From a virus: 64,000 nucleotides of DNA. The position numbers were made by a program, and so were the translations under genes. Where the stretch lies: the IMG/VR virus record IMGVR_UViG_3300029286_000024, positions 18,013 through 82,012 of that record, one strand, 5' to 3'. Positions 1 through 64,000 of this stretch are shown here, piece by piece. A model generated the notes under the pieces. The model was not told the DNA's origin. It was given only the letters and a program-made list of their open reading frames with translations, and did no database searches. Position 1 is the first letter of the stretch. Every line of letters starts with the position of its first letter.

Positions 1-156
1 GATAAACTGCAACATTTCCTAGATTCCGCAAATCCAAAAACACAAAGAGAAGAAATGTTATCCCAAGGAGAAAAGTGGAATCAAATCCATGACCAACTCT
101 ATGAAATCGAAAAAGAATTAGAGAATATGAAAAGCGGAAAAACAATTATTCTTTAG
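1..156 (+). CDS. 3' end of a hypothetical protein (runs off window)
   Basis: Open frame 1 (DKLQHFLDS...KTIIL) ending in TAG at 154-156; converges with 153..1160. Confidence 0.6.
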   Translation, partial: DKLQHFLDSANPKTQREEMLSQGEKWNQIHDQLYEIEKELENMKSGKTIIL

Positions 157-1160
157 ATACATCCACGACCACACTTCCATACGCTTTCTTCCAACCCTGC
201 CGGATTCTTCTGTTTTATCATCCTCAATGGCCCACCACATTTTTTGCAATGTAGTTTGGCTTTTTCTCTCATAGGATTTGCCGCTTCAGAAGTTTGTACC
301 CCATCCGTAGGTTGCAAAGGATCAGTCTCAGAAACCAAAATAATATTTTTGACCCTTCTCGAAGTTACAGGATGAACAGACTGGCTTCCCGTATAATAAG
401 GACATTCTTCCATATGATGCGCATTACTCCCGCATAATTCACACATTGGCTCTGCTACTGGTTCTACTTTCTTTGCTTTGCTACCCATCCATCCGTCAAT
501 AATCCGATTAACTGTTTGTTGTGTTTCTGCGTAATTTTCCACGTTTAAAGGAACATACTTCGTCTCCGCATACTGATCATTCATCGTTTCATTGTCGTAA
601 TACTTTTCAACGGCTATCATGTTAGATCGCTCCTCAAAATAAACCTGTATGTAAGCTTCCCCTATGGCACCATCATAAAAACTAATATCTACATGGCTCC
701 TACCCATACGACCTTCAGGAGAAAAAGTGTATTTCCCTTTACCCTTTAATGATTCTAAAACACGAATAAAAGGAGTTAACTGTTCTTCGCTAATGGCTTT
801 CTTTATGACGGAATGGTTCTTCCCGGTCAATTCTTGGAAACTTTTCTTTTGATTATTTAATAAAGTAGTATAATTCTTGGCTAAATATTCCTCACATCCC
901 GGACAGTTAATCCATACGTCAAATATTTCTTTGAGAGCTACTGTTTTTTCTTTCTTCTCTTTTTTCGTTTTTACATCATAAACTTGTTGCAAAAGAGAAT
1001 CAAAAGGAATGAGTAACCCCATCGCCTTTTCATCGTAAGGTAAAGTCATCGAAAAATCAGCTTCGGTTTTAGGTGGATGTATGATGTTCTTGATGTCCTT
1101 CATCCACCCAGCCTGCTTTCCCATCGCTTCCCATTGAGATTTATTAATGGTAATTTTCAT
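153..1160 (-). CDS. Hypothetical protein with KSQWEAMGKQAGW leader and C-terminal Cys/His zinc-binding motifs
   Basis: 335 aa; CxxC/HxxxxC motifs; leader shared with 2213..2608 and 9070..9276. Confidence 0.8.
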   Translation of the reverse strand: MKITINKSQWEAMGKQAGWMKDIKNIIHPPKTEADFSMTLPYDEKAMGLLIPFDSLLQQVYDVKTKKEKKEKTVALKEIFDVWINCPGCEEYLAKNYTTLLNNQKKSFQELTGKNHSVIKKAISEEQLTPFIRVLESLKGKGKYTFSPEGRMGRSHVDISFYDGAIGEAYIQVYFEERSNMIAVEKYYDNETMNDQYAETKYVPLNVENYAETQQTVNRIIDGWMGSKAKKVEPVAEPMCELCGSNAHHMEECPYYTGSQSVHPVTSRRVKNIILVSETDPLQPTDGVQTSEAANPMREKAKLHCKKCGGPLRMIKQKNPAGLEESVWKCGRGCI

Positions 1161-1161
1161 T

Positions 1162-2205
1162 TTAAGGAGTTACCGGCAAACCACCTTCTATTTTTAATGT
1201 GCCGTCACCAAGGGCTTGAGTAATTAACCAAACAATGTCTTCCCCCTCAACACAACTGTTTTTATAACAAGAAATACGTCCTGCCCGTGACCCCTTTCGA
1301 AGTTGTATCCTTCCTACTTCTATTCCATTAACTTTTACGACTTTATGCATCCACCAATAAGGAGCACCAAAAGAACCACCACGTTGCCATTCCCCATTTA
1401 TAAATTCAGCCTTCCTAGCTAATTCTTCAGCTTTCCCACGGTTACTAGATTGAGCCGTTTCGTTTTTCATGGTATCTAAAGCGTTTTGAAAAGCACTGGG
1501 CTCATTACTCATCAGATAAAATGGATGCCCGTTAGGTCTCTTAAATTCAATAACCCCAGAAGGTTGAATGTTGATCTTGTATCCAGTCTCATCCGCTACT
1601 TTTTGTACCTCAGAAGGAATAACCACATTAGCTTTCTTCACCAATTTAATACTTTTTACATTACCAATTAAACTGCTCGTATCCCTAGGATTTCTGGGAT
1701 TAATCTCCGTCTGTCCCATCGTCGGAGGAGGTTGTGGCAAAGCAGGTTGACTCTTCGGTAACGCTTCTTGAGGACGAACAAAATTATCCTTGGGTTGATT
1801 AACTGATTTCGCAGCATTTAACCTGTCAAAATATCCCATACTCCGTAATTCTTCTTTTGCCGGTTCATCCCAATTTGCAGGAGAATTGTTTTCAATGTTA
1901 TAAGCATAATCCACTGCCTCTTCATTATCTTCGGGAAACTTAATCGCTAATTCATAATAAGTTCCAAAATCATGAGGATTCGATTTCTTGACAAATGAAA
2001 CTACCCCTTGTAAATTTTCTGGAATAGGAAACATTCTCTGTAATTGATGCATGTAAGCCTTGATCTCCATAATCGCTAAATCATAGTAATCTTCCGTGCC
2101 TACTTGTGCACAGGATTCATCGTTTGGAGTCGATCCAATCTCTAACTTTTCATAGCGAGAAAGCATTTGCCCCACTTTAAGTAATTTGATATTGATAATC
2201 TTCAT
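1162..2205 (-). CDS. Hypothetical multi-domain phage protein
   Basis: 347 aa, AGGAG RBS, Pro/Gln-rich linker. Confidence 0.8.
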   Translation of the reverse strand: MKIINIKLLKVGQMLSRYEKLEIGSTPNDESCAQVGTEDYYDLAIMEIKAYMHQLQRMFPIPENLQGVVSFVKKSNPHDFGTYYELAIKFPEDNEEAVDYAYNIENNSPANWDEPAKEELRSMGYFDRLNAAKSVNQPKDNFVRPQEALPKSQPALPQPPPTMGQTEINPRNPRDTSSLIGNVKSIKLVKKANVVIPSEVQKVADETGYKINIQPSGVIEFKRPNGHPFYLMSNEPSAFQNALDTMKNETAQSSNRGKAEELARKAEFINGEWQRGGSFGAPYWWMHKVVKVNGIEVGRIQLRKGSRAGRISCYKNSCVEGEDIVWLITQALGDGTLKIEGGLPVTP

Positions 2206-2212
2206 AAACTCC

Positions 2213-2608
2213 TTATTTCTTTGCGAAAGATAATATCCATGTTAATTGATCATCCATGTTCTCTATTGCTTCCACAGCCGTTGCCCCCTCACACATCGTC
2301 AACATTTCATTCGTATCTGCTTTAAAAATATTTAAAGTAAAAAATCCCTCATTCGATCCTTCAAAAACACGAATCATTAACCCCGATACTAAAGCCTTAC
2401 TGCCCGTTTTAGTATCCATCAAAATATGATCCACCACAATTTTTCCAGCATTATCAACGGAAATTATCTTGTCATTATTTTTCCGCAATACCTCTGCAAT
2501 TTGACGAGTGTAATCTTCATTCAACATCCAATCCTCACCCGCAGTCTTTATCCATCCCGCCTGCTTTCCCATTGCTTCCCATTGAGATTTGTTAATGGTT
2601 ATTTTCAT
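2213..2608 (-). CDS. Hypothetical protein with KSQWEAMGKQAGW leader
   Basis: Start moved to MKITINK (AAGGAG RBS upstream). Confidence 0.8.
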   Translation of the reverse strand: MKITINKSQWEAMGKQAGWIKTAGEDWMLNEDYTRQIAEVLRKNNDKIISVDNAGKIVVDHILMDTKTGSKALVSGLMIRVFEGSNEGFFTLNIFKADTNEMLTMCEGATAVEAIENMDDQLTWILSFAKK

Positions 2609-2739
2609 CTTCTCCTTTTTATCTTCTATGGTCATTTAATTTTTGCCTTATTTGTTTACTATGCCCTCACTTATATCTATTTATTATTTATTATTCATTT
2701 TTATTTCCCGTTTCCCTTTTTCTTTCGTATAATGTTAAC

Positions 2740-3249
2740 ATGCATCACTTAACCCTGAAACAGATTCAACGATTTCTTAAAAAAATCAACTACCACCAAT
2801 CCATCAAAATTCATTACCTTAAAGAATCTAAAAAAAACAAAAAGAAAATTAACTGGCTCTGCGCACAAGCTGCCTTCTCACGCTACTTGGAAAAAAATTC
2901 AAAAAATATTATGATCGCTTCCCAAATCGAAATCTCTAAACAATGGAAAAAAAGACTCTCCAATAACCAATTTAAAGCCGTTCTGTTACATGAAATAGGC
3001 CACCTCTATACTGGCTTCATAATCAAAAAAAACCAAATCATAGAAAAATCTAAATCCTTATGCGAATTTGAAGCACAAAACTGGGCTCTTAAACGCTCCC
3101 AACAACTCCACTTTAAAAATATCCGTAGAGAAATTTTAACCCTCTATTACGAATGGTCACAGTTTAATTGGAAATCCCCAGAAAGAATCTATCTCAAAGC
3201 TTATAAAATGGCTGTCAAAAAAGGCATCCTAAAGAAAATTCTCCAATAG
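2740..3249 (+). CDS. HExxH zincin-like metallopeptidase (ImmA/IrrE-like)
   Basis: LLHEIGH plus downstream EFEAQNWA (ExxA) motif. Confidence 0.6.
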   Translation: MHHLTLKQIQRFLKKINYHQSIKIHYLKESKKNKKKINWLCAQAAFSRYLEKNSKNIMIASQIEISKQWKKRLSNNQFKAVLLHEIGHLYTGFIIKKNQIIEKSKSLCEFEAQNWALKRSQQLHFKNIRREILTLYYEWSQFNWKSPERIYLKAYKMAVKKGILKKILQ

Positions 3250-3273
3250 GAATTTAAACCCCTAATTGCGAAT
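3248..3273 (+). promoter_or_regulatory. SigmaH-like promoter AGGA-N18-GAAT for the MKIY operon
   Basis: AGGAATT...GCGAAT just before the GTG start at 3282; same motif recurs at about 7 other sites. Confidence 0.55.
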
Positions 3274-3281
3274 TACTATAT

Positions 3282-4889
3282 GTGAAGATTTATAGAATAG
3301 CCGTAATTATAAAACAAGACCCCAAACTATTAGAGGCGGCACGTCTTGTCGTTGAAGAAAATAAAATGATTGGAGAAATGGCTGAATCATTTCATTTAAA
3401 TCCACAAGACCTCTCCGATGCAGTAGCCGATCTTAGAAAAACCAAATCCCTGCCTGTTAATTTAATTGTAGAACTTTATGAAAAATATGGCCGTATTAAA
3501 GCTGTCGAAAAGAACTTGCGAAAATATAACCTTAATATTTCAGAAGATGATATAGTATGGGTCATCAGAAGAAATGTCCCCACCGCAAAACTGAATGCAA
3601 CTAAAAGCGAAATTGAAAAAATATTGTCCCTGAAAGATCAAGGTAAAACCGGACAACAAATATCCAGTAAAGTGTGGATATCTGAACAGGGTGTCTATTC
3701 CCTTATTAGAAAACTAAGACCAGAAACCGTAAATAGCCGAACAGTAGACAATAAACTTGCCCAAACTATTTTAAATTCCTACATCGACCTAACTACTAAT
3801 CATAATAAAACCTTCCAAGAAGCCGTAAATGAGATATCTTTTAATTTAGGCATTGATATCAAAAAAGTAACAAATGCCCTATATGTACGGGGAATTAAAG
3901 CTGGACGAGAACCGGGCAAAGACTTTACCACAGAAGAAAAAGAAGCTATCCTTAATGAACTGAAAAACGGTAAAAGTTTTCTCGAAGTGTCTAAGCAATT
4001 TGAAAGATCTCAAAGCGCAATAAGACACATGGTTGAAAGAGAATATCCCACCCTCTATCAAAGATTTAAAAAAATACAATACGGCGTAGATAATATCCCC
4101 ATCGATATTAGAAACTTTGTCGTTTACCTAGCCAAACAAAATAAAAGCGCAAAAGAAATACAAGAAGCTCTCAAAAATAGCACCTTCAATGCCAACCTCA
4201 CTACTGGCATGATATATAAAATAGAGAAAAGATGGCTCAATAGATCCCTTGTGCAGTTTGTGGTGGACGAAATTACAGAAGCAAAATCTAATGACCTCAT
4301 CCTAAAAGATTATGCCCAAGAATATAATGATACCACTACCCTTACTCCATCTATCATCAATAGAATAAGAACCCAATACTTCCCCAATGATACCGCCACT
4401 ATTAATACTCAACCTACTCAACCCACTCAACCTATCAATGACTGGACAAATCCTAACTGGGTAGATCCTAAAAAGAAAAATAATCCACCCACCACTCTAG
4501 GCCTGTTTACACCAGAACAACTTAATGAGATGAAGAAAAATAAAGTTGCCTCTTTCAATTGGTATCAATTATATAAATTAGCTAAAGATTATAACGACTA
4601 CCTAGATATCGGACACCCACTCAGTAATGAATTTTATGGTAAAATTGCTCTCTGGGCATTTATAGACGGCAAATTACAAGTCCACGTAACCGTATCACCA
4701 GATGATAACCATGAAGAACTATGGGGAAATTACTTGGAAGATAATAACTATTTCGGAAGATTTGAATATAAATCAAAAATAGCCAGCATCGCAATACCCA
4801 GTAACCACCAAGGAAAACCTGTGCCTAATATCATCACAAGAGCCCTGTATGATAAATTCGGACATAATATAAAAATAATGGAGTTCTAA
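3282..4889 (+). CDS. Multi helix-turn-helix protein with MKIY tag and separate C-terminal domain
   Basis: 535 aa; repeated HTH-like segments (GKTGQQISSKVWISEQGVY, GKSFLEVSKQFERSQSAI). Confidence 0.7.
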   Translation: MKIYRIAVIIKQDPKLLEAARLVVEENKMIGEMAESFHLNPQDLSDAVADLRKTKSLPVNLIVELYEKYGRIKAVEKNLRKYNLNISEDDIVWVIRRNVPTAKLNATKSEIEKILSLKDQGKTGQQISSKVWISEQGVYSLIRKLRPETVNSRTVDNKLAQTILNSYIDLTTNHNKTFQEAVNEISFNLGIDIKKVTNALYVRGIKAGREPGKDFTTEEKEAILNELKNGKSFLEVSKQFERSQSAIRHMVEREYPTLYQRFKKIQYGVDNIPIDIRNFVVYLAKQNKSAKEIQEALKNSTFNANLTTGMIYKIEKRWLNRSLVQFVVDEITEAKSNDLILKDYAQEYNDTTTLTPSIINRIRTQYFPNDTATINTQPTQPTQPINDWTNPNWVDPKKKNNPPTTLGLFTPEQLNEMKKNKVASFNWYQLYKLAKDYNDYLDIGHPLSNEFYGKIALWAFIDGKLQVHVTVSPDDNHEELWGNYLEDNNYFGRFEYKSKIASIAIPSNHQGKPVPNIITRALYDKFGHNIKIMEF

Positions 4890-6274
4890 TGAAAATCTAC
4901 CACCTAGCACAAATCAAAGGCCTCAATATCCATAAAGATAAATCCCAATCTAAAAAAGAACATAAACAACAACATAGAGATCTTAAAAATTATGTCAAAA
5001 TTATCCCCGGCCTCGTTGAAAAAATCTACCAAAATGGAAAAATTATCTATGAACAACTCAAAACCCAAATCCCCGGAAGAAATACCGACTCCATCCTCAG
5101 ACAAAGACGTAAACAATGGATGCTCAGAACTAACGAAATAGAAGGATTACAAGAATTCTATTCCTATGTCGCCGGAGAAGATAATAAAACAAAAGTTCTA
5201 AGACTCATCTGCGATATGGTCAGCGATCAAATCCTGCTCAGAGAGGGTAAAAAAAGACTCGTCAACTGGGCCACTAATTTCTTCAAAAATACAGAAACCG
5301 AAGAAAAACAAGCCGATTTCCAAGATTCAGGCTATGACCAATCCCTCCTCGACCTCCTCCCACCACAAGTCTATTTCGACCTAGGACCCAATAGAGAATT
5401 ACTCACCATTAAAGAAAGCTTCGGTAGAGAACAGAAAAACTGGGAAATTATGTCCAAAAAAATAGCCTATATCGCCCAACACTTCAATGCCATGGTCCAT
5501 GATATCAAAAATGACCTCAACTCAGGCGACGAAACTACTAAATTACTCGCACTGATGATGGCTATTACTATCGAAACCGGACTCAGACCCGGTGCCGTAG
5601 GAAATGCCGCCAATGTCATCGACCCCATTACTAAAGAAAAAATAGAAATCGATACCTTCGGAGTCACTACCCTCCAAGTCCAACATGTCAAAATTATCAG
5701 AGATGGCTTCGCTGAACTCCAATTCCCCGGTAAAAAAGGAACCGAACAAATTGCCCACCTAACCGATTCCGATATCGTCAACGCCCTACAACAAATTCTC
5801 TCCACCACTTCCCTTCAAGGAGATACTACCATGCTCTTTGTCACTAAATCCGGCCTCCATGTCGATGATACCTTAATGCGTAACTATGTCCAAAATAAAT
5901 GGAGAGATATTTCCCCTACCGATTTTAGAAAATTCGTCGCTACTAAAAACTTCTATAACTATGTCAAACAAGCTACCCTTACCTTTCGATCTACCCTCCT
6001 CGAAGAATTAACCAAAGATCAGGAAATCGTAAAAGAAACCATCGTCAATGGCATTATTAAAATTATCTCCGACGCTATAGAATCTACTAAACAAATCCTC
6101 AGCCATAAAGAAGGCCACGATGCTTGGCAATCCTATGTCTCACCTAAAATTATCCTCGCCTACCTCTCCAATGGCGGATTAGATGATACTCTGGAAGATA
6201 TCTTAATCGATAATAAAAATGTCCGATTCAGTTTCGATTTCAAGGACTTTATAAAATTTGCGGATACCTTATGA
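4889..6274 (+). CDS. DNA topoisomerase IB-like protein
   Basis: Catalytic pentad motifs TGLRPG (R), FPGKKG (K), DFRK (R), LSHK (H), QSYVSP (Y); TFGVTTL motif. Confidence 0.8.
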   Translation: MKIYHLAQIKGLNIHKDKSQSKKEHKQQHRDLKNYVKIIPGLVEKIYQNGKIIYEQLKTQIPGRNTDSILRQRRKQWMLRTNEIEGLQEFYSYVAGEDNKTKVLRLICDMVSDQILLREGKKRLVNWATNFFKNTETEEKQADFQDSGYDQSLLDLLPPQVYFDLGPNRELLTIKESFGREQKNWEIMSKKIAYIAQHFNAMVHDIKNDLNSGDETTKLLALMMAITIETGLRPGAVGNAANVIDPITKEKIEIDTFGVTTLQVQHVKIIRDGFAELQFPGKKGTEQIAHLTDSDIVNALQQILSTTSLQGDTTMLFVTKSGLHVDDTLMRNYVQNKWRDISPTDFRKFVATKNFYNYVKQATLTFRSTLLEELTKDQEIVKETIVNGIIKIISDAIESTKQILSHKEGHDAWQSYVSPKIILAYLSNGGLDDTLEDILIDNKNVRFSFDFKDFIKFADTL

Positions 6275-6435
6275 AAATTTACAGAATAAATAAAAATATC
6301 AAGAAAGCAGAATTACCGCAACCGACTAACCCCACTAACCCTACTAACCCTACCTATACCGTTAGATCTATGCTCCAAGATCTCTCAAAATGGGATGAGT
6401 TTTTGAAAAATATCAATACTAATGAAAATATATAG
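6271..6435 (+). CDS. 54-aa protein with MKIY tag (not in ORF track)
   Basis: MKIYRINKNIKKAELPQPTNPTNPTNPT...; ATGA overlap with the topoisomerase stop. Confidence 0.65.
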   Translation: MKIYRINKNIKKAELPQPTNPTNPTNPTYTVRSMLQDLSKWDEFLKNINTNENI

Positions 6436-7024
6436 ATTATCACAAAATACTACCTCTAATCAATTTAAAGAATGGTTCGGAGATTGGACAAACGAAGATG
6501 CCTATTCGTCTAAAAACCCAAAACCCATACCCTCTATGGCAATCAACGAAGATCAAACACCCAAAGTTATGTATCATGGAACTTCAAAAGATTTTAACGA
6601 TTTTGAAGTAGGGAAAGAAGGTTATAATAGCAATGTTTTTGGGTCATGGAAAACTACCCGTAATGCAATATTCTTTACCCCCAATCCAAATGATGCCAAT
6701 ACCTTTACGTCTAGCGGAGGAAATACTACTGGCGGAAATATTAAACCCGTATACCTGAATGTCCGCTCACCCCTCGATTTTCGTAACGGAGTGGATAACC
6801 TTACACTTGATGAATTTGAAAAAGAAGGCATAAATCCAAAATGGCTTATCAATTTTACATGGGAACACTTAGATGACGAAGATGGAAAACTTTTTGTTGA
6901 TGCCGCACGTCGCTTAGGATATGATGGAATTATCTTTACCGATGAGAATCCCGAAACAAGAGAAAATATGGAAACGTGGGCAGTATTTAATCCATCCCAA
7001 ATACGCTCTGTTTATCAAAAATGA
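6422..7024 (+). CDS. ADP-ribosyltransferase-like (ART-PolyVal-type) domain protein
   Basis: YHGT...IFFT...PVYL...GYDGII...AVFNPSQIRS signature. Confidence 0.7.
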   Translation: MKIYRLSQNTTSNQFKEWFGDWTNEDAYSSKNPKPIPSMAINEDQTPKVMYHGTSKDFNDFEVGKEGYNSNVFGSWKTTRNAIFFTPNPNDANTFTSSGGNTTGGNIKPVYLNVRSPLDFRNGVDNLTLDEFEKEGINPKWLINFTWEHLDDEDGKLFVDAARRLGYDGIIFTDENPETRENMETWAVFNPSQIRSVYQK

Positions 7025-7560
7025 AAATATATAGACTATCACAAGAAATATTCCGTGGCGACTCCTCCCCCATCCATATCAATGACTATAACCCCGAATA
7101 TGGCGTCAAAGAACTCGGAAAAGAATTAGGCTCCGCAGCAGCTTGGGGTCCCGGTATCTATTTCGTCACACAAAAAGATATCGCCCAGATGTACGGCCCC
7201 CATATTACTAAAAAATTTCTCAGTAATGCACATATCCTCACAAAACAAAACCCCAAATTTAATTCACAACAAATAAACAATATGCTCCAAAACATCGATA
7301 AAGAAAAAATGGAAATAGCCATATCTAACTGGAACGAAAATTATAACCTAGGAAAAAAAATATTAATACAATCCATAGTCAATGCCGATAACCCACTAGA
7401 TCAATTAATGAATATATGGTCAGAAGTCTTCCTACACCAAAATGCCAATGCCTTTATTGAACTTATGATTAAAAACGGGATCGATGGAATCTCTATAACC
7501 AAAGATGACGCTACCTATTATGTCATCTATAATAAAGAAATACTAAATGAAAATATATAG
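7021..7560 (+). CDS. ADP-ribosyltransferase-like domain protein
   Basis: FRG...GPGIYF...A.MYG...GIDGI...YVIYN signature. Confidence 0.6.
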   Translation: MKIYRLSQEIFRGDSSPIHINDYNPEYGVKELGKELGSAAAWGPGIYFVTQKDIAQMYGPHITKKFLSNAHILTKQNPKFNSQQINNMLQNIDKEKMEIAISNWNENYNLGKKILIQSIVNADNPLDQLMNIWSEVFLHQNANAFIELMIKNGIDGISITKDDATYYVIYNKEILNENI

Positions 7561-8167
7561 ACTATCTACCACTACCTTTACCCCGCAATTTACCCCTGCA
7601 AAAAATACCGCCCAAGATCTAGCCCTGTCTAACCCACAAGAAGCTATGAACGCTAAAGGCTTTAATGTCAGAAAAATGCTCGCTAACCGCATCCTTAATA
7701 AAACTAATGCCGGAAATCTCTCCAATCCCAATTACCAACAAATAGTCGATTTCTACTGCCAAAGAGAAAACTTGCCACCACTCCAAATTACATGGTTCGG
7801 CAATATCAAAGATCCCAAAATATCAGGACAATCTATCGTGGGACAATTTGGCATCTATACCGATAAATCCCCCTTCCTTAAGCTGAATAAAGCCTTCCTC
7901 GATATGCCACAAACTATGATCCTTACCATACGCCATGAAATAGAACATGCCATAGATACCCTGAAACATAATTACCGCACTACCCCTTCCAACCAACACC
8001 ATAAAAATTACTCACGCTTCGATAGACAATATGCCCATAAAGAAATACTCCAAGATGCTATCGAAAACCAAAAACCCGTATCTGCCCTAGCTATAGAACA
8101 TTTTAATATCCCCATCCCCGAAAATTATACCCGAAATGGAGATTATTATGTCCCAATACCACAATAG
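7547..8167 (+). CDS. HExxH metallopeptidase-like protein with MKIY tag
   Basis: TIRHEIEHAID motif. Confidence 0.6.
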   Translation: MKIYRLSTTTFTPQFTPAKNTAQDLALSNPQEAMNAKGFNVRKMLANRILNKTNAGNLSNPNYQQIVDFYCQRENLPPLQITWFGNIKDPKISGQSIVGQFGIYTDKSPFLKLNKAFLDMPQTMILTIRHEIEHAIDTLKHNYRTTPSNQHHKNYSRFDRQYAHKEILQDAIENQKPVSALAIEHFNIPIPENYTRNGDYYVPIPQ

Positions 8168-8196
8168 CTCTATTTAATGCTGTAATTAATGCACAA

Positions 8197-8907
8197 TCAA
8201 TTAGAATGCCTTAACCTAGGAATAATCCATTTAGCTTCTTTATACCAATTATTTGATTTTGCTGCTATTCCTTTACCTTTTAATTGATTTAAGGTCTCTT
8301 TCCCACCTTCTATGAATAAAGCCGCTAAATCCCCACGCTGATGAACAACATTAAGCATGGCATCAACCCAAAATAATTGCTGCTCTGGAGTTTGCGATCT
8401 CATAAGATTTGAAGCAAATTCTTCCAACTTAGGCAACCCGTAATCACTTATAGGAGTCCCATACGGAGTTTCAAGATAAGACCAATTAAAATCATTCGAA
8501 CGATCTTTAGAAGTCGGTATCTTATATCCCGTAATATCCTCTATATCTGACCATCCACCTTGACTATGACCCGATAAATCATTCGATGCCCTTAATCTAG
8601 CCAGTAACTCTATCATTTTATCCGCTATTTCTTGCATCCCTTTATAATCATGTACCACCCCATTCCTACTATAATCATTCCATATCTTGATTAATCTGGC
8701 CTTGGGAATTACTGTCCACTTCATCATGGTGTTCTTTTTACGCTTCTTATCATAAAAATCTCCAAGAATATCCCGCTTCTGCTCATCGGTTAAATTAAAT
8801 AAGTTCTCTATCTTTTCTTCATAGAGACGAGATTCAGGATCAATAAGATCTTTTTCCATGTCAATAGAATTTTCCAACGATTCATTTGATAATCGATATA
8901 TCTTCAT
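8197..8907 (-). CDS. Hypothetical protein with MKIY tag and C-terminal NWYKEA motif
   Basis: 236 aa ORF. Confidence 0.75.
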   Translation of the reverse strand: MKIYRLSNESLENSIDMEKDLIDPESRLYEEKIENLFNLTDEQKRDILGDFYDKKRKKNTMMKWTVIPKARLIKIWNDYSRNGVVHDYKGMQEIADKMIELLARLRASNDLSGHSQGGWSDIEDITGYKIPTSKDRSNDFNWSYLETPYGTPISDYGLPKLEEFASNLMRSQTPEQQLFWVDAMLNVVHQRGDLAALFIEGGKETLNQLKGKGIAAKSNNWYKEAKWIIPRLRHSN

Positions 8908-9069
8908 AAGAATTATTTCTATAAATATTTGTAATATCTTGCAACGAAAAATTTATAAGAAAAAAATTTCCCGGTGTATTTTTTTCCCGGTGTATTTTTT
9001 TTTATGGGAGTACCTATTTTTTATAAGAAAAATTATGGAAACATCGAAGGTATATTGAGGAACGACAGA

Positions 9070-9276
9070 TTATGTTTTTGAGGGTGTTCCCCATCTTCCA
9101 CCATTTTTCCTGAGTACAAATTCTGCCCAAAGAGATAAAAATTGAGGTTGTTCAGAAATAAATTCTTTCATCCATTCTCTTTTTTCACTCATTAATTCTA
9201 ATTGGGTGTCTAAAACACTCCATCCTGCTTTTTTGCCCATTTCTTCCCACTGGCTTTTGTTTAACTTAATTTTCAT
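9070..9276 (-). CDS. Small protein with KSQWEEMGKKAGW leader
   Basis: GGAGG RBS; sigmaH-like promoter at 9330-9305. Confidence 0.75.
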   Translation of the reverse strand: MKIKLNKSQWEEMGKKAGWSVLDTQLELMSEKREWMKEFISEQPQFLSLWAEFVLRKNGGRWGTPSKT

Positions 9277-9597
9277 TTTATATCCTCCGATTGTTTTCTT
9301 AGTATTTCATAAAAACAAATTTGTAATCCTTCTCGAAAGTATTTGTAATTTAAAAAATTTCCGTGTGTTTTTTTTATGGGAGTCCCTTATTTTTTATAAG
9401 AAAAAAATTATAGGCTAAAGCAAAAGTAGCCGGGCCGTGATCTAGGGAACCCCCATGATTTAAAAACGGTGAATAAATCGAAGGGGTCTTTACGTATGCC
9501 TTTCCCAAAAAAATGCCCATGTCAAGCTTATAATGTAAATAAATATTTATTTTTCAACGCAAGAAAATCTCCACGCTAAAACATATCCATATAGGGC

Positions 9598-9626
9598 TTG
9601 ACATTCAGTGGGGTATATGATATGCT
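9598..9626 (+). promoter_or_regulatory. Sigma70-type promoter facing into the array
   Basis: TTGACA-N17(…TGA)-TATGCT. Confidence 0.65.
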
Positions 9627-9652
9627 TCCCCATGTTCTACCCCATGATCACA

Positions 9653-9692
9653 AACGAAGAGAGGGTTGCGTTCCCCTCTCTTCCCTTTCGTT
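9653..9692. terminator. Hairpin/terminator at the downstream end of the array
   Basis: gaagagaggg-ttgcgttc-ccctctcttc inverted repeat. Confidence 0.55.
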
Positions 9693-9706
9693 CTTACTTG
9701 GTAATG

Positions 9707-10018
9707 CTAGGCGGCAATTCGGGCCTTGCGGAATTTCTTAGCGGCCATGATGTTCCTCAATTTCGTTTCATGGTTGAGCATGATGGAAACTACGTCTCTG
9801 GCAGAAAGGAGGCGACCTACGAGATTGAGTTCCAGAGCCTCATGGATAGCGGTACTGAAATCCCGTAGCCTCTCAACTTCTCTGGCTTCGTCCCTGTCAA
9901 AGAGGATCGTTCCATCGTTAAGCTGATAGGCCGTAGTTCTTGCCGTTTTTCCTACGATAGCCCCGTTGACAATTTGACCTTCTCCTTCTTTGGGAACCAT
10001 GACCGATATATGTTTCAT
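9707..10018 (-). CDS. Hypothetical cassette protein
   Basis: AGGAG RBS; own promoter at about 10053-10082. Confidence 0.75.
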   Translation of the reverse strand: MKHISVMVPKEGEGQIVNGAIVGKTARTTAYQLNDGTILFDRDEAREVERLRDFSTAIHEALELNLVGRLLSARDVVSIMLNHETKLRNIMAAKKFRKARIAA

Positions 10019-10134
10019 ATTGCTCCTGTCCTTTGTTATTGTTTATGCGGTACTTATACTACAGATTGCTAAGAATGTCAAGGGGAAAGTTGGTTTTTCT
10101 TTTGATGACATACATTTCCACGCTATAATAAATC

Positions 10135-10163
10135 TTGACATTCCCATGATTTTATGATATGCT
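10135..10163 (+). promoter_or_regulatory. Sigma70-type promoter antisense to ardC
   Basis: TTGACA-N17(…TGA)-TATGCT. Confidence 0.65.
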
Positions 10164-11075
10164 TCCCGAAGTTGTTGACTTTTCTGTTTGGGCTTTGTTG
10201 GCATCCTCTTCTATTTCATGTTTGATATTCAGAATGTAATCGCTTGCCTTTTGCGCTTTGCCTGCTGCTAAGATCAACATTTTCGGATCGGACTTTAGGG
10301 ACTTAAGCCAATGTTGAATATAGGCCACGTTGTTATCCCAAGTCTTCGCAAGGCCAACATGATTGCAAAGGAAAATGCAAGTCATTTCTGCTACAAGTTC
10401 CTCTTTAGAATAGGCATGATCTACCGTAAAAGAGGACAGGCCGATTTCAGGACGAGCAAGGCGGCTAGAATGACCTGTAGAATGTCCTAACTCATGGAAC
10501 ATAGTAGCGTAGTAGCTTTCCTCATCATTAAACAATTCTTTTCTAGGCATATTGACATGATCAGCGGTAGGACAATAGAACGCTCTAGCCTCTTTGAATT
10601 GAATCTGAGGGGCTTTCTGCATTTCCTTAATGATCTTTTCCGCATCCTGTATGGGGTTGAATTGTATGACAGGGATTGAAGGGATTTTCTTGGCATCAAT
10701 TCCTTCGGTTTGTTCGACGTTGAAAACGGTATAGTATCGAAGGAACGGGATTTTCTTTGCCTTGGTTGTTCCGTTATCTTGTTTCTCATCAATCAAAAGC
10801 CATTTCCAATATACAACGGGGATACCATGTTCTCCCTTCTTGATTTTACCCCCAAGGTCTTTTGCCTGTTTGAAGGAAAGGAAATAGGGGGAAGCATAGC
10901 CAAGCATTGAAAGGATGAAAACGTTAATACCCCGATAGTTTTTCTTAGTTATCAGGTTTTTTGGCATTCCCCCGCCGAACCAAGGTTTATGCCAAGGACA
11001 ATTACCTTTTTCCAATTCCGCAACAACCTTGTCGGTGATCATCTTGTAGATTGTTTCTTGTCCGTTTTGGCTCAT
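10152..11075 (-). CDS. ardC: ArdC-family antirestriction protein (ssDNA-binding domain plus zincin domain)
   Basis: PWHKPW, YRGINV, FKQAKDLGGKIKKGEHG, YTVFNVEQ, HELGHSTGH, YSKEELVAE motifs. Confidence 0.9.
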   Translation of the reverse strand: MSQNGQETIYKMITDKVVAELEKGNCPWHKPWFGGGMPKNLITKKNYRGINVFILSMLGYASPYFLSFKQAKDLGGKIKKGEHGIPVVYWKWLLIDEKQDNGTTKAKKIPFLRYYTVFNVEQTEGIDAKKIPSIPVIQFNPIQDAEKIIKEMQKAPQIQFKEARAFYCPTADHVNMPRKELFNDEESYYATMFHELGHSTGHSSRLARPEIGLSSFTVDHAYSKEELVAEMTCIFLCNHVGLAKTWDNNVAYIQHWLKSLKSDPKMLILAAGKAQKASDYILNIKHEIEEDANKAQTEKSTTSGSIS

Positions 11076-11250
11076 GTAAATCTCCCTTGTTCTATTGTTC
11101 GAGCTTAACTATACCACAAATAATGGAAATGTCAAGCGGAAACAAAACTATTTTTGTTTCGCTGAGAAGAAAATGAAAGGATAATTAGGGTTTCCACGCT
11201 AGGGATTTTATTCAAATCCCACGCTAGAATAGGCAAAGATTTTAGTTGAC

Positions 11251-11290
11251 AAAAAGGAAAAGGCTCCCTTACATTGAGAGCCTTTCCCCT
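11251..11290 (-). terminator. Intrinsic terminator
   Basis: GGGAAAGGCTCTC…GGGAGCCTTTTCC hairpin followed by a T-run on the minus strand. Confidence 0.65.
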
Positions 11291-11318
11291 TGCTGATTAT
11301 TTTAGTCTTTTTTTTTTA

Positions 11319-11843
11319 CTATTTCATATCTGCTACGATCTCATATTCCCCGCCGTTGAACCGCATTCCTTTGACGTTCGACATTTTGACATCTCGGACA
11401 ATGATTTCCTTTTCCAAGTCCGTTTGCGTTGACGTTGGGCCGCTTCGTTCAGGCATAAAGGGCGAAAGAATAGCCTTGTCAACAATCGTTCCTGTTGCGT
11501 CCCGATAGACAGGCGTATCGGTTGACTGCACTTTCATCTGAAGGTAATGCTCGCCCTTATGAGTTACGAAAATGCGGTCATCGGTTAAGACACCCCATGT
11601 TCTAGGCTTGGCTTCCCGTTCCTCTTTGCCTTCCCTGTTGGCTTGGTTGTTGACGCTGTTTTCGTAGTCAAAACCGATCAATCCATCCATGCGGCAAAAC
11701 TTGGTAATTCTGCCGAAAAACGGATTGCCTGTTTTGTTCATTTTCGGGGTTGTTGCGGCATCTACTGAGATTGCCGTACAACCTTTAACCGTTCGCTGAA
11801 TGATGTTGATTGCTTCGGATACTGTTATGACTGTTTTACCCAT
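11319..11843 (-). CDS. Hypothetical phage protein
   Basis: ORF with RBS and own promoter (about 11901). Confidence 0.8.
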   Translation of the reverse strand: MGKTVITVSEAINIIQRTVKGCTAISVDAATTPKMNKTGNPFFGRITKFCRMDGLIGFDYENSVNNQANREGKEEREAKPRTWGVLTDDRIFVTHKGEHYLQMKVQSTDTPVYRDATGTIVDKAILSPFMPERSGPTSTQTDLEKEIIVRDVKMSNVKGMRFNGGEYEIVADMK

Positions 11844-12125
11844 GTTCGTCGTTCCTTTCCTCATTGTTTATGCGTAGAGTCTAACAGGTTTCTTGGTAAA
11901 TGTCAAGCCTTATTTTTTGAGATTCTTGGTTGCATCCTTATTTAATTATCAAGAGGGTAGCATAACATTTAATGATATAAATGTCGAGAGAAAAATTCAA
12001 CTTATTTGGCGTGGAAAATGTTGGGATATTAAGCGGGAATAGGGGAAGAAATTGTCCTCCCCCTACTCCACCAAGCAGCTTGTGACCGCTTGGCAACCAT
12101 CAACAGGACATTATACCATAAACGA

Positions 12126-12305
12126 CTAGTTAAGATACAGCGGGATTGAGCCAAGAGTATCACCAGTGCCAATAGTAGCAATGGGGACGATCTCATATTT
12201 GGCGTCAATGAGTTCTCCAACGTCGAAATCCCTGACTTCGGGAACGCCGAACCATTGACGAATCCGAATCAATTCTCCATCACGATAAAGAGCGAACCAA
12301 TTCAT
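12126..12305 (-). CDS. 59-aa cassette protein (MNWFALYRDG...)
   Basis: AAGGAG RBS, promoter at about 12357; below ORF-track cutoff. Confidence 0.65.
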   Translation of the reverse strand: MNWFALYRDGELIRIRQWFGVPEVRDFDVGELIDAKYEIVPIATIGTGDTLGSIPLYLN

Positions 12306-12564
12306 ATTTCTCCTTTCTTAATGCTTATGCGAAGATTGTAGCAGATTTCTTGGAAAAGTCAAGGATTATTTTCTTACGTATTCAGGGTGAGGTCAAGAGT
12401 CATGAGCATCATTACCCATGCCCGAAGACGATCTGCTTTTGAAAGGGAACGAAGGTAATTCCGATCTACTCCTGTATAACGCATAGCAGCATAAGCATTC
12501 ATTGTTTTTCCTCCATTGTTTGAATCAGCTTAACATAAATGAGTGGTAAAGTCAAGGATTATTT

Positions 12565-12732
12565 TCAAATTTCGGAAAGGGAGAAGTTAATTCCCCGTTG
12601 TTTCATGAGTTCTTCGAGTTCATTTTGATTACCTATGAAACGGCAATGGATGGCGATAGCTTTGCATCCTTCGTCAAAAGAGGGAAAGGCATAAAGTCTT
12701 TCTCCTATTCGCATATCATATCTCTCAGGCAT
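12565..12732 (-). CDS. Small cassette protein
   Basis: GGAGG RBS inside a duplicated promoter module. Confidence 0.65.
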   Translation of the reverse strand: MPERYDMRIGERLYAFPSFDEGCKAIAIHCRFIGNQNELEELMKQRGINFSLSEI

Positions 12733-13018
12733 GTTCCTCCGATTTAAGTAGAGACTAACACAATCCGTGGGAAGAGTCAAGGATTATTCAGGCGGCAGCA
12801 ATGGATTCGGTCTCAACCCACTTGAACATCCATTCTCTACCCACGATCAGGCGATATTCACTTTCCATGTAATCTTTCTGTTCCTGTTCGGTAAAGTCGG
12901 AGTCGGGGTTGGTTCGGTCAATTTCTTTCCACTCTTGAAGTTTGCATTTGCCCATTAGAATAGCCATAGTTCCTCCGATTTAAGTAGAGACTAACACAAT
13001 CCGTGGGAAGAGTCAAGG
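12733..13018. repeat. Exact ~50-bp direct repeat of a promoter+RBS module (12733-12782 and 12969-13018)
   Basis: gttcctccgatttaagtagagactaacacaatccgtgggaagagtcaagg occurs twice. Confidence 0.9.
12788..12967 (-). CDS. 59-aa cassette protein (MAILMGKCK...)
   Basis: Lies between two identical promoter modules. Confidence 0.65.
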   Translation of the reverse strand: MAILMGKCKLQEWKEIDRTNPDSDFTEQEQKDYMESEYRLIVGREWMFKWVETESIAAA

Positions 13019-13189
13019 CTATTCGGGGAGGACTTCTGAAATAGTTCCCACGTTAGGTCTCTTCCAACGGTTGCGAGTTCTTGTGGCACGAAACTGATAA
13101 ATGGCCCATCGAATATCCGAGCGGAGTTCATAGGCCCAATCAATGATGCAGTTCAGTTTTTCTTGTATATTTTTCATGCGATCATCCTA

Positions 13190-13384
13190 TCATTTAGTGG
13201 GTGGAAAGTCAAGCAATTTTAATCCATAATGTTCGGGAGGGAATTCTGCTCCCACGAATTTCCACGCCATAGTTTCCTTGTTCATGCTCAGATACTTGGC
13301 ATTGTATTCGGGGAATTTTGGGTGCTCCTTTGACAGAAAGGTTTTGTCGGGAAACTCAAGCCAAAAATGCCATGAGTTATTCAT
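13190..13384 (-). CDS. Hypothetical protein
   Basis: Overlap-coupled to 13377..13583. Confidence 0.6.
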   Translation of the reverse strand: MNNSWHFWLEFPDKTFLSKEHPKFPEYNAKYLSMNKETMAWKFVGAEFPPEHYGLKLLDFPPTK

Positions 13385-13583
13385 TCGACTCTTTAGGTTT
13401 GCTGACCAGTTTTCCTATTGCTTTAACCACATCATCTTTATTAAGCATGACTATCCTCTTGGCATTTAACTTAGTGGCACAGCAATCCATCCTAAGCATA
13501 TCCCATAAGGCATCAGTTAATGGTTTGACATCACATTTATTAATGTCTGACCACTTGGTATGTTCTTGATCATTCATTGACAT
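13377..13583 (-). CDS. Hypothetical protein
   Basis: ORF in cassette operon. Confidence 0.6.
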   Translation of the reverse strand: MSMNDQEHTKWSDINKCDVKPLTDALWDMLRMDCCATKLNAKRIVMLNKDDVVKAIGKLVSKPKESNE

Positions 13584-13738
13584 CTACGGCTTTTTGACAA
13601 TGGGGACACCAATAGACTTTGGTTCCGTTCTTATCAACAAGCAGTAATTCCATGTGGGTATTGCAAGTTTTACATTTCATGCGCATACCTTATCATAATC
13701 AGTGGGTAATGTCAAGGGAAATTTCTTGAAACTCCCTG

Positions 13739-13966
13739 TCAAGGTTTATCTTCTCTAGGTTTATCGGCATAAGGGGAAATGTCAATGATGATTTTACCGT
13801 TAGTACAAACTAAGTGAGCAAAGTAATCGCCTTGTTTAGTATATCGGGGCAAGGTTACAATATGAAAATCAGGACGCCGTTTAACAAACCAATGAGATGC
13901 AGACCAGCAGCCCATTCTACGCTTTTTCGATTGCCATTCTCTTAAAACTCTGTCAATAGTTTTCAT
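13739..13966 (-). CDS. Leaderless small protein, possible Cys-His-Asp papain-like fold
   Basis: ATG 6 nt after -10; GC…AH…IIDI pattern. Confidence 0.6.
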   Translation of the reverse strand: MKTIDRVLREWQSKKRRMGCWSASHWFVKRRPDFHIVTLPRYTKQGDYFAHLVCTNGKIIIDISPYADKPREDKP

Positions 13967-13984
13967 GCGTATACCTTATCATAA

Positions 13985-14194
13985 TCAGTGGGTAATGTCA
14001 AGAGGTAAACTTTGCATTGTCCATTCGTTAGGCAAAGGGGTTCCTCCACCAACCCATTTATCATAGTTCATATCCTTGATGAAACTGTTAGCTTGTTCTT
14101 TGTTAAAACGAACAGGGATAGCATGATGAAAAGCAACTTTTTCCTTTGTTGTTTCATTGACATAGAAAACGCCATACTCTATGTTAGTTTTCAT
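13985..14194 (-). CDS. Leaderless hypothetical protein
   Basis: ATG directly after promoter module. Confidence 0.65.
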   Translation of the reverse strand: MKTNIEYGVFYVNETTKEKVAFHHAIPVRFNKEQANSFIKDMNYDKWVGGGTPLPNEWTMQSLPLDITH

Positions 14195-14254
14195 GCGAGC
14201 AGCCTATCACAATCAGTGGGTAATGTCAAGGTAATGTTTCAAAAACATTCCCTG

Positions 14255-14602
14255 TCAAGGTCTTTTCAGGAACATATAACAAAATTCATTAGGGAAATCA
14301 CTCCAACGAATAACTTTGAAGCCCATTCTCTTTAGCATTCTCTTCATGACAAAACCATTATGCCCATTGCCGTTATAGAGAAGGATCAAGAGACTTCTCC
14401 GTGTTTGCTGAAGGAATTGAGTCAGGACTTGTTTAGCTATTCCCTTCCCTCTTAATTTCTCATTAACCCAAATGTAGGAGAGATAATGGTAAGAGGGGAC
14501 ATGGAATTTTGAAGGGGAAGGAAGCGGGTCAAAAGTTTCGTAACTTCTATCCTTAATGATTGGCTCGTATTCGATATAGCCGCCATAGAATTCTACTTTC
14601 AT
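14255..14602 (-). CDS. GNAT-family acetyltransferase
   Basis: IWVNEKLRGKGIA acetyl-CoA motif A; KRMGF tail. Confidence 0.7.
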   Translation of the reverse strand: MKVEFYGGYIEYEPIIKDRSYETFDPLPSPSKFHVPSYHYLSYIWVNEKLRGKGIAKQVLTQFLQQTRRSLLILLYNGNGHNGFVMKRMLKRMGFKVIRWSDFPNEFCYMFLKRP

Positions 14603-14639
14603 GCGTATAGCGTATCATTCAGTGGGAAGAAAGTCAAGG

Positions 14640-14843
14640 CTAAACTACGCAAAGGTCTTTAGGGTTGACAGAGCCTTGAATGGTAGGATTTACTGCCCAT
14701 GCTATTTCGGGAGAGGCACAACCTAATCTTGCTGCAACTCCATAGACATCGGAATAAATTTCAAACTCTTCGTAGTTGTCATAAACTTCATGGAGTTTTG
14801 CTTGCCATCCTTTGATTCCGCTTTTGGTAGTAACTATTTTCAT
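14640..14843 (-). CDS. Leaderless hypothetical protein
   Basis: ATG after promoter module. Confidence 0.65.
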   Translation of the reverse strand: MKIVTTKSGIKGWQAKLHEVYDNYEEFEIYSDVYGVAARLGCASPEIAWAVNPTIQGSVNPKDLCVV

Positions 14844-14874
14844 GCGCACATCATATCATTCAGTGGGAAGAAAG

Positions 14875-15120
14875 TCAAGCTATTTCGTCTAGGAGAATAG
14901 CGGGATTTAGAATCGTCATTTGCTCAAAGGGAATGGTATGAGCATCGCCTTGAGGAACATCAGGCAAAGCAATTAACCCTCTCTCCTGCGCCTGTAAAAC
15001 AACTTCCCGATGGAGCATATAAGTGGCAGCAATCGAGAGTGGTTCATGCCTTCGGATACGCCTAAGATACTCTATGAGTTCTGAATCGTTATAATGCCAA
15101 GTTGATCTCCACATATTCAT
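14875..15120 (-). CDS. Leaderless hypothetical protein
   Basis: Start reassigned to MNMWRS; stop inside next -35. Confidence 0.6.
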   Translation of the reverse strand: MNMWRSTWHYNDSELIEYLRRIRRHEPLSIAATYMLHREVVLQAQERGLIALPDVPQGDAHTIPFEQMTILNPAILLDEIA

Positions 15121-15152
15121 AAGGGGCATACTAACAGAAGCAGGAAAGAATG

Positions 15153-15620
15153 TCAAGCAGGAAGAGAGAAGTCTTTTGTTATATTTCCTGTAGAGCAATC
15201 GTTGAAAGTTGGAATGAAATCTTGTTTTGCCAACTTGACGAAACGGTTTCTTGCTTTACCTTTGAGCAGGACATAGCATCCTTTGCCTGTTTGAAACGGG
15301 TCTTTAGGGTCAAAGGTTTCATCGAAGAAAGGAAAGCCACAATCAGCCCACCCGCTTCCCCGTAGGTAGACATACTTAGTTCCCATGTATTCTAGTTCAT
15401 CAGCGCAATAGCAATCGTGGGCTGTTTGAAGGTCAACTAGAAGTTCTCCGAAAGGGGTATCTTTAGGGATGTCAACGGTAGGGGCTTCACCAAGCATTTT
15501 GAAATTAGGGAGCCATTTAATATGTTCCCCTTCCCATGTTAAGAGTTGTCGGGGGTAATCTCCTTTTCGGGGGTCTTTATTGGGGACAAAAGGGAAATGG
15601 CCTATCTCATTATTTTTCAT
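15153..15620 (-). CDS. Leaderless hypothetical protein
   Basis: 155 aa; stop inside next -35. Confidence 0.7.
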   Translation of the reverse strand: MKNNEIGHFPFVPNKDPRKGDYPRQLLTWEGEHIKWLPNFKMLGEAPTVDIPKDTPFGELLVDLQTAHDCYCADELEYMGTKYVYLRGSGWADCGFPFFDETFDPKDPFQTGKGCYVLLKGKARNRFVKLAKQDFIPTFNDCSTGNITKDFSLPA

Positions 15621-15869
15621 GTGGCAATACTAACAGAAGATGGGATGGGTGTCAAGTATTATCTGAAATGATTTTGATTCCTCCACCGCCCATACCTACA
15701 GCAAAAATCCATGATCATTTTTTCTCCAAGTTTTTGCGGATTTTTGCTAATTCAGCGTCTATTTCGATAAAGAGAGTAGTCTTATCCATTTTCACGCCAG
15801 AATAAAAGTCGCAGAGCGTTAGGGCAAGACGGTCATCTTGTGTTTCCCTAACGCCCCGCTATGGAGGTG

Positions 15870-16157
15870 CTACTTAACCAAGGCGATCTTTTCCTCAATC
15901 TCCTTCGTCATGGCGTTCTGTTCGAGATTGCGGCAGTTATACCCAAAACTATACTCATGAACCTTGAGAGCTTCGGTAATGCGGAAGAAATGGTGTTGCC
16001 ACTCGAAGTTGACAACCTTTCCCTTTCCTTCGGCGGGAATATAGATACCCCGACAATGCGTAAAGAAACCCGTTACAGGGGCTTGCGGTAACGCCTTGCA
16101 GAGAATGTTGACCAACTGCTTACCAACCGATTGACCGTTCTTCATGATCTTTGCCAT
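15870..16157 (-). CDS. Hypothetical cassette protein
   Basis: AAGGAGG RBS. Confidence 0.7.
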   Translation of the reverse strand: MAKIMKNGQSVGKQLVNILCKALPQAPVTGFFTHCRGIYIPAEGKGKVVNFEWQHHFFRITEALKVHEYSFGYNCRNLEQNAMTKEIEEKIALVK

Positions 16158-16210
16158 GTTCTTCCTCCTTATTGTTTATGCGTAGAGCTTAACAGAAAAT
16201 GCGGATAATG

Positions 16211-16429
16211 TCAACAACAATCCCACCACATTTCTTCTTCAACATTCCTCTTAAAGTTGGCGATAGGCTCTTTCAAGGCATCAACCAACCCACGCAGGAT
16301 GCTAATGACTTCTTCTTCTCCTGCAGAATGTCCACGTTCATAAGCCATATAGGAAAGAGCCGATCTAAACTCTTCGGGGACATTGGCAAGAATTTCTTTG
16401 TATTGCTTTTTAACTTCTTCATCGGTCAT
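16211..16429 (-). CDS. Hypothetical cassette protein
   Basis: Start reassigned to MTDEEVK. Confidence 0.65.
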   Translation of the reverse strand: MTDEEVKKQYKEILANVPEEFRSALSYMAYERGHSAGEEEVISILRGLVDALKEPIANFKRNVEEEMWWDCC

Positions 16430-16621
16430 ATCTTCCCCATTGTTTGAGAAGAGCTTAACAGAAATTGGTGGTAATGTCAAGCCTTTTGTCCAAGATTTTT
16501 CAAGGCAAGAGCGGCAATCTTGGCATTGATTTTGCGCCACCATTCGCCATTAACCCATGTTCCTCTTTCAACAGCATCTTTCAAGGGTTGCGTTGACATG
16601 GTAGGACATTTACGAGAGTGA

Positions 16622-17914
16622 GCGGGAAAGCCCACGAAGCGAGTCTTCGAGCGTCTTTAGTCGTGGGATGAAAGCGAACAAGTAAAATATATTTAGAAAA
16701 AAGAAGGAATTATTCTAAAAATTTTGTATAATATAGGTATGAAAGCAATTAAAGTAAAAATATATCCTAAGAAATGGCAAAAGGAGTTAATAGAAAAACA
16801 CTTTGGTTGCTGTAGACTTATCTATAATTATGGATTAGAAAGAAAAACAAAGACATATCAAGAATCTAAAAAATCAATTGGGATTTATACTATTCAAAAA
16901 GAAATACCCAAAATGTATGAAGAAAAACCGTGGCTTAAAGAAGTTAATTCTCAAGCAATACAACAATCATTAAAAGACTTAGATTCTGCTTTCTCTCATT
17001 TTTTTAAAGCAAATAATTCTTTTCCTAAATTCAAATCGAAGAAAAATCCTAAGCAATCTTTTAGAGTCCCTCAGCATTTTGAAGTTAGTAAAGATAAGAA
17101 GCATATTAAAATACCTAAACTAAAGTGGATAAGATTCAAAGATAAATTCAATATTCCCAAAGATGTTGAATTTAGAAATATTACAATATCAAGAAGTGGA
17201 AATGAATACTTTGCTTCAATTTGTTATGATGATAAAAAACAAATTCCAAGTTTAGCTAAAATAACTGAATCTAAAACAGTAGGAATTGATTTAGGAACAA
17301 AAGTATTAGCAACATTATCAGATAATACAGTTATAGAAAACCCAAGACACTTTAAAAAATACGAAGATAAGTTAGCATTAGAACAACAAAAATTATCTAA
17401 GAAAACAAACAGAGAAACTAAATCATATCAGAAACAGAAAAATAAGGTCAATAAAATACATAAAAAGATAAGTAATACGAGAAAAGATTTTCTTCATAAA
17501 TTAACTACAAATCTAGTTGAGAACAAAGACTGGACTAGTTATGCTATTGAAGATTTAGCAGTGAAAGATATGCTTCAAAATAATTCAACCAGTATGTCAA
17601 GAACAATAGGTGATACTGGTTGGAGAATGCTTAGAAGTATGATGGAATACAAGTGCAATGAAAAAGGTAAGAATCTTTTGGTTATAGGAAGATTTGAGCC
17701 TTCTTCTAAACTCTGTTATTGCGGTGTAAAAAATAATGAGTTAGAACTAAAAGACAGGAAGTGGACTTGTAAAAATTGTGGTCTAACTCATAATAGAGAT
17801 GAGTTAGCTGCTAATAACATTAAGAATTTTGCTTTAATAAAGAGTCTGGGCAAAGACTTTAGCGAGCGTAAGCGAGCTTAGAACCCCACGATCTTTAGTC
17901 GTGGGAGTATGTCA
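16622..17914 (+). mobile_element. IS200/IS605-family (IS1341-like) tnpB-only element
   Basis: Subterminal hairpins cccacga…tttagtcgtggg at both ends; no tnpA. Confidence 0.85.
16739..17881 (+). CDS. tnpB: RNA-guided endonuclease TnpB
   Basis: HTH_OrfB N-terminus (HFGCCRLIYN), RuvC GIDLG / IEDL / NRDELAANNI, Zn finger CYCG…CKNCG. Confidence 0.92.
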   Translation: MKAIKVKIYPKKWQKELIEKHFGCCRLIYNYGLERKTKTYQESKKSIGIYTIQKEIPKMYEEKPWLKEVNSQAIQQSLKDLDSAFSHFFKANNSFPKFKSKKNPKQSFRVPQHFEVSKDKKHIKIPKLKWIRFKDKFNIPKDVEFRNITISRSGNEYFASICYDDKKQIPSLAKITESKTVGIDLGTKVLATLSDNTVIENPRHFKKYEDKLALEQQKLSKKTNRETKSYQKQKNKVNKIHKKISNTRKDFLHKLTTNLVENKDWTSYAIEDLAVKDMLQNNSTSMSRTIGDTGWRMLRSMMEYKCNEKGKNLLVIGRFEPSSKLCYCGVKNNELELKDRKWTCKNCGLTHNRDELAANNIKNFALIKSLGKDFSERKRA

Positions 17915-17974
17915 GACCAACGCTTTTGAGCTATTCTTTTCATAAGGGAAGATTACCCTAAGAGAGCAAGAATG

Positions 17975-18331
17975 TCAAGCTTTCTTTTTGAGGTCAATTC
18001 CAAGGGTGAGCAAAGTATCTTGGATAATGACAGCCTGATCGCCTCTCAAACTCTTCCAATCGAATCGAGAGAGTCTTTCTATTGCGTTATTTTCTTTAAT
18101 GCGTTGGAGGTCTACAGGAGTAGCAACTTGGATACGTTGTTTTGACCATGTATCGCTTCCACGCTGAGACCCGTTAATATCAAAAGAGGATTCGCCAACA
18201 TAAATAGTTCCGCCTCTTCCATCGGTAATTCGGGTAATGCGAGTAAGACTTTCGGGCCGATAGGAGTTCCCGTTATCATAAACGAGCATCCCAACTTTCC
18301 AATTACCAAGTTCTTGAAGTTCTTTAGCCAT
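17975..18331 (-). CDS. Hypothetical cassette protein
   Basis: GGAGG RBS; stop in -35. Confidence 0.75.
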   Translation of the reverse strand: MAKELQELGNWKVGMLVYDNGNSYRPESLTRITRITDGRGGTIYVGESSFDINGSQRGSDTWSKQRIQVATPVDLQRIKENNAIERLSRFDWKSLRGDQAVIIQDTLLTLGIDLKKKA

Positions 18332-18595
18332 GACTTTCCTCCATCGTTAAGAAGAGATTAACAGAAAGGGGTGAGAATGTCAAGGTTAATCTTCAACGCA
18401 AGAGCCATCGCCGTTATGAGTAATCCAATGGCATCCGCATTTAGGACAGAAATGGCTTTCCTTGGCAGGTTTCTTGATTGACTTAGCAGGCTTCTTTTTG
18501 TTTGGTTTCTTCATTTCCACTCCAGATTTTTCAGGGGAGGGGGATAAACCTCTTTGCTAAAATTTTCCCCCTCCCCACCCTCTCGCCTGCTAAGA

Positions 18596-18982
18596 TTAGT
18601 GCTCAGAAGGTAGGATGATGCAGTATTGACCATCTCCCATCGGTTCAACCCACAACTTCATTTCGGGCAACGGGAAACCTGTGTTTTCGATTTCCTGTTT
18701 AATGGCAACATCCCCGCTATCCCGTTCGCAAATAACCGTAGCGGAGTGGTCAGGATGAACCGTGAGCGTCCAGAACTGAATATCTCGGAGCTTCTTATCT
18801 TTCAGGGCTTTGGGTTGATGCGAACCGATAACGTCCAAGAGCCAATAACATTCTGCGTTATCAGCCAACCACTTGACTCCATCGGTCAGGAGCATTCTAG
18901 GGAACAGGGGTGAAAAACGATACCAGTTTTCTGTCCCGTAGAAGTTTCGCAATCCCTCATTCATTTCCGCTGCTGTTTTCAT
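18596..18982 (-). CDS. DUF6876-like phage/plasmid protein
   Basis: FYGTENWYR…LTDGVKWLA…YWLLDVI…ILPSEH pattern, recalled from memory. Confidence 0.6.
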   Translation of the reverse strand: MKTAAEMNEGLRNFYGTENWYRFSPLFPRMLLTDGVKWLADNAECYWLLDVIGSHQPKALKDKKLRDIQFWTLTVHPDHSATVICERDSGDVAIKQEIENTGFPLPEMKLWVEPMGDGQYCIILPSEH

Positions 18983-19047
18983 ACTGTTTTCCTCCATTGT
19001 TTATGCGAAGAGCTTAACAGAAAATGGTGGTAATGTCAAGGAATAAC

Positions 19048-19251
19048 TTATATTCGCATGAGCCAAAAGAAGACAGCCCAACCTATTGACGGATGAATGA
19101 TTTGAACAACGGGAATGTTAGCGTCAAGATTTTTCATGCCCCTCAGAATGAAGGTCGCAAGCCTGTTGATATAGGCAAACGTCCAAAAGATAGCCCATCC
19201 CAAAGTTATGACTTGAAAAAGTGGAAGCGATAACAGTTGTATATTATTCAT
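19048..19251 (-). CDS. Small membrane protein
   Basis: Two hydrophobic segments; AAGGAG RBS. Confidence 0.65.
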   Translation of the reverse strand: MNNIQLLSLPLFQVITLGWAIFWTFAYINRLATFILRGMKNLDANIPVVQIIHPSIGWAVFFWLMRI

Positions 19252-19297
19252 ATTCTCCTTTATTTTGAAACAAGACTATCACAAATCGTTAGTAATG

Positions 19298-19492
19298 TCA
19301 AGCAGGAAGATAGGGATTAAATGGCCTTGGAATTATCTTATGCCATTCCTTATGAGGTTTCTCTTCCGTCCCCCAACAGAAAGCCCTGAGAGGAACATCA
19401 TTGAGCCATAAGGTTTTGATAGCTCCGCAACGGGGACAGGGACCAACTGCTTTCTTCATTGCCATTACTGAAATCTTTTTTTCTTTGGGCAT
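19298..19492 (-). CDS. Small Cys-containing protein
   Basis: CPRCG; stop in -35. Confidence 0.6.
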   Translation of the reverse strand: MPKEKKISVMAMKKAVGPCPRCGAIKTLWLNDVPLRAFCWGTEEKPHKEWHKIIPRPFNPYLPA

Positions 19493-19692
19493 ATCAATCC
19501 TTTATTTCTTTTGAGTTTCTTGAAGGTTATAGTAGTTTTTTCGATGACGCCAATACCTCTTCGTTCCAATTCGCTTTCGCAGAGGATTTTCCCGATAACA
19601 TCATTGGAGCCGAAGCAATTCATTTTGATGGCGTGGTCATGTTCCCTAAAACGATACTTCAGTTGTTTGATGGTAAGGTCTTTCATTTTCAT
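19465..19692 (-). CDS. Leaderless hypothetical protein
   Basis: Follows promoter at about 19722. Confidence 0.6.
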   Translation of the reverse strand: MKMKDLTIKQLKYRFREHDHAIKMNCFGSNDVIGKILCESELERRGIGVIEKTTITFKKLKRNKGLICPKKKRFQ

Positions 19693-20194
19693 AGATATAC
19701 CCTATCACATTCGGTGGGAGAAGTCAAGCATTACTTCAAACAATATTTTTGGGGTTGGGTGCACTCCTGTCCATCCCATACCCTTCTCTGTATTCTACCT
19801 CTTTTTTCTATATGGTAAAAGTTTTTGAGGTAGCCGCACTTCTGACAGTCTTGTTTTTCGCAAGCTGAAATTGTTTTGGGAAATGGTTTCTTGTTTTTCA
19901 TACGCATACCTTATCACATTCGGTGGGTAAAGTCAAGAACTTTTATGGAAAAGATTAACAGGTTCCCATAAGAAATCCCATAACTCTACAAGCCATGACT
20001 TAAATCTTTTCATTACTTCCTGTTTTGTCTGCGAGCCTTTTTCTGATTGCGCTGTTGTCTTGAGGCCGGCGAATTTCCACGCTTGGGTATTTGGAAACTT
20101 CGTCGTTCCGTATATCCAAGAGAATCCATCCATCCTAACGTCATCGCTTGTGCAAGTATACTATTCATTATCATACTCCTTTAGTTGACAAACA

Positions 20195-20380
20195 TTAGTC
20201 CTGTAAAAGAACTTCAATCGCTTCATCCTGAATCTGGGTTCGCACCATTACTCTATTTTTCTTTTCTCCATGTTGCCTGCTGTATACAACCCATTCTTCA
20301 TTGTCCCATACCATCCAACGTTTTCCATTGACAAGACGAATATCGTTTTTCCTCATTGCTGAATCAATGTTCATAATCAT
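20195..20380 (-). CDS. Hypothetical protein
   Basis: AAGGAG RBS. Confidence 0.6.
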   Translation of the reverse strand: MIMNIDSAMRKNDIRLVNGKRWMVWDNEEWVVYSRQHGEKKNRVMVRTQIQDEAIEVLLQD

Positions 20381-21002
20381 ACTCCTTTAGTTGATTGACA
20401 AACTCCTGATATTCCTCTTCGATTAAACTATCCCACGTTGGCAGAGTTGAAACGCATCGGTCAAAGAGGGGATTGATGATTGCCGCCGTTTTCTGCCACC
20501 ATTCAGGGAACAGAACCAATTTCTTTTCGCAACGCCCCGCATAGATAGCCGAAGAAATAGTAACAGGAGACAGGATATAACGTCTCAATTCAAGATTAGC
20601 ATAGGCGTAAGTATGATCGCATTTGTCACGGACTTTTTTGCTTTGAATGCTATCCTTGAAGGGAAGCATATTATAGCGTCTCATGCAAAGTTGTTTACGA
20701 GGCAAGAAAGTATTCAAGAAAGCCTCTAGGGACTTTTCGCCATCGGGTAGAACGTCAAGCAATGGCCCTTGAACATTCTTAGGGTCTTGATGATCGTAGT
20801 AACAAGAACCATATAGATTTTTGCGAGAATTGAAATGATTACTTGCCCATTTTTCAAGAGAGGGGTAGCGTTGTTCATAGGGGGCATAATCGGAAAAACC
20901 AAGAGCAGGGGTGCCACCTACTATGATCCAAAGACGGATTTGCTCTCCGTCAACCTCAAAAGTTGTTTCGCAAGCAGAAGTTTTTAGTTGTTTGATGTCC
21001 AT
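20364..21002 (-). CDS. Hypothetical protein
   Basis: Start reassigned to MDIKQ after AGGAG. Confidence 0.7.
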   Translation of the reverse strand: MDIKQLKTSACETTFEVDGEQIRLWIIVGGTPALGFSDYAPYEQRYPSLEKWASNHFNSRKNLYGSCYYDHQDPKNVQGPLLDVLPDGEKSLEAFLNTFLPRKQLCMRRYNMLPFKDSIQSKKVRDKCDHTYAYANLELRRYILSPVTISSAIYAGRCEKKLVLFPEWWQKTAAIINPLFDRCVSTLPTWDSLIEEEYQEFVNQLKEYDYEH

Positions 21003-21049
21003 GTTTTCTCCTATTGTTAAAGAGAGATTACCACAAAGAGGGAAGAATG

Positions 21050-21232
21050 TCAAAACAATTTTAGTATCATTAGGATATTGATGGCACTCCCTATGGTCAT
21101 GATTGCCATACAGGTTTGCGTAAATTGGTTAGTAAGTTCGGGTCTGAAAATTCCTATCGCAAAAGCAGTTCCGCAACACAAAAAAGCGATAGACGGACAA
21201 ATGATTACCAAGAGTTTTTTTGCTTTGCTCAT
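21050..21232 (-). CDS. Small two-TM membrane protein
   Basis: Hydrophobic; stop in -35. Confidence 0.65.
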   Translation of the reverse strand: MSKAKKLLVIICPSIAFLCCGTAFAIGIFRPELTNQFTQTCMAIMTIGSAINILMILKLF

Positions 21233-21278
21233 TTTTCTCCTATTGTTTAAGAGAGGGTATCACAAAAGGGAAAGAATG

Positions 21279-21467
21279 TCAAGGCTTATCTTCAACGATC
21301 CGAAGTTCTTTGATGTCAGGCAACCAATACCAATCGTTACCAATATGGACATTTTTGTTTGCGACTTCCAATACGACTCCTCTTTTCTTGGTATCAATAA
21401 ATGCGCTTCTCGCATCTTCCCATTCAACAAGCTTCCCAATGAGTTTTCTAGCGTCAGGTGTTTTCAT
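21279..21467 (-). CDS. Small SH3/Sm-like hypothetical protein
   Basis: LIGKLVEW…RGVVLEV pattern; stop in -35. Confidence 0.55.
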   Translation of the reverse strand: MKTPDARKLIGKLVEWEDARSAFIDTKKRGVVLEVANKNVHIGNDWYWLPDIKELRIVEDKP

Positions 21468-21520
21468 TCTTCCCCTTATTGTTGAAAAGAGATTACCACA
21501 AAAGGGAAAGAATGTCAAGG

Positions 21521-21709
21521 TTATTTGTTTGGGTCTCTCCAAAAACAGAACTGATCGGCTAATGAAAACTCAAACAGGCCAATGGGAAAATTGTCATAGG
21601 GCATTATGTTTCCAAGAATCCAACTGCCCTGCCACTTCCCATCATAGAACATCGTTACGCTTTTCTCGCCTCTAGCACCTACATGGTCAACTCTTCCGAT
21701 TGCTTTCAT
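21521..21709 (-). CDS. Hypothetical cassette protein
   Basis: AAGGAG RBS. Confidence 0.6.
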   Translation of the reverse strand: MKAIGRVDHVGARGEKSVTMFYDGKWQGSWILGNIMPYDNFPIGLFEFSLADQFCFWRDPNK

Positions 21710-21763
21710 GTTACTCCTTATTGATTTTTGATACGAAGAGATTACCACAAATTGTTGGGAATG

Positions 21764-22087
21764 TCAAGCGCAAATGGGTTCCTTAAAAGATTTTTGTCGA
21801 ATATAAAACGGCAGTTGTTCAGGCGAATTTTTTCCCCATGGACATTCTGAATCGTAATACCTTTTCTTGAATTCAAAAAAACAATGTCCTTCGGGGTCAA
21901 CTCCATTGGTAAAGAATTCAGGATAATCGTCTCCCCATATCGCCTTACCTTCGGGAAACTTTCTCTCTAACTCTTCCGCAAAAGAATCACAATTACCACA
22001 ATTTATGGATCGAGGACTTATCCCTTGCTTGTTATATTTTTCCCTTAACCGATAAATTGCCGCTCTAACATGTTGATGTGTAGCCAT
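21764..22087 (-). CDS. Papain/transglutaminase-like small protein
   Basis: INCGNC…GHCF…YYDSE (C-H-D). Confidence 0.55.
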   Translation of the reverse strand: MATHQHVRAAIYRLREKYNKQGISPRSINCGNCDSFAEELERKFPEGKAIWGDDYPEFFTNGVDPEGHCFFEFKKRYYDSECPWGKNSPEQLPFYIRQKSFKEPICA

Positions 22088-22387
22088 TTATGCACCTACT
22101 TCTGCTGGCCCTGAGATTTGTTCATAGCCGATTTTGATACCTTGGGAAATTCCATCTTGGTGGGAAAGAGATTGAAGGGTAGCGATACGTTCAAAAATGC
22201 CTTTGATTACATTTTTTGAACAGCCCTTGGAATGGAGCAGGGTATAGATTTCCGTTTCCGCTAGAAGACGTTGGTAATTTTCTTCATCGCAATAATGAAT
22301 AAAACAGGTTCCATCGGCTTTAACGGAAAGACGATAGAGAGAACTTTCCTTGGATGGCTTTTCGAGAACTTCAATAATGTGTATCAT
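22088..22387 (-). CDS. Hypothetical protein
   Basis: GGAGG RBS. Confidence 0.7.
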   Translation of the reverse strand: MIHIIEVLEKPSKESSLYRLSVKADGTCFIHYCDEENYQRLLAETEIYTLLHSKGCSKNVIKGIFERIATLQSLSHQDGISQGIKIGYEQISGPAEVGA

Positions 22388-22435
22388 GATTTTCCTCCAT
22401 GTTTAATATGAAGGTATCACAAAATTGAAAGAATG

Positions 22436-22912
22436 TCAAGTCTCTTCTTCTTTTTCTATTTCGATATAAGAAAGATTTTCCGCAACTCCTTCCATATAAT
22501 TATCGAGCATAATATGAAGGGCTTTCTCAATGGCCTGATTAGGAGTTTTCAGGGGCTTATCAAGGAAATAGGGAACAATGTCATCAGAAGGTGGTTCCCC
22601 TGATCCATCGGGAAAGTAATGAACCCCGAAGTTATGTTTGACAATTTCGATTTGATACCAAATGGCTCCAACTTTTTCATTTTTACCAATAGTTCGGAAA
22701 CTTTCTTCGGCAGTTACAGGAGAGATAATAAGCCATTCGTCAATGATGATACAGGGATCGAAAACAGTTCCATCATGTTTTACAATGCGTCCGACCACAA
22801 CGCCATTGACTTTCTTGTTCCCGTAAGTCAGGGGATACTTCAATGCTCCGAAGTAATAACAGGCAACTTCTTCAAGGCGATTTACTGCTTGTTCGATGGT
22901 TTCAATACGCAT
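22436..22912 (-). CDS. Hypothetical protein
   Basis: GGAGG RBS; stop in -35. Confidence 0.75.
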   Translation of the reverse strand: MRIETIEQAVNRLEEVACYYFGALKYPLTYGNKKVNGVVVGRIVKHDGTVFDPCIIIDEWLIISPVTAEESFRTIGKNEKVGAIWYQIEIVKHNFGVHYFPDGSGEPPSDDIVPYFLDKPLKTPNQAIEKALHIMLDNYMEGVAENLSYIEIEKEEET

Positions 22913-22958
22913 ACTTCCTCCATGTTTGCGAAGAGATTACCACAAAACGGAAGGAATG

Positions 22959-23219
22959 TCAAGGCTTTTTTCTGAGATAAATCGGATTGAAACGAAGCCG
23001 ATTATGAGTCAATTTTGAATAGGTCTTTCTGCGGGGGAGAGATTCACAACGATTACAATATATTCGATAGCCTGCCTCATGTCCCCCATTGGTATTCTCA
23101 CCCCATTCCCCAAGTTGATCTTCCCAATAGCCATGTCTTATCTTTTGGCTATTTTTCATAGAGGCATAGAATACGGATTTGCCTCCCCTGAAATGTTTTG
23201 TTATGCGAAAATGTTTCAT
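22959..23219 (-). CDS. Hypothetical protein
   Basis: ATGA overlap with the SEC-C gene. Confidence 0.6.
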   Translation of the reverse strand: MKHFRITKHFRGGKSVFYASMKNSQKIRHGYWEDQLGEWGENTNGGHEAGYRIYCNRCESLPRRKTYSKLTHNRLRFNPIYLRKKP

Positions 23220-23470
23220 GCTTTTGATTCCTCCAATAGGCGTTGACCTTCGATGAAATCCTGTTCTAACCATGCTTGAAGTTCGGCATCCTCTTCTGCA
23301 GCCTGTTTCTTTCCCTGCTCAAAATCCTTAAGTTCACAGCATTTCTTATACTTTTTCAAAGAGCCACAGTAACAGGGGGAATTACGGCCTATCTTATGAC
23401 CGACAACTTGCTCAGTTTTTGGAACCGAAGGATACGGATTGACATAAACGAATTCTGTTTCATTGTTCAT
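23216..23470 (-). CDS. SEC-C motif (zinc-binding) protein
   Basis: IGRNSPCYCGSLKKYKKCC. Confidence 0.8.
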   Translation of the reverse strand: MNNETEFVYVNPYPSVPKTEQVVGHKIGRNSPCYCGSLKKYKKCCELKDFEQGKKQAAEEDAELQAWLEQDFIEGQRLLEESKA

Positions 23471-23682
23471 ACGAAGAGCTTATCACAAAACCTATGAAAT
23501 GTCAAGGTTTTTCTAACTTGATTACAGGAGTGTTAGTTACGCTTGCTTTGATCATTTCGATTTTCAGTTGGAGTTCTATTTGCTTGGTTTTCTCTTTCTC
23601 AATTTCAACTTTGCTTAGAGTGGTAAAGCCAGCAGCACAGATAATGCTATGAAGAACCAAGTCGTTTCGTTATCAAAAATGT

Positions 23683-24003
23683 TCATTCGTGTCCTTTTTT
23701 ACGTGCTTCTACTGCCAACTCTTCTAGTAATCTCATCCCTTCTTTTGAAGATCTCTCCCAATTCTTTTTGAGGTAATAGAGGGCGGCAGCGGTATCGGCT
23801 TTTTCTTCATCTGATTTGGTGGCAAATATAGATGATGGGAAATTACATTTTTCCAAGGTATTCCAAAGACATTGCCCCAAAATAATATGGATAACCTTTT
23901 TTGCCCCAAACTTCTCGATAGCCAAAGCAATAACATCTTCGGCTTTCAAGGTTACTTTTGTGAAGTATTCAAGGCTTGTATTTATGGGTTTCTTACTTTT
24001 CAT
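23683..24003 (-). CDS. Leaderless hypothetical protein
   Basis: Follows promoter module. Confidence 0.65.
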   Translation of the reverse strand: MKSKKPINTSLEYFTKVTLKAEDVIALAIEKFGAKKVIHIILGQCLWNTLEKCNFPSSIFATKSDEEKADTAAALYYLKKNWERSSKEGMRLLEELAVEARKKGHE

Positions 24004-24033
24004 GGCAATACTATAGCAGATTATTGGGGAATG

Positions 24034-24276
24034 TCAAGCTATTTTATCAAGCATCAGCCATTCATCGGTTTTGGCATTATAAGCGAAACGACAAGAGAAC
24101 ATGGCGTTAAGATGATCTATGAGAGCAGAATAAGCAGCTTCTTCCCCATGACCATCTTCCCATTTTAGAATAGAATCCCGATCAACAAGAATGACATTGG
24201 TTTGATCAACGGAAACGTATTTGATTCCCACAGAGCTTAGGTAATCTTCAACCTTTTTTCTATCTTCAAATTTCAT
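24034..24276 (-). CDS. Leaderless hypothetical protein
   Basis: Stop in -35. Confidence 0.7.
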   Translation of the reverse strand: MKFEDRKKVEDYLSSVGIKYVSVDQTNVILVDRDSILKWEDGHGEEAAYSALIDHLNAMFSCRFAYNAKTDEWLMLDKIA

Positions 24277-24317
24277 GCGAATAGATTACCAAAAAATTTA
24301 GGAAATGTCAAGGGAAA

Positions 24318-24668
24318 TTAGTCGTAACTCCAAGGATCAAAAGAGGATTCCCAAACAACTTCCACGCCAGAATCACATCCCTCTCCATCCGAAACAGCCT
24401 TGTAGAGAGCATTCTTGAGACGGCGACGATCAATCTGCCGATGCATTTGCTTGGTGGCAGCATCAGCATGGACCTTCTTGTAATTATCCACGTCACAAAC
24501 AAGCACCTCCTTGTAAATGCGGGAGATACCTTCGACCTGCCAATACTCCTTGCCGAAAACCTCTTCGATTTTGGGATAGAGATTGAGGGAAACATCCTTG
24601 TAGGGATTGAGGATTTCCCCGTTGTAATGTTCAAACCAACGAGACGCCTTACGAAACGTTCGAGACAT
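24318..24668 (-). CDS. Hypothetical protein (MSRTFRK...)
   Basis: AAGGAG RBS. Confidence 0.7.
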   Translation of the reverse strand: MSRTFRKASRWFEHYNGEILNPYKDVSLNLYPKIEEVFGKEYWQVEGISRIYKEVLVCDVDNYKKVHADAATKQMHRQIDRRRLKNALYKAVSDGEGCDSGVEVVWESSFDPWSYD

Positions 24669-24745
24669 ATATACTCCTTTAGACAGCTTTATTGCCGTCA
24701 TTAGTATCTAGTATGTCTCATAGCATCTCCTTTTTTTTGAATTAT

Positions 24746-24931
24746 TTAACCTACCAACTTGGGTTTTGCTTCTTTTATCAGATGAAGGTCTGCTTTTGGG
24801 TAATGGGTATCTTTGAGTTTTTTTGCTTCCTGATTTGCTAATTGAGCACTATGTAAAATGACGCCGATCCGAATAAAGTTGACGAGAATCTTAAAACCAT
24901 CTTCATCAACTACGACATCAATTTGACTCAT
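24746..24931 (-). CDS. Hypothetical protein
   Basis: GGAGG RBS. Confidence 0.65.
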   Translation of the reverse strand: MSQIDVVVDEDGFKILVNFIRIGVILHSAQLANQEAKKLKDTHYPKADLHLIKEAKPKLVG

Positions 24932-25187
24932 GCGCTACCTCCGAATCCATTGTTTGAAAGCATTGTAACACATTTCATAAAAAAAGCAAGAACTATTTTC
25001 TGTTTCTTTTTACCCATGCCAACAGGTCATCAATATCACTAGCCGTTGCAAGCTCGCCTTCGTCCTGCTCATCGAAACGCAGAATGAAACCTTTTGCGTA
25101 CCTGAGAGCCTTGACGAGTTTGTTTATGATTTGCTTATTGGTTGCTTTCTTCATATTCATTCCTTAATGGTTATACGCATCATATCA

Positions 25188-25637
25188 TTACGTGGAGGAA
25201 ATGTCAAGGCTTATCGCTAAAATCTTTTCGCTCAAATCGGGATCAGGACTTTGATTAGCCCATTGTATATCCTTACAAGAACAAATGGTTTTTACCTTTT
25301 CATAACCTACATGATTTTCGGGGACGACGAAGACTTCAGGAAGGTCAGAATCGAATTGAGTAACCGTTATATCAACAATGTTCCCATCAACTTCTACCCA
25401 ACAATGATCTGATCGAGTACCCGTGCGTTTGCAATAAAACTTTCCTGAAACCATTTGACATTCAATGTTTTGTTTTTGGAAAGCAGTAAGAAGGGTATGA
25501 GAAGCGACAGCGCACATGCAACGCAAATCATATTGGTTGTGGAAATCGTATTCTTTGGCGGCAGGAGATTCAGCAAAAGTTTCGCATTGCTTTCTAACCT
25601 GATTGGCAATAGAACGAATAACCATTTCGTTTTTCAT
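25188..25637 (-). CDS. Transglutaminase/papain-like (lasso-B-like) protein
   Basis: CAVAS…DHCWVEVDGNIVDITVTQF. Confidence 0.65.
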   Translation of the reverse strand: MKNEMVIRSIANQVRKQCETFAESPAAKEYDFHNQYDLRCMCAVASHTLLTAFQKQNIECQMVSGKFYCKRTGTRSDHCWVEVDGNIVDITVTQFDSDLPEVFVVPENHVGYEKVKTICSCKDIQWANQSPDPDLSEKILAISLDISST

Positions 25638-25871
25638 GCGTATACCCTATCACATTCAGTGGGTAATGTCAAGGATTATCGCCAATGTATTTTCCATCCT
25701 GCTATATGAAGCCACTTTCTAATAGTGGACGGATGTTTTTTTGCTGAGGCGGCGATTTCCTTAATGGATTGTCCTGAGCGATAGCAATTTTTAGCAGATA
25801 TGATAGCGCATACCCTTGCAAATCTTTCCATTCTTTTCATGCGCATACCCTATCACATTCAGTGGGTAATG

Positions 25872-26252
25872 TCAACAATTAAATACTCGGAAGTCCATCA
25901 TGATAAAGGGATTTTCGTAGCCTAATGACATCTTCCCAAACTTCCAAGATTCATATTTCTGCTTCGGCATTTCAACAAACTCAACAGCCGAAACCAAGGT
26001 ATGTCGTTTCATTACACGCTTGATTATCCAAGTAGCTTTTCGTAAACTGATTCCTTCTTTGAAAAGATAACCGCTATTGAATAAACAGCTTTTCTTTACG
26101 ACAGGCAAGGTTATGAAGATTCGGAAACTTGCATCGTCACTCCAATCATCAACCGAAACATCTATATCCGCTCGCCCTGTTGATAATCGAAAAGCAGTCT
26201 CTAACTCTGCTGCTATCTTTCGAGCCTTGGTAATCTGATTTTCAGTGGTCAT
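25872..26252 (-). CDS. Hypothetical protein
   Basis: ATGA-coupled; stop in -35. Confidence 0.7.
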   Translation of the reverse strand: MTTENQITKARKIAAELETAFRLSTGRADIDVSVDDWSDDASFRIFITLPVVKKSCLFNSGYLFKEGISLRKATWIIKRVMKRHTLVSAVEFVEMPKQKYESWKFGKMSLGYENPFIMMDFRVFNC

Positions 26253-26647
26253 CCAAATTTTTCCTTTAGCCGTTGATACTCCGCAAGTTCCTTAGTATGA
26301 ACATCTTGTGCTTCGACCTGCTGCATGATTCCAAGGATATTATTTGCTTTCAGTAGTCGTTGGATTTCCTGTTCAGCATCGCAAAAGGTAAATTCAGGAG
26401 AGCCATAGCAAGGGTAGCTCAAGGTCTGTTGAAGAAACCTAACCTTATCGGAAATGGTGGTAAAGTATTCTTCCCAAAAGCCAAGCTGATTGTAGTGAGC
26501 GATATGGCCGAACGTATTGGAAAGCCGTTGATAAAACTTCTTGGTAAAGAGATGTTGAGGAAATCCCTTTTCGACAAAGGCCATAAATTGTTTCACGAAT
26601 TTCGCCTTGTCTTCTGCCGTACTGAATTTTGTAGCCGTGTAGTTCAT
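26249..26647 (-). CDS. Hypothetical phage protein
   Basis: AGGAG RBS; FTKKFYQRLS…FGHIAHYN motif. Confidence 0.7.
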   Translation of the reverse strand: MNYTATKFSTAEDKAKFVKQFMAFVEKGFPQHLFTKKFYQRLSNTFGHIAHYNQLGFWEEYFTTISDKVRFLQQTLSYPCYGSPEFTFCDAEQEIQRLLKANNILGIMQQVEAQDVHTKELAEYQRLKEKFG

Positions 26648-26700
26648 GTTTCTCCTATTGTTGAAGAAGAGATTACCACAATGAATAGGAAATGTCAAGA

Positions 26701-26892
26701 CTAAATCATTGCGAGTTGGAGAACAGGATGCCCTTCATCAAGAGCCGTAGCAACATCTTTTGACGATATTTCCACGCTTGAAACGGGATAGCATTCATCA
26801 ATTTCAGGATTGTAAACTGTTACGTTCGCATCCTTCCATTCAGGAGACATGGCATTAATCGCTTCTGCTAATTGACGATAGGTTAGATTCAT
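26701..26892 (-). CDS. Hypothetical protein
   Basis: ATGA-coupled. Confidence 0.65.
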   Translation of the reverse strand: MNLTYRQLAEAINAMSPEWKDANVTVYNPEIDECYPVSSVEISSKDVATALDEGHPVLQLAMI

Positions 26893-27251
26893 GTTATCCT
26901 TTTGGCTTTTTGCAGAGCTTTATCATAACCATCGAGCCAAGCAATACGCAGAAACTTTACTTCCTGCTCTGAAAATGAAATACCATGCATTCGAGCAAGA
27001 GCATCTAAAAAGAAAGTAATTTCTGTTTCTACTTCCTGTTGAAATTTTGTGTTGATTCTAACTACTTCGCTGATTTCGGGATTGAGGGCAAAAGGAATAT
27101 TGGCGCAACGATGATCTTTGGGACATACCAATTTTCCAAAAGGTTCGCCGTCTAATTCAACGACAATGATGCTATAACCAAAATCGCATCGTAGAACATC
27201 GCCATAGAATATTTCTTTACCGTTCTTGTCTTTCTGTCCTGTAGTTTTCAT
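26889..27251 (-). CDS. YopX-like domain protein
   Basis: TGQKDKNGKEIFYGDVL matches the YopX TGLKDKNGKEIYEGDI motif. Confidence 0.65.
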   Translation of the reverse strand: MKTTGQKDKNGKEIFYGDVLRCDFGYSIIVVELDGEPFGKLVCPKDHRCANIPFALNPEISEVVRINTKFQQEVETEITFFLDALARMHGISFSEQEVKFLRIAWLDGYDKALQKAKRIT

Positions 27252-27282
27252 GCGCATACCTTACCACAATGAATAAGAAATG

Positions 27283-28026
27283 TCAAGGATTTTCAAAAGA
27301 AAGTATTTCAACTTTAGGAGAAGCATCTACCCATTCACTCGCAAATGCAGAAGTATCAACAGAAGAACAGCTTAGAGTACAAGTGGGATACCCTTCAAGA
27401 AACGAAGAAAATGTTTTTGATTTACGTTCAAGATAACATTGCCTGCCGCTGTATTCAAACGGACAACTACCTTGGGGAAGAATAAAGGTTCCTGCATTGG
27501 CTACTTCTATTGCCACGCCTAATGTCATCAGGTCTGCCACGCCGTTATATTTAAGCCATTCTCCTTTGGTCTGCCCGATTTGTCCGAAAGGTGGATTAGA
27601 AACCGCAAAATCAAATTGGCCTAACTTATCCCATAATTTCTTATCAAAAATGTCTCCTTGAACCCATGTTGCTTCGGGGACTAATTTCCTACCAACTTCA
27701 AGAAATCTTTGGTTACGTTCGACACAAACCACTTTCAGTTTGAGACTTTCGCATCCTTGAATCGTTGCTGTATCTATGGCGGCTCTTGAAAGTCCTCCAA
27801 TACCCGCAGCAATATCTACCAACGTTCCTGATTCGGGAGTATACATAGCCACAGCATAAGTCATATTGATCGGGGTAAAAAAGGCGGCAATCTTCCCTAC
27901 CAATTCATCATAAGACGGTTGATAGTTCTCAAAGACAAATTCCCTTTCGGTCATTTTAAGGGTATGCTTTTTGAGAAGGTCAATGGCTTGTTCGTGCAGC
28001 TTGATTTTCTGTTTCGATAATTTCAT
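27283..28026 (-). CDS. SAM-dependent amino (N6-adenine-type) methyltransferase
   Basis: Motif I VDIAAGIG, motif IV SNPPF. Confidence 0.8.
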   Translation of the reverse strand: MKLSKQKIKLHEQAIDLLKKHTLKMTEREFVFENYQPSYDELVGKIAAFFTPINMTYAVAMYTPESGTLVDIAAGIGGLSRAAIDTATIQGCESLKLKVVCVERNQRFLEVGRKLVPEATWVQGDIFDKKLWDKLGQFDFAVSNPPFGQIGQTKGEWLKYNGVADLMTLGVAIEVANAGTFILPQGSCPFEYSGRQCYLERKSKTFSSFLEGYPTCTLSCSSVDTSAFASEWVDASPKVEILSFENP

Positions 28027-28049
28027 GTGTTGACATTACCATAATTCAT

Positions 28050-28511
28050 TCAGGAAGTCAAGATTAGAATTGCTTTATCTGCATCGGCTTCATTCATACC
28101 TTTTTCAGAATCAGTTTGAACATGACGATGCCCATGAGGATCAATGTCTGAGTCGTCATCAAGAATTACAAAAGATTCCACGTCAGAATGTTTATTAAGC
28201 CATAAGGTAATTTCATGTCCACGATGTTCGCTTAAACAAAAAGGGGTTTTATCAATAAGAGCATCGGCAGGCAAACCACATTCCGTAAATAGCTCTTTCA
28301 TTACGAGCATAGCATCTTTTTGGGAGACGATTTTCCCTCCGTCTTTCCTCCAATCAATAAAGCCATGTCGCCAACAACTTGATAGGACAATTTTAGCTCC
28401 TGTAACATCAAGCAACCTTTTCAGGGCTTTGACGCAATCAGGATCAAAGGTTTTCCATTTTGTTCCTAGAGTGGTGAGTACTCCGTCAATATCAAGTGCT
28501 ATAACTTTCAT
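28050..28511 (-). CDS. HAD-family phosphatase (Swiss-Army-knife RNA-repair-like)
   Basis: LDIDGVL, LSSCWR, FVILDD motifs. Confidence 0.8.
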   Translation of the reverse strand: MKVIALDIDGVLTTLGTKWKTFDPDCVKALKRLLDVTGAKIVLSSCWRHGFIDWRKDGGKIVSQKDAMLVMKELFTECGLPADALIDKTPFCLSEHRGHEITLWLNKHSDVESFVILDDDSDIDPHGHRHVQTDSEKGMNEADADKAILILTS

Positions 28512-28546
28512 GCGTATACCCTATCACATTCAGTGGGTAATGTCAA

Positions 28547-28587
28547 GAAAAACTAAGGGCGGCTAGGGGAACAACGCCTAGCCGCCC
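28547..28587 (-). terminator. Intrinsic terminator
   Basis: gggcggctagg…cctagccgccc hairpin with T-run on the minus strand. Confidence 0.7.
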
Positions 28588-28609
28588 ACGCAACGGAGGA
28601 ACGAGCGAA

Positions 28610-29230
28610 TCATTTGGCTACAGAAGCAGGCGTTTGAGCCTCCTTGCTAATCATATCCGTAACTTTCCCAATCATTTTGATAATGTCGGAAAGGTCGCCG
28701 CTTTGACGGATATTGCCAAGATTAATGGGAGTTGTCATGCCATCCCCAAAACCCATAATAGGCCCATCAGCAAGAAACTTGGAGTTAGGCGGCAGAAGAT
28801 CACGAAGAGCCTTACGTAGAGCCTCTTCCTTATCGTTCACTTTATGGTCTTCGACAAAATCAAGCTCAGGGTCATAGCCTTCAACTATAGAACCCTTGAA
28901 GAACTTGGAACAACGCTTTTGGAAGATTTGATAATCTCTTGCAATGCCGTACTTATTTTCGGCCTTTTCGCTGATAGGAGAGCCGCTTTGACGAACAGCC
29001 TTTACCGTAGCAAAAGCAACTCCTGCATCGGCATTGAAACTATCGCCTGCATGGAACTTAACTACGCTCCATCCTGTTTTAACAACCAAATTACCAATAT
29101 TGATACCGACGAAGGTTCCGATTCGCCCCACTTGCTTCTTTTCCCTGACAATGAGCTTACCCTTTGCATCCCTTGTCTTGGTAATGACTACGTGCGGCCT
29201 GACTACGTGTTGAACTAGCATCTTTTCCAT
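28610..29230 (-). CDS. Hypothetical protein
   Basis: 206 aa, GGAG RBS, own terminator. Confidence 0.75.
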   Translation of the reverse strand: MEKMLVQHVVRPHVVITKTRDAKGKLIVREKKQVGRIGTFVGINIGNLVVKTGWSVVKFHAGDSFNADAGVAFATVKAVRQSGSPISEKAENKYGIARDYQIFQKRCSKFFKGSIVEGYDPELDFVEDHKVNDKEEALRKALRDLLPPNSKFLADGPIMGFGDGMTTPINLGNIRQSGDLSDIIKMIGKVTDMISKEAQTPASVAK

Positions 29231-29300
29231 ATGTCCTCCGATGTTTTTCCTACATTGTTGCGATCATCATAACAGATTTTATTAGAAAGTCAAGAACTAT

Positions 29301-29762
29301 TTAGCGATTAATACTTATTCTATATCCTTCGGGTGGTCTTCGGGTTCCCCATATTTTCTTAGAAGCCCAACGGATATGCGCTTTGAACCATTCATCTATG
29401 AGTGGTTTATTCTTAGGATTTCCCAGTCTTTCCACATCAATGATTAAATGTCGAAGTACATTAACGCTAGGATTTGGTATTACTTTTGGAGAAGCAAACA
29501 GAACTCGAATACAGGGGCATGTTGCTTGGGAACCCTTAAGTTTCCCCAACACTTTTTCAACAGCATAAACCCAAAGACAATTTTCACAAAGATACTCATA
29601 TTCATGGAAGCAATGAGGGCAATGTGTAGCTGAACCGCATGTAAGAGTTAATGCCCCCTTATTTCTTTGGATAATTTGTCGGGCATGTTGTTTGGTAGAA
29701 ATCGAAGCGAGAAGTGTAAGAATCTTCTGCGATTGTTTCCAAGTAACTTTCAATGTTTTCAT
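29301..29762 (-). CDS. Cys-rich hypothetical protein, paralog of 29817..30257
   Basis: Shared KQSQ…STK.HA.QII.RN, CPHC, NCLW, AHIRWAS. Confidence 0.75.
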   Translation of the reverse strand: MKTLKVTWKQSQKILTLLASISTKQHARQIIQRNKGALTLTCGSATHCPHCFHEYEYLCENCLWVYAVEKVLGKLKGSQATCPCIRVLFASPKVIPNPSVNVLRHLIIDVERLGNPKNKPLIDEWFKAHIRWASKKIWGTRRPPEGYRISINR

Positions 29763-29816
29763 TTTGCTCCTATGTTTGAAGAAGAGCCTAACATAATCAC
29801 CAAAGAAAGTCAAGAA

Positions 29817-30257
29817 CTATTTATTGACTTCTCTTCGATATTTTTTGGGAGCCTTTTTTGTTCCCCAATTTTTTGTATCTGAGGCCCAACGGATATGCGC
29901 CCTAAGCCACAATCTTGTTACTGTACGTGAGTTGTTGCAATTTAAATGGCTAGCTGCAAGTTTAACACCTGATGGGATACCGTCAAATGCTTCCAAGAAA
30001 TCTACATTGCAACAGGGGGCACCTTCAAAAGCTCCTAAAGAAATTTTAGAAACCTTATTGAAGGCATACGTCCAAAGGCAATTTTTACAATGGAATCTAG
30101 CCCTACTTGTAAAAAGGCAATGTGGACAAGGGGTTTGAGAATAGCCACTTTCCAGAGCTTCCGAATTACGCTTAATGATTTGTTCAGCATGTTCCTTGGT
30201 AGATACAGAAGCAAGGATTTTAAGAACTTCCTGAGATTGCTTAAATGTAAGTGCCAT
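29817..30257 (-). CDS. Cys-rich hypothetical protein, paralog of 29301..29762
   Basis: Same shared motifs as 29301..29762. Confidence 0.75.
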   Translation of the reverse strand: MALTFKQSQEVLKILASVSTKEHAEQIIKRNSEALESGYSQTPCPHCLFTSRARFHCKNCLWTYAFNKVSKISLGAFEGAPCCNVDFLEAFDGIPSGVKLAASHLNCNNSRTVTRLWLRAHIRWASDTKNWGTKKAPKKYRREVNK

Positions 30258-30426
30258 TTTTTCTCCTAGTTATCTGCCACCCACCATCCTAATTCCATAA
30301 GAGCTTTACGGGTTGCTTCCTCAGAATTAGCGGCCTTGACTGTAAAGGTATCATTGCCATCATAATCGTTGATAACCGTAAAGTCAATCTCTTTGACCTT
30401 CTTTGTCTTGCTCTTTTTTCTTTTCA

Positions 30427-30732
30427 TTAGTTCTCCAAGTCAACATACATCTGCCCCAAGTCTCGAAGCATAGCAATAAACTTTTCTTTCTCCTTAATTG
30501 TCGGCACTCCATCTTCGGGTTCAATACATTCTTCGCAATGGTCAGCAAATCGTGCGGCTGTTATCATGGTACGGTTATTATCGCCCCAAGAAAAGGGAGC
30601 ATCCGTAGAAATCACATCGTAAAACCATCCTCTCCATTTCTTCGGGACAATCTTGGTTACACAAACAAACTCCGTTGACATAACAGGAATCTTACCAACC
30701 TTGCGAACAACTTTCGTATTTAGTTTCTTCAT
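30427..30732 (-). CDS. Hypothetical protein
   Basis: AAGGAG RBS. Confidence 0.7.
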   Translation of the reverse strand: MKKLNTKVVRKVGKIPVMSTEFVCVTKIVPKKWRGWFYDVISTDAPFSWGDNNRTMITAARFADHCEECIEPEDGVPTIKEKEKFIAMLRDLGQMYVDLEN

Positions 30733-30794
30733 GTTCTCCTTATTGTTTTATTATTTGAAGAGAGCTTACCACAATCCCAAGAAAATGTCAAGCC

Positions 30795-31208
30795 TTATTG
30801 ATAGAGTTTGATATATTCTGTAATCTTAGCGACAAGGTTCGTTATGGATTCAGGAGTTGGCCCATCCAAATACCAATCCTTCCCGCAATGCTCAATAATG
30901 CCAACTTCCCCTTGATTTCTGTCTGTATGATCGTTAGGAAGTTTTAACCAATCCTTGAACGAGAAAGTCTGTCGAGTAATCGTTCCATTGGTCTTATGAA
31001 TGATGGTAACAAGAAAAGCGGCATAGGTTCCCGAAACTCCCTGCTCAATCAGCTTAATTTCTGCATTGACGGTTGTACCAATAGGAATGACGATCCTACG
31101 GTTGAAATAATGAATAGAAATGAAAGCCCTATGAAGGAAAGTTTCGCCAAAGAAACGTTTCATAAAACCCTCAAAGGTCGTTGTTCCAAAATTATTTTTC
31201 CAATCCAT
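30795..31208 (-). CDS. Hypothetical protein
   Basis: AAGGAG RBS. Confidence 0.7.
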   Translation of the reverse strand: MDWKNNFGTTTFEGFMKRFFGETFLHRAFISIHYFNRRIVIPIGTTVNAEIKLIEQGVSGTYAAFLVTIIHKTNGTITRQTFSFKDWLKLPNDHTDRNQGEVGIIEHCGKDWYLDGPTPESITNLVAKITEYIKLYQ

Positions 31209-31386
31209 GTTTCTCCTTATGCTTCAAATGTCTTTTGCACCACTTACAAGTAACTTTCTTGGGGTCTCTCGTATGAATGGGACTGCCGCCATGCCCCCTC
31301 ATCCAATATTGAAAGGGACATTTTCTATTGCCATGAATTACTTTCGTTTTCATTTTCGGAGAGCTTATCATAATCCCAAAGAAATG

Positions 31387-31593
31387 TCAAGACTCATTAT
31401 CTTCAAAAAACTTTTTAATCTGTTGTCTCATCTCGTCATTATCTTCGCAGAGTTCCATGAGGTCTTCTTGCATGAGATCGAAACAATCAACCTTGGCGAT
31501 TTCTTTTGCCAATTCAGAATCAGAATTGGTGGTAGAAAAACGCTTACGGTATTCTTGAAATATCCTAACGATAACTTTTTCTTTGGTTGTCAT
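31387..31593 (-). CDS. Hypothetical protein
   Basis: Stop in -35. Confidence 0.6.
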   Translation of the reverse strand: MTTKEKVIVRIFQEYRKRFSTTNSDSELAKEIAKVDCFDLMQEDLMELCEDNDEMRQQIKKFFEDNES

Positions 31594-31830
31594 TCAAACC
31601 TCAGTAGATGCAAGTATGGCTTCCTCACCAAGAACAGGATACTCAATAACATCATCAAGGTCAAACCATTCATTTGCTTGGGTTGTTATATCAGCATAGG
31701 CTAGACCACTTGCTTGATCCTTATTGGCTTGCGCAAGGGCTTCTGCTTTGGTCTCTGCCTGATATTGTTCAGTAGCGACTTGAGTAACAACCCTCCTGCG
31801 AATGATGATAAAGTTATTCATATTTCCCAA
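31594..31830 (-). CDS. Hypothetical protein
   Basis: Coupled operon. Confidence 0.6.
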   Translation of the reverse strand: MGNMNNFIIIRRRVVTQVATEQYQAETKAEALAQANKDQASGLAYADITTQANEWFDLDDVIEYPVLGEEAILASTEV

Positions 31831-32297
31831 AGTTTTTCGAGTTCAGCCGTTATCTTTGCCTTACATTCTGCCATCGTTTGCGCTTTAATCTTCGGCATTT
31901 CTGCATCCCTAATCTGTTGGCGAATAATCTCAATCGTTTCAGGGAGAATTGCTTTCCCGCTAAGTTGTTCTAGGGCTATGGTATTACGAACCTTTTTTGC
32001 TTCAGCGGCAGTCCAAAGGAATATATCCTTCATCCTTGCTTCGCTTTCTTTATGATATTGAGCATGAGTTTTATAGGCATAGATAGCGAACCATACGGCA
32101 TCCTTAACACTCAAATCGCCGCCCATTGTCTTAGGACGATTTGGCCCCCTACCCTTCTTACCAAGTCTCTCAAAACAACTACGATTGAGATACTTAGAGG
32201 CTTGCTGAACAAATGCAACGCCTTCGGGAGTATTCGGGACATTGAAAATCTGAGTTCCTTCTGACTTGATTTGCTTCGGGCTTGTAATCTTTTCCAT
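31818..32297 (-). CDS. Hypothetical protein
   Basis: AAGGAG RBS. Confidence 0.7.
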   Translation of the reverse strand: MEKITSPKQIKSEGTQIFNVPNTPEGVAFVQQASKYLNRSCFERLGKKGRGPNRPKTMGGDLSVKDAVWFAIYAYKTHAQYHKESEARMKDIFLWTAAEAKKVRNTIALEQLSGKAILPETIEIIRQQIRDAEMPKIKAQTMAECKAKITAELEKLWEI

Positions 32298-32352
32298 AAT
32301 CTCCTTAATTGTTTATGCGAAGAGCTTAACAGAAAGGTGGATGAATGTCAAG

Positions 32353-32550
32353 CTATTTCTTAGCCAATTTTTTCATAGCCTGAGCGATTGCGATAAGTTG
32401 GTCGGCATCGTAATCGTTACGGTCTGTATAGTCGGGAACAAACCAAACGCTATCTATTCCCTTTACAACTGTCCCCGCCATAAGACCATTTTCGCTACAA
32501 ATGTCATATTCGTTACCTTTAGCAATTCGGATAACAAGAGTAATTTTCAT
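32353..32550 (-). CDS. Hypothetical protein
   Basis: AAGGAG RBS. Confidence 0.65.
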   Translation of the reverse strand: MKITLVIRIAKGNEYDICSENGLMAGTVVKGIDSVWFVPDYTDRNDYDADQLIAIAQAMKKLAKK

Positions 32551-32558
32551 TTTCTCCT

Positions 32559-32780
32559 TTAGCCTTCCATAGAGACCAAATCTATAACTTCCCGTATCAT
32601 CTCGGTAGGAATGATATGTTGAGCATTCTTGGAGCAGTTGACTTCATCGCCGCCATTGGATTTAGAACCGATACAAGTCACTCTTCCATTTCTGCTGATA
32701 CGATGGGACTCAAATCCATCTTCAATTCGCTTATGAACCAACGTAGCATGACAAACAGGACATTCAAATTTAAATTTCAT
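32559..32780 (-). CDS. Small zinc-ribbon-like protein
   Basis: CPVC…CSKNAQH. Confidence 0.6.
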   Translation of the reverse strand: MKFKFECPVCHATLVHKRIEDGFESHRISRNGRVTCIGSKSNGGDEVNCSKNAQHIIPTEMIREVIDLVSMEG

Positions 32781-32834
32781 ATTTCTCCTTATTGTTAGAA
32801 AAGAGCTTACCACAACTCCCAATAAATGTCAAGA

Positions 32835-33119
32835 CTAAATGAAAGGTAATATTGCTTTCTTGGTAATCGGTAGAAGTTCTGCAGCCAATTTACAAGAGGC
32901 CTCATTACGAAGATCATAATAACCATCGGCCTGCTTTTGCGCAAAAATCTGAATGGAAGGAACAATAATTCGCCGCATGAAGTTCTGTTGAAGGGTTCGA
33001 TGTTGCTTGGCTAAAACTTCTTTGAGAGCTTCGTTTATTTCAAAATCCCCACCCATTTTATTAAGGGCATCGAAAAGGGAGTTAAGCGCATCCCTAGCTT
33101 GTATTCTTAGCTCGTTCAT
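32835..33119 (-). CDS. Hypothetical protein
   Basis: HRTLQQ…YDLRNEAS motif; RBS. Confidence 0.7.
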   Translation of the reverse strand: MNELRIQARDALNSLFDALNKMGGDFEINEALKEVLAKQHRTLQQNFMRRIIVPSIQIFAQKQADGYYDLRNEASCKLAAELLPITKKAILPFI

Positions 33120-33127
33120 GTTCTCCT

Positions 33128-33421
33128 TTATATGCAGAGAATACAAATCGGACTTTCTGTATAACCATGCTTAACGGTTCGGCCCGATTTCTCTACGATC
33201 CCCGCTTTGAGCAAACAATCAAGCATCCCCGCATTTTCTGAATAGTCTTTGATTATGACTTCATCAGGCGCAAGAGCAACTTCGGGAACATTGATTGTCG
33301 CTATTGCAATCGTTTCTCCGTCTGTTGCATCGGATAACTCAAGGGCAACTCTGTCGTTATTGGTATATTTGCGCTTGAGAACTTTACAATCCCATTGCAT
33401 GAATTTGACAATCTTATCCAT
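33128..33421 (-). CDS. DUF4313-like protein
   Basis: YTNNDRVAL…GETIAIATIN…IKDYSEN…L.KAGIV. Confidence 0.55.
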   Translation of the reverse strand: MDKIVKFMQWDCKVLKRKYTNNDRVALELSDATDGETIAIATINVPEVALAPDEVIIKDYSENAGMLDCLLKAGIVEKSGRTVKHGYTESPICILCI

Positions 33422-33469
33422 ATTTCTCCTATTGTTTGAATAAGAGCTTACCACAAAACTTTGGAAATG

Positions 33470-33949
33470 TCAAGAATATTCTCTTGGATTTTCAGGACAT
33501 GAATTGCAAGCAGCGGTTCCTAGTATCGGGCAGGTCGGGCAATCATCAGGAGTTGCGCCTTGGGGAATTTTCTCTGCGCATTCGGGACAATACATTTTTT
33601 CCTTCTTGCCTTTCTTAACGGAATCCTCAACATCAAAAGTCTTCTTACATTCTGAGCAACCAAACGTATCGTCCTTTTCCCGTTTGCTTTCCAAGGCTCC
33701 GCTAAGGTCTATGATATGCGTCGGGTCTTGTTCGTTAATATCTGTCCAAATGATAACCCGTAACTTTCCATTGACCTGCTCAATCAGGATAGGGCAACCA
33801 TTACCGTCACTTGAATAGTAATCCCCATATCCTTTAGCTTTGATAAGGATGCTACGGTCTCCATTGATTTCAACTTGAACAGGGATAGGAGGAATTTTCC
33901 CATTCTTATCATCCAACTGTTCCCGAAGTAAGGCACTCAATTTATGCAT
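33470..33949 (-). CDS. Hypothetical protein with C-terminal zinc fingers
   Basis: Multiple CxxC; stop in -35. Confidence 0.65.
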   Translation of the reverse strand: MHKLSALLREQLDDKNGKIPPIPVQVEINGDRSILIKAKGYGDYYSSDGNGCPILIEQVNGKLRVIIWTDINEQDPTHIIDLSGALESKREKDDTFGCSECKKTFDVEDSVKKGKKEKMYCPECAEKIPQGATPDDCPTCPILGTAACNSCPENPREYS

Positions 33950-34011
33950 TTTCTTCTCCATTGTTTATGCGAAGAGTTTACCACAACTTTACGATAATGT
34001 CAAGAAGAAAG

Positions 34012-34084
34012 TACCCCCAATCGGACTCGAACCGATGACCCATACATTAAAAGTGTATTGCTCTGCCAACTGAGCTATGGGGGC
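34012..34084 (-). tRNA. tRNA-Lys (anticodon TTT), CCA not encoded
   Basis: GCCCCCA acceptor, TAGCTCAGTTGGCAGAGC D-arm, ATACA-CTTTTAA-TGTAT anticodon arm, GGTTCGAGTCC T-arm. Confidence 0.93.
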
Positions 34085-34088
34085 ATTC

Positions 34089-35018
34089 TTAATTCAATAC
34101 CATAATCATTTTCTTCCAATCCGTTTTCTTCAAATCGGCTACCCTGCGAATTCGACAAGCCTTAATGAATGTCCGAATGTTGAACTGTCCAAAAGTTTCG
34201 CAACGTTCCCCAAGATACGTCAAGACTTCTTTCTTTTCCCCGACCTTCATCTTAGGTTCAATCTCTTCGATAAGATTCCAAAGATGCTCGCAGATTTCCT
34301 TACGAGATAATTGCAAATCAATTACCATCGTTCTGCTTTGCACCGCTTCATCAATCCGATCAGAATTTATGTTGGAAATGAAAATGATCTGTCCCGTAAA
34401 TTCAAATTCGGGTTCAACGTCTTCGGGCATTTTCGTAGAGAGCCAACAGACTTTGCGAACATCGTAAGAATCAAGAGCCGACTTCAAAATGTTGATAGAA
34501 GTTTGCTCACCAAATACGCTATCGCAATCATCAAAGACTGTCGTTTGATCCCTATGGTCATGCAAGAACTTATACAGACCCATGGGAGAACTATGCCCCT
34601 GAACGAAATTGTAATCCATCCCCTCCTTCTTGCCGTTAATCTCAAAACGTTCTTTGACTAAAAACGTTTTCCCTATTCCCGCAATCCCTGTAATCAGAAG
34701 GGAAGGAGAAATACCCGCTTGAACCATATCCACCAAATGCCTGACATATTCAAAACGTTCCAAGGGAGAAAGGGAAGACATATTGGTTCCCGAACTAAGT
34801 TGAATTTTCCCCTGAGTTGATAGGGTAGCATAGAAGATTCTCCCGCCGTCCTTATGATCTATGCGGAGTTGTCCTTCCCCCACCATTTCTCGAATCATAA
34901 GATAGGCAGCAGAGGGACTAACCTGTGCAACCAATGAAATGTTTTCAGGCGTAAAGGGTTGATTCTGAACGAGAATATCCTTACGCAACTTGTCCTTATT
35001 GATCCGTTGTCCACCCAT
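34089..35018 (-). CDS. AAA+/P-loop ATPase with N-terminal winged-HTH-like domain
   Basis: Walker A GIAGIGKT, Walker B VFDDCD, IIFISN, SR finger. Confidence 0.8.
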   Translation of the reverse strand: MGGQRINKDKLRKDILVQNQPFTPENISLVAQVSPSAAYLMIREMVGEGQLRIDHKDGGRIFYATLSTQGKIQLSSGTNMSSLSPLERFEYVRHLVDMVQAGISPSLLITGIAGIGKTFLVKERFEINGKKEGMDYNFVQGHSSPMGLYKFLHDHRDQTTVFDDCDSVFGEQTSINILKSALDSYDVRKVCWLSTKMPEDVEPEFEFTGQIIFISNINSDRIDEAVQSRTMVIDLQLSRKEICEHLWNLIEEIEPKMKVGEKKEVLTYLGERCETFGQFNIRTFIKACRIRRVADLKKTDWKKMIMVLN

Positions 35019-35092
35019 TGTTCCTCCATTGTTTAATTGTTAAAGAATAGCATAGCAGAAAGAATCGGGAAAAGCAAGAACAATCACAAAAA

Positions 35093-35605
35093 TTATGCGG
35101 CTGCTTCTCTAACAAAAACAACCCGCATACGGCAACGATTACATGTTCTTGTTTGCCCTTGTTGAATACGTTTATGCAGAATACTCGTCAACCTATGTAC
35201 CGCACAACTACAAGAATAAATATAAGGCCGTTCCCTACGTCTCGCCAACCCTTCAATATTGTAATGATGGCAACGAGTAGCGTCTTTTACTCCCAACTTT
35301 ATCATAACCTGTTGCCACTCAAATCCATGGGGCTTAGGACGTTTCCCCGCATTAAGAACATAAGCAATCAGGTGGGCTATTTCATGGGGAACGGTTCGAT
35401 TAGAAAAATCGTCCTGATGTCGGGAATAAATATCGGGATTAAATTTGAGCATCCATCTTGAGTAGCAAGCTCTTCCCGCAACGGCTCCTGACAAAGCAAT
35501 AGAAACACTAGGCATGACAAACTTACGCCCATAAATTTCTGAAGCCAAGTCAATCCATGTTTTCGTACAATCGGTCAACTCTTTAAGAACGCTTGAATAG
35601 TTCAT
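35093..35605 (-). CDS. SprT-like zinc metalloprotease
   Basis: AGRA, VPHEIAH, PHGFEW, YSCSC, CNRC. Confidence 0.85.
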   Translation of the reverse strand: MNYSSVLKELTDCTKTWIDLASEIYGRKFVMPSVSIALSGAVAGRACYSRWMLKFNPDIYSRHQDDFSNRTVPHEIAHLIAYVLNAGKRPKPHGFEWQQVMIKLGVKDATRCHHYNIEGLARRRERPYIYSCSCAVHRLTSILHKRIQQGQTRTCNRCRMRVVFVREAAA

Positions 35606-36106
35606 TACTTCCTCCATTGCTCGAATAAAGAAATCGAATAAAGAAATGTTTTCTTATTCCATTGTTTGAACAGAGGGTATCATAATGAGTGAGAAATGTC
35701 AAGAAGATTTTTTGAAAAGATATTTATCAAAACGAGTACCCTTTTTGCATTGCTCAAAGTCCCGATACTCGCTAAGAACTTGAAGGAACTCGACTTGTAA
35801 CAAGAGCGGCAAATGTTTTCCATCATGTCTTGCCATCTTGAGGAGGGAAGTATCCGCCCCGTTTGCTAAAATACATCCCCGGCCTGAAGATTCCGTACTA
35901 ACTGTGATCTTTGTTGGTCTCATCTTTTTCTCCATGTTCTTTACAACAATCGCATTTCTTCTTATGACGATTTTTGAACCATCCATAGACAAGCCCGAAG
36001 CCCATAAAGACAAGGGTTGTTTCGATGATACCCCCGCAAAATATACACGCTAGAATCATTATCCCTCCTTATGTTTTGCGCAGACTACCATAATCCCATT
36101 CCAATG

Positions 36107-36469
36107 TCAATAGAAATCGGCAATATCCCCAACATAAGCCAGAATGTCTTCGTCCCCATTAGCATTAGCCATTGAAAGCCTATGTATCCCATCCAGAATT
36201 TCATACCAAGTTTCTGCATCTTTTGAATCGGTAAGGAGAATGACAGGATATTTTTTAGAGCGGTTAGGAAATTTTGGATCAGCTATGGTTCTTACTCCAA
36301 TAGCCTTCAAGGAAACCTTTTGCAGCTTCCAAGTTTTAGCATGTCCGGCAAGCTCTTTAGCATCCTGATATTCCAGTAACCCATTGGCATCCCGAAGTTT
36401 CCACGCTAGAATCTTATCAATTAGTTCTTCGGCAGTCAGTTGTTCTGGAAAAGAAATTATTTTTTTCAT
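36107..36469 (-). CDS. ParB/sulfiredoxin-like domain protein
   Basis: PVIL…YEILDGIHRL. Confidence 0.65.
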   Translation of the reverse strand: MKKIISFPEQLTAEELIDKILAWKLRDANGLLEYQDAKELAGHAKTWKLQKVSLKAIGVRTIADPKFPNRSKKYPVILLTDSKDAETWYEILDGIHRLSMANANGDEDILAYVGDIADFY

Positions 36470-36510
36470 GAAGCCACGATAACATTGCTTGGGAAAAATG
36501 TCAAGGGAAA

Positions 36511-37290
36511 TTACAGACAAACGGTTATTACTTTGTCTTCCGGCCAAACTAATTCTTTCCAAACAATAACATTAGTATCATAGGCTGTTCGATACCAATA
36601 ATCCCTACCATTGATTATGAGCCGCATAGTTACATTGTCCGCAGTAGGTCTATGGTTTATCCAAAGATAGTCATGGATCGCATTAGACAAGACTGTAGTA
36701 AACATGTGCCATCGGGTAGCCATTGTTCCCAATCTATATTCAGCCTGATACCAAGCATTCCCGATTTCAAGATTCAGGAATTTTTTAGGTGTTTTTTCAA
36801 GCCAATCAAAACCAATGCCATGTTTCCCATCTCTCAAATCCGAAGCATGATAAAGCCAGTAGGGAGGATATTTTCCTGTATACTGATGGGTAATTTTAGC
36901 ATGAGCTTGCTTTACTTTAACTACTGCATTGAAAGCAGGCGTCCAGATAGTATTGAATTCGAGATGATAGCGGTGAGCTATTTTTTGACAACGAGCTTCA
37001 AGTTTAGGAATGTCTTTAAGAATAGGTGGCCAAATTTTTACAGAAATCCCATGGTTTTCCGAGTAAGAATTCTGGAACCATTTTCTTATTTTCTTGCCAT
37101 CTACATACATCCAATAATCTTCCCCAAATATGCAAGCTCCTGTGGGTGGATTTCCGTTTACTCCCAAGACAGCAAGCATGGACGTACCCAAAGGAATAGT
37201 ACAAACCAATTTCCCATTTTCTCTTACTTCGCCTTTTTCGTTCCGTTCCATTACATTCTGTTCCTTTTTCATATCATTCCTCCAATTCAA
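36511..37290 (-). CDS. Hypothetical protein
   Basis: 259 aa; GGAGG RBS suggests a start at 37272. Confidence 0.7.
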   Translation of the reverse strand: MNWRNDMKKEQNVMERNEKGEVRENGKLVCTIPLGTSMLAVLGVNGNPPTGACIFGEDYWMYVDGKKIRKWFQNSYSENHGISVKIWPPILKDIPKLEARCQKIAHRYHLEFNTIWTPAFNAVVKVKQAHAKITHQYTGKYPPYWLYHASDLRDGKHGIGFDWLEKTPKKFLNLEIGNAWYQAEYRLGTMATRWHMFTTVLSNAIHDYLWINHRPTADNVTMRLIINGRDYWYRTAYDTNVIVWKELVWPEDKVITVCL

Positions 37291-37441
37291 CGATGCAATC
37301 TCCTGTTTCCTTATTCAATTCAATCAGGGTTCCAATTCCAAGAGGGGAGATAACTTTGTCTCCTACATCAAATGTGCATTTAACAGGCGCATTACGTGTA
37401 TGAGTAAGTTGGAACGTGGTGGCTGTTATTTTCTGTTTCAT

Positions 37442-37798
37442 TTAGCTCATATAGGCTTCGGGACTATCCAAGGTTTCATAGCCCAACTTTCTTGCTTCCC
37501 GAATGAGCTTGGCATAGAATTTCTTGGCTTTCGTTTTTCCCATCTGATGATATTCCCCATAAGTCGGCCATTTGGTGCCTGTCAACTTTACAGAAATAGT
37601 TTCAACAACTTGCTCTCTGGTTACAGTATCGCATCCATATGCATCAATACTTTCTGCAACTTCGAGCATAAGACTTTTATTTGGTGCTAGGACTTTCTTC
37701 ATTTGACGAGGGGTAAGGGAAATCTGATACCATTCCTTAATATCCTTACAAAGCCATCGCCATTCTTGCTCAGTCAATTTGATTTTTATGATTGCCAT
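37442..37798 (-). CDS. Hypothetical protein
   Basis: AAGGAG RBS. Confidence 0.7.
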   Translation of the reverse strand: MAIIKIKLTEQEWRWLCKDIKEWYQISLTPRQMKKVLAPNKSLMLEVAESIDAYGCDTVTREQVVETISVKLTGTKWPTYGEYHQMGKTKAKKFYAKLIREARKLGYETLDSPEAYMS

Positions 37799-37852
37799 TT
37801 TCTTCTCCTTATTTGCGCATACTATACATCATTCCGTGGGTAAAGTCAAGCA

Positions 37853-38065
37853 TTATTTTTTTCTTTCCCATATATTCTTGCCCCAGTATTTAGGTTCAAG
37901 AATATGTGTTGAAAATAGCCTTTTGGCAGAAGTTAAAGAATTGGAATAGTCAACCTTACCAGCGTTTCTTGTTTCAACACTTAAGACCCATTTATCAAAC
38001 AATTTTTCGTAATGAATACTTGCGCTTTTAACATAACTTCGAGGGTTTTTAAGAACATAGCTCAT
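37853..38065 (-). CDS. Leaderless hypothetical protein
   Basis: Between two near-identical promoter modules. Confidence 0.65.
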   Translation of the reverse strand: MSYVLKNPRSYVKSASIHYEKLFDKWVLSVETRNAGKVDYSNSLTSAKRLFSTHILEPKYWGKNIWERKK

Positions 38066-38111
38066 GCGTACACCTTATCGCATTCCGTGGGTAAAGTCAA
38101 GCATTATTTAT

Positions 38112-38187
38112 TGGTGGTCAAAGCGGGACTCGAACCCACACAAACTTGATTTAGAGTCAAGCGCATTAACCCTTCTGCCATTTGACC
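38112..38187 (-). tRNA. Amber suppressor tRNA, anticodon CTA (reads UAG), CCA encoded
   Basis: GGTCAAA/TTTGACC acceptor + A73-CCA; CTTGA-CTCTAAA-TCAAG anticodon arm; GTGGG-TTCGAGT-CCCGC T-arm. Confidence 0.88.
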
Positions 38188-38198
38188 TATTGATTGTT

Positions 38199-38360
38199 TC
38201 AGAGGCTATCAAGCATCTCTTTTGCCAGACGAATATCCTTATAGGTAAGTCCATAACCAAAATTTTTCGAGTCAACTTCTTTTTGGTTTTCGGGAGAGCC
38301 ATCATACTCTAGAGCAATCCATCTCCATAACTGTCTGATAATATGTTCAATAGTGCTCAT
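38199..38360 (-). CDS. 53-aa protein (MSTIEHIIRQ...)
   Basis: ATGA overlap with 38357..38638; ends just before the tRNA. Confidence 0.6.
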   Translation of the reverse strand: MSTIEHIIRQLWRWIALEYDGSPENQKEVDSKNFGYGLTYKDIRLAKEMLDSL

Positions 38361-38638
38361 GGCTTCTCCAAAATCGGCTGCTTCGGCGGAATCGTTGAAT
38401 CAAATAAACAGTTCTTGTAAGTGATAATACCACCATCATTTACCTGCACTTCCCAAATGCTTCCGTCAGAACACTTTACAATAAACATTTGGGTCAATGA
38501 AGTTGATTTAACAAAGGCTACATCGTTAGTAAAAGAAAGTCGTATTGTTTCTATTTTTTCAGGTTGATTATAGCATCCCGCAGAAATAGCAACAAACGCC
38601 ATTAGCCATAGACAGATTTTGGTTTTATGTCCATTCAT
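38357..38638 (-). CDS. Putative lipoprotein
   Basis: Signal peptide with lipobox-like ISAGC. Confidence 0.6.
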   Translation of the reverse strand: MNGHKTKICLWLMAFVAISAGCYNQPEKIETIRLSFTNDVAFVKSTSLTQMFIVKCSDGSIWEVQVNDGGIITYKNCLFDSTIPPKQPILEKP

Positions 38639-38646
38639 ATTTTTCT

Positions 38647-38850
38647 TTATGGGGTTGTTACAAAGACAGTAATGGTTGTTTCATTAGTAAGAGAATTAAG
38701 AGAATAGTCATAAAGTACCGATTCAACTCTGTAAGATACGTCAGTAGTTTGACCAATAATCCTTTCTCCAATGCGAGGGATATGTTGTGGGTTAATGACA
38801 AAGAGTATGGTTGTTCTGCCATCTTGCGTAACTAGCATTTTTGTGATCAT
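38647..38850 (-). CDS. Hypothetical protein
   Basis: IPRIGE motif; coupled. Confidence 0.6.
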   Translation of the reverse strand: MITKMLVTQDGRTTILFVINPQHIPRIGERIIGQTTDVSYRVESVLYDYSLNSLTNETTITVFVTTP

Positions 38851-39044
38851 TCGTCACCTCTCGCAATTTTGAAACTTTCTAACACATTATGTCTTCGCAG
38901 CAATTCCTTTTCAAAAAGAGAGAAAGCCGGATCAAGGCAGCTTGCAACATTAAGTAGCTCTTCGTAAAAATTCAGAAGCTCCTTAAGTTCTTCGTCAGTT
39001 AAGACAATACCCTTTAGGAATTTCTCATTGGCCGATATGATCAT
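38847..39044 (-). CDS. Hypothetical protein
   Basis: AAGGAG RBS. Confidence 0.65.
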   Translation of the reverse strand: MIISANEKFLKGIVLTDEELKELLNFYEELLNVASCLDPAFSLFEKELLRRHNVLESFKIARGDE

Positions 39045-39077
39045 TTATCTCCTTACTTTTCATACGCATATCATAAC

Positions 39078-39386
39078 TTATTTTGGGGGTAATGTCAAGG
39101 CTTTATTTTGTTTTTCTTCGGCTATCTTTAGTTGTGTCCGGATATACCAAATCATTGCCTCAAACCAAAACGTATAAAGAAACTTGGTCTGCTCATCCGG
39201 AATTTCTTCATAAAGCCCAAAATCGAAACAAGGGCCGGGAGTTTCTACATGATGATGATAATACTCTACCCTTTCTAAATACCAAGCAATTTCCTTGCGG
39301 ATCTCAGAATCGCTGGTATCCAGAAAAGCTCGATCTGTTTTGTTCAGGCTTGCTAAAACAGGACTATCTATGTTAAAGTTTTCCAC
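39078..39386 (-). CDS. Hypothetical protein
   Basis: ORF; start uncertain. Confidence 0.55.
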   Translation of the reverse strand: MENFNIDSPVLASLNKTDRAFLDTSDSEIRKEIAWYLERVEYYHHHVETPGPCFDFGLYEEIPDEQTKFLYTFWFEAMIWYIRTQLKIAEEKQNKALTLPPK

Positions 39387-39647
39387 GCCAGATTATCCAA
39401 TAAATAAATGGGGGTTGATCTACGTCATACAGGGAATAAATTCCTCTGCGCCGTGTAGTCTAAGCCCCCTTGATTTTCTTTTCAACTTTCCATCTCTGAA
39501 GCAATCCCCTAGCTTCATTAACCAAATCCTTATGCTCAGGAGAATTACCCAATACCTTAATCACCTTGAAACAGAAAATCAAACAGCGGCCCAAAAGCCA
39601 TCCTAGGGAAGCTTGTTTCATTTCGGAAGGTTCTGTTTTGGTAAGCA

Positions 39648-39860
39648 TCAATCCTCTTCAAACTCTGTTTCTGCTTCGGTTCCGCAAGTAGCACAAGTCC
39701 AAATGTTCCCCATGGTTGGCTTATGAGTTACTTCCAAACATTCCCCACCCTTCGTAATCCTAATAAATTCGCCGTGTTCATCAACAACCCATTCTTGCAT
39801 GATATGGGCAACAGTAATGAACCTCTTATGCTTCCTGTTTTTGGGACAAATTGCTTTCAT
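39648..39860 (-). CDS. Small zinc-ribbon protein
   Basis: CPKNRKH…WTCATCG. Confidence 0.65.
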   Translation of the reverse strand: MKAICPKNRKHKRFITVAHIMQEWVVDEHGEFIRITKGGECLEVTHKPTMGNIWTCATCGTEAETEFEED

Positions 39861-40096
39861 TATTTCTCCTATTCTGGTATAACAACAGCCGTATCAATTA
39901 TGTCCCCACAAGCAGGACAAGCAATCTTGAAATCCCCTACCTGATCAAGATAGGTTACATCAATCCCCATGTGGTATCCGCAATTGCATTCTACCACTTC
40001 CAACTGAACTTGACTGTTTTCTAAACTTTGAAGTCTTTTCATTCTTCTCCTATTGTTTACGCATACTATACATCATTCAGTGGGTAAAGTCAAGTA

Positions 40097-40528
40097 TTAT
40101 TTATCCTTTTCTTCTCGACAACGAATTACTGTAGCTTGCTTTTCCCGAACATTCTGCATCTCATTGGTATCGCCTGCTTGATATGCCTTCTGATATTCTG
40201 CGGCGAGTTCCTTATCTTCTGCTAGTCTTTCTGATTTCTTGGTGCAACCCTCTTCCCATGAAATCAATATTCCGCCAATAAATACAATAGCCCAACCAAC
40301 AGTAAACTTTGTCAACCAAGGACTAGGTACACCCATTTCATTCCCGTATTGAATTATCATTACCATAATCGCAAAAATAAATACAATAAGGAATCCTCCA
40401 TCCTGAAAATGTTCCCAAATCATACCTCCCGCAAATCCCCAAGCCAAAGTGCGAATAGAAGTACTCCCGAAAATAATACCTAGGATGACAACTGCCCAAA
40501 TGATTAGAAGTGGCAATAGTTCAGTCAT
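40097..40528 (-). CDS. Membrane protein (about 4 TM)
   Basis: Hydrophobic N-terminal 90 aa. Confidence 0.7.
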   Translation of the reverse strand: MTELLPLLIIWAVVILGIIFGSTSIRTLAWGFAGGMIWEHFQDGGFLIVFIFAIMVMIIQYGNEMGVPSPWLTKFTVGWAIVFIGGILISWEEGCTKKSERLAEDKELAAEYQKAYQAGDTNEMQNVREKQATVIRCREEKDK

Positions 40529-40529
40529 G

Positions 40530-40751
40530 TTATTTCTCTACAATTTCAAAGAGGTTTTTCTTCAATCCGAAAACGCAAGAGCCATTACCAAATTGAAAGT
40601 TGACATATTCCCCTTCGTCATTGAATATATCCCCTTCAACAATGTCCCCCTTATAGAAAGTTTCATCCGATCTTTCCACAATGACATCTCTAATCTCATC
40701 GAAGTTTGCAACAACTTCCATGGAACAGTCTTCTAGGAATTTGATTTTCAT
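40530..40751 (-). CDS. Leaderless acidic small protein
   Basis: Follows promoter at about 40781. Confidence 0.65.
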   Translation of the reverse strand: MKIKFLEDCSMEVVANFDEIRDVIVERSDETFYKGDIVEGDIFNDEGEYVNFQFGNGSCVFGLKKNLFEIVEK

Positions 40752-40782
40752 AACGTCATCCTATCACAAAGAATGAGAAATG

Positions 40783-41013
40783 TCAAGGAAGATATTTGAT
40801 CTGCCTGCGAACAATATCTTTTTCCCCCTTAAATTGAACATCGCAATCCAAGATTCCATCCCTTTTGCTATGAATCTTGATTACTTTGGCAATTCCCTCA
40901 TGCTTGTGTTGGGTTAGTACATCCTCAAAGACTTCAACGCAAGCTCCTACGATAGGTTTCCATGCAGGAATGTCGCCGGTCTTTTCAAATACATCAAGAA
41001 TATTTTTCTTCAT
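40783..41013 (-). CDS. Hypothetical protein
   Basis: Stop in -35. Confidence 0.65.
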   Translation of the reverse strand: MKKNILDVFEKTGDIPAWKPIVGACVEVFEDVLTQHKHEGIAKVIKIHSKRDGILDCDVQFKGEKDIVRRQIKYLP

Positions 41014-41233
41014 TTAGCCTTTCAATAGATATTCGAGTTTAGTCATGGAAATGCGCATACCCTCTTCCATATCAGAAACAACGTCCATGGGAATTTTTTA
41101 TGCCAGTATCTAAACTGCTCTGCACAATTCCATGATGAACCCTAGTAGCATCAAGAACTTCCTGAACGACCCGCTTGGTTTCCTGTTCTTTGGCGTATGC
41201 TTTTCGAGCCGCTTCTTTGCCACCCTTATCCAT
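41014..41233 (-). pseudogene. Frameshifted 72-aa gene (extra base in homopolymer)
   Basis: RBS+ATG at 41233; removing one T from 41094-41099 restores a frame ending TAA right before the next ATG. Confidence 0.6.
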
Positions 41234-41432
41234 AAAGCTCCTTATGTCTCTTTTTGGTGTTTTTCTTAAAAGTAACTGTCCATACGCCTGACATAAGACG
41301 AGAAGCCGTAAGATGTCGAATAGGTTTCCCTTGAATAACTTTGTTATATTCCACGTCAGACATATTTAGGGAATACGAATTTCTGTAATTCTTCCCGCCA
41401 TTAGTTAAAGTTACTTTGCTTCCCAGTTCCAT
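41226..41432 (-). CDS. Hypothetical protein
   Basis: AAGGAG RBS. Confidence 0.6.
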   Translation of the reverse strand: MELGSKVTLTNGGKNYRNSYSLNMSDVEYNKVIQGKPIRHLTASRLMSGVWTVTFKKNTKKRHKELYG

Positions 41433-41454
41433 ATTACTCCTTTATCCCAGAAAT

Positions 41455-41612
41455 GTCATCTCTCGTAGAATTCGCCCTTTTTACTCAGAGGGAACTTTGG
41501 TCAAGCCCGAACCCTACGAAAGTTGCTTCCCACCTACTTAGCCGACCCGGTTCAGCGGGAGTGGTTAGCCTCAACTACTTAGGACTGAACTCCCTTTCGT
41601 CTCTTATTGTTA
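41455..41612 (-). ncRNA. Candidate structured RNA / long leader in a cassette slot
   Basis: No ATG-initiated ORF; GC-richer; stems GGGAGT/ACTCCC and TCGTAGGGTTCG/CGAATTCTACGA. Confidence 0.45.
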
Positions 41613-41642
41613 CGCACATCATAACAGAAATGATGGTAAATG

Positions 41643-41933
41643 TCAAGTCTTTTTTTCTCTTTTCCATCCACCCAGCTCTTTAGCAATCTTTTCAAGAATC
41701 TTTTTCCATTCTGTTTCTGATTTCACATTCCTTATAAGAGGATCAAGAACAACATCGGCATCAACCCCCTTATGCCCTTGTTTTGTATTCTGAGAAAGAA
41801 AGCAAGCCATTTGATAACTGACGCAAGTTAAATAGTCGGCTCGATCCGTCTTACTATTCGGCCATGCATCACCATCATCAATATGTTCCTGCGCATAATG
41901 ACATGCCTTTGCCATCATTGTAACCAATTTCAT
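41643..41933 (-). CDS. Hypothetical protein
   Basis: AGGAGG RBS; stop in -35. Confidence 0.7.
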   Translation of the reverse strand: MKLVTMMAKACHYAQEHIDDGDAWPNSKTDRADYLTCVSYQMACFLSQNTKQGHKGVDADVVLDPLIRNVKSETEWKKILEKIAKELGGWKREKKT

Positions 41934-41941
41934 GTTTCCTC

Positions 41942-42406
41942 CTAGTCCATTACATCTTCATCTCGATAAGAACATTGATTGCATTTGTAAGTAATGAGAG
42001 CGCATTCAGGCCCCATCATTTTGCTCTTACGGGTAATGGAATCTAGAGCTTGACATTGCGGACAAAAACGATTAGCTAAATAATTATCATGGTAATTTTT
42101 ATCACTGATTTTACCAATAACACAATTGGCTTGGTAAATCAACTTACCCTTAACATCCATTGCCGCCAAAGTAAATCCAACGAAAGGACTTATTCCTTTA
42201 GGTTCAAATTTGTCTCGAAGAGGCTTTTCAAACTTGAAGTAAGCAACGGTAGCAACACCTAACTGCTTATGATCGTAAGTCTTGACATCAACAGAATGAG
42301 AATCCCCTACAAGAATACAACCCCGATTTTTCCAGTCCTTATTGGGAGCATCACGAATTGCTTTCTTAGCCAACTTCAACATGGTTTCTGCGTTAATCAA
42401 TAGCAT
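41942..42406 (-). CDS. Hypothetical protein with C-terminal zinc ribbon
   Basis: CPQC…CNQC. Confidence 0.7.
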   Translation of the reverse strand: MLLINAETMLKLAKKAIRDAPNKDWKNRGCILVGDSHSVDVKTYDHKQLGVATVAYFKFEKPLRDKFEPKGISPFVGFTLAAMDVKGKLIYQANCVIGKISDKNYHDNYLANRFCPQCQALDSITRKSKMMGPECALITYKCNQCSYRDEDVMD

Positions 42407-42460
42407 GTTTTTCTCCTTATTGTTGCGCAGATTACCACAAGTATCAGGGAATGTCAAGGA

Positions 42461-42685
42461 TTATCTTACAGGCTCTAATACGTTGAAAAATTCAGAACCA
42501 CCACTTGTCCAGAAATAGATACTAAGTCCATGAGCGGTAAAATGATTGTAGTCATCCCTTTGCCCATTAAACGTAAAAATGGTATCTTTAGGAAATGTCA
42601 CGCCACATTCATCATCATGGCCTGCTACCGTAGCCTCTTCCGTAAGTATGTAATGACTACCCACAATTAAATCTGCTTCTTTCAT
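42461..42685 (-). CDS. Hypothetical protein
   Basis: AAGGAG RBS. Confidence 0.65.
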   Translation of the reverse strand: MKEADLIVGSHYILTEEATVAGHDDECGVTFPKDTIFTFNGQRDDYNHFTAHGLSIYFWTSGGSEFFNVLEPVR

Positions 42686-42733
42686 TTTTTCTCCTTATTG
42701 TTATGCGCATCATATCATTACGTAGAGGAAATG

Positions 42734-43135
42734 TCAAGCTAAATCCCATAGCTCTTTGTAATCTCGCAAAACCAATTTCCGACAATCAGGTGGAAGAGAA
42801 GAGAAAGAAATTCTTGTTCCTAAATGATTTTTTCTTCCGATAGCAGGAGGCCAACAATACTTCCCATTCTTGCCTATCGTATCTATAATCCTGTTGTGCT
42901 CCCCATGTAATCCTATGCCCTGTGGATGAAAAGGCGAACCTGACATGGCAAGATAGGGGTGATAGGTAAACTGACTAGCTTGGTGACAGTTATTAAAATT
43001 CCCCGAAAAAACAACAGTATATCTGTCAGAACTTCCATTAACAGCATCTATCCCCCCGTTATCATAGCATCTCACGTATTTCGGAATGCCCAATGGAAGC
43101 AAACTTTTTTGTCTAGCTTTTTGTCGCTTGGTCAT
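42734..43135 (-). CDS. Hypothetical phage protein
   Basis: RCYDNGG…DRYTVV…HPQGIG motif; stop in -35. Confidence 0.7.
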   Translation of the reverse strand: MTKRQKARQKSLLPLGIPKYVRCYDNGGIDAVNGSSDRYTVVFSGNFNNCHQASQFTYHPYLAMSGSPFHPQGIGLHGEHNRIIDTIGKNGKYCWPPAIGRKNHLGTRISFSSLPPDCRKLVLRDYKELWDLA

Positions 43136-43359
43136 TTACCCTCAATGATTTGTGCCGAATAACCGTTAGCTTCAAATAGTTTCCCCGTAATATGCTCCCT
43201 AACTTCTTTGGCAGGCATATCTGGCTCATTCTCCAGAATTACAGCGTACCAATGAATTTCCGCTATCTCTTTCCCTTTCTTGGTATTCGGGAAAGAAGTA
43301 GTACCCAGAACCTTACCGTCTGCCATCTCAACTACATTGACTGTCTTAACTGATTTCAT
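43132..43359 (-). CDS. Hypothetical protein
   Basis: AAGGAG RBS. Confidence 0.65.
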   Translation of the reverse strand: MKSVKTVNVVEMADGKVLGTTSFPNTKKGKEIAEIHWYAVILENEPDMPAKEVREHITGKLFEANGYSAQIIEGK

Positions 43360-43410
43360 GTTTTTTCTCCTTGTTAATATTGTTGACCCTATCACAATCC
43401 AAAAGAAATG

Positions 43411-43605
43411 TCAAGAGTTCGTTGCAATTTTGAATCTCTTGGGAACATGTAACCCGCAACGAAAAGCACCATCAACGAAATAAGTAGCAGGCCTGTCGCA
43501 AGAGTAAAGATTAGAACAACCGTCATAGGGCACCTTTTTTTCGCACTGGTTATTTTCCCATTCTTTACGTGTAACCCTACGAAGACCTTTTTTAATCTTA
43601 ATCAT
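43411..43605 (-). CDS. Small Cys/His protein
   Basis: C…C…CGLH; stop in -35. Confidence 0.6.
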   Translation of the reverse strand: MIKIKKGLRRVTRKEWENNQCEKKVPYDGCSNLYSCDRPATYFVDGAFRCGLHVPKRFKIATNS

Positions 43606-43853
43606 GTTCCTTCCTCAATTCTTTCGGCTCCACCCCAAATATATTTTCTTTCTGCCGCTATCTCTTTCCCCGTTTTAATACACATAGACCTTATTTTTTT
43701 CAACAATAGCGCAAGAGGATCATTCAGCATTAAGGTTTGATAAGAGTCGTTAGGATGATTCCCTGAAAAATAAAGAACACAACCATTGTCAAGCATAATC
43801 GTATACCCATAACGATTATATTCCCCTATGACATTACGCTTTTTCATTTTCAT
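43602..43853 (-). CDS. Leaderless hypothetical protein
   Basis: Follows promoter. Confidence 0.65.
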   Translation of the reverse strand: MKMKKRNVIGEYNRYGYTIMLDNGCVLYFSGNHPNDSYQTLMLNDPLALLLKKIRSMCIKTGKEIAAERKYIWGGAERIEEGT

Positions 43854-43884
43854 ATACGCATCATATCATTACGTGGAGGAAATG

Positions 43885-44127
43885 TCAAGGCTTTAATTTA
43901 GGAAACTCAGGCAATTCAAATTTCGCAAAATGAGCCTCTTCTAATTCTTTCTCGTACATAAATTGACCATCAGCAGCATGAATAAGACCATTAGCGCACT
44001 TGTAAACCCTAACAATCATCCATTCAGGCTTGTTCTTAGTAATACTGGTCATCTTCCCATAACGATAACCATAGAACCAATAGTTACCTACTTTGTTCGG
44101 GAATTTAGTTGTCCATTTCACTTTCAT
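43885..44127 (-). CDS. Leaderless hypothetical protein
   Basis: Stop in -35. Confidence 0.65.
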   Translation of the reverse strand: MKVKWTTKFPNKVGNYWFYGYRYGKMTSITKNKPEWMIVRVYKCANGLIHAADGQFMYEKELEEAHFAKFELPEFPKLKP

Positions 44128-44219
44128 ATACGCATCCTATCATTATGTATGAGAAATGTCAAGAATAAAAAAGATATTTGTTTGAAGGAAATTCTCAAGA
44201 AATATAGAAATAACTATAT

Positions 44220-44381
44220 ATGAAAACACATCAAAAAAATAAACGAGACGGGTTCTATATGGCGATTATTCCAGAAGAACGAAAGATGATTGATAGGCTA
44301 CAGGAGCAGGCAATTAATGTTTCCCAAGCATTCAAGCTGTTCCTTAAACAAATGCTTGAAAGGATTGAAAAGCATGAATAA
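44220..44381 (+). CDS. 53-aa ribbon-helix-helix-like protein upstream of GIY-YIG
   Basis: MKTHQKNKRDGFYMAIIPEERKMIDRLQEQAINVSQAFKLFLKQML; similar to 53347 and 54894 ORFs. Confidence 0.6.
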   Translation: MKTHQKNKRDGFYMAIIPEERKMIDRLQEQAINVSQAFKLFLKQMLERIEKHE

Positions 44382-45204
44382 ATGTGGAATTTACTGTATA
44401 AGAAATTTGACCAATGATAAGAGGTATATCGGTAGTACAAGTAATATGGAAAGGCGATGGAGTCAACATAGAAGACTCCTTAAAAGAAATTTACATGAAA
44501 ATCCTATTCTCCAATTTTCTTACAATAAACACGGAGAAAATAATTTTATTTATGAACTCCTAGAATTATGTAGCGAATCAAATCTCATAGAAATCGAAGA
44601 TAAATATATTAGACTTTTTGACACCATGAATAGAAATCATGGCTACAATTTTGATCTTCCTAGCCGACCTAACCAAAGCCCAGAAGCAAACGAGAAAAGA
44701 AGGCTTGCTATGACTGGAAGAAAAATGAGCGAAAAACAAAGAATTCAAATGAGTATAGACAGAACAGGGAAAAAACATACTCCTGAACATAAAGCCGCAA
44801 CAAAACTAGCTATACAAAACAGAACCCAAGAAGAGAAAGAGGCAATCTATAAAAAAATATCAGAAGCCAATAAGGGTAAAATAATGAGCCAAGAAGCTAG
44901 ACGGAAAATAGGGTTAGCTCATTTGGGAACAAAATATTCAGAAGAGAGCAAAACAAAAATGTCTGAAGCTCATAAGGGGAGTAAGAATCCCAACTATGGT
45001 AGAACAGGAGAACATCATTGGCATTATGGGAAACATTTTTCTAGTGAAACAAAAGAAAAAATGCGTTTGGCACATAGCGGTAGTAACAATCACAACTATG
45101 GCAAACCCATGTCCGAAGAGCAAAAACAAAAAATAAGCGAAACGAAGAAGAGACAATATCAAGAGAAATTACTTCTAAAATTTAATGTCAATGTCGAAGT
45201 ATAA
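44374..45204 (+). CDS. GIY-YIG homing endonuclease with NUMOD3 repeats
   Basis: CGIYCIRN…YIGS…RW..H, GYN, repeated S.E.K.KMS.AH.G. Confidence 0.9.
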   Translation: MNKCGIYCIRNLTNDKRYIGSTSNMERRWSQHRRLLKRNLHENPILQFSYNKHGENNFIYELLELCSESNLIEIEDKYIRLFDTMNRNHGYNFDLPSRPNQSPEANEKRRLAMTGRKMSEKQRIQMSIDRTGKKHTPEHKAATKLAIQNRTQEEKEAIYKKISEANKGKIMSQEARRKIGLAHLGTKYSEESKTKMSEAHKGSKNPNYGRTGEHHWHYGKHFSSETKEKMRLAHSGSNNHNYGKPMSEEQKQKISETKKRQYQEKLLLKFNVNVEV

Positions 45205-45910
45205 CCATTTTGCTTCCCCTTACTTGACAACGATTACATACCCTACAGTCCCCTTTGCAAACCCCGTATCCTTTTGGCCTATCCTTCTTATCCTCAATCA
45301 TCAGGAAAATGTTAGGAATACCCTCTTTCTGAAAACCCGAACCAGAAACAATTAAGTGGCGAACATTTTTGAAATTCAAATCTTTCCTAGCAGAATAACA
45401 GTAGGTTTTTACATTGAAACGATTTAACAACCGTGCAACTTTTTCAACCTTATCTAAGTCGTTCTGATTATGAAAATCTCCGCTTTCATTGAACCGCAAA
45501 GAAGTCCATGGATTGTTTCTTGTTGAATTTATCAAAAGAAATTGCGTAACAAATTCTTCTGCCGTTATGGTTTCCCAATACTTTTTTTGAGCATCCCGAT
45601 AAGGTTGAACAAAAGGACGAGAAGAATTTTCAGAACGTTTCGCATAACAAACGTGCGTCCCCGCTTTCTTCCCCTTTTTCAAAATAGCCTGACAAAATCC
45701 CAACTTAAATGAAGGACAGGAATGAGCACTAGAAAGGTTATAGATAGCTGTTGAAGTAGGAAGTTTATAGTTGCCAGAACCCAGTAAAGAATAGAGCTTG
45801 CAAAAATCTCTAATCTTTCCCCCTTCGATCATTACATTGGCAAAACGTTTAAGGGGAACGTTAGCCGCTATTCTAGACAAAGGGATTTTTTCTACTTGAA
45901 TTTCCTGCAT
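45188..45910 (-). CDS. Gp88-like (radical-SAM-like Fe-S) phage protein
   Basis: CP…C…CYA, RFNESGDF, CKGDCRVCNRC. Confidence 0.65.
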   Translation of the reverse strand: MQEIQVEKIPLSRIAANVPLKRFANVMIEGGKIRDFCKLYSLLGSGNYKLPTSTAIYNLSSAHSCPSFKLGFCQAILKKGKKAGTHVCYAKRSENSSRPFVQPYRDAQKKYWETITAEEFVTQFLLINSTRNNPWTSLRFNESGDFHNQNDLDKVEKVARLLNRFNVKTYCYSARKDLNFKNVRHLIVSGSGFQKEGIPNIFLMIEDKKDRPKGYGVCKGDCRVCNRCQVRGSKMVILRH

Positions 45911-46153
45911 TTATATCTCCGTTGTTGTGCGTAAGGTATCAGAAGGTTTAGGAAATGTCAAGGTTATTTTACTTGAGGAAGCCCGAAAAGAAATCCCGGC
46001 CCGTTTCCCTCTTCATCACGGGAAACTTCTAACTTAGTCCCATCATCAAGAATAATCTGCGGAAAGCCATCTTCACTTACAGCAACCTTTGTAATCTTCC
46101 TACCGACTAATGGCTTGAGATACTTTTTCAACCAATCATTCATAACTACTCCT

Positions 46154-46378
46154 TTATTTTAGCGGAATGTTTATTTCTCTTAGACGCTTGTTTTTGCGAT
46201 CAAGATATTTCCTGTACCTAATGACACCCATGTACTTAATGACCGCTTCAGGAGTAGCAAAACGGTAAGCATCATCTCGACAATCCCCGAAATAATTAGG
46301 AGGATGATAACAGCCACAACAACCACATTCTTCAATATCATCAGGCGTTAAGGATTTCTTTTTGGATTTCTTTTTCAT
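46154..46378 (-). CDS. Small Cys-rich protein
   Basis: ECGCCGCYH…GDCRDD. Confidence 0.65.
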   Translation of the reverse strand: MKKKSKKKSLTPDDIEECGCCGCYHPPNYFGDCRDDAYRFATPEAVIKYMGVIRYRKYLDRKNKRLREINIPLK

Positions 46379-46570
46379 GTTGATAAGAGCCTATCATAAA
46401 GGGGAAGAAATGTCAAGGTCTATATAGAACCTACCTTGTTGCGTATGTTTTGTGAAACAACAAGGTAAAGGAAAAGATCCTTCCTCAAAGAATTAGGGTC
46501 TAGCCGCTTAGCCTTTCCTAACATCCCTATTGTAATGGAATTGAAAAAAAAATCAAGGATTATTGTATTT

Positions 46571-46640
46571 GCGCAGAGGGTAGACCTTGCTAACGTTCCT
46601 TGGGTGAGAACATAAGCAATTACCCAACTACCCCCTGCGC
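46571..46640 (-). ncRNA. Candidate pseudoknotted RNA element
   Basis: 13-bp closing stem, internal 12-bp hairpin, loop ACCCAA complementary to TTGGGT. Confidence 0.45.
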
Positions 46641-46650
46641 CTTTTTACAA

Positions 46651-46863
46651 TCAATAATCGTAAGCAGGAGCATAATCAAACTGCTCTGCCCGTTCCCGAC
46701 GCTTCTCCCGCCGTTCCTTCTCCATCAATTCGGCCTTACGGAGACTAGCCCAATAAGACTTCCGCTTGTTCCGAAGTCCCTTGCCTTTCAACCCCGCCAT
46801 CCTGACTGTACCCTCACCACCCATGTAAACCGTTCTCGTTTTACCACCCATATTGTTACCCAA
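46651..46863 (-). CDS. Small basic protein
   Basis: Arg/Lys-rich; start probably 46851. Confidence 0.55.
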   Translation of the reverse strand: MGNNMGGKTRTVYMGGEGTVRMAGLKGKGLRNKRKSYWASLRKAELMEKERREKRRERAEQFDYAPAYDY

Positions 46864-46891
46864 CCTTTCTTAATGTTTCTTGTATCTTACC

Positions 46892-47161
46892 CTAAACGTT
46901 CCCTAATGTCAACAAAAATCGTTCTTCTAAAAGTTTTTTCTGAGCATCATTCAAATCAGGCTCTATCTCTTTCTCATACCATTCTTTCAACTGATCGTCT
47001 ATCCATTCCCTTTCTTCAACGGATAGAGTCATTAAGGTATTCTTAACCAGTAGAAACTTAGCTGACCATAACGCAAACAAATGGGCTTCACGCAGTTCTT
47101 GCCCCTTGTTCTTTAGCGTCAGAATCAAATCTTTAAGGTCTGCTAATGTTTTTTCTTTCAT
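46892..47161 (-). CDS. Hypothetical protein
   Basis: TAATG coupling. Confidence 0.65.
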   Translation of the reverse strand: MKEKTLADLKDLILTLKNKGQELREAHLFALWSAKFLLVKNTLMTLSVEEREWIDDQLKEWYEKEIEPDLNDAQKKLLEERFLLTLGNV

Positions 47162-47391
47162 TATCCCTTGGAGAAAGCTTCTAGAACCACTTTCTCGCTA
47201 ACCTTTTTCCACTCCTGAATCTGTCCGCAATCTAAACAAATATCCATTTCTACATAATCTTCGTCCCCACCAAAAGGGAATGTAAATGGAACATACCCGC
47301 TGTAATCTAGGCTGTTATAGCTCATAGAAAACATGTCTGAACACTTGGCCTGTAAATGAAGAATCCTATCCGAACCACATTTGCATTTCAT
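47161..47391 (-). CDS. Small zinc-binding protein
   Basis: CKCGS…CLDCG. Confidence 0.7.
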   Translation of the reverse strand: MKCKCGSDRILHLQAKCSDMFSMSYNSLDYSGYVPFTFPFGGDEDYVEMDICLDCGQIQEWKKVSEKVVLEAFSKG

Positions 47392-47468
47392 TTCTTCTCC
47401 TATGTTTCCTATAGCTTAGCACATCCTTGAATAAATGTCAAGGGAAATGTTCATGACATTTTTCCTAG

Positions 47469-47702
47469 TCAATTTAATTTTGCAACTTCTTTTCCGCAAT
47501 GGGGACACCTCATCGTTTGAACCTTCCTCTTCTTTGCAATTTCTGCCGCTTTACTTAAATCGTATTGGGCATTACAATGTTTACAAGAAAGATAGAATGA
47601 TCCACTAACCTTTACTTCCTGTTTTGCGTACATCCAAACTCCCTTCTTCCTCCTGTTGAATAAGTTGAACAGCTTCCCGCCAATCAAACTTATCGTTTTC
47701 AT
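47469..47702 (-). CDS. Zinc-ribbon protein
   Basis: CKHC…CPHCG. Confidence 0.65.
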   Translation of the reverse strand: MKTISLIGGKLFNLFNRRKKGVWMYAKQEVKVSGSFYLSCKHCNAQYDLSKAAEIAKKRKVQTMRCPHCGKEVAKLN

Positions 47703-47789
47703 CTTCCTCTATGACCCTACGAGGCTGAGACTTCTTTCTACCATTTCCTTCATCTAGGAAATGCCGCTTTGAACTACTGGTATTACTCA

Positions 47790-48629
47790 CTACTTCTTTC
47801 CTTTCCCTTTCTTATGCCTACCCTTTGTAGGACAACATGTTTGACAACGATACTTCTTAACATACTCTTCAGGCGTAATCTTCTTCCTGCCTGCCGCTGC
47901 TATGATTGCCGAAGGAGATGATTTTACCTGCTTACCACATTTACAAACAAGCTCCTTGGGCAAGTGAGCATTATCAGGGTTTGACTTCCGCCCCTTAGTA
48001 GGATGACACTTCTGACATTGATACCCCTTAACGTATTTCTCCAAGGTAATTCCTAGTTTCTCGATCCTTTTGTTTAAGATAGAAGGCGAGACAGAAATCT
48101 TGGCTCCACATTTACAAACCAATTCTGTTGGAGCTTGAACTACGCCTGAGCCTCTTGGTCGGCCCTTAGTAGGATGACATTCTTGACATTGGTAAACCTT
48201 GAGAAAATCATCAATGGTGAACAGTATGCCTTTCTTCTCCGCAATCTTTTCTACCCGCTTAACCAAGGCTCCCGGAGGAATAGCTGATTTATTTCCGCAA
48301 GTAATACAAACCAATTCCCTAGGAACATTGGCATATTTATTTTTTCTCGCTCCTCTTGCCTTTTCCAGACGATTGTTGACCACTTCTTTCTCTTCAACCG
48401 AAAGATTTTCAATTTCTTTCCTCACCTCTTCGGAAAGATTATCCCAGAGCTTATGCCGCTTGAGAATATCTATGTCGATGTCTTGAACCCGTAGCAATCC
48501 CCTACAGCTAGACATTTCTCCGTTCTCATGCCAGTGTTTTCTTACCACCATCAACTTAGGATTTTTGTCCATCGCAATAAATTCAAACTTGGAATTCAAA
48601 GCGGGAAACAACTCTTCATCGGTAATCAT
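47790..48629 (-). CDS. Basic protein with three tandem zinc-binding repeats
   Basis: 3x ELVC..CG…Y.CQ.C.PTKGR. Confidence 0.75.
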   Translation of the reverse strand: MITDEELFPALNSKFEFIAMDKNPKLMVVRKHWHENGEMSSCRGLLRVQDIDIDILKRHKLWDNLSEEVRKEIENLSVEEKEVVNNRLEKARGARKNKYANVPRELVCITCGNKSAIPPGALVKRVEKIAEKKGILFTIDDFLKVYQCQECHPTKGRPRGSGVVQAPTELVCKCGAKISVSPSILNKRIEKLGITLEKYVKGYQCQKCHPTKGRKSNPDNAHLPKELVCKCGKQVKSSPSAIIAAAGRKKITPEEYVKKYRCQTCCPTKGRHKKGKGKK

Positions 48630-48686
48630 TGGATCTCCTATTGTTTGAAATCATCCTATCATAAATAAAAATATTTGTCAAGGTAT

Positions 48687-48905
48687 TTACGCATGTCCCT
48701 TGAAATATTTTCTGGCCCAATGATCTTCTGGAATCGCAACAGGCATCTTGTCTTTGTCTATCTTCTTAGCAAAAGCAGCAAATCTTTTCGCTAGCTTCTC
48801 ATCAGGAAATTCATAAACGTAAGGCTTACCACAAAAACCACCCGCTATATTCCCGAACTCTACCCTTGTCCCATTTCTCTCAACCCATCTTTTCATGGTA
48901 ATCAT
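48687..48905 (-). CDS. Hypothetical protein
   Basis: AAGGA RBS. Confidence 0.6.
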   Translation of the reverse strand: MITMKRWVERNGTRVEFGNIAGGFCGKPYVYEFPDEKLAKRFAAFAKKIDKDKMPVAIPEDHWARKYFKGHA

Positions 48906-48918
48906 GGTGATCCTTTAA

Positions 48919-48952
48919 CAAAAAGGGGGAGTTTATCAGTCCCTCCCCCTTT
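48919..48952 (-). terminator. Intrinsic terminator
   Basis: aaaaagggggag…ctcccccttt. Confidence 0.65.
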
Positions 48953-48973
48953 CTCTTTTCATCCCATGTTCGA

Positions 48974-49405
48974 CTACGCCGTAACAACAGCCGCCGTAAC
49001 AGGAGTCTCGATCTTCGGTGCCTTCGGCGTCTTCACCCGCTTGGCAGTCTTCGCTTTCTTCGTAACCGCCTTGACCGACTTCGTAACGGGCCGAATATGC
49101 CGAGCCAACTCCTTAGCCCGAAGCGAGAACTTGAACTTCCGCTCCTGCCCTGCAACCTTGTTCAAGGGCTGCATGAAATACTTATGCCCCTGAGACGAGA
49201 AGTTGCCCCGACAGTCACAACCCTTCCGAGTAGTGGCCTTACGGGGAGAAAGGAAAACCGAAGCCGTTGCCGTAGCCGCTCCCAGCTTCTTCCCCTTCTC
49301 CATGATGAACTTGACAATACCACTACGGGTCACGATCCCCTTCATGGTCTGCCGAACGTACTTCTCCACCGCCTGATACATACCACGATTGTAAACATAC
49401 TTCAT
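48974..49405 (-). CDS. Basic protein with histone-H1-like Lys/Ala/Pro tail
   Basis: KAVTKKAKTAKRVKTPKAPK; GC-richer codons. Confidence 0.7.
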   Translation of the reverse strand: MKYVYNRGMYQAVEKYVRQTMKGIVTRSGIVKFIMEKGKKLGAATATASVFLSPRKATTRKGCDCRGNFSSQGHKYFMQPLNKVAGQERKFKFSLRAKELARHIRPVTKSVKAVTKKAKTAKRVKTPKAPKIETPVTAAVVTA

Positions 49406-49635
49406 ACTCTTACCCTACCTTTCTTTACTGCGTTTTTGTTTCTTACTTCTTGATACCTAAACATCCGTTCAAGTACCATTACCATCTTTACGCACCATCA
49501 TAACAGAACGTGTAAGAAAGTCAAGAACTATTTTCAACTTTCTTCACCTACCAACTTACCATCCCTATCACCTTCCCTCAGTCTTATGCGTGTCATCATA
49601 GCACATTCTGAAAAAAAGTCAAGAACAATTTTGAC

Positions 49636-49896
49636 TTAAAGAAACTTTTTCAGAACCTCATATTCTGACTTCGTAACCTCTGTCAATCCACTTACCCAAC
49701 AAGCCAAACATCCGTCATGGAAATAATAAGTTCCTGCTTCATCTCCACTCGATCTCTCATCGCAAGTCCCATAGAAATTACGGACATAGGCATCCGCATC
49801 ATATATTTTGCTTCTTGTTCGTTGAAGAGACATACTATCAAATTCGTATTCTCCCACTCGAATCTTTATGGTCAGTAAAAAATATCTCATGATCAT
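49636..49896 (-). CDS. Hypothetical protein
   Basis: ORF in operon. Confidence 0.65.
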   Translation of the reverse strand: MIMRYFLLTIKIRVGEYEFDSMSLQRTRSKIYDADAYVRNFYGTCDERSSGDEAGTYYFHDGCLACWVSGLTEVTKSEYEVLKKFL

Positions 49897-49898
49897 CC

Positions 49899-50378
49899 TT
49901 AAATTTTGATAACCTTTTTCGCCTCATTACATCCAATGTATCTTGCTAGAGCGGATTGAACAGCCCGAATGTTTTTGGCCGCTTCAACACTCTCAACGGC
50001 TCTCCATGCTGTATTCATTTCGTCCCGCAAATAAAGAATGTCGTCAGAAGAAAAAAGACTGACATAACTATCCGCTTCCTCCTTGGCCTTTTCGAGAATG
50101 GCTTCCGTTGCGTCATCCTTAGCTTCTTCCAAAAGCTCTTGTTCATTTGGGGATTTATCAACTGCGGGAATTACCTTAACGTCTTTCTTATCCACCATTA
50201 AACGAACAATGGAATTGGCATCTACCAAATATCGCCCGTTACTCAGAGTGGCTACATATTGATAGGCAGGAAGAATTGAAACTCCAAACTTGGCAGAAGT
50301 TATAATGCGCTTGGGCTGAACTATTACTTGCTTGTCTGTCTTTTTCATTACATTACCCCATTTCTTTATTGACCACAT
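49899..50378 (-). CDS. Hypothetical protein
   Basis: Start probably 50348; N-domain resembles a 54-aa ORF at about 50599-50763. Confidence 0.65.
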   Translation of the reverse strand: MWSIKKWGNVMKKTDKQVIVQPKRIITSAKFGVSILPAYQYVATLSNGRYLVDANSIVRLMVDKKDVKVIPAVDKSPNEQELLEEAKDDATEAILEKAKEEADSYVSLFSSDDILYLRDEMNTAWRAVESVEAAKNIRAVQSALARYIGCNEAKKVIKI

Positions 50379-50771
50379 TTGCTCTCATTGTTAAAAACCA
50401 TCCTACCACAACTCCAAGGAAATGTCAATTATTATTTTCAAAAACTATTAATGATCTGCTCAACCTTTATCATCCACTCTTCCTCTGTACTCTCCCGAAC
50501 ATCATCATCAACGCCTTTCCATTCCTGTATCAGTTCAGAAGAAAGATACTTAACGATTTTCTGAGCAATGGTTTCATTGGCCCTTGGTTTCTGTTCTTTC
50601 ATCCTACCACCTCTACATTATTTCCCCGTACCATCACAAAAAGAGTTTCGTCAATCGCTACCAAAAATCGCCCATTGGTTAGCCGCTCTGCTTCATATTG
50701 AGCATAAGGACTTAAGGCAACCCCAAATTTACAGTAAACCCAATGACGTACATGTATTTTCATTTTTCCCC

Positions 50772-51122
50772 TCATTCCAATACCTTAACCCACTCTGCCC
50801 AAAAATCTGTCAAATTAACAATCGGTTTTTCCCCTTCTTGAACATATTCCTTGGTTACAGCAAATTCTACGGTAGAAGGATCAATAGGCGTCTTATCAAC
50901 TTTATGCCCACTTAAACCGGGAGCTAATACCATGAAATCACCCCCAATATGAAGTTTCCCATAATAACGAGATTGATCTTCACATTCAACGGAAAGAGTA
51001 TCCCCAATAATCGCTTCCGCACTCCTAGCTATCCCCGTTATGACTTCCAACCGACCTGCTTTTACGCATTGCAATTTCATCTGTCTCCTATTGCTTGAAT
51101 AAGAAAATGTTTTCTTATTCAA
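50772..51122 (-). CDS. Hypothetical protein
   Basis: AGGAG RBS suggests a start at 51080. Confidence 0.65.
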   Translation of the reverse strand: MNKKTFSYSSNRRQMKLQCVKAGRLEVITGIARSAEAIIGDTLSVECEDQSRYYGKLHIGGDFMVLAPGLSGHKVDKTPIDPSTVEFAVTKEYVQEGEKPIVNLTDFWAEWVKVLE

Positions 51123-51159
51123 TTGTTGAAATGCATCCTACCACAACTCCAAGGAAATG

Positions 51160-51705
51160 TCAAGCAACTTTTAATCCCAATTCCTTAAGATGTCGCTCTG
51201 TCCTTTCCAATACGTAACAAGAAGTAAAATCAGGACTTAAACATATCCCAATCGCTATAACCTGCGAAAGCTCTTCCTCTGTTATAAATTTCTTCCTTTT
51301 TGAAACCTTCTCCCATCCACAAATACTATGAGGCTTTCGTACTAAAAATGGATTCAACTTGGCATACATATTACAATATCCCGATGAACTACTGTTGTCC
51401 GGCCCCTCAACACAACTAGAAGCAGGATAAACCCAAAGAAAATGTTTCCGATTCCTTTCCCTTATATGATTCCCCCACGTACCGCACTCTAAAGAAGGTA
51501 TATTAGGAACATTTTCGCATAAATCGGAATGCCAATCTATGTTCATCAGACAATCATAAGAAAAAGAATTCATATGCCGAAGTAATTCATGATGATCTTG
51601 TTTGATCAACATCGGCTTATGTAGGGCGATTAACCGTTTTAAGAAATATTCCGGATGTCTCCCTGTCTTCCAATAATCTAAATCTACCGAAAGATATATG
51701 CCCAT
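51160..51705 (-). CDS. UPF0489/arginase-like metallohydrolase
   Basis: LSVDLDYW, DHHE, NIDWHSD, CLSPDF. Confidence 0.65.
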   Translation of the reverse strand: MGIYLSVDLDYWKTGRHPEYFLKRLIALHKPMLIKQDHHELLRHMNSFSYDCLMNIDWHSDLCENVPNIPSLECGTWGNHIRERNRKHFLWVYPASSCVEGPDNSSSSGYCNMYAKLNPFLVRKPHSICGWEKVSKRKKFITEEELSQVIAIGICLSPDFTSCYVLERTERHLKELGLKVA

Positions 51706-51813
51706 AAATCCCTTTCAGCGGAATCTTTCAAAAAAGATTCCTTTCTCAAATTTTGATGGCCTCATTGTACCCTACACCTTTGTTATTGTCAAGCTTAATG
51801 TGTTCTAATAATT

Positions 51814-51955
51814 TTTCCACGCCAAAATAAATCCCACGCTAGAAATATGCCTAAAATAATCCCACGCCAGAAATATATGGGAAAATCAATTGTTTCCACG
51901 CCAGAATTATATGAATTTTACACGCTAAAGACAATGCAATTTTCCACGCTAAAAT
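51814..51955 (+). repeat. Cluster of six (C/A)CACGC(C/T)A(G/A)A boxes
   Basis: Direct repeats at about 51817, 51834, 51862, 51896, 51920, 51944. Confidence 0.85.
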
Positions 51956-52032
51956 ATATGGTGAAAATCCTTGACAAAAAAAAAGGTCCGAAACCCCATG
52001 GCCCCGAACCTTTCTCCATATCTAAACAAACA

Positions 52033-52407
52033 TTATCCAACTATTCTGTAAATCTCTCCTCCCACTGCAATTCGAGTCACAGAATTTAAGGGAATAGATT
52101 TATAGCTACCTCTCCCGTTTAGTCTATCCTTGTCATCATATCGTAAACAATTGGTATCGTAAACTGTCAAAAGATCTTTCGATAAATCAACATCTTTCTT
52201 GTAAAGAGAATTTTTTAAAGTAGGAGCATGAACATATTGCGGCTTTCTTACCTGTAACCGACAACTCATCTTCCGTTTCTTCCCTGTACCTCTGGCGATA
52301 AAATGTACAGAAAAAATCTGATTCCCCGCTGACTTTATCAATGCCTTAACCCCCGCTACCTTCTCCCGTTCATTACCATATTCCATCACTCTCATAATAC
52401 CCTCCAT
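52033..52407 (-). CDS. SH3-barrel/WYL-like phage protein
   Basis: IFSVHF…RKM…LLTVYD…YKSIPL pattern. Confidence 0.55.
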   Translation of the reverse strand: MEGIMRVMEYGNEREKVAGVKALIKSAGNQIFSVHFIARGTGKKRKMSCRLQVRKPQYVHAPTLKNSLYKKDVDLSKDLLTVYDTNCLRYDDKDRLNGRGSYKSIPLNSVTRIAVGGEIYRIVG

Positions 52408-52477
52408 ATTTTATTGATTGATGTTCCCAAACCTTAACATCTTAATTATACATGAATTCCAGAGAATAACAAAATAA

Positions 52478-53041
52478 TTACCATTGAGTAGGAATAATCT
52501 TTACTACCTCTTCCTCCGCTTTTTCCAATTCTTCTGCCTTATTCTCTAACTCCTCTTGAACTTTTTGAGCATTCTCTATTACCTCTTTAGCTTTACGATC
52601 CTCTTCAGCTATCGATTCCTTAAATGCTTCCCGATCCCTTAATACTTGAGCCCTCTTAAATTCCTCTACCTCTTTAGTATTCCGTGCTTGTTTCTCACCT
52701 TCCCTCTGCGCACGATGCTTAATTTTATCCGCCCTGTTCTTAGCCGCTTCCTCAGGTATGGGCCACATTGCAAAATAACGCTCAAGAAAAGTAGGCTTCC
52801 TCCATACCTTGTTTAAATCTTCCCGATCTACATCCCTTAAACATGTATTGATTGGATGCCCCGGTAATTCAAAGTTAACTAAAATAATGACTTTCTCGTT
52901 AGTAATGTCTTCAGTGATCACTATCCCATATACACGACAACTAACCGGCCTTGTATGATTCGAATAATAATCAGGAGCAAATATCCATGAATCCTTTACC
53001 CAATATGTATTCAAATATGATTTCTTGTCTTTCTTGTCCAT
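52478..53041 (-). CDS. Hypothetical protein with coiled-coil C-terminus
   Basis: 187 aa, E/K-rich tail. Confidence 0.7.
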   Translation of the reverse strand: MDKKDKKSYLNTYWVKDSWIFAPDYYSNHTRPVSCRVYGIVITEDITNEKVIILVNFELPGHPINTCLRDVDREDLNKVWRKPTFLERYFAMWPIPEEAAKNRADKIKHRAQREGEKQARNTKEVEEFKRAQVLRDREAFKESIAEEDRKAKEVIENAQKVQEELENKAEELEKAEEEVVKIIPTQW

Positions 53042-53346
53042 ATTTACCCCCTATCATTCCGTGTATGTTTATTTAAGGTTTAAGAGATTTAATGATTCTT
53101 ACTTTGTGAAATTTTCCATCGCTTCCTAAAACCCGATGTCTCCCTGTTAATGCCCTAATAAAAACTGGCCCACCTACCGTCTCTACTAAAACGTTTTCGT
53201 AAATAACTGTCTCATTTTTTCTCATATTTACCCCCTATCATTCCGTGTATGTTTTATTACCATTCATCTGTATAATATTGTAGTAGAATATATTATTATT
53301 TCAAGATAAAAGAAGGATATTCCTAAAAAGTATAGAATCACTAGAC

Positions 53347-53517
53347 ATGAAAACATTATATAAGAAAAATAATACCCAATTCAACTTCCGTGTTAATGAA
53401 GAAGAATATACTATGGTTGAACTCCTACGAGAAAAATACTCCATCAATATTTCTGGAGCATTTAAAAACTTTCTCAAAGATCTTCTTAAAAAAATGCAGG
53501 ACTCTGAGAAAATATGA
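53347..53517 (+). CDS. 56-aa RHH-like protein
   Basis: QFNFRVNEEEY…INISGAFKNFL; ATGA overlap with the endonuclease. Confidence 0.7.
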   Translation: MKTLYKKNNTQFNFRVNEEEYTMVELLREKYSINISGAFKNFLKDLLKKMQDSEKI

Positions 53518-54317
53518 AATGTGGAATATATAAAATTAGAAATGCTATAAATAACAAGGTATATATTGGTAGTAGTATAATTATAGAGAAAAGATGGAGT
53601 ATTCATACAAAACAGTTAAATAAGAAAATTCATAAAAACCCACATCTTCAATCTGCGTGGAATAAATATGGACAATCTTCTTTTGAGTTTTCTGTAATAG
53701 AAGAATGTATTGAGGGGACTTTGTTGGTTCGTGAGGACATATGGATAAATTACTATGATAGCACAAACCCGTTAAAAGGTTATAATCTTTGTACAGCAGA
53801 AAGACACTTGCCTTCAGAAGGAACCAAACAGAAAATGAGAAATTCACACCTTGGCAAAACAATATCAAATATTACCAAACAGAAAATGAGAAATTCACAC
53901 CTTGGCAATAAATGCTATAATTTTGGAAAACATTTATCTGATGTTACTAAACAAAAGCTGAAAAATATGAATCTTGGAGAAAAACATCCTAATTTTGGCA
54001 AACATCGCTCTGAAGAAACAAAACAAAAAATAAGAGAATCTAACATGGGATCGAAAAATTGTAACTTTGGCAAGCATCAATCTGAGGAAACAAAACAAAA
54101 AACAAGAGATGCCTTTAAACAAAACGTAGAAGATGGCAAAATAAATAAAGGCACGTTTAGATCTGGGAAAGAACACCCCAATTATAAAAAACCCATGTCC
54201 CAAGAACAAAAATTTAAAATAGGAGAAGCAAACTCTGGCAAACGTCGATCCAATGAAACGCTACAAAAAATGAGAGTTGCATCATTAGAAATGTGGGCTA
54301 AAAGAAAACAAAAATAA
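53514..54317 (+). CDS. GIY-YIG homing endonuclease with NUMOD3 repeats
   Basis: CGIYKIRN…YIGSS; repeated SEETKQK. Confidence 0.9.
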   Translation: MKCGIYKIRNAINNKVYIGSSIIIEKRWSIHTKQLNKKIHKNPHLQSAWNKYGQSSFEFSVIEECIEGTLLVREDIWINYYDSTNPLKGYNLCTAERHLPSEGTKQKMRNSHLGKTISNITKQKMRNSHLGNKCYNFGKHLSDVTKQKLKNMNLGEKHPNFGKHRSEETKQKIRESNMGSKNCNFGKHQSEETKQKTRDAFKQNVEDGKINKGTFRSGKEHPNYKKPMSQEQKFKIGEANSGKRRSNETLQKMRVASLEMWAKRKQK

Positions 54318-54334
54318 ATCTAGTTCTCAGTAAT

Positions 54335-54793
54335 TTACCATTCTTCTCTGTCAATTTTCCCAATGTCTTCAGGTAAATCTATAGGTGTTTCCTCAACTTT
54401 TGGCATTGATTCTAATATATCTTGACAATCTTCCAAATGTTCTCGTTTACTTTTGATTTCCTTTTTAGAATGTTCTTTTGATAATTTCGAAATCCTCCCT
54501 CTAAATCCACATACTTGACATAATATAATATTTTTTTTGCCTTTTAAAATGTCCATCTTCCCTAATATAGATTTACATTTAGGACAAAATCCCATAAGCT
54601 TACAGATCTTTAAACCTGTAGCGGGATGTAATTCTTCCTCTTCCCTCAAATGTTTTGCGTATTTTGACTCTTTATACGTTTTCTTCCATTTCTTATACTT
54701 CCATTTTTTCCCTGTTCCCTTAACTTCTATGCTCCTTTCAGGTAATTTTTGCCCTTTCTTTACCTTGTTTTTCGAACCTTTTTTTCGCCCCAT
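54335..54793 (-). CDS. Basic protein with AT-hook-like N-terminus and zinc finger
   Basis: MGRKKGSKNK; CPKC…CQVC. Confidence 0.7.
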   Translation of the reverse strand: MGRKKGSKNKVKKGQKLPERSIEVKGTGKKWKYKKWKKTYKESKYAKHLREEEELHPATGLKICKLMGFCPKCKSILGKMDILKGKKNIILCQVCGFRGRISKLSKEHSKKEIKSKREHLEDCQDILESMPKVEETPIDLPEDIGKIDREEW

Positions 54794-54893
54794 ATTATCT
54801 CCTTTTAGTACATCTTAATAGATTCCTAAATAAATTCAAGAAATATTTCAAGATAAAAGAAGGATATTCCTAAAAAGTATAGAATCACTAGAC

Positions 54894-55067
54894 ATGAAAA
54901 CATTATATAAGAAAAATAATACCCAATTCAACTTCCGTGTTAATGAAGAAGAATATACTATGGTTGAACTCCTACGAGAAAAATACTCCATCAATATTTC
55001 TGGAGCATTTAAAAACTTCCTCAAAGATCTTCTCAAAAAAATGCAAGATAAGGAAAAATCATTATGA
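54894..55067 (+). CDS. 57-aa RHH-like protein (copy 2)
   Basis: Identical to 53347 ORF for the first 52 aa; ATGA overlap. Confidence 0.7.
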   Translation: MKTLYKKNNTQFNFRVNEEEYTMVELLREKYSINISGAFKNFLKDLLKKMQDKEKSL

Positions 55068-55747
55068 GATCAGGTATATCAAGTACATACGGCATATATG
55101 GAATTTTCAATACAATTAACAACAAAGTGTATATTGGCAGCACTGGAAGCACTCAGGGTTTTTCAAGAAGATGGGCCAGTCATAGATATAAATTGAGAAA
55201 TAACAAGGCCTTTAATTCATATCTTCAACATGCATGGGACAAATATGGCGAAGATTCTTTTGAGTTTAAAATTATAGAAGAATGCGGAGATAATGAGCGA
55301 ATACAAAAAGAGAACGATTGGATTAAACATTATGACAGTATGAACAGAGATAAGGGATATAACCTGAAAGATGCCGAACAATTCATTATGTCTGAGGAAA
55401 TTAAACAAAAAATAAGCAACTCTCTCAAATCGGGTTGGGCTAATGGTAACATAAAAACAACCGCAAAATTCATCAATACTATGTCTAAGAGAATGTCCGG
55501 TATAAATAACCCGATGTATGGTATCAGCTTACCAAGAACTAAAATCCAAATAATAAATGCGGCAAAAAAACTATCTAAACCAGTTAATCAAATAGATACT
55601 GATGGTAAAATAATCAATACCTTCCCCTCAATTAGAGAAGCACATCGAAAGTTTAATACCCTGCCAAATAATTCAATCGGCTTGTGTTGTCGTGGTAAAA
55701 AGAAACAAGCATATGGTTTTAGATGGGAATACTCTTTAGCTAGTTAA
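55064..55747 (+). CDS. GIY-YIG homing endonuclease with C-terminal NUMOD1/IENR1 domain
   Basis: GIYGIFN…YIGS; KPVNQ…FPSIREA…CCRGKKKQAYGFRW. Confidence 0.88.
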   Translation: MRSGISSTYGIYGIFNTINNKVYIGSTGSTQGFSRRWASHRYKLRNNKAFNSYLQHAWDKYGEDSFEFKIIEECGDNERIQKENDWIKHYDSMNRDKGYNLKDAEQFIMSEEIKQKISNSLKSGWANGNIKTTAKFINTMSKRMSGINNPMYGISLPRTKIQIINAAKKLSKPVNQIDTDGKIINTFPSIREAHRKFNTLPNNSIGLCCRGKKKQAYGFRWEYSLAS

Positions 55748-56250
55748 ATCGTTTCTATCTAGGTATATTCCAGCCTTCCCATGGTTTTATCCCCCTTATT
55801 AGCTCCCTATTGCCCCTAGAAACGTTTCAAATCCTCTTTACCAACCTTTACCCACATTACGTATTTTGTCCATTGTAATTCATTTAATTCTTTATTCAAG
55901 AGAAATTTAGCATTATTTTCGCCTTTCCCCCGAATTACCCCTATTTCCACGCCAAAATATACCAAAATTCCACGCCAAAAAAGCAAAAATATAGTCTAAA
56001 ACTATATTTTTGCCTTAAAATAGCACTAAAATGGCGGTATTTTTCTCCTTAAAAATATTGTTTACGTTACATTCCGTGGATATTATAAAACACTAAAAAG
56101 GGCTGATGTGGGGCGAAGTGGGGGAGGTGGGGGAAAGTGGGGTTTAGTGTAATTTATGAAATGAGTGGATGAAGCGATTCCAAACCCCTTATATCGTACA
56201 TTCCGTGCAAGGAATCTTTTTAAAAAGATTCCTTTGTATAGCTCCGGGGT

Positions 56251-56316
56251 ATATGCATTTTTTGTACATGGTATATGCATTTTTTGTACATGGGATATGC
56301 ATTTTTTGTACATTGG
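56251..56316. repeat. Tandem 22-bp repeat x3
   Basis: atatgcattttttgtacat(gg/tg)n. Confidence 0.9.
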
Positions 56317-56424
56317 GCTACATAGGGGCATTCCGTGGATGATTAAAGGATATGTTTATCTTACAACGAGACAGCCTTGAACTATTTTGATGTATTGCGC
56401 CTCATTCCTCATTCCGTGTATGTT

Positions 56425-57120
56425 TTAAGCGGCTTTATTATTAAGCAATGCATTTAATTCTCTGAGGATGATGGGGTTTTTGACATGGCATTTAATTCCT
56501 TTAAGGCTTTTGATGTTACGGCGTTGTTCGAGGGGTGTGGGTTCGCCTATAAAACCTTCATCCAATACATTAAAATTGGTTTTATTAAGGATAAAGCCGC
56601 TATTGTGATGGAGGTCAAAGATATGGTCAACATAGAATATCATATCGCCCATATTATGTTCTTGAAGGGCTTTTTTAGCTTGAATGAGTGTTAGGGTAGC
56701 ATTGGCCCATGATTTACCGCCAAAGTCAACATCCCATACCTTTTTATTTTTAAACAGAGCTTTAGTAGTTTCTAGTGAGATAGAGATAGGGGAAGAATGT
56801 TTATATACCTTAGCGAGATAATCTGAGACATAGCAAGCGGTATTGGAGTGGGACATTTTTTTACAGGCATTAATAAAGTGTCGAATTTCCCCTCTAACGC
56901 TAGCTTCTAGGGCTTTAACTTGTTCAGAGAGTAAGAGGGTAGTAGTTTTAGAGAGCAGGGAAGTAAGTCGTTGATAGGTAAAGTGGTCATTTTTAGATAG
57001 AGAGGTCATTAATTCGAGGGCATAGAAGTCCCAGAAGTGTTGTAATATTTGGGATTTGGACATTCTTTTCTTAAAAGGGTAAAGGGTGGCATGGATATAG
57101 TCTCTGGATATAATTTTCAT
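56425..57120 (-). CDS. Hypothetical protein
   Basis: FGGKSWA…DHIFDLHHNSG motif; ATGA coupling. Confidence 0.7.
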   Translation of the reverse strand: MKIISRDYIHATLYPFKKRMSKSQILQHFWDFYALELMTSLSKNDHFTYQRLTSLLSKTTTLLLSEQVKALEASVRGEIRHFINACKKMSHSNTACYVSDYLAKVYKHSSPISISLETTKALFKNKKVWDVDFGGKSWANATLTLIQAKKALQEHNMGDMIFYVDHIFDLHHNSGFILNKTNFNVLDEGFIGEPTPLEQRRNIKSLKGIKCHVKNPIILRELNALLNNKAA

Positions 57121-57389
57121 GGTATTATTCCTATATCCCATTCATAGGTATTGGGTCCATCTTCTCCGTAACAGGCATTTTTAACGAATGTCTTATATTT
57201 CTTAGATTCGCCTTGGGTTGGGTAGGTATATTTTTTACCGTTACAATCTATAGCGTTTATATTTATTATGGGACAATTAGTTAAGGCTCTAACCATTTGA
57301 TCTATGACCCAAGCTTTATGGTGGTTTGCGTCAATGCCTCCATATCTAACAGCTAGGGTTAATGCTTTTGCTATATTTCTATTTTTCAT
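57117..57389 (-). CDS. Hypothetical phage protein
   Basis: GGID..HHKAWVIDQMVRAL…W..GI.P motif. Confidence 0.75.
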   Translation of the reverse strand: MKNRNIAKALTLAVRYGGIDANHHKAWVIDQMVRALTNCPIININAIDCNGKKYTYPTQGESKKYKTFVKNACYGEDGPNTYEWDIGIIP

Positions 57390-57520
57390 AGGGGCAGATT
57401 AGCTAATATTATAGACTCCTTTTGTGGTTACTGAGGCAAGGTTTTTACTAGGGATGCAGATAATATTCAGTGCCCAGTTTATCCATTCTGCTATTTCTTT
57501 TGTGGTATAGTGTTTTTGTT

Positions 57521-57772
57521 TCATTTTACATCTTCATATTTTTGTTCTATGGCTTTTTTAGTATCGTCTAGGGATAGGTCTCCGCTAATAGATTGGTCGT
57601 ATTCTAGTTTACCAAAGGGGTGTATGATATTTTTAGTAAGGGTTTGGATACCTCTACCCCATCCTCCGTTTTGACTAAATCTAGCTACTACTTGACCATT
57701 TATTTCGTAGGTATAGATATCTCCTCTATCGAGCATACCTTTGGGTTCGTAATCTACTTTCCATTCTTTCAT
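57521..57772 (-). CDS. Hypothetical protein
   Basis: AAGGAG RBS. Confidence 0.65.
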   Translation of the reverse strand: MKEWKVDYEPKGMLDRGDIYTYEINGQVVARFSQNGGWGRGIQTLTKNIIHPFGKLEYDQSISGDLSLDDTKKAIEQKYEDVK

Positions 57773-57805
57773 GTTGCTCCTTTTGTTTTTTCATCTCTTA
57801 GTGAG

Positions 57806-59193
57806 CGGAAACCCCGACATCTTTAGTGTCGTGGGTGAGCGAACCTCCTTAGATTCCCTTATTTTTGACCACTTTCTCCTTTCTTTCCCTATACTATATC
57901 AGATTCTAAAATATATGCAAGAACTATTTTCAAAAATATTCAACTTTCGAGAAGGATTTTACTAAATAATTATAGAAAGACGTAATAATGAGCATATTGA
58001 CATATAATATTAGATTGGAGTTTCAAAAGCAAGAAGATAAAAACTCTTTAATAGACTTACTTCTTGAACATCAAAAAGTTTGGAATTATATGTCTGGATA
58101 TGCCTTTAAGTCTAAAAAGATTGATAAGAAATTATTGCACGATAAAAACTACCATCAATGCAGAAAATTATTTCCCAACTGTCCATCACAAGTTATTATT
58201 AGAGCAAAAGATTCTGTTTACGCTACATATAAGACAATTCAAGCAAATAAACATAAATTAGAAGAGCAGGCAAAACAAGAAAATATTTCAATAAGATTAG
58301 ATAAAAGAATTTACACTTTCTTCCCAAACAATAAAATTAAATTAACTACAACAGGAAAAAGAATTTTGTGTTCTTATACACCATATAGCAAATTTCAAAA
58401 ACTATTTTCCAAGCATTCTATTTGCGATCCATTACTTTTCGTTAGAGATAATGATGTTTGGTTGTCAGTATCTTTTAATGTTGACGCTCCTACTCTAATT
58501 GAAAATTCTTGTATTGGTGTAGACTTAGGTATTAAAAGACTTGCAACCACCTCAGATGGATTAGCGATTTCCGATAAAAAATTCCTTAAAGAAAAAAGAA
58601 AATTACGTTATCTCAAAAGACAATTACAATCCAAAATTAAAATCACTTTCTCTCGTTCCGCACAAAGAAAACTCAAGGCTCTTAAAAGAAAAGAACAAAA
58701 TAAGAATAAAAACCAGTCTCATCTTATTGCAAATCAAATCCTTAAAACTAAATCTAATGTTATTGTTATGGAAGATTTAAGTGGCATAAAACAACATCAT
58801 AGAGGAAAGAAATTTAATAACAAACAAGCTCAAGTTCCATATTTTGAGTTAAGAAGAATACTAACCTACAAGGCACCACTACATGGAAAAATAGTGGTAA
58901 CGGTTAACCCTGCATATACCTCAAAGAATGATTATAGAGGTATAGAAAAAGGCAAAAGACAGGGATGTAGATATTACACAAGCGATAGTAAAGTTTTTGA
59001 TGCAGACTGGAATGCATCAATAAACATTGCTAATCGTTATGCCACTCGTAAAAGAGTAAAAGGCATAGAACTCCCTGTTTCGTTTGGCTTGCCTATTGAT
59101 GGTAAGTTGAACCTTATAGGCAAGCCACATCAACTGGCTAATTGTGAGATAAGGTCTTGCAAACCCAATGATCTTTAGTCATTGGGTAGTTGA
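57806..59193 (+). mobile_element. IS200/IS605-family tnpB-only element
   Basis: Hairpins ccccgacatctttagtgtcgtggg (left) and cccaatgatctttagtcattggg (right). Confidence 0.8.
57988..59178 (+). CDS. tnpB: RNA-guided endonuclease TnpB (no Cys4 zinc finger)
   Basis: RuvC GVDLG / VMEDL / DADWNASINI; VNPAYTS. Confidence 0.85.
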   Translation: MSILTYNIRLEFQKQEDKNSLIDLLLEHQKVWNYMSGYAFKSKKIDKKLLHDKNYHQCRKLFPNCPSQVIIRAKDSVYATYKTIQANKHKLEEQAKQENISIRLDKRIYTFFPNNKIKLTTTGKRILCSYTPYSKFQKLFSKHSICDPLLFVRDNDVWLSVSFNVDAPTLIENSCIGVDLGIKRLATTSDGLAISDKKFLKEKRKLRYLKRQLQSKIKITFSRSAQRKLKALKRKEQNKNKNQSHLIANQILKTKSNVIVMEDLSGIKQHHRGKKFNNKQAQVPYFELRRILTYKAPLHGKIVVTVNPAYTSKNDYRGIEKGKRQGCRYYTSDSKVFDADWNASINIANRYATRKRVKGIELPVSFGLPIDGKLNLIGKPHQLANCEIRSCKPNDL

Positions 59194-59420
59194 TTTCCGC
59201 AAAGCCAATGGTTTTTTCCATTTTTAGTTATCTCAAAGTAGAACTTATTATGGGACAGTAAATATTGGTTATCATTGAGTATGAGTTTAGTTTCTTCATT
59301 GGGGAGGTAATAGAATCCTTTGGGTATATCGGGTATAGGTTTAGGTGGTAGTTTTTTTCCAAAATGGTCTATATAGGCATGAGCGGCCCAAGACTTTTCT
59401 ATTGCTATGATGATTGACAT
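59175..59420 (-). CDS. Hypothetical protein, 3' end altered by TnpB insertion
   Basis: Reads into the element's right end; empty-site reconstruction extends it to 57769. Confidence 0.6.
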   Translation of the reverse strand: MSIIIAIEKSWAAHAYIDHFGKKLPPKPIPDIPKGFYYLPNEETKLILNDNQYLLSHNKFYFEITKNGKNHWLCGNQLPND

Positions 59421-59424
59421 TTAT

Positions 59425-59664
59425 TTAATCCTTTAGGTGATCTTTTCGATGAACATAGCGCAATACGATTAACTCATGGATCATGGTTATTTTAGCATCT
59501 CCTTCTTCGGTTCCATCTTTCCACCAGAATTGTTCAAAAGCGTTCATGTTACCTTCTCTTACGCTTTTGGCTAGGTTGGTAAGTTGTTCGGCTATATGTT
59601 CGCAGTCTTTGGCGGTTAATTCTTTATGTTCTGCGAAGGTGATGGGATTTTGTATGTTAGACAT
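59425..59664 (-). CDS. Hypothetical protein
   Basis: AAGGAG RBS. Confidence 0.65.
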   Translation of the reverse strand: MSNIQNPITFAEHKELTAKDCEHIAEQLTNLAKSVREGNMNAFEQFWWKDGTEEGDAKITMIHELIVLRYVHRKDHLKD

Positions 59665-59672
59665 ATGCTCCT

Positions 59673-60017
59673 TTATAGTTGAAGTTGTCCTATGGTGGTT
59701 TGGTCTTCTATTATTTCTATGGGTAAATCGTCTGTTATTTTTTCATCTTTGACATTGAGTGTATAGACGGATTGTTTTAAGAAGTCAATTACTAGGTCTT
59801 TTTTATTGTTGAGAGTGGCAAATATAACTTTTGTGAACCATTGGGCTTCTTCTTCGGTAGAGCAGTCGATAAATCCAATAAATTTACTTTTCCCAAAGGT
59901 AGGGTCATTAGTTCCCAATTGTACTTGAAATCCATTTTTTGCAATGTAATTTGCATTAGAAACCTCATAAGGTGGGACGTAGGATTCTCTGGTAGATATG
60001 AATAATCTTTCATTCAT
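59673..60017 (-). CDS. Hypothetical protein
   Basis: ATGA coupling. Confidence 0.65.
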   Translation of the reverse strand: MNERLFISTRESYVPPYEVSNANYIAKNGFQVQLGTNDPTFGKSKFIGFIDCSTEEEAQWFTKVIFATLNNKKDLVIDFLKQSVYTLNVKDEKITDDLPIEIIEDQTTIGQLQL

Positions 60018-60223
60018 GGCAATCTTTTGTTTAAGAGTTTAGGTTTAGGATACATTCGTTTATCGGTTAAAGACATAGCGTAGAGCATCAGTTGGATAGG
60101 GTTCATAGTGGCAGAGCGTATTTTGAGATCGGGGTGTTTTTTCTGCCATATACCGAATCGTTTTCTTACTGCCTTATCAAAAGCATCCTTGATTTCGGGA
60201 CGTATATTATTGGGTTTTTTCAT
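60014..60223 (-). CDS. Hypothetical protein
   Basis: Coupled. Confidence 0.6.
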   Translation of the reverse strand: MKKPNNIRPEIKDAFDKAVRKRFGIWQKKHPDLKIRSATMNPIQLMLYAMSLTDKRMYPKPKLLNKRLP

Positions 60224-60398
60224 TGTGTTTATCCGTAGGAGAGGTGCTTGTGGGTTCTAATATTTTCTTAAGTTGAGTACCGCAGAAGGGGCAATAGTTC
60301 ATATGCAGACGATGTGTTAATCCAAAGCATGATAGTTTCCATTCAGGGCATTTACACCATTCTGTAATATCTTTATGTTTTATAACTTTATGTTTCAT
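60207..60398 (-). CDS. Small zinc-ribbon protein
   Basis: CKC…NYCPFCG. Confidence 0.6.
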   Translation of the reverse strand: MKHKVIKHKDITEWCKCPEWKLSCFGLTHRLHMNYCPFCGTQLKKILEPTSTSPTDKHNEKTQ

Positions 60399-60573
60399 AA
60401 TTTCCTTAATAGGTGATAAATTCTTTTAGTATCTTTCCTTTTTTATTTCGGACTTCGTAAGTAGCCCAAGACTTGCCTATTTCCTTCCATATTCTCTTTT
60501 TATTATCTGACGAGAAAGGTTTAGTTTTGAACGAGTTTAATGGGAGCCAGAATAGGTTATATTTTTTCATTGT

Positions 60574-60801
60574 TTATATGAGTTCCCATGTTTTAGCATC
60601 GGTATATTCGAAATGTTGGCCGCATAAAACGCAATAGTCTTTATTAAGGAGCTTGCCGGTTTCGGGGTGTCTTTCCATAAGCAACATACCTTCTTCACAA
60701 ACCGGGCACAATGATTTATAGAAGCTTTCCTTGTTGACTTTTTTAAGGGTGGCTTGGCAGACCTTAATGGGAGGCTTGTTAAAATTTTGTGCTATTTCCA
60801 T
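60574..60801 (-). CDS. Small zinc-ribbon protein
   Basis: CPVC…CVLCG. Confidence 0.65.
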   Translation of the reverse strand: MEIAQNFNKPPIKVCQATLKKVNKESFYKSLCPVCEEGMLLMERHPETGKLLNKDYCVLCGQHFEYTDAKTWELI

Positions 60802-60807
60802 AATGTC

Positions 60808-61941
60808 CTATTCCTTTCTTGCTCCTACTATTATACCCCAAACTCTGGCTTTTCCATCGTCTCTATTTGTTCTTGTTCCCCAGTCTTCTACTTTTACTTT
60901 AATCTCCGTATTACCTTCGGGGAAGATACCTAGGCCGAAACTATTTTCATTATCTGGGTTCATATCCACATGCCAGTCCCTATAATATTTTCCTTCTTCG
61001 TAGTAGGTGGTTTTATTAAATAGTCCGCTCCCGTTAAAATCGTGGTTTCTGAAGGCATAAAGAAATTCCCCATCGAATTTCAGATGATGTCTCTCCGCAT
61101 ATTCTTTAATTTCTTTGGTTTTTTGTTCTAAAGACTTTTCCTTGTTGGTTTCTTCTTGCATGGGGGCATCTACGCCTTTGAATTCTTGGATAAATTCTTT
61201 TGAAAGTTTTTGATAAGATGAAATCACGTACCAACTTAGCCTGTTTGTAAATTCCCGGATAAAATCTTCTGAGAGTTCGTGAGATTGAGAAATGTAACCC
61301 CAGTCCACAAAATCTTTGAATTCTCTAATAAAATCTTCGGAGAGTTTTTGATATTCTGAAATTCTGTTCCATCTCAATTTATCTTTGAATTCTCTAATAA
61401 AATCTTCTGAGAGCTTTTGGAAAGTTGAAACGCAATCCCAATATGCATAATCTTTGAATTCTCTAATAAAATTTTCTGAGAGTTTTTGATATTGGAAAAT
61501 GTAGCCCCAGTCCACTTTATCTTTGAATTCTCTAATAAAATTTTCTGAGAGTTTTTGAAAACGAGAAACGTAGCCCCAGAGCACTTTATCCTGAGATTCT
61601 CGTATGAAATTTTCGGAAAGTCTTTGATAGCGGGAAATGAACTCCCAGTCCACTTGATCTTGAAATTCCCGAATGAAATCTTCGGAAAGTTTTTGAAATT
61701 GGGAAACGTGATACCAATTCACCCTACCCTGAAATTCTCGGATGAAATTTTCAGAAAGTTTTTGATAGCGGGAAATATGGTCCCAACTCACGTAATCTTT
61801 AAATTCTCTAATAAAATCTTCGGAAAGTTTTAGATCACCAGAATGATACCACATCATTTTATCTTTAAATTCTTCTGTGGTACAATTTAAACCCAGTGTT
61901 TTAATTAGTTGCTTAACTTCTTCTTGTAGCGATTCTTTCAT
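60808..61941 (-). CDS. Tryptophan-repeat protein (about 10 x 23-aa repeats) with conserved C-terminal domain
   Basis: KLSE(D/N)FIREFxDxVxWxxISxYQ repeats. Confidence 0.85.
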   Translation of the reverse strand: MKESLQEEVKQLIKTLGLNCTTEEFKDKMMWYHSGDLKLSEDFIREFKDYVSWDHISRYQKLSENFIREFQGRVNWYHVSQFQKLSEDFIREFQDQVDWEFISRYQRLSENFIRESQDKVLWGYVSRFQKLSENFIREFKDKVDWGYIFQYQKLSENFIREFKDYAYWDCVSTFQKLSEDFIREFKDKLRWNRISEYQKLSEDFIREFKDFVDWGYISQSHELSEDFIREFTNRLSWYVISSYQKLSKEFIQEFKGVDAPMQEETNKEKSLEQKTKEIKEYAERHHLKFDGEFLYAFRNHDFNGSGLFNKTTYYEEGKYYRDWHVDMNPDNENSFGLGIFPEGNTEIKVKVEDWGTRTNRDDGKARVWGIIVGARKE

Positions 61942-61987
61942 GAGTCTCCTATGCTTTTTATTCCAGTATATTTCGTTAAAAATAATC

Positions 61988-62191
61988 TCATCTATTCCAG
62001 TATTCTTCTACGTTAAGAACAATCTCGTCTCTTAGTTTTTTGGCTTCTTCTTCTGTGGATCTCCATAGGATTACGAATCCCCCTCCCTGATTAATTACTT
62101 GAAATGAAAATTCTCCATTCTCCTTACGAATACTATTGACACAAACCACATGGGGAATAATTACCAAGCCATTTTCCATAACGTTTTTCAT
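61988..62191 (-). CDS. Hypothetical protein
   Basis: ATGA coupling, RBS. Confidence 0.6.
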   Translation of the reverse strand: MKNVMENGLVIIPHVVCVNSIRKENGEFSFQVINQGGGFVILWRSTEEEAKKLRDEIVLNVEEYWNR

Positions 62192-62625
62192 AATGCTCCT
62201 TTATTTTCTTTCATTGTTGGTACGATTTCATAACTAGGTTTGACATCGAAGCCATAGAAATTTTTACCACTGACCACTTTGACCATAATATTTGTAGAAT
62301 CCCAATAAGAAGAATCAGGGAAAACAAATCCTGCAATGACAAACCCATTTTCGTCTGCGTGAGTAATGGCAGTCATATTGTTGGTTTTAAGGATAGAGGT
62401 AGGAACTTGGTAGGAAGTGGTAATATTTTTTAGAGGCATGACTAATCCGGGCATACTGAGCATAAATCCAAAACATAATGCAATGACAAATAGGGGAAAA
62501 GAATAAGCTAAACGGTAGCGGAAAGGCACATCGTTGAGGAACAATAAGAATAGGGTAACAAAAAATCCGATAGCCCATATTAATAGACCCAAGGCCGACA
62601 ATAAAGTTATTAATGCAGTGATCAT
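62188..62625 (-). CDS. Membrane protein (2 TM)
   Basis: Hydrophobic N-terminus. Confidence 0.7.
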   Translation of the reverse strand: MITALITLLSALGLLIWAIGFFVTLFLLFLNDVPFRYRLAYSFPLFVIALCFGFMLSMPGLVMPLKNITTSYQVPTSILKTNNMTAITHADENGFVIAGFVFPDSSYWDSTNIMVKVVSGKNFYGFDVKPSYEIVPTMKENKGAL

Positions 62626-62631
62626 GTTACC

Positions 62632-63150
62632 TTATTTGAGAATGTATATGATTTCGTTTTTGTCATATTGCCCTTCTGTCCATACTCTAATAGAAAACTT
62701 CTTGTAAAGGGTAGTAAAGAAATCTATGGACTCATTAAACATAATATCTTGGACATAAAGTTGAATCGGTTTAATTTGTGAGATGTCTTCAAATCTTGTT
62801 CGTAAGTGTTTGAATTGGTTTAGGTTATGGATAGAGATACCGATTCCATCAATATCATTATCGATTTGTTTAACGAGTGATTTAGTGAGGAAGTCTCCGT
62901 TGGTTTGGAGATAGATGGGGCTAATATGTGCGCAGGTTATTAGTCTAAGGTGCTGAAGAATTCTAATTAGATCTTCTTCGGGGACAAGCAGTGGTTCTCC
63001 TCCGGAAACAATTACAGAAGAAAAGTGCGACCAATTGACCTCGTTAAGATTTTTGATTGACATCCACTTGTCCTTATAAGGTTCAACTTTATTAATGCAA
63101 TAGGGGCAATTTCTATTACAGTCTAGGGTTATTTTGAGTCTAGCTTTCAT
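62632..63150 (-). CDS. Radical SAM protein
   Basis: CNRNCPYC (CxxxCxxC), VSGGEPL, LQTNG. Confidence 0.85.
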   Translation of the reverse strand: MKARLKITLDCNRNCPYCINKVEPYKDKWMSIKNLNEVNWSHFSSVIVSGGEPLLVPEEDLIRILQHLRLITCAHISPIYLQTNGDFLTKSLVKQIDNDIDGIGISIHNLNQFKHLRTRFEDISQIKPIQLYVQDIMFNESIDFFTTLYKKFSIRVWTEGQYDKNEIIYILK

Positions 63151-63152
63151 TT

Positions 63153-64000
63153 TTATTTCGTTGCGCCTCCAATGGTTATGCCCCAAACTCTAGCTTTCCC
63201 ATCGTTTCTATTAACTTCTACTCCCCAGTCTTCCACTTTAACTTTAATTTTTGTATTACCTTTGGGGAAGATACCTAGCCCAAAACTATTTTCATTAGAT
63301 GGGTTCATATTGCAACGCCAATCTCGATAATATTTCCCCTTTTCATAGACAATGGTTTTATTGAACAACCCACAACCATTGAAATCATGGTTGCGGAAAG
63401 CATGGAGAAACTTTCCGTCAAACTTCAGATGATGTCTCTTGGCATAGGCTTTAATTTCTTTGGTTTTTTGTTCTAACGACTTTTCTTTATGATTGGATTT
63501 TTGTATTTTAATGTCTTTAGCTCCTACGTTAAAAAATTTTCTAATAAAATCTTCTGAGAGTTTCTGGTAACTATAAATATTATCCCAACGCATTCTGTTC
63601 ATAAACTCTCGAATGAAACTTTCTGAAAGTTTTTGATATTGGGAAACCTTATACCAATTCACTTTATCTTGAAATTCTCGGATGAAACCTTCTGAGAGTT
63701 TTTGACATTCAGAAATATTGGTCCAACTCACTTTATCTTTAAATTCTCGGATGAAATCTTCGGAAAGTTTCTGATGGTTGGAAATGTAACTCCAATTCAC
63801 TTTAAAGTTAAACTCTCGAATGAAACTCTCTGAAAGCTTCTGATATTGGGAAATCTGATACCAATCTAATTTGTCTTTAAATTCTCGGATGAAATCTTCG
63901 GAAAGTTTCTGATGGTTGGAAATGTAACTCCAATTCACTTTAAAGTTAAACTCTCGAATGAAACTCTCTGAAAGCTTCTGATATTGGGAAATCTGATACC
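63153..64000 (-). CDS. Tryptophan-repeat protein, paralog of 60808..61941 (5' end outside window)
   Basis: Same 23-aa repeat and C-domain (KEKSLEQK…FRNHDFNG…ENSFGLGIFP…GKARVWG). Confidence 0.85.
   Translation of the reverse strand, partial: YQISQYQKLSESFIREFNFKVNWSYISNHQKLSEDFIREFKDKLDWYQISQYQKLSESFIREFNFKVNWSYISNHQKLSEDFIREFKDKVSWTNISECQKLSEGFIREFQDKVNWYKVSQYQKLSESFIREFMNRMRWDNIYSYQKLSEDFIRKFFNVGAKDIKIQKSNHKEKSLEQKTKEIKAYAKRHHLKFDGKFLHAFRNHDFNGCGLFNKTIVYEKGKYYRDWRCNMNPSNENSFGLGIFPKGNTKIKVKVEDWGVEVNRNDGKARVWGITIGGATK

Follow-up and report, generated by a model that had tools for sequence, protein, structure and literature searches.

Nearly half of the upstream genes in a promoter-separated array of an uncultivated lake-water phage end on the TGA of the next −35 box, a layout that resembles extreme genome packing

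The sequence studied here belongs to an uncultivated lake-water phage known from an 82,012-bp record (IMGVR_UViG_3300029286_000024), an 82-kb fragment estimated by CheckV to be 43% complete. The window, i.e., the whole stretch that was analyzed, comprises 64,000 nucleotides (positions 18,013 to 82,012 of the record), and coordinates below are those of the window. Its minus strand carries, from 9520 to 51795, an array of about 64 to 70 predicted promoter copies with the pattern (C)TTGACA-N17-TGnTAnnnT. The motif CTTGACA was found 64 times in the window compared to 7.5 ± 2.9 times in shuffled sequences (at least 64 copies in 0 of 100 shuffles), and the minus strand holds 53 of the 64, every one within 9520 to 51793. 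With a stricter promoter pattern, the whole 82,012-bp record gave 58 minus-strand and 2 plus-strand matches. A promoter matrix with a 17-nt spacer gave 66 and 2, respectively. Each copy precedes one to a few small ORFs, almost all of them without known relatives, and only 8 of 30 array genes had a PHROG match at an E value of ≤0.01. The array includes ArdC, methyltransferases, SprT-like and HAD proteins, which likely represent anti-defense and takeover functions.

The repeats appear to be host-type (sigma-70-like) promoters and are presumably active. An ORF start follows each copy either after 6 nt (leaderless) or behind one Shine-Dalgarno leader, and 24 of the 64 promoter units are predicted to be leaderless from the position of the ATG. 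In 13 of 14 pairs of near-identical promoters, identity stopped 0 to 2 nt upstream of the −35, indicating that the repeat truly begins at the −35 edge.

Many genes located upstream of these promoters end on the TGA inside the TTGACA box of the next one. This had been predicted at 26 coordinates, and a minus-strand ORF does end at each of them (26/26). Matrix-scored promoter copies with a 17-nt spacer lie at 22 of these, and a copy with a 16-nt spacer lies at 24034. The original prediction had missed three further cases (19933, 23502, and 35699), plus 47469, where the stop falls in an extra copy upstream. Stops within a −35 box were located as follows.

14875 to 14880, minus strand: end of an ORF on the TGA of TTGACT; downstream ORF predicted leaderless
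15153 to 15158, minus strand: end of ORF 15153-15620 (155 aa); downstream ORF predicted leaderless
16211 to 16216, minus strand: end of ORF 16211-16543 (110 aa); tail of the L017 homolog 5 residues shorter
16477 to 16482, minus strand: end of 16477-16635, the 3′ portion of a gene that a TnpB insertion interrupts
17975 to 17980, minus strand: end of ORF 17975-18331 (118 aa), tail GIDLKKKA
19298 to 19303, minus strand: end of ORF 19298-19492
19933 to 19938, minus strand: end of ORF 19933-20133; downstream ORF predicted leaderless
21050 to 21055, minus strand: end of ORF 21050-21232
21279 to 21284, minus strand: end of ORF 21279-21542
21764 to 21769, minus strand: end of ORF 21764-22087
22436 to 22441, minus strand: end of ORF 22436-22912 (158 aa); no homolog in a search of a large protein collection
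22959 to 22964, minus strand: end of ORF 22959-23273
23502 to 23507, minus strand: end of ORF 23502-23660; downstream ORF predicted leaderless
24034 to 24039, minus strand: end of ORF 24034-24276; the 16-nt-spacer copy
25872 to 25877, minus strand: end of ORF 25872-26252; downstream ORF predicted leaderless
27283 to 27288, minus strand: end of DNA methyltransferase ORF 27283-28026 (247 aa); downstream ORF predicted leaderless
31387 to 31392, minus strand: end of ORF 31387-31593; downstream ORF predicted leaderless
33470 to 33475, minus strand: end of ORF 33470-33961
35699 to 35704, minus strand: end of ORF 35699-36013
36107 to 36112, minus strand: end of an ORF at 36107
40783 to 40788, minus strand: end of ORF 40783-41013; downstream ORF predicted leaderless
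41643 to 41648, minus strand: end of ORF 41643-41933
42734 to 42739, minus strand: end of ORF 42734-43135 (133 aa), one residue past the W-x-L of its family
43411 to 43416, minus strand: end of ORF 43411-43605
43885 to 43890, minus strand: end of ORF 43885-44127 (80 aa); downstream ORF predicted leaderless
51160 to 51165, minus strand: end of ORF 51160-51705 (181 aa)

At 13739 and 14255, the stop is likewise provided by an extra TTGACA copy, 26 to 28 nt upstream of the real −35. The three sites with an extra copy differ in the folding of the DNA between it and the −35, and a fourth TTGACA has no −10.

13712 to 13743, minus strand: extra TTGACA, stop of ORF 13739-13966, 27 nt upstream of the real −35 (13715); weak inverted repeat between the two (fold z = −0.27)
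14226 to 14259, minus strand: extra TTGACA, stop of GNAT-like ORF 14255-14602, upstream of the real −35 (14229); stable hairpin between the two (−10.5 kcal/mol, z = −3.6)
47438 to 47473, minus strand: extra TTGACT, stop of ORF 47469-47702, 30 nt upstream of the −35 (47441); fold z = −0.89
45188 to 45193, minus strand: TTGACA without a −10, end of GP88-like ORF 45188-45910

The last of these adjoins a GIY-YIG homing-endonuclease ORF on the plus strand (44290-45204), the 3′ end of which overlaps the end of the GP88-like ORF. Given this position and the missing −10, it is probably not a promoter and was left out of the count.

At offset −12, 53 of the 64 promoters still had an open frame 40 codons or more in length, and these were taken as the junction set. 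The stop fell on the TGA of TTGACA at 25 of the 53 junctions, and the stops piled up at offsets +1 (25), −6 (8), and −5 (7). When stop-to-−35 distances were tabulated by phase against a null model, the counts were 34/13/6 (binomial P = 4.4 × 10⁻⁶), and they were 25/3/3 (P = 8.6 × 10⁻⁸) for the 31 frames that had not closed by the −35 edge. As anticipated, the final residue was mostly Ala, Pro, Ser, or Thr (20 of the 24 −35-terminated ORFs examined), and the read-through tails LDITH, LTLPPK, and LDISST were all present. The repeat had also been thought to supply both the stop of one gene and the promoter and start of the next. The stop is supplied at the 25 junctions mentioned, and in 9 of these the ATG of the next ORF also lies at the expected transcription start, so that the gap between the ORFs is the promoter alone. 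Metagenome relatives showed the same pattern, with a stop in the −35 at 11 of 21 junctions.

Packing is also tight at the 62 junctions without a promoter: the ORFs overlap at 25 of them and are 0 to 15 nt apart at 12. In the region from 11100 to 51800, 84% of the DNA is taken up by a greedy set of 127 ORFs. Such packing is not restricted to ORFs, since one of two tRNA genes in the array ends 8 nt before a −35.

34011 to 34084, minus strand: tRNA-Lys(UUU), 8 nt from its 3′ end to the next −35 (34003)
38112 to 38187, minus strand: tRNA with anticodon CUA (amber suppressor type), 12 nt from its 3′ end to the next −35 (38100)

C-termini were compared for the four genes with usable homologs (the methyltransferase at 27283 and the genes at 17975, 42734, and 43885). 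In all four proteins the conserved C-terminal core is complete, the end lies 0 to 2 residues beyond it, and the difference from close homologs is 0 to 6 residues. The methyltransferase ends just past a conserved SPKVEI block, and its four closest homologs are 1 to 6 residues longer. For gene 42734, 11 of 23 aligned homologs end 0 to 2 residues from the invariant W-x-L end. The C-terminus of gene 17975 is within a few residues of those of its homologs, and six relatives in which another gene follows without a promoter have equally short tails. Gene 43885 and its ortholog in the metagenome relative L013 are equal in length, although the L013 gene stops at a TAA of its own, 7 nt ahead of the −35, and the window gene at the −35 TGA. 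The orthologous junction is thus present in both states, and what separates them is a local indel (about 8 nt) rather than a capture event. Many distant homologs were longer, by more than 10 residues in 51 of 61 cases (methyltransferase) and 68 of 143 cases (gene 42734), and no homolog was shorter by more than 3 residues, placing the window proteins at the short end of their families, as truncation by cutting and joining would also do. Compared to a homolog, genes 16211 and 23502 have 5 to 8 extra residues of unrelated sequence past the aligned part, and these tails may be new.

Gene order varies among the window and the metagenome relatives L009, L013, and L017. In L009 the homologs of 12565, 14640, and 17975 are adjacent and in reverse order relative to the window, and in L017 the order is DUF6876, 16211, 17975. 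The homologs of 43885, 17975, and 11319 lie within 2.7 kb in L013, compared to 32 kb in the window, and the promoter subtype and gene that follow 43885 also differ between the two.

Dense clusters of small early genes that have, singly or jointly, a strong promoter for the host RNA polymerase are a feature of the host-takeover or early regions of large lytic phages (the SPO1 terminal-repeat module, T5, and the T4 early regions), and the window resembles them in this respect. Integron gene-cassette arrays (intI, attI/attC, and one Pc promoter) share with the window the long one-directional row of small, mostly unrelated genes with a repeated separator, and with the original prediction the idea of a capture junction. 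However, a separate promoter serves each window unit, the repeat lacks an inverted-repeat structure, and no integrase was found in the record, which is about 43% complete. The closest parallel seems to be the PeSLs (promoter-early stem-loops), regulatory cassettes of the hyperplastic regions of the T4-type phages RB49/phi1, T4/PST, and KVP40/nt-1 (Arbiol et al. 2010, PMC2839356; Comeau et al. 2014, PMC4122927). PeSLs, like the window units, are described as many near-consensus sigma-70-type promoters (TTGACA-N17 in RB49) between small one-strand ORFans, the stop of the upstream gene marking the 5′ end of a unit and a Shine-Dalgarno sequence plus start codon its 3′ end, with variable gene content and order among relatives. 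They differ in that the window units have no stem-loop or terminator part, have a −10 of TGnTAnnnT instead of TATAAT, and are predicted to be leaderless in 24 of 64 cases. T4 core genes were not seen in the 82-kb fragment.

We used RB49 as a control, analyzing 100,000 of its 164,018 bases. Its gene 59/gene 32 early promoter junction has a stop inside the annotated −35, as in the window, but this is the case at only 4 of 28 junctions (Fisher P = 0.0036 compared with 25/53), the stops being mostly in the AT-rich stretch upstream, and the phases (8/9/11) show no bias. Early gene clusters of large lytic phages are not known to use the −35 TGA systematically to end the upstream gene or to have a large leaderless subset, and our literature search gave no description of either.

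The best reading of these data, and one we consider fairly probable, is deletional compaction against a constrained promoter together with selection against promoter-encoded tails. Constraint would act on the promoter, from the C at −1 as far as the transcription start, but not on the DNA that precedes it, so that small deletions (the presumed direction of change) could remove the spacer between a gene and the next promoter. Where the own stop was lost, the frame would in one phase add just one harmless NCT codon (Ala, Pro, Ser, or Thr) before reaching the invariant TGA of TTGACA, and in the two other phases the protein would gain a promoter-encoded tail (LDI… or LTL…). If such tails are mostly selected against, as seems plausible, genes in these two phases would retain a TAA or TAG of their own at −5 or −6, and junctions would collect in the TGA phase as an end state. 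The phase bias does not follow from compaction by itself but requires the assumption that promoter-encoded tails are harmful.

The original prediction had instead proposed that incoming DNA is joined directly to the −35 edge. In such a model, a site-specific or microhomology-driven process would cut foreign DNA and join it to the 5′ edge of TTGACA, the ORFs losing their stops and borrowing the TGA. The sharp boundary of the repeat, the shortness of the window proteins within their families, and the second TTGAC copy 26 to 30 nt upstream at three junctions, which could be the scar of a staggered join, are all in its favor. Even so, we regard this capture as improbable. Most of the C-terminal comparison goes against it, as the cores are intact in 4 of 4 testable genes, close homologs end within 0 to 6 residues, the short tail of 17975 does not need a following promoter, and the indel at 43885 left the protein length unchanged; the longer distant homologs point the other way. 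An in-frame join without selection would put one-third of the frames in the TGA phase, whereas 25 of 31 were observed there. Moreover, no tyrosine or serine recombinase was found in the 82-kb record (about 43% complete), and no stem-loop or attC-like inverted repeat was found at the promoter repeats (mean fold z = 0.1). The gene-capture reading is thus only partly supported, its descriptive half being right and its causal half not.

Exchange of promoter-bounded cassettes, as in PeSLs, has a better though still rather low probability. Recombination within the repeated promoters would carry genes from one co-infecting relative to another, the −35 TGA and the frequent TAA at −6 would be built-in stops giving a safe end to any upstream cassette, and the layout would be a by-product of, or an aid to, shuffling. 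The different gene orders in L009, L017, and L013, the different promoter subtypes and genes after 43885, and the divergence of near-identical copies just upstream of the −35 are consistent with it, and PeSL recombination is documented for RB49/phi1 (PMC2839356). However, homologous exchange inside a promoter preserves the sequence upstream and so predicts neither loss of the own stop nor a phase bias, and RB49, with its documented shuffling, has no such bias. No stem-loop or recombinase was found in the 82-kb record (about 43% complete). Joints at promoter copies in public contigs match over only 20 to 39 letters on their shorter side, which agrees with assembly-graph jumps from one repeat to another, and are not evidence. 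Very improbable, in our opinion, is translational coupling, in which a ribosome ending at the −35 TGA of a read-through transcript would reinitiate about 32 nt downstream and rescue leaderless ORFs on polycistronic RNA; reinitiation over about 30 nt is an idea from work on 70S scanning. The short distance from stop to next start is fixed, and terminator-like sites are not in excess (12 versus 16.7 in shuffles), making read-through transcripts likely, but leaderless downstream genes are not enriched at stop-in-−35 junctions (9/25 versus 24/64 overall).

Compaction against a constrained promoter is compatible with cassette exchange as regards the evolution of the array, although exchange assigns the junction a role in gene gain. 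The region would be the early, hyperplastic part of the genome of a large uncultivated phage, organized as a PeSL-like promoter/ORFan cassette array with a gene order that differs among relatives, and its stop-in-promoter layout has the look of extreme packing of the genome, not of a special device for gene capture.

The window covers bases 18013 to 82012 of a single 82,012-bp record, classed as a linear virus record and about 43% complete (CheckV), and the same DNA is present in lake-water metagenome runs. No structural genes were found in the record, as would fit its being a piece of a large phage genome, and a Pfam or PHROGs scan of some 60 larger ORFs of this ~43% complete sequence recovered no T4 core genes. 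Phage and plasmid collections contained no near-identical DNA, and viral_contigs yielded neither relatives (via three proteins or alignments) nor a single match to the typed promoter pattern. Outside the array described below, the genome encodes a thymidine kinase, an MT-A70 methylase, a metallophosphoesterase, a topoisomerase IB-like protein and a radical-SAM protein. The recognizable genes within the array are ArdC, a DNA methyltransferase, a GNAT-like protein, the HAD domain of RNA-repair proteins, an SprT-like protein and DUF6876. A conjugative-plasmid leading region, suggested by ArdC, SprT and DUF6876, was set aside given the virus classification of the record, the thymidine kinase and the GIY-YIG homing endonucleases. 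Almost all array genes are orphans; only 8 of the 30 ORFs ending on the TGA of TTGAC had a PHROG match at an E value of ≤0.01 (22 had none). The record also holds three GIY-YIG/NUMOD homing endonucleases and two TnpB (IS605 OrfB) genes, which are listed here with the tRNAs and an internally repeated ORF.

Mobile elements, tRNAs and repeats (window coordinates)
~16640-17915 (+), TnpB (IS605 OrfB) element, ORF 16724-17881
57988-59178, second TnpB
44290-45204 (+), GIY-YIG/NUMOD homing-endonuclease ORF
53514-54317 (+), GIY-YIG/NUMOD homing-endonuclease ORF
55064-55747 (+), GIY-YIG/NUMOD homing-endonuclease ORF
34011-34084 (-), tRNA-Lys(UUU) inside the array
38112-38187 (-), tRNA with anticodon CUA inside the array, amber-suppressor type, labeled Pyl by ARAGORN
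47790-48629, ORF of 279 amino acids with no family match; three repeats at 47818-48200 (171-nt spacing, 71 to 83% identity over 41 nt)

The first TnpB element interrupts the predicted leaderless gene downstream of the promoter at 17978 some nine codons from its start, and ORF 16477-16635 is the 3' part of this gene; several different flanks at 17878-17915 in public contigs indicate that the element has other contexts. The GIY-YIG ORF inside the array lies on the opposite strand and overlaps by 17 nt the 3' end of a GP88-like ORF (45188-45910). An N-terminal start of the form MKIYR(L/I) is common to several unrelated proteins at L001 (record 9511 and 17641) and at window 3282-8907.

The array extends from about 9.5 to 51.8 kb, with all its genes on the minus strand. 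The window contains 64 occurrences of CTTGACA (53 on the minus strand) versus 7.5 ± 2.9 in shuffled sequences, and a stricter -35/extended -10 pattern matched 58 times on the minus strand and twice on the plus strand of the whole record. Altogether, 64 to 66 predicted sigma-70-like promoter copies are found on one strand, between small ORFan genes. In the logo of the 66 copies whose spacer is 17 nt long, conservation extends from about -9 to +50, counted from the -35 edge (-1 being the base just upstream of TTGACA). Its elements are, in order, a weak enrichment in A from -9 to -4; C at -1 (58/66); TTGACATT; and, further 3', TG at the extended -10 position, TAnnnT, and C-A at offsets 34 and 35. 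In 13 of 14 pairs of near-identical copies, identity ends 0 to 2 nt upstream of the -35 box. A generic promoter scan, which demands a TATAAT-like -10, found no excess (47 versus 46.3 in shuffles), and for this reason the analysis relied on the repeat itself.

In 24 of the 64 copies, the ATG of an ORF of 30 or more codons is located at offsets 35 to 38, only 6 to 9 nt after the -10, so that the mRNAs of these units should be leaderless; in the remaining copies, the leader is conserved and includes a ribosome-binding site of the GGAG type. Members of the leaderless class have in common a CCCAC-N-GAAT core in the spacer and a TA(A/G)GGT-type -10, with copies at window 13715, 14001, 14229, 19727, 19936, 25672, 25875, 28546, 38100 and others, as well as in two metagenome loci of relatives (L007 at 285, 648 and 2205; L010 at 1039 and 1700). 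The conservation of this spacer where proteins are only ~50% identical suggests a putative regulator binding site, rather than merely recent copying, and at least two regulatory promoter classes. We found no sign of a stem-loop in the units, either by folding -30 to +36 of the 64 copies (mean z of 0.11) or among column pairs (best z of 3.2, none outstanding). Terminator-like sites were not in excess (12 versus 16.7 ± 4.3 in shuffles), and of four junction hairpins tested, only that at 14255 was stable. We also observed an exact 50-nt duplication (12733-12782 and 12969-13018) flanking an unrelated ORF, which begins 2 nt upstream of the -35 and extends as far as the ribosome-binding site.

The original prediction was that stop codons in this region are supplied by the -35 box of the next promoter. 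All 26 ORFs it listed, on the minus strand, do end on the TGA of TTGAC, and 23 of them do so at a promoter copy (the one at 24034 with a 16-nt spacer); those at 13739, 14255 and 45188 do not. At 13739 and 14255 the stop falls in an extra TTGACA copy 26 to 28 nt upstream of the real -35, while 45188 ends in a TTGACA without a -10, adjoining a homing-endonuclease ORF, and was excluded from the junction count. Three additional cases of a stop within the -35 box were found at 19933, 23502 and 35699. A third extra-copy case (47469), outside the original list, brings the second TTGAC(A/T) copies, located 26 to 30 nt upstream of the working -35, to the following junctions.

Junctions with a second TTGAC(A/T) copy, in which the upstream ORF stops in the first copy (window coordinates)
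13712-13743 (-)
14226-14259 (-)
47438-47473 (-)

Two of these three contain 8- to 9-nt direct repeats (ccTTGACA), and the second copies could be partial promoter duplications.

To evaluate the pattern against chance, we took the 64 matrix-scored promoters and, for each, the reading phase that remained open over the greatest length upstream of offset -12, keeping the 53 junctions with at least 40 open codons. Tabulation of the stop-to--35 distances bore out the prediction. Stops were located at +1, that is, on the TGA of the -35 box, in 25 of the 53 junctions, at -6 in 8, at -5 in 7, at -11 to -8 in 6, at -4 in 1 and at +9 to +20 in 6; thus, 22 stops fall between -11 and -4. The phases were distributed 34/13/6 (TGA phase, then the other two; P = 4.4e-6), and the skew was even stronger among the 31 frames that reached the -35 edge without a stop (25/3/3; P = 8.6e-8). 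These counts show that the pattern is real and far from chance. At nine junctions, where one gene stops within the -35 box and the ATG of the next is at the predicted transcription start, the only noncoding DNA between the two genes is the 31-nt promoter stretch. A stop in the -35 box was not linked to a leaderless downstream gene (9/25 versus 24/64 overall). The use of TGA as a sense codon was rejected, since 57 of the 127 ORFs terminate on it, at positions where homologous proteins also end. TAG is still in use as a stop, in 21 of the 127 greedy ORFs; eight of these lie near a promoter, where the TGA of the -35 is in some cases an in-phase back-up stop.

The same layout was found in relatives. 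The protein of gene 17975 (genes are named by their stop coordinate; ORF 17975-18331) has seven homologs in a large protein collection and 16 metagenome loci, 14 of which contained matches to the promoter matrix (42 in total, all on the strand of the gene), in both leaderless and leader-bearing forms. After removal of duplicates, 11 of 21 scored junctions had the stop in the -35, with phases of 12/3/6 (P = 0.02). Its recurrence makes the stop in the -35 a trait of an uncultivated phage family rather than an accident of this record. Gene order and neighbors vary among distant relatives, and one upstream gene (43885) is followed by different promoter subtypes and genes. Judging from these arrangements, cassette turnover at or near promoter units appears to be real, as in the promoter-early stem-loop (PeSL) cassettes of T4-type phages. 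Contigs from four lake and freshwater runs had joints only at promoter copies, with 20 to 39 letters on the shorter side, and these were treated as repeat-induced graph jumps and not as reliable; no bridged cassette indel was seen in the parts that these contigs cover.

Comparison of C termini with homologs gave a mixed answer to the idea that stops taken from the promoter had altered the proteins: window proteins are at the short end of their families, and their conserved cores are intact. For the methyltransferase (27283-28026), the alignment reaches the conserved SPKVEI block and the window protein ends 6 residues later; its four closest homologs (50 to 69% identity) are 1 to 6 residues longer. 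Gene 42734, from a family of 623 members at an E value of ≤0.001, ends one residue past the invariant W-x-L end; of its 23 aligned homologs, 11 end within 0 to 2 residues of this point. Among hits aligned to the end of the query, none was more than 3 residues shorter than the window protein, while 51 of 61 methyltransferase homologs and 68 of 143 of those of gene 42734 were more than 10 residues longer. Taken together, the window proteins keep the conserved core and little else. Genes 16211 and 23502 have 5 to 8 extra, unrelated residues past the aligned part, and gene 22436 had no homolog among the candidates searched. Internal paralogs were dropped as junction comparators because the 127 ORFs contained only three similar pairs, weak or partial; in the one real pair (29301/29817), both members end at the same aligned position.

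Orthologous junctions illustrate how these ends may vary. The tail of gene 17975 after a conserved GI is 6 residues, versus 2 to 5 in most homologs; in six relatives the next gene follows directly without a promoter, and in the relative L013 the frame runs 20 nt into the promoter. In another relative (L014, 1371-1380), the stop is at -4, the TGA belonging to a TTGAC that directly precedes the real TTGACA, so that the five letters occur in tandem. The L013 ortholog of gene 43885 is of exactly equal length and ends on its own TAA, which four bases separate from TTGACT, while the window gene has CCT as its last codon and the TGA of the -35 as its stop. The same protein end is thus found in both junction states, with a local indel of ~8 nt between them.

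The PeSL cassettes are the closest known system (PMC2839356, PMC4122927). They were defined in phage RB49, where the upstream stop is described as lying in an AT-rich stretch just before the -35 (PMC2839356). In PeSLs, each unit carries a stem-loop (terminator or attenuator) as its defining feature, ORFan insertions, deletions and replacements between close relatives are reportedly bounded by units, and mini-circles are reported (PMC2839356, PMC4122927). Like them, the window has a repeated predicted early promoter framing ORFans in a variable region; unlike them, its units have no stem-loop, and for this reason we did not file the array as PeSL. The A-rich offsets -9 to -4, with 22 of the 53 stops between -11 and -4, may recall the PeSL AT-rich stretch, but 25 stops are inside the -35. 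We applied the same tabulation to 100,000 of the 164,018 bases of RB49 and obtained 28 junctions, 4 with the stop in the -35 (versus 25/53; P = 0.0036) and phases of 8/9/11 (TGA phase 8/28 versus 34/53; P = 0.0027). Most of its stops fall at -11 to -3, in the AT-rich stretch, in line with the description in PMC2839356. The -35 of the early promoter of RB49 gene 32 (142003-142008) does hold the stop of gene 59 (CDS 142005-142652; GenBank), so the layout is not unheard of, yet it is at chance level in this phage. No description of a systematic use of stops in the -35 was found in the open-access literature, and what is new here is that the phase bias has been quantified and that the inter-ORF joint is reduced to a minimal 31 nt.

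We propose that the promoter is constrained from -1 onwards and that dispensable DNA next to it would have been squeezed out, as argued by the 84% ORF coverage of the region, the tight promoter-free junctions (37 of 62 overlap or have a gap of ≤15 nt) and two tRNAs that end 8 and 12 nt before a -35. When a gene loses its own stop beside a promoter, only one phase would end at once, after a single NCT codon; in the other two, the tail would be dictated by the promoter sequence. Selection against such promoter-encoded tails would make the TGA phase an end state. A lost stop followed by this selection would explain why the phases are biased, the cores intact and the tails short, as well as the pair formed by the L013 and window junctions of gene 43885.

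This explanation does not require the gene-capture mechanism originally proposed at the -35 edge, and we found none. Integrons have an integrase (a tyrosine recombinase), attC imperfect inverted repeats, and promoterless cassettes expressed from one common promoter. Here, each unit carries its own -35/-10, no integrase was found in the 82-kb record (PF00589 and PF00239, for tyrosine and serine recombinases, gave 0 matches in this incomplete, ~43% sequence), and no attC-like inverted repeats were present at the window junctions, with neither paired columns nor a fold excess around them. An improbable reading is that the promoter unit evolved as a self-contained cassette border, a minimal 36-nt capture and expression joint that ends any upstream frame and starts the next gene leaderless. 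The TGA of the -35 would serve one phase and, in many copies, a TAA at -6 a second. If this were true, genes could be swapped at the C/TTGAC edge without their own stop, spacer, ribosome-binding site or terminator, and the joint would be used by a whole family of lake phages; a recombination joint of this kind would extend the PeSL idea to a minimal form free of stem-loops.

The array is a clean natural example of extreme gene packing, and its phase bias, present in relatives and absent in RB49, would provide a measurable signature of selection on promoter/gene junctions. The array is also a caution for annotation: in the early regions of phages, a stop codon may fall within a -35 box and a gene may start without a leader, and software that predicts genes or promoters should allow for both. 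Such arrays contain some hundred uncharacterized, putatively early genes per genome, all with a strong predicted promoter of their own, and are a rich place to seek takeover and anti-defense functions.
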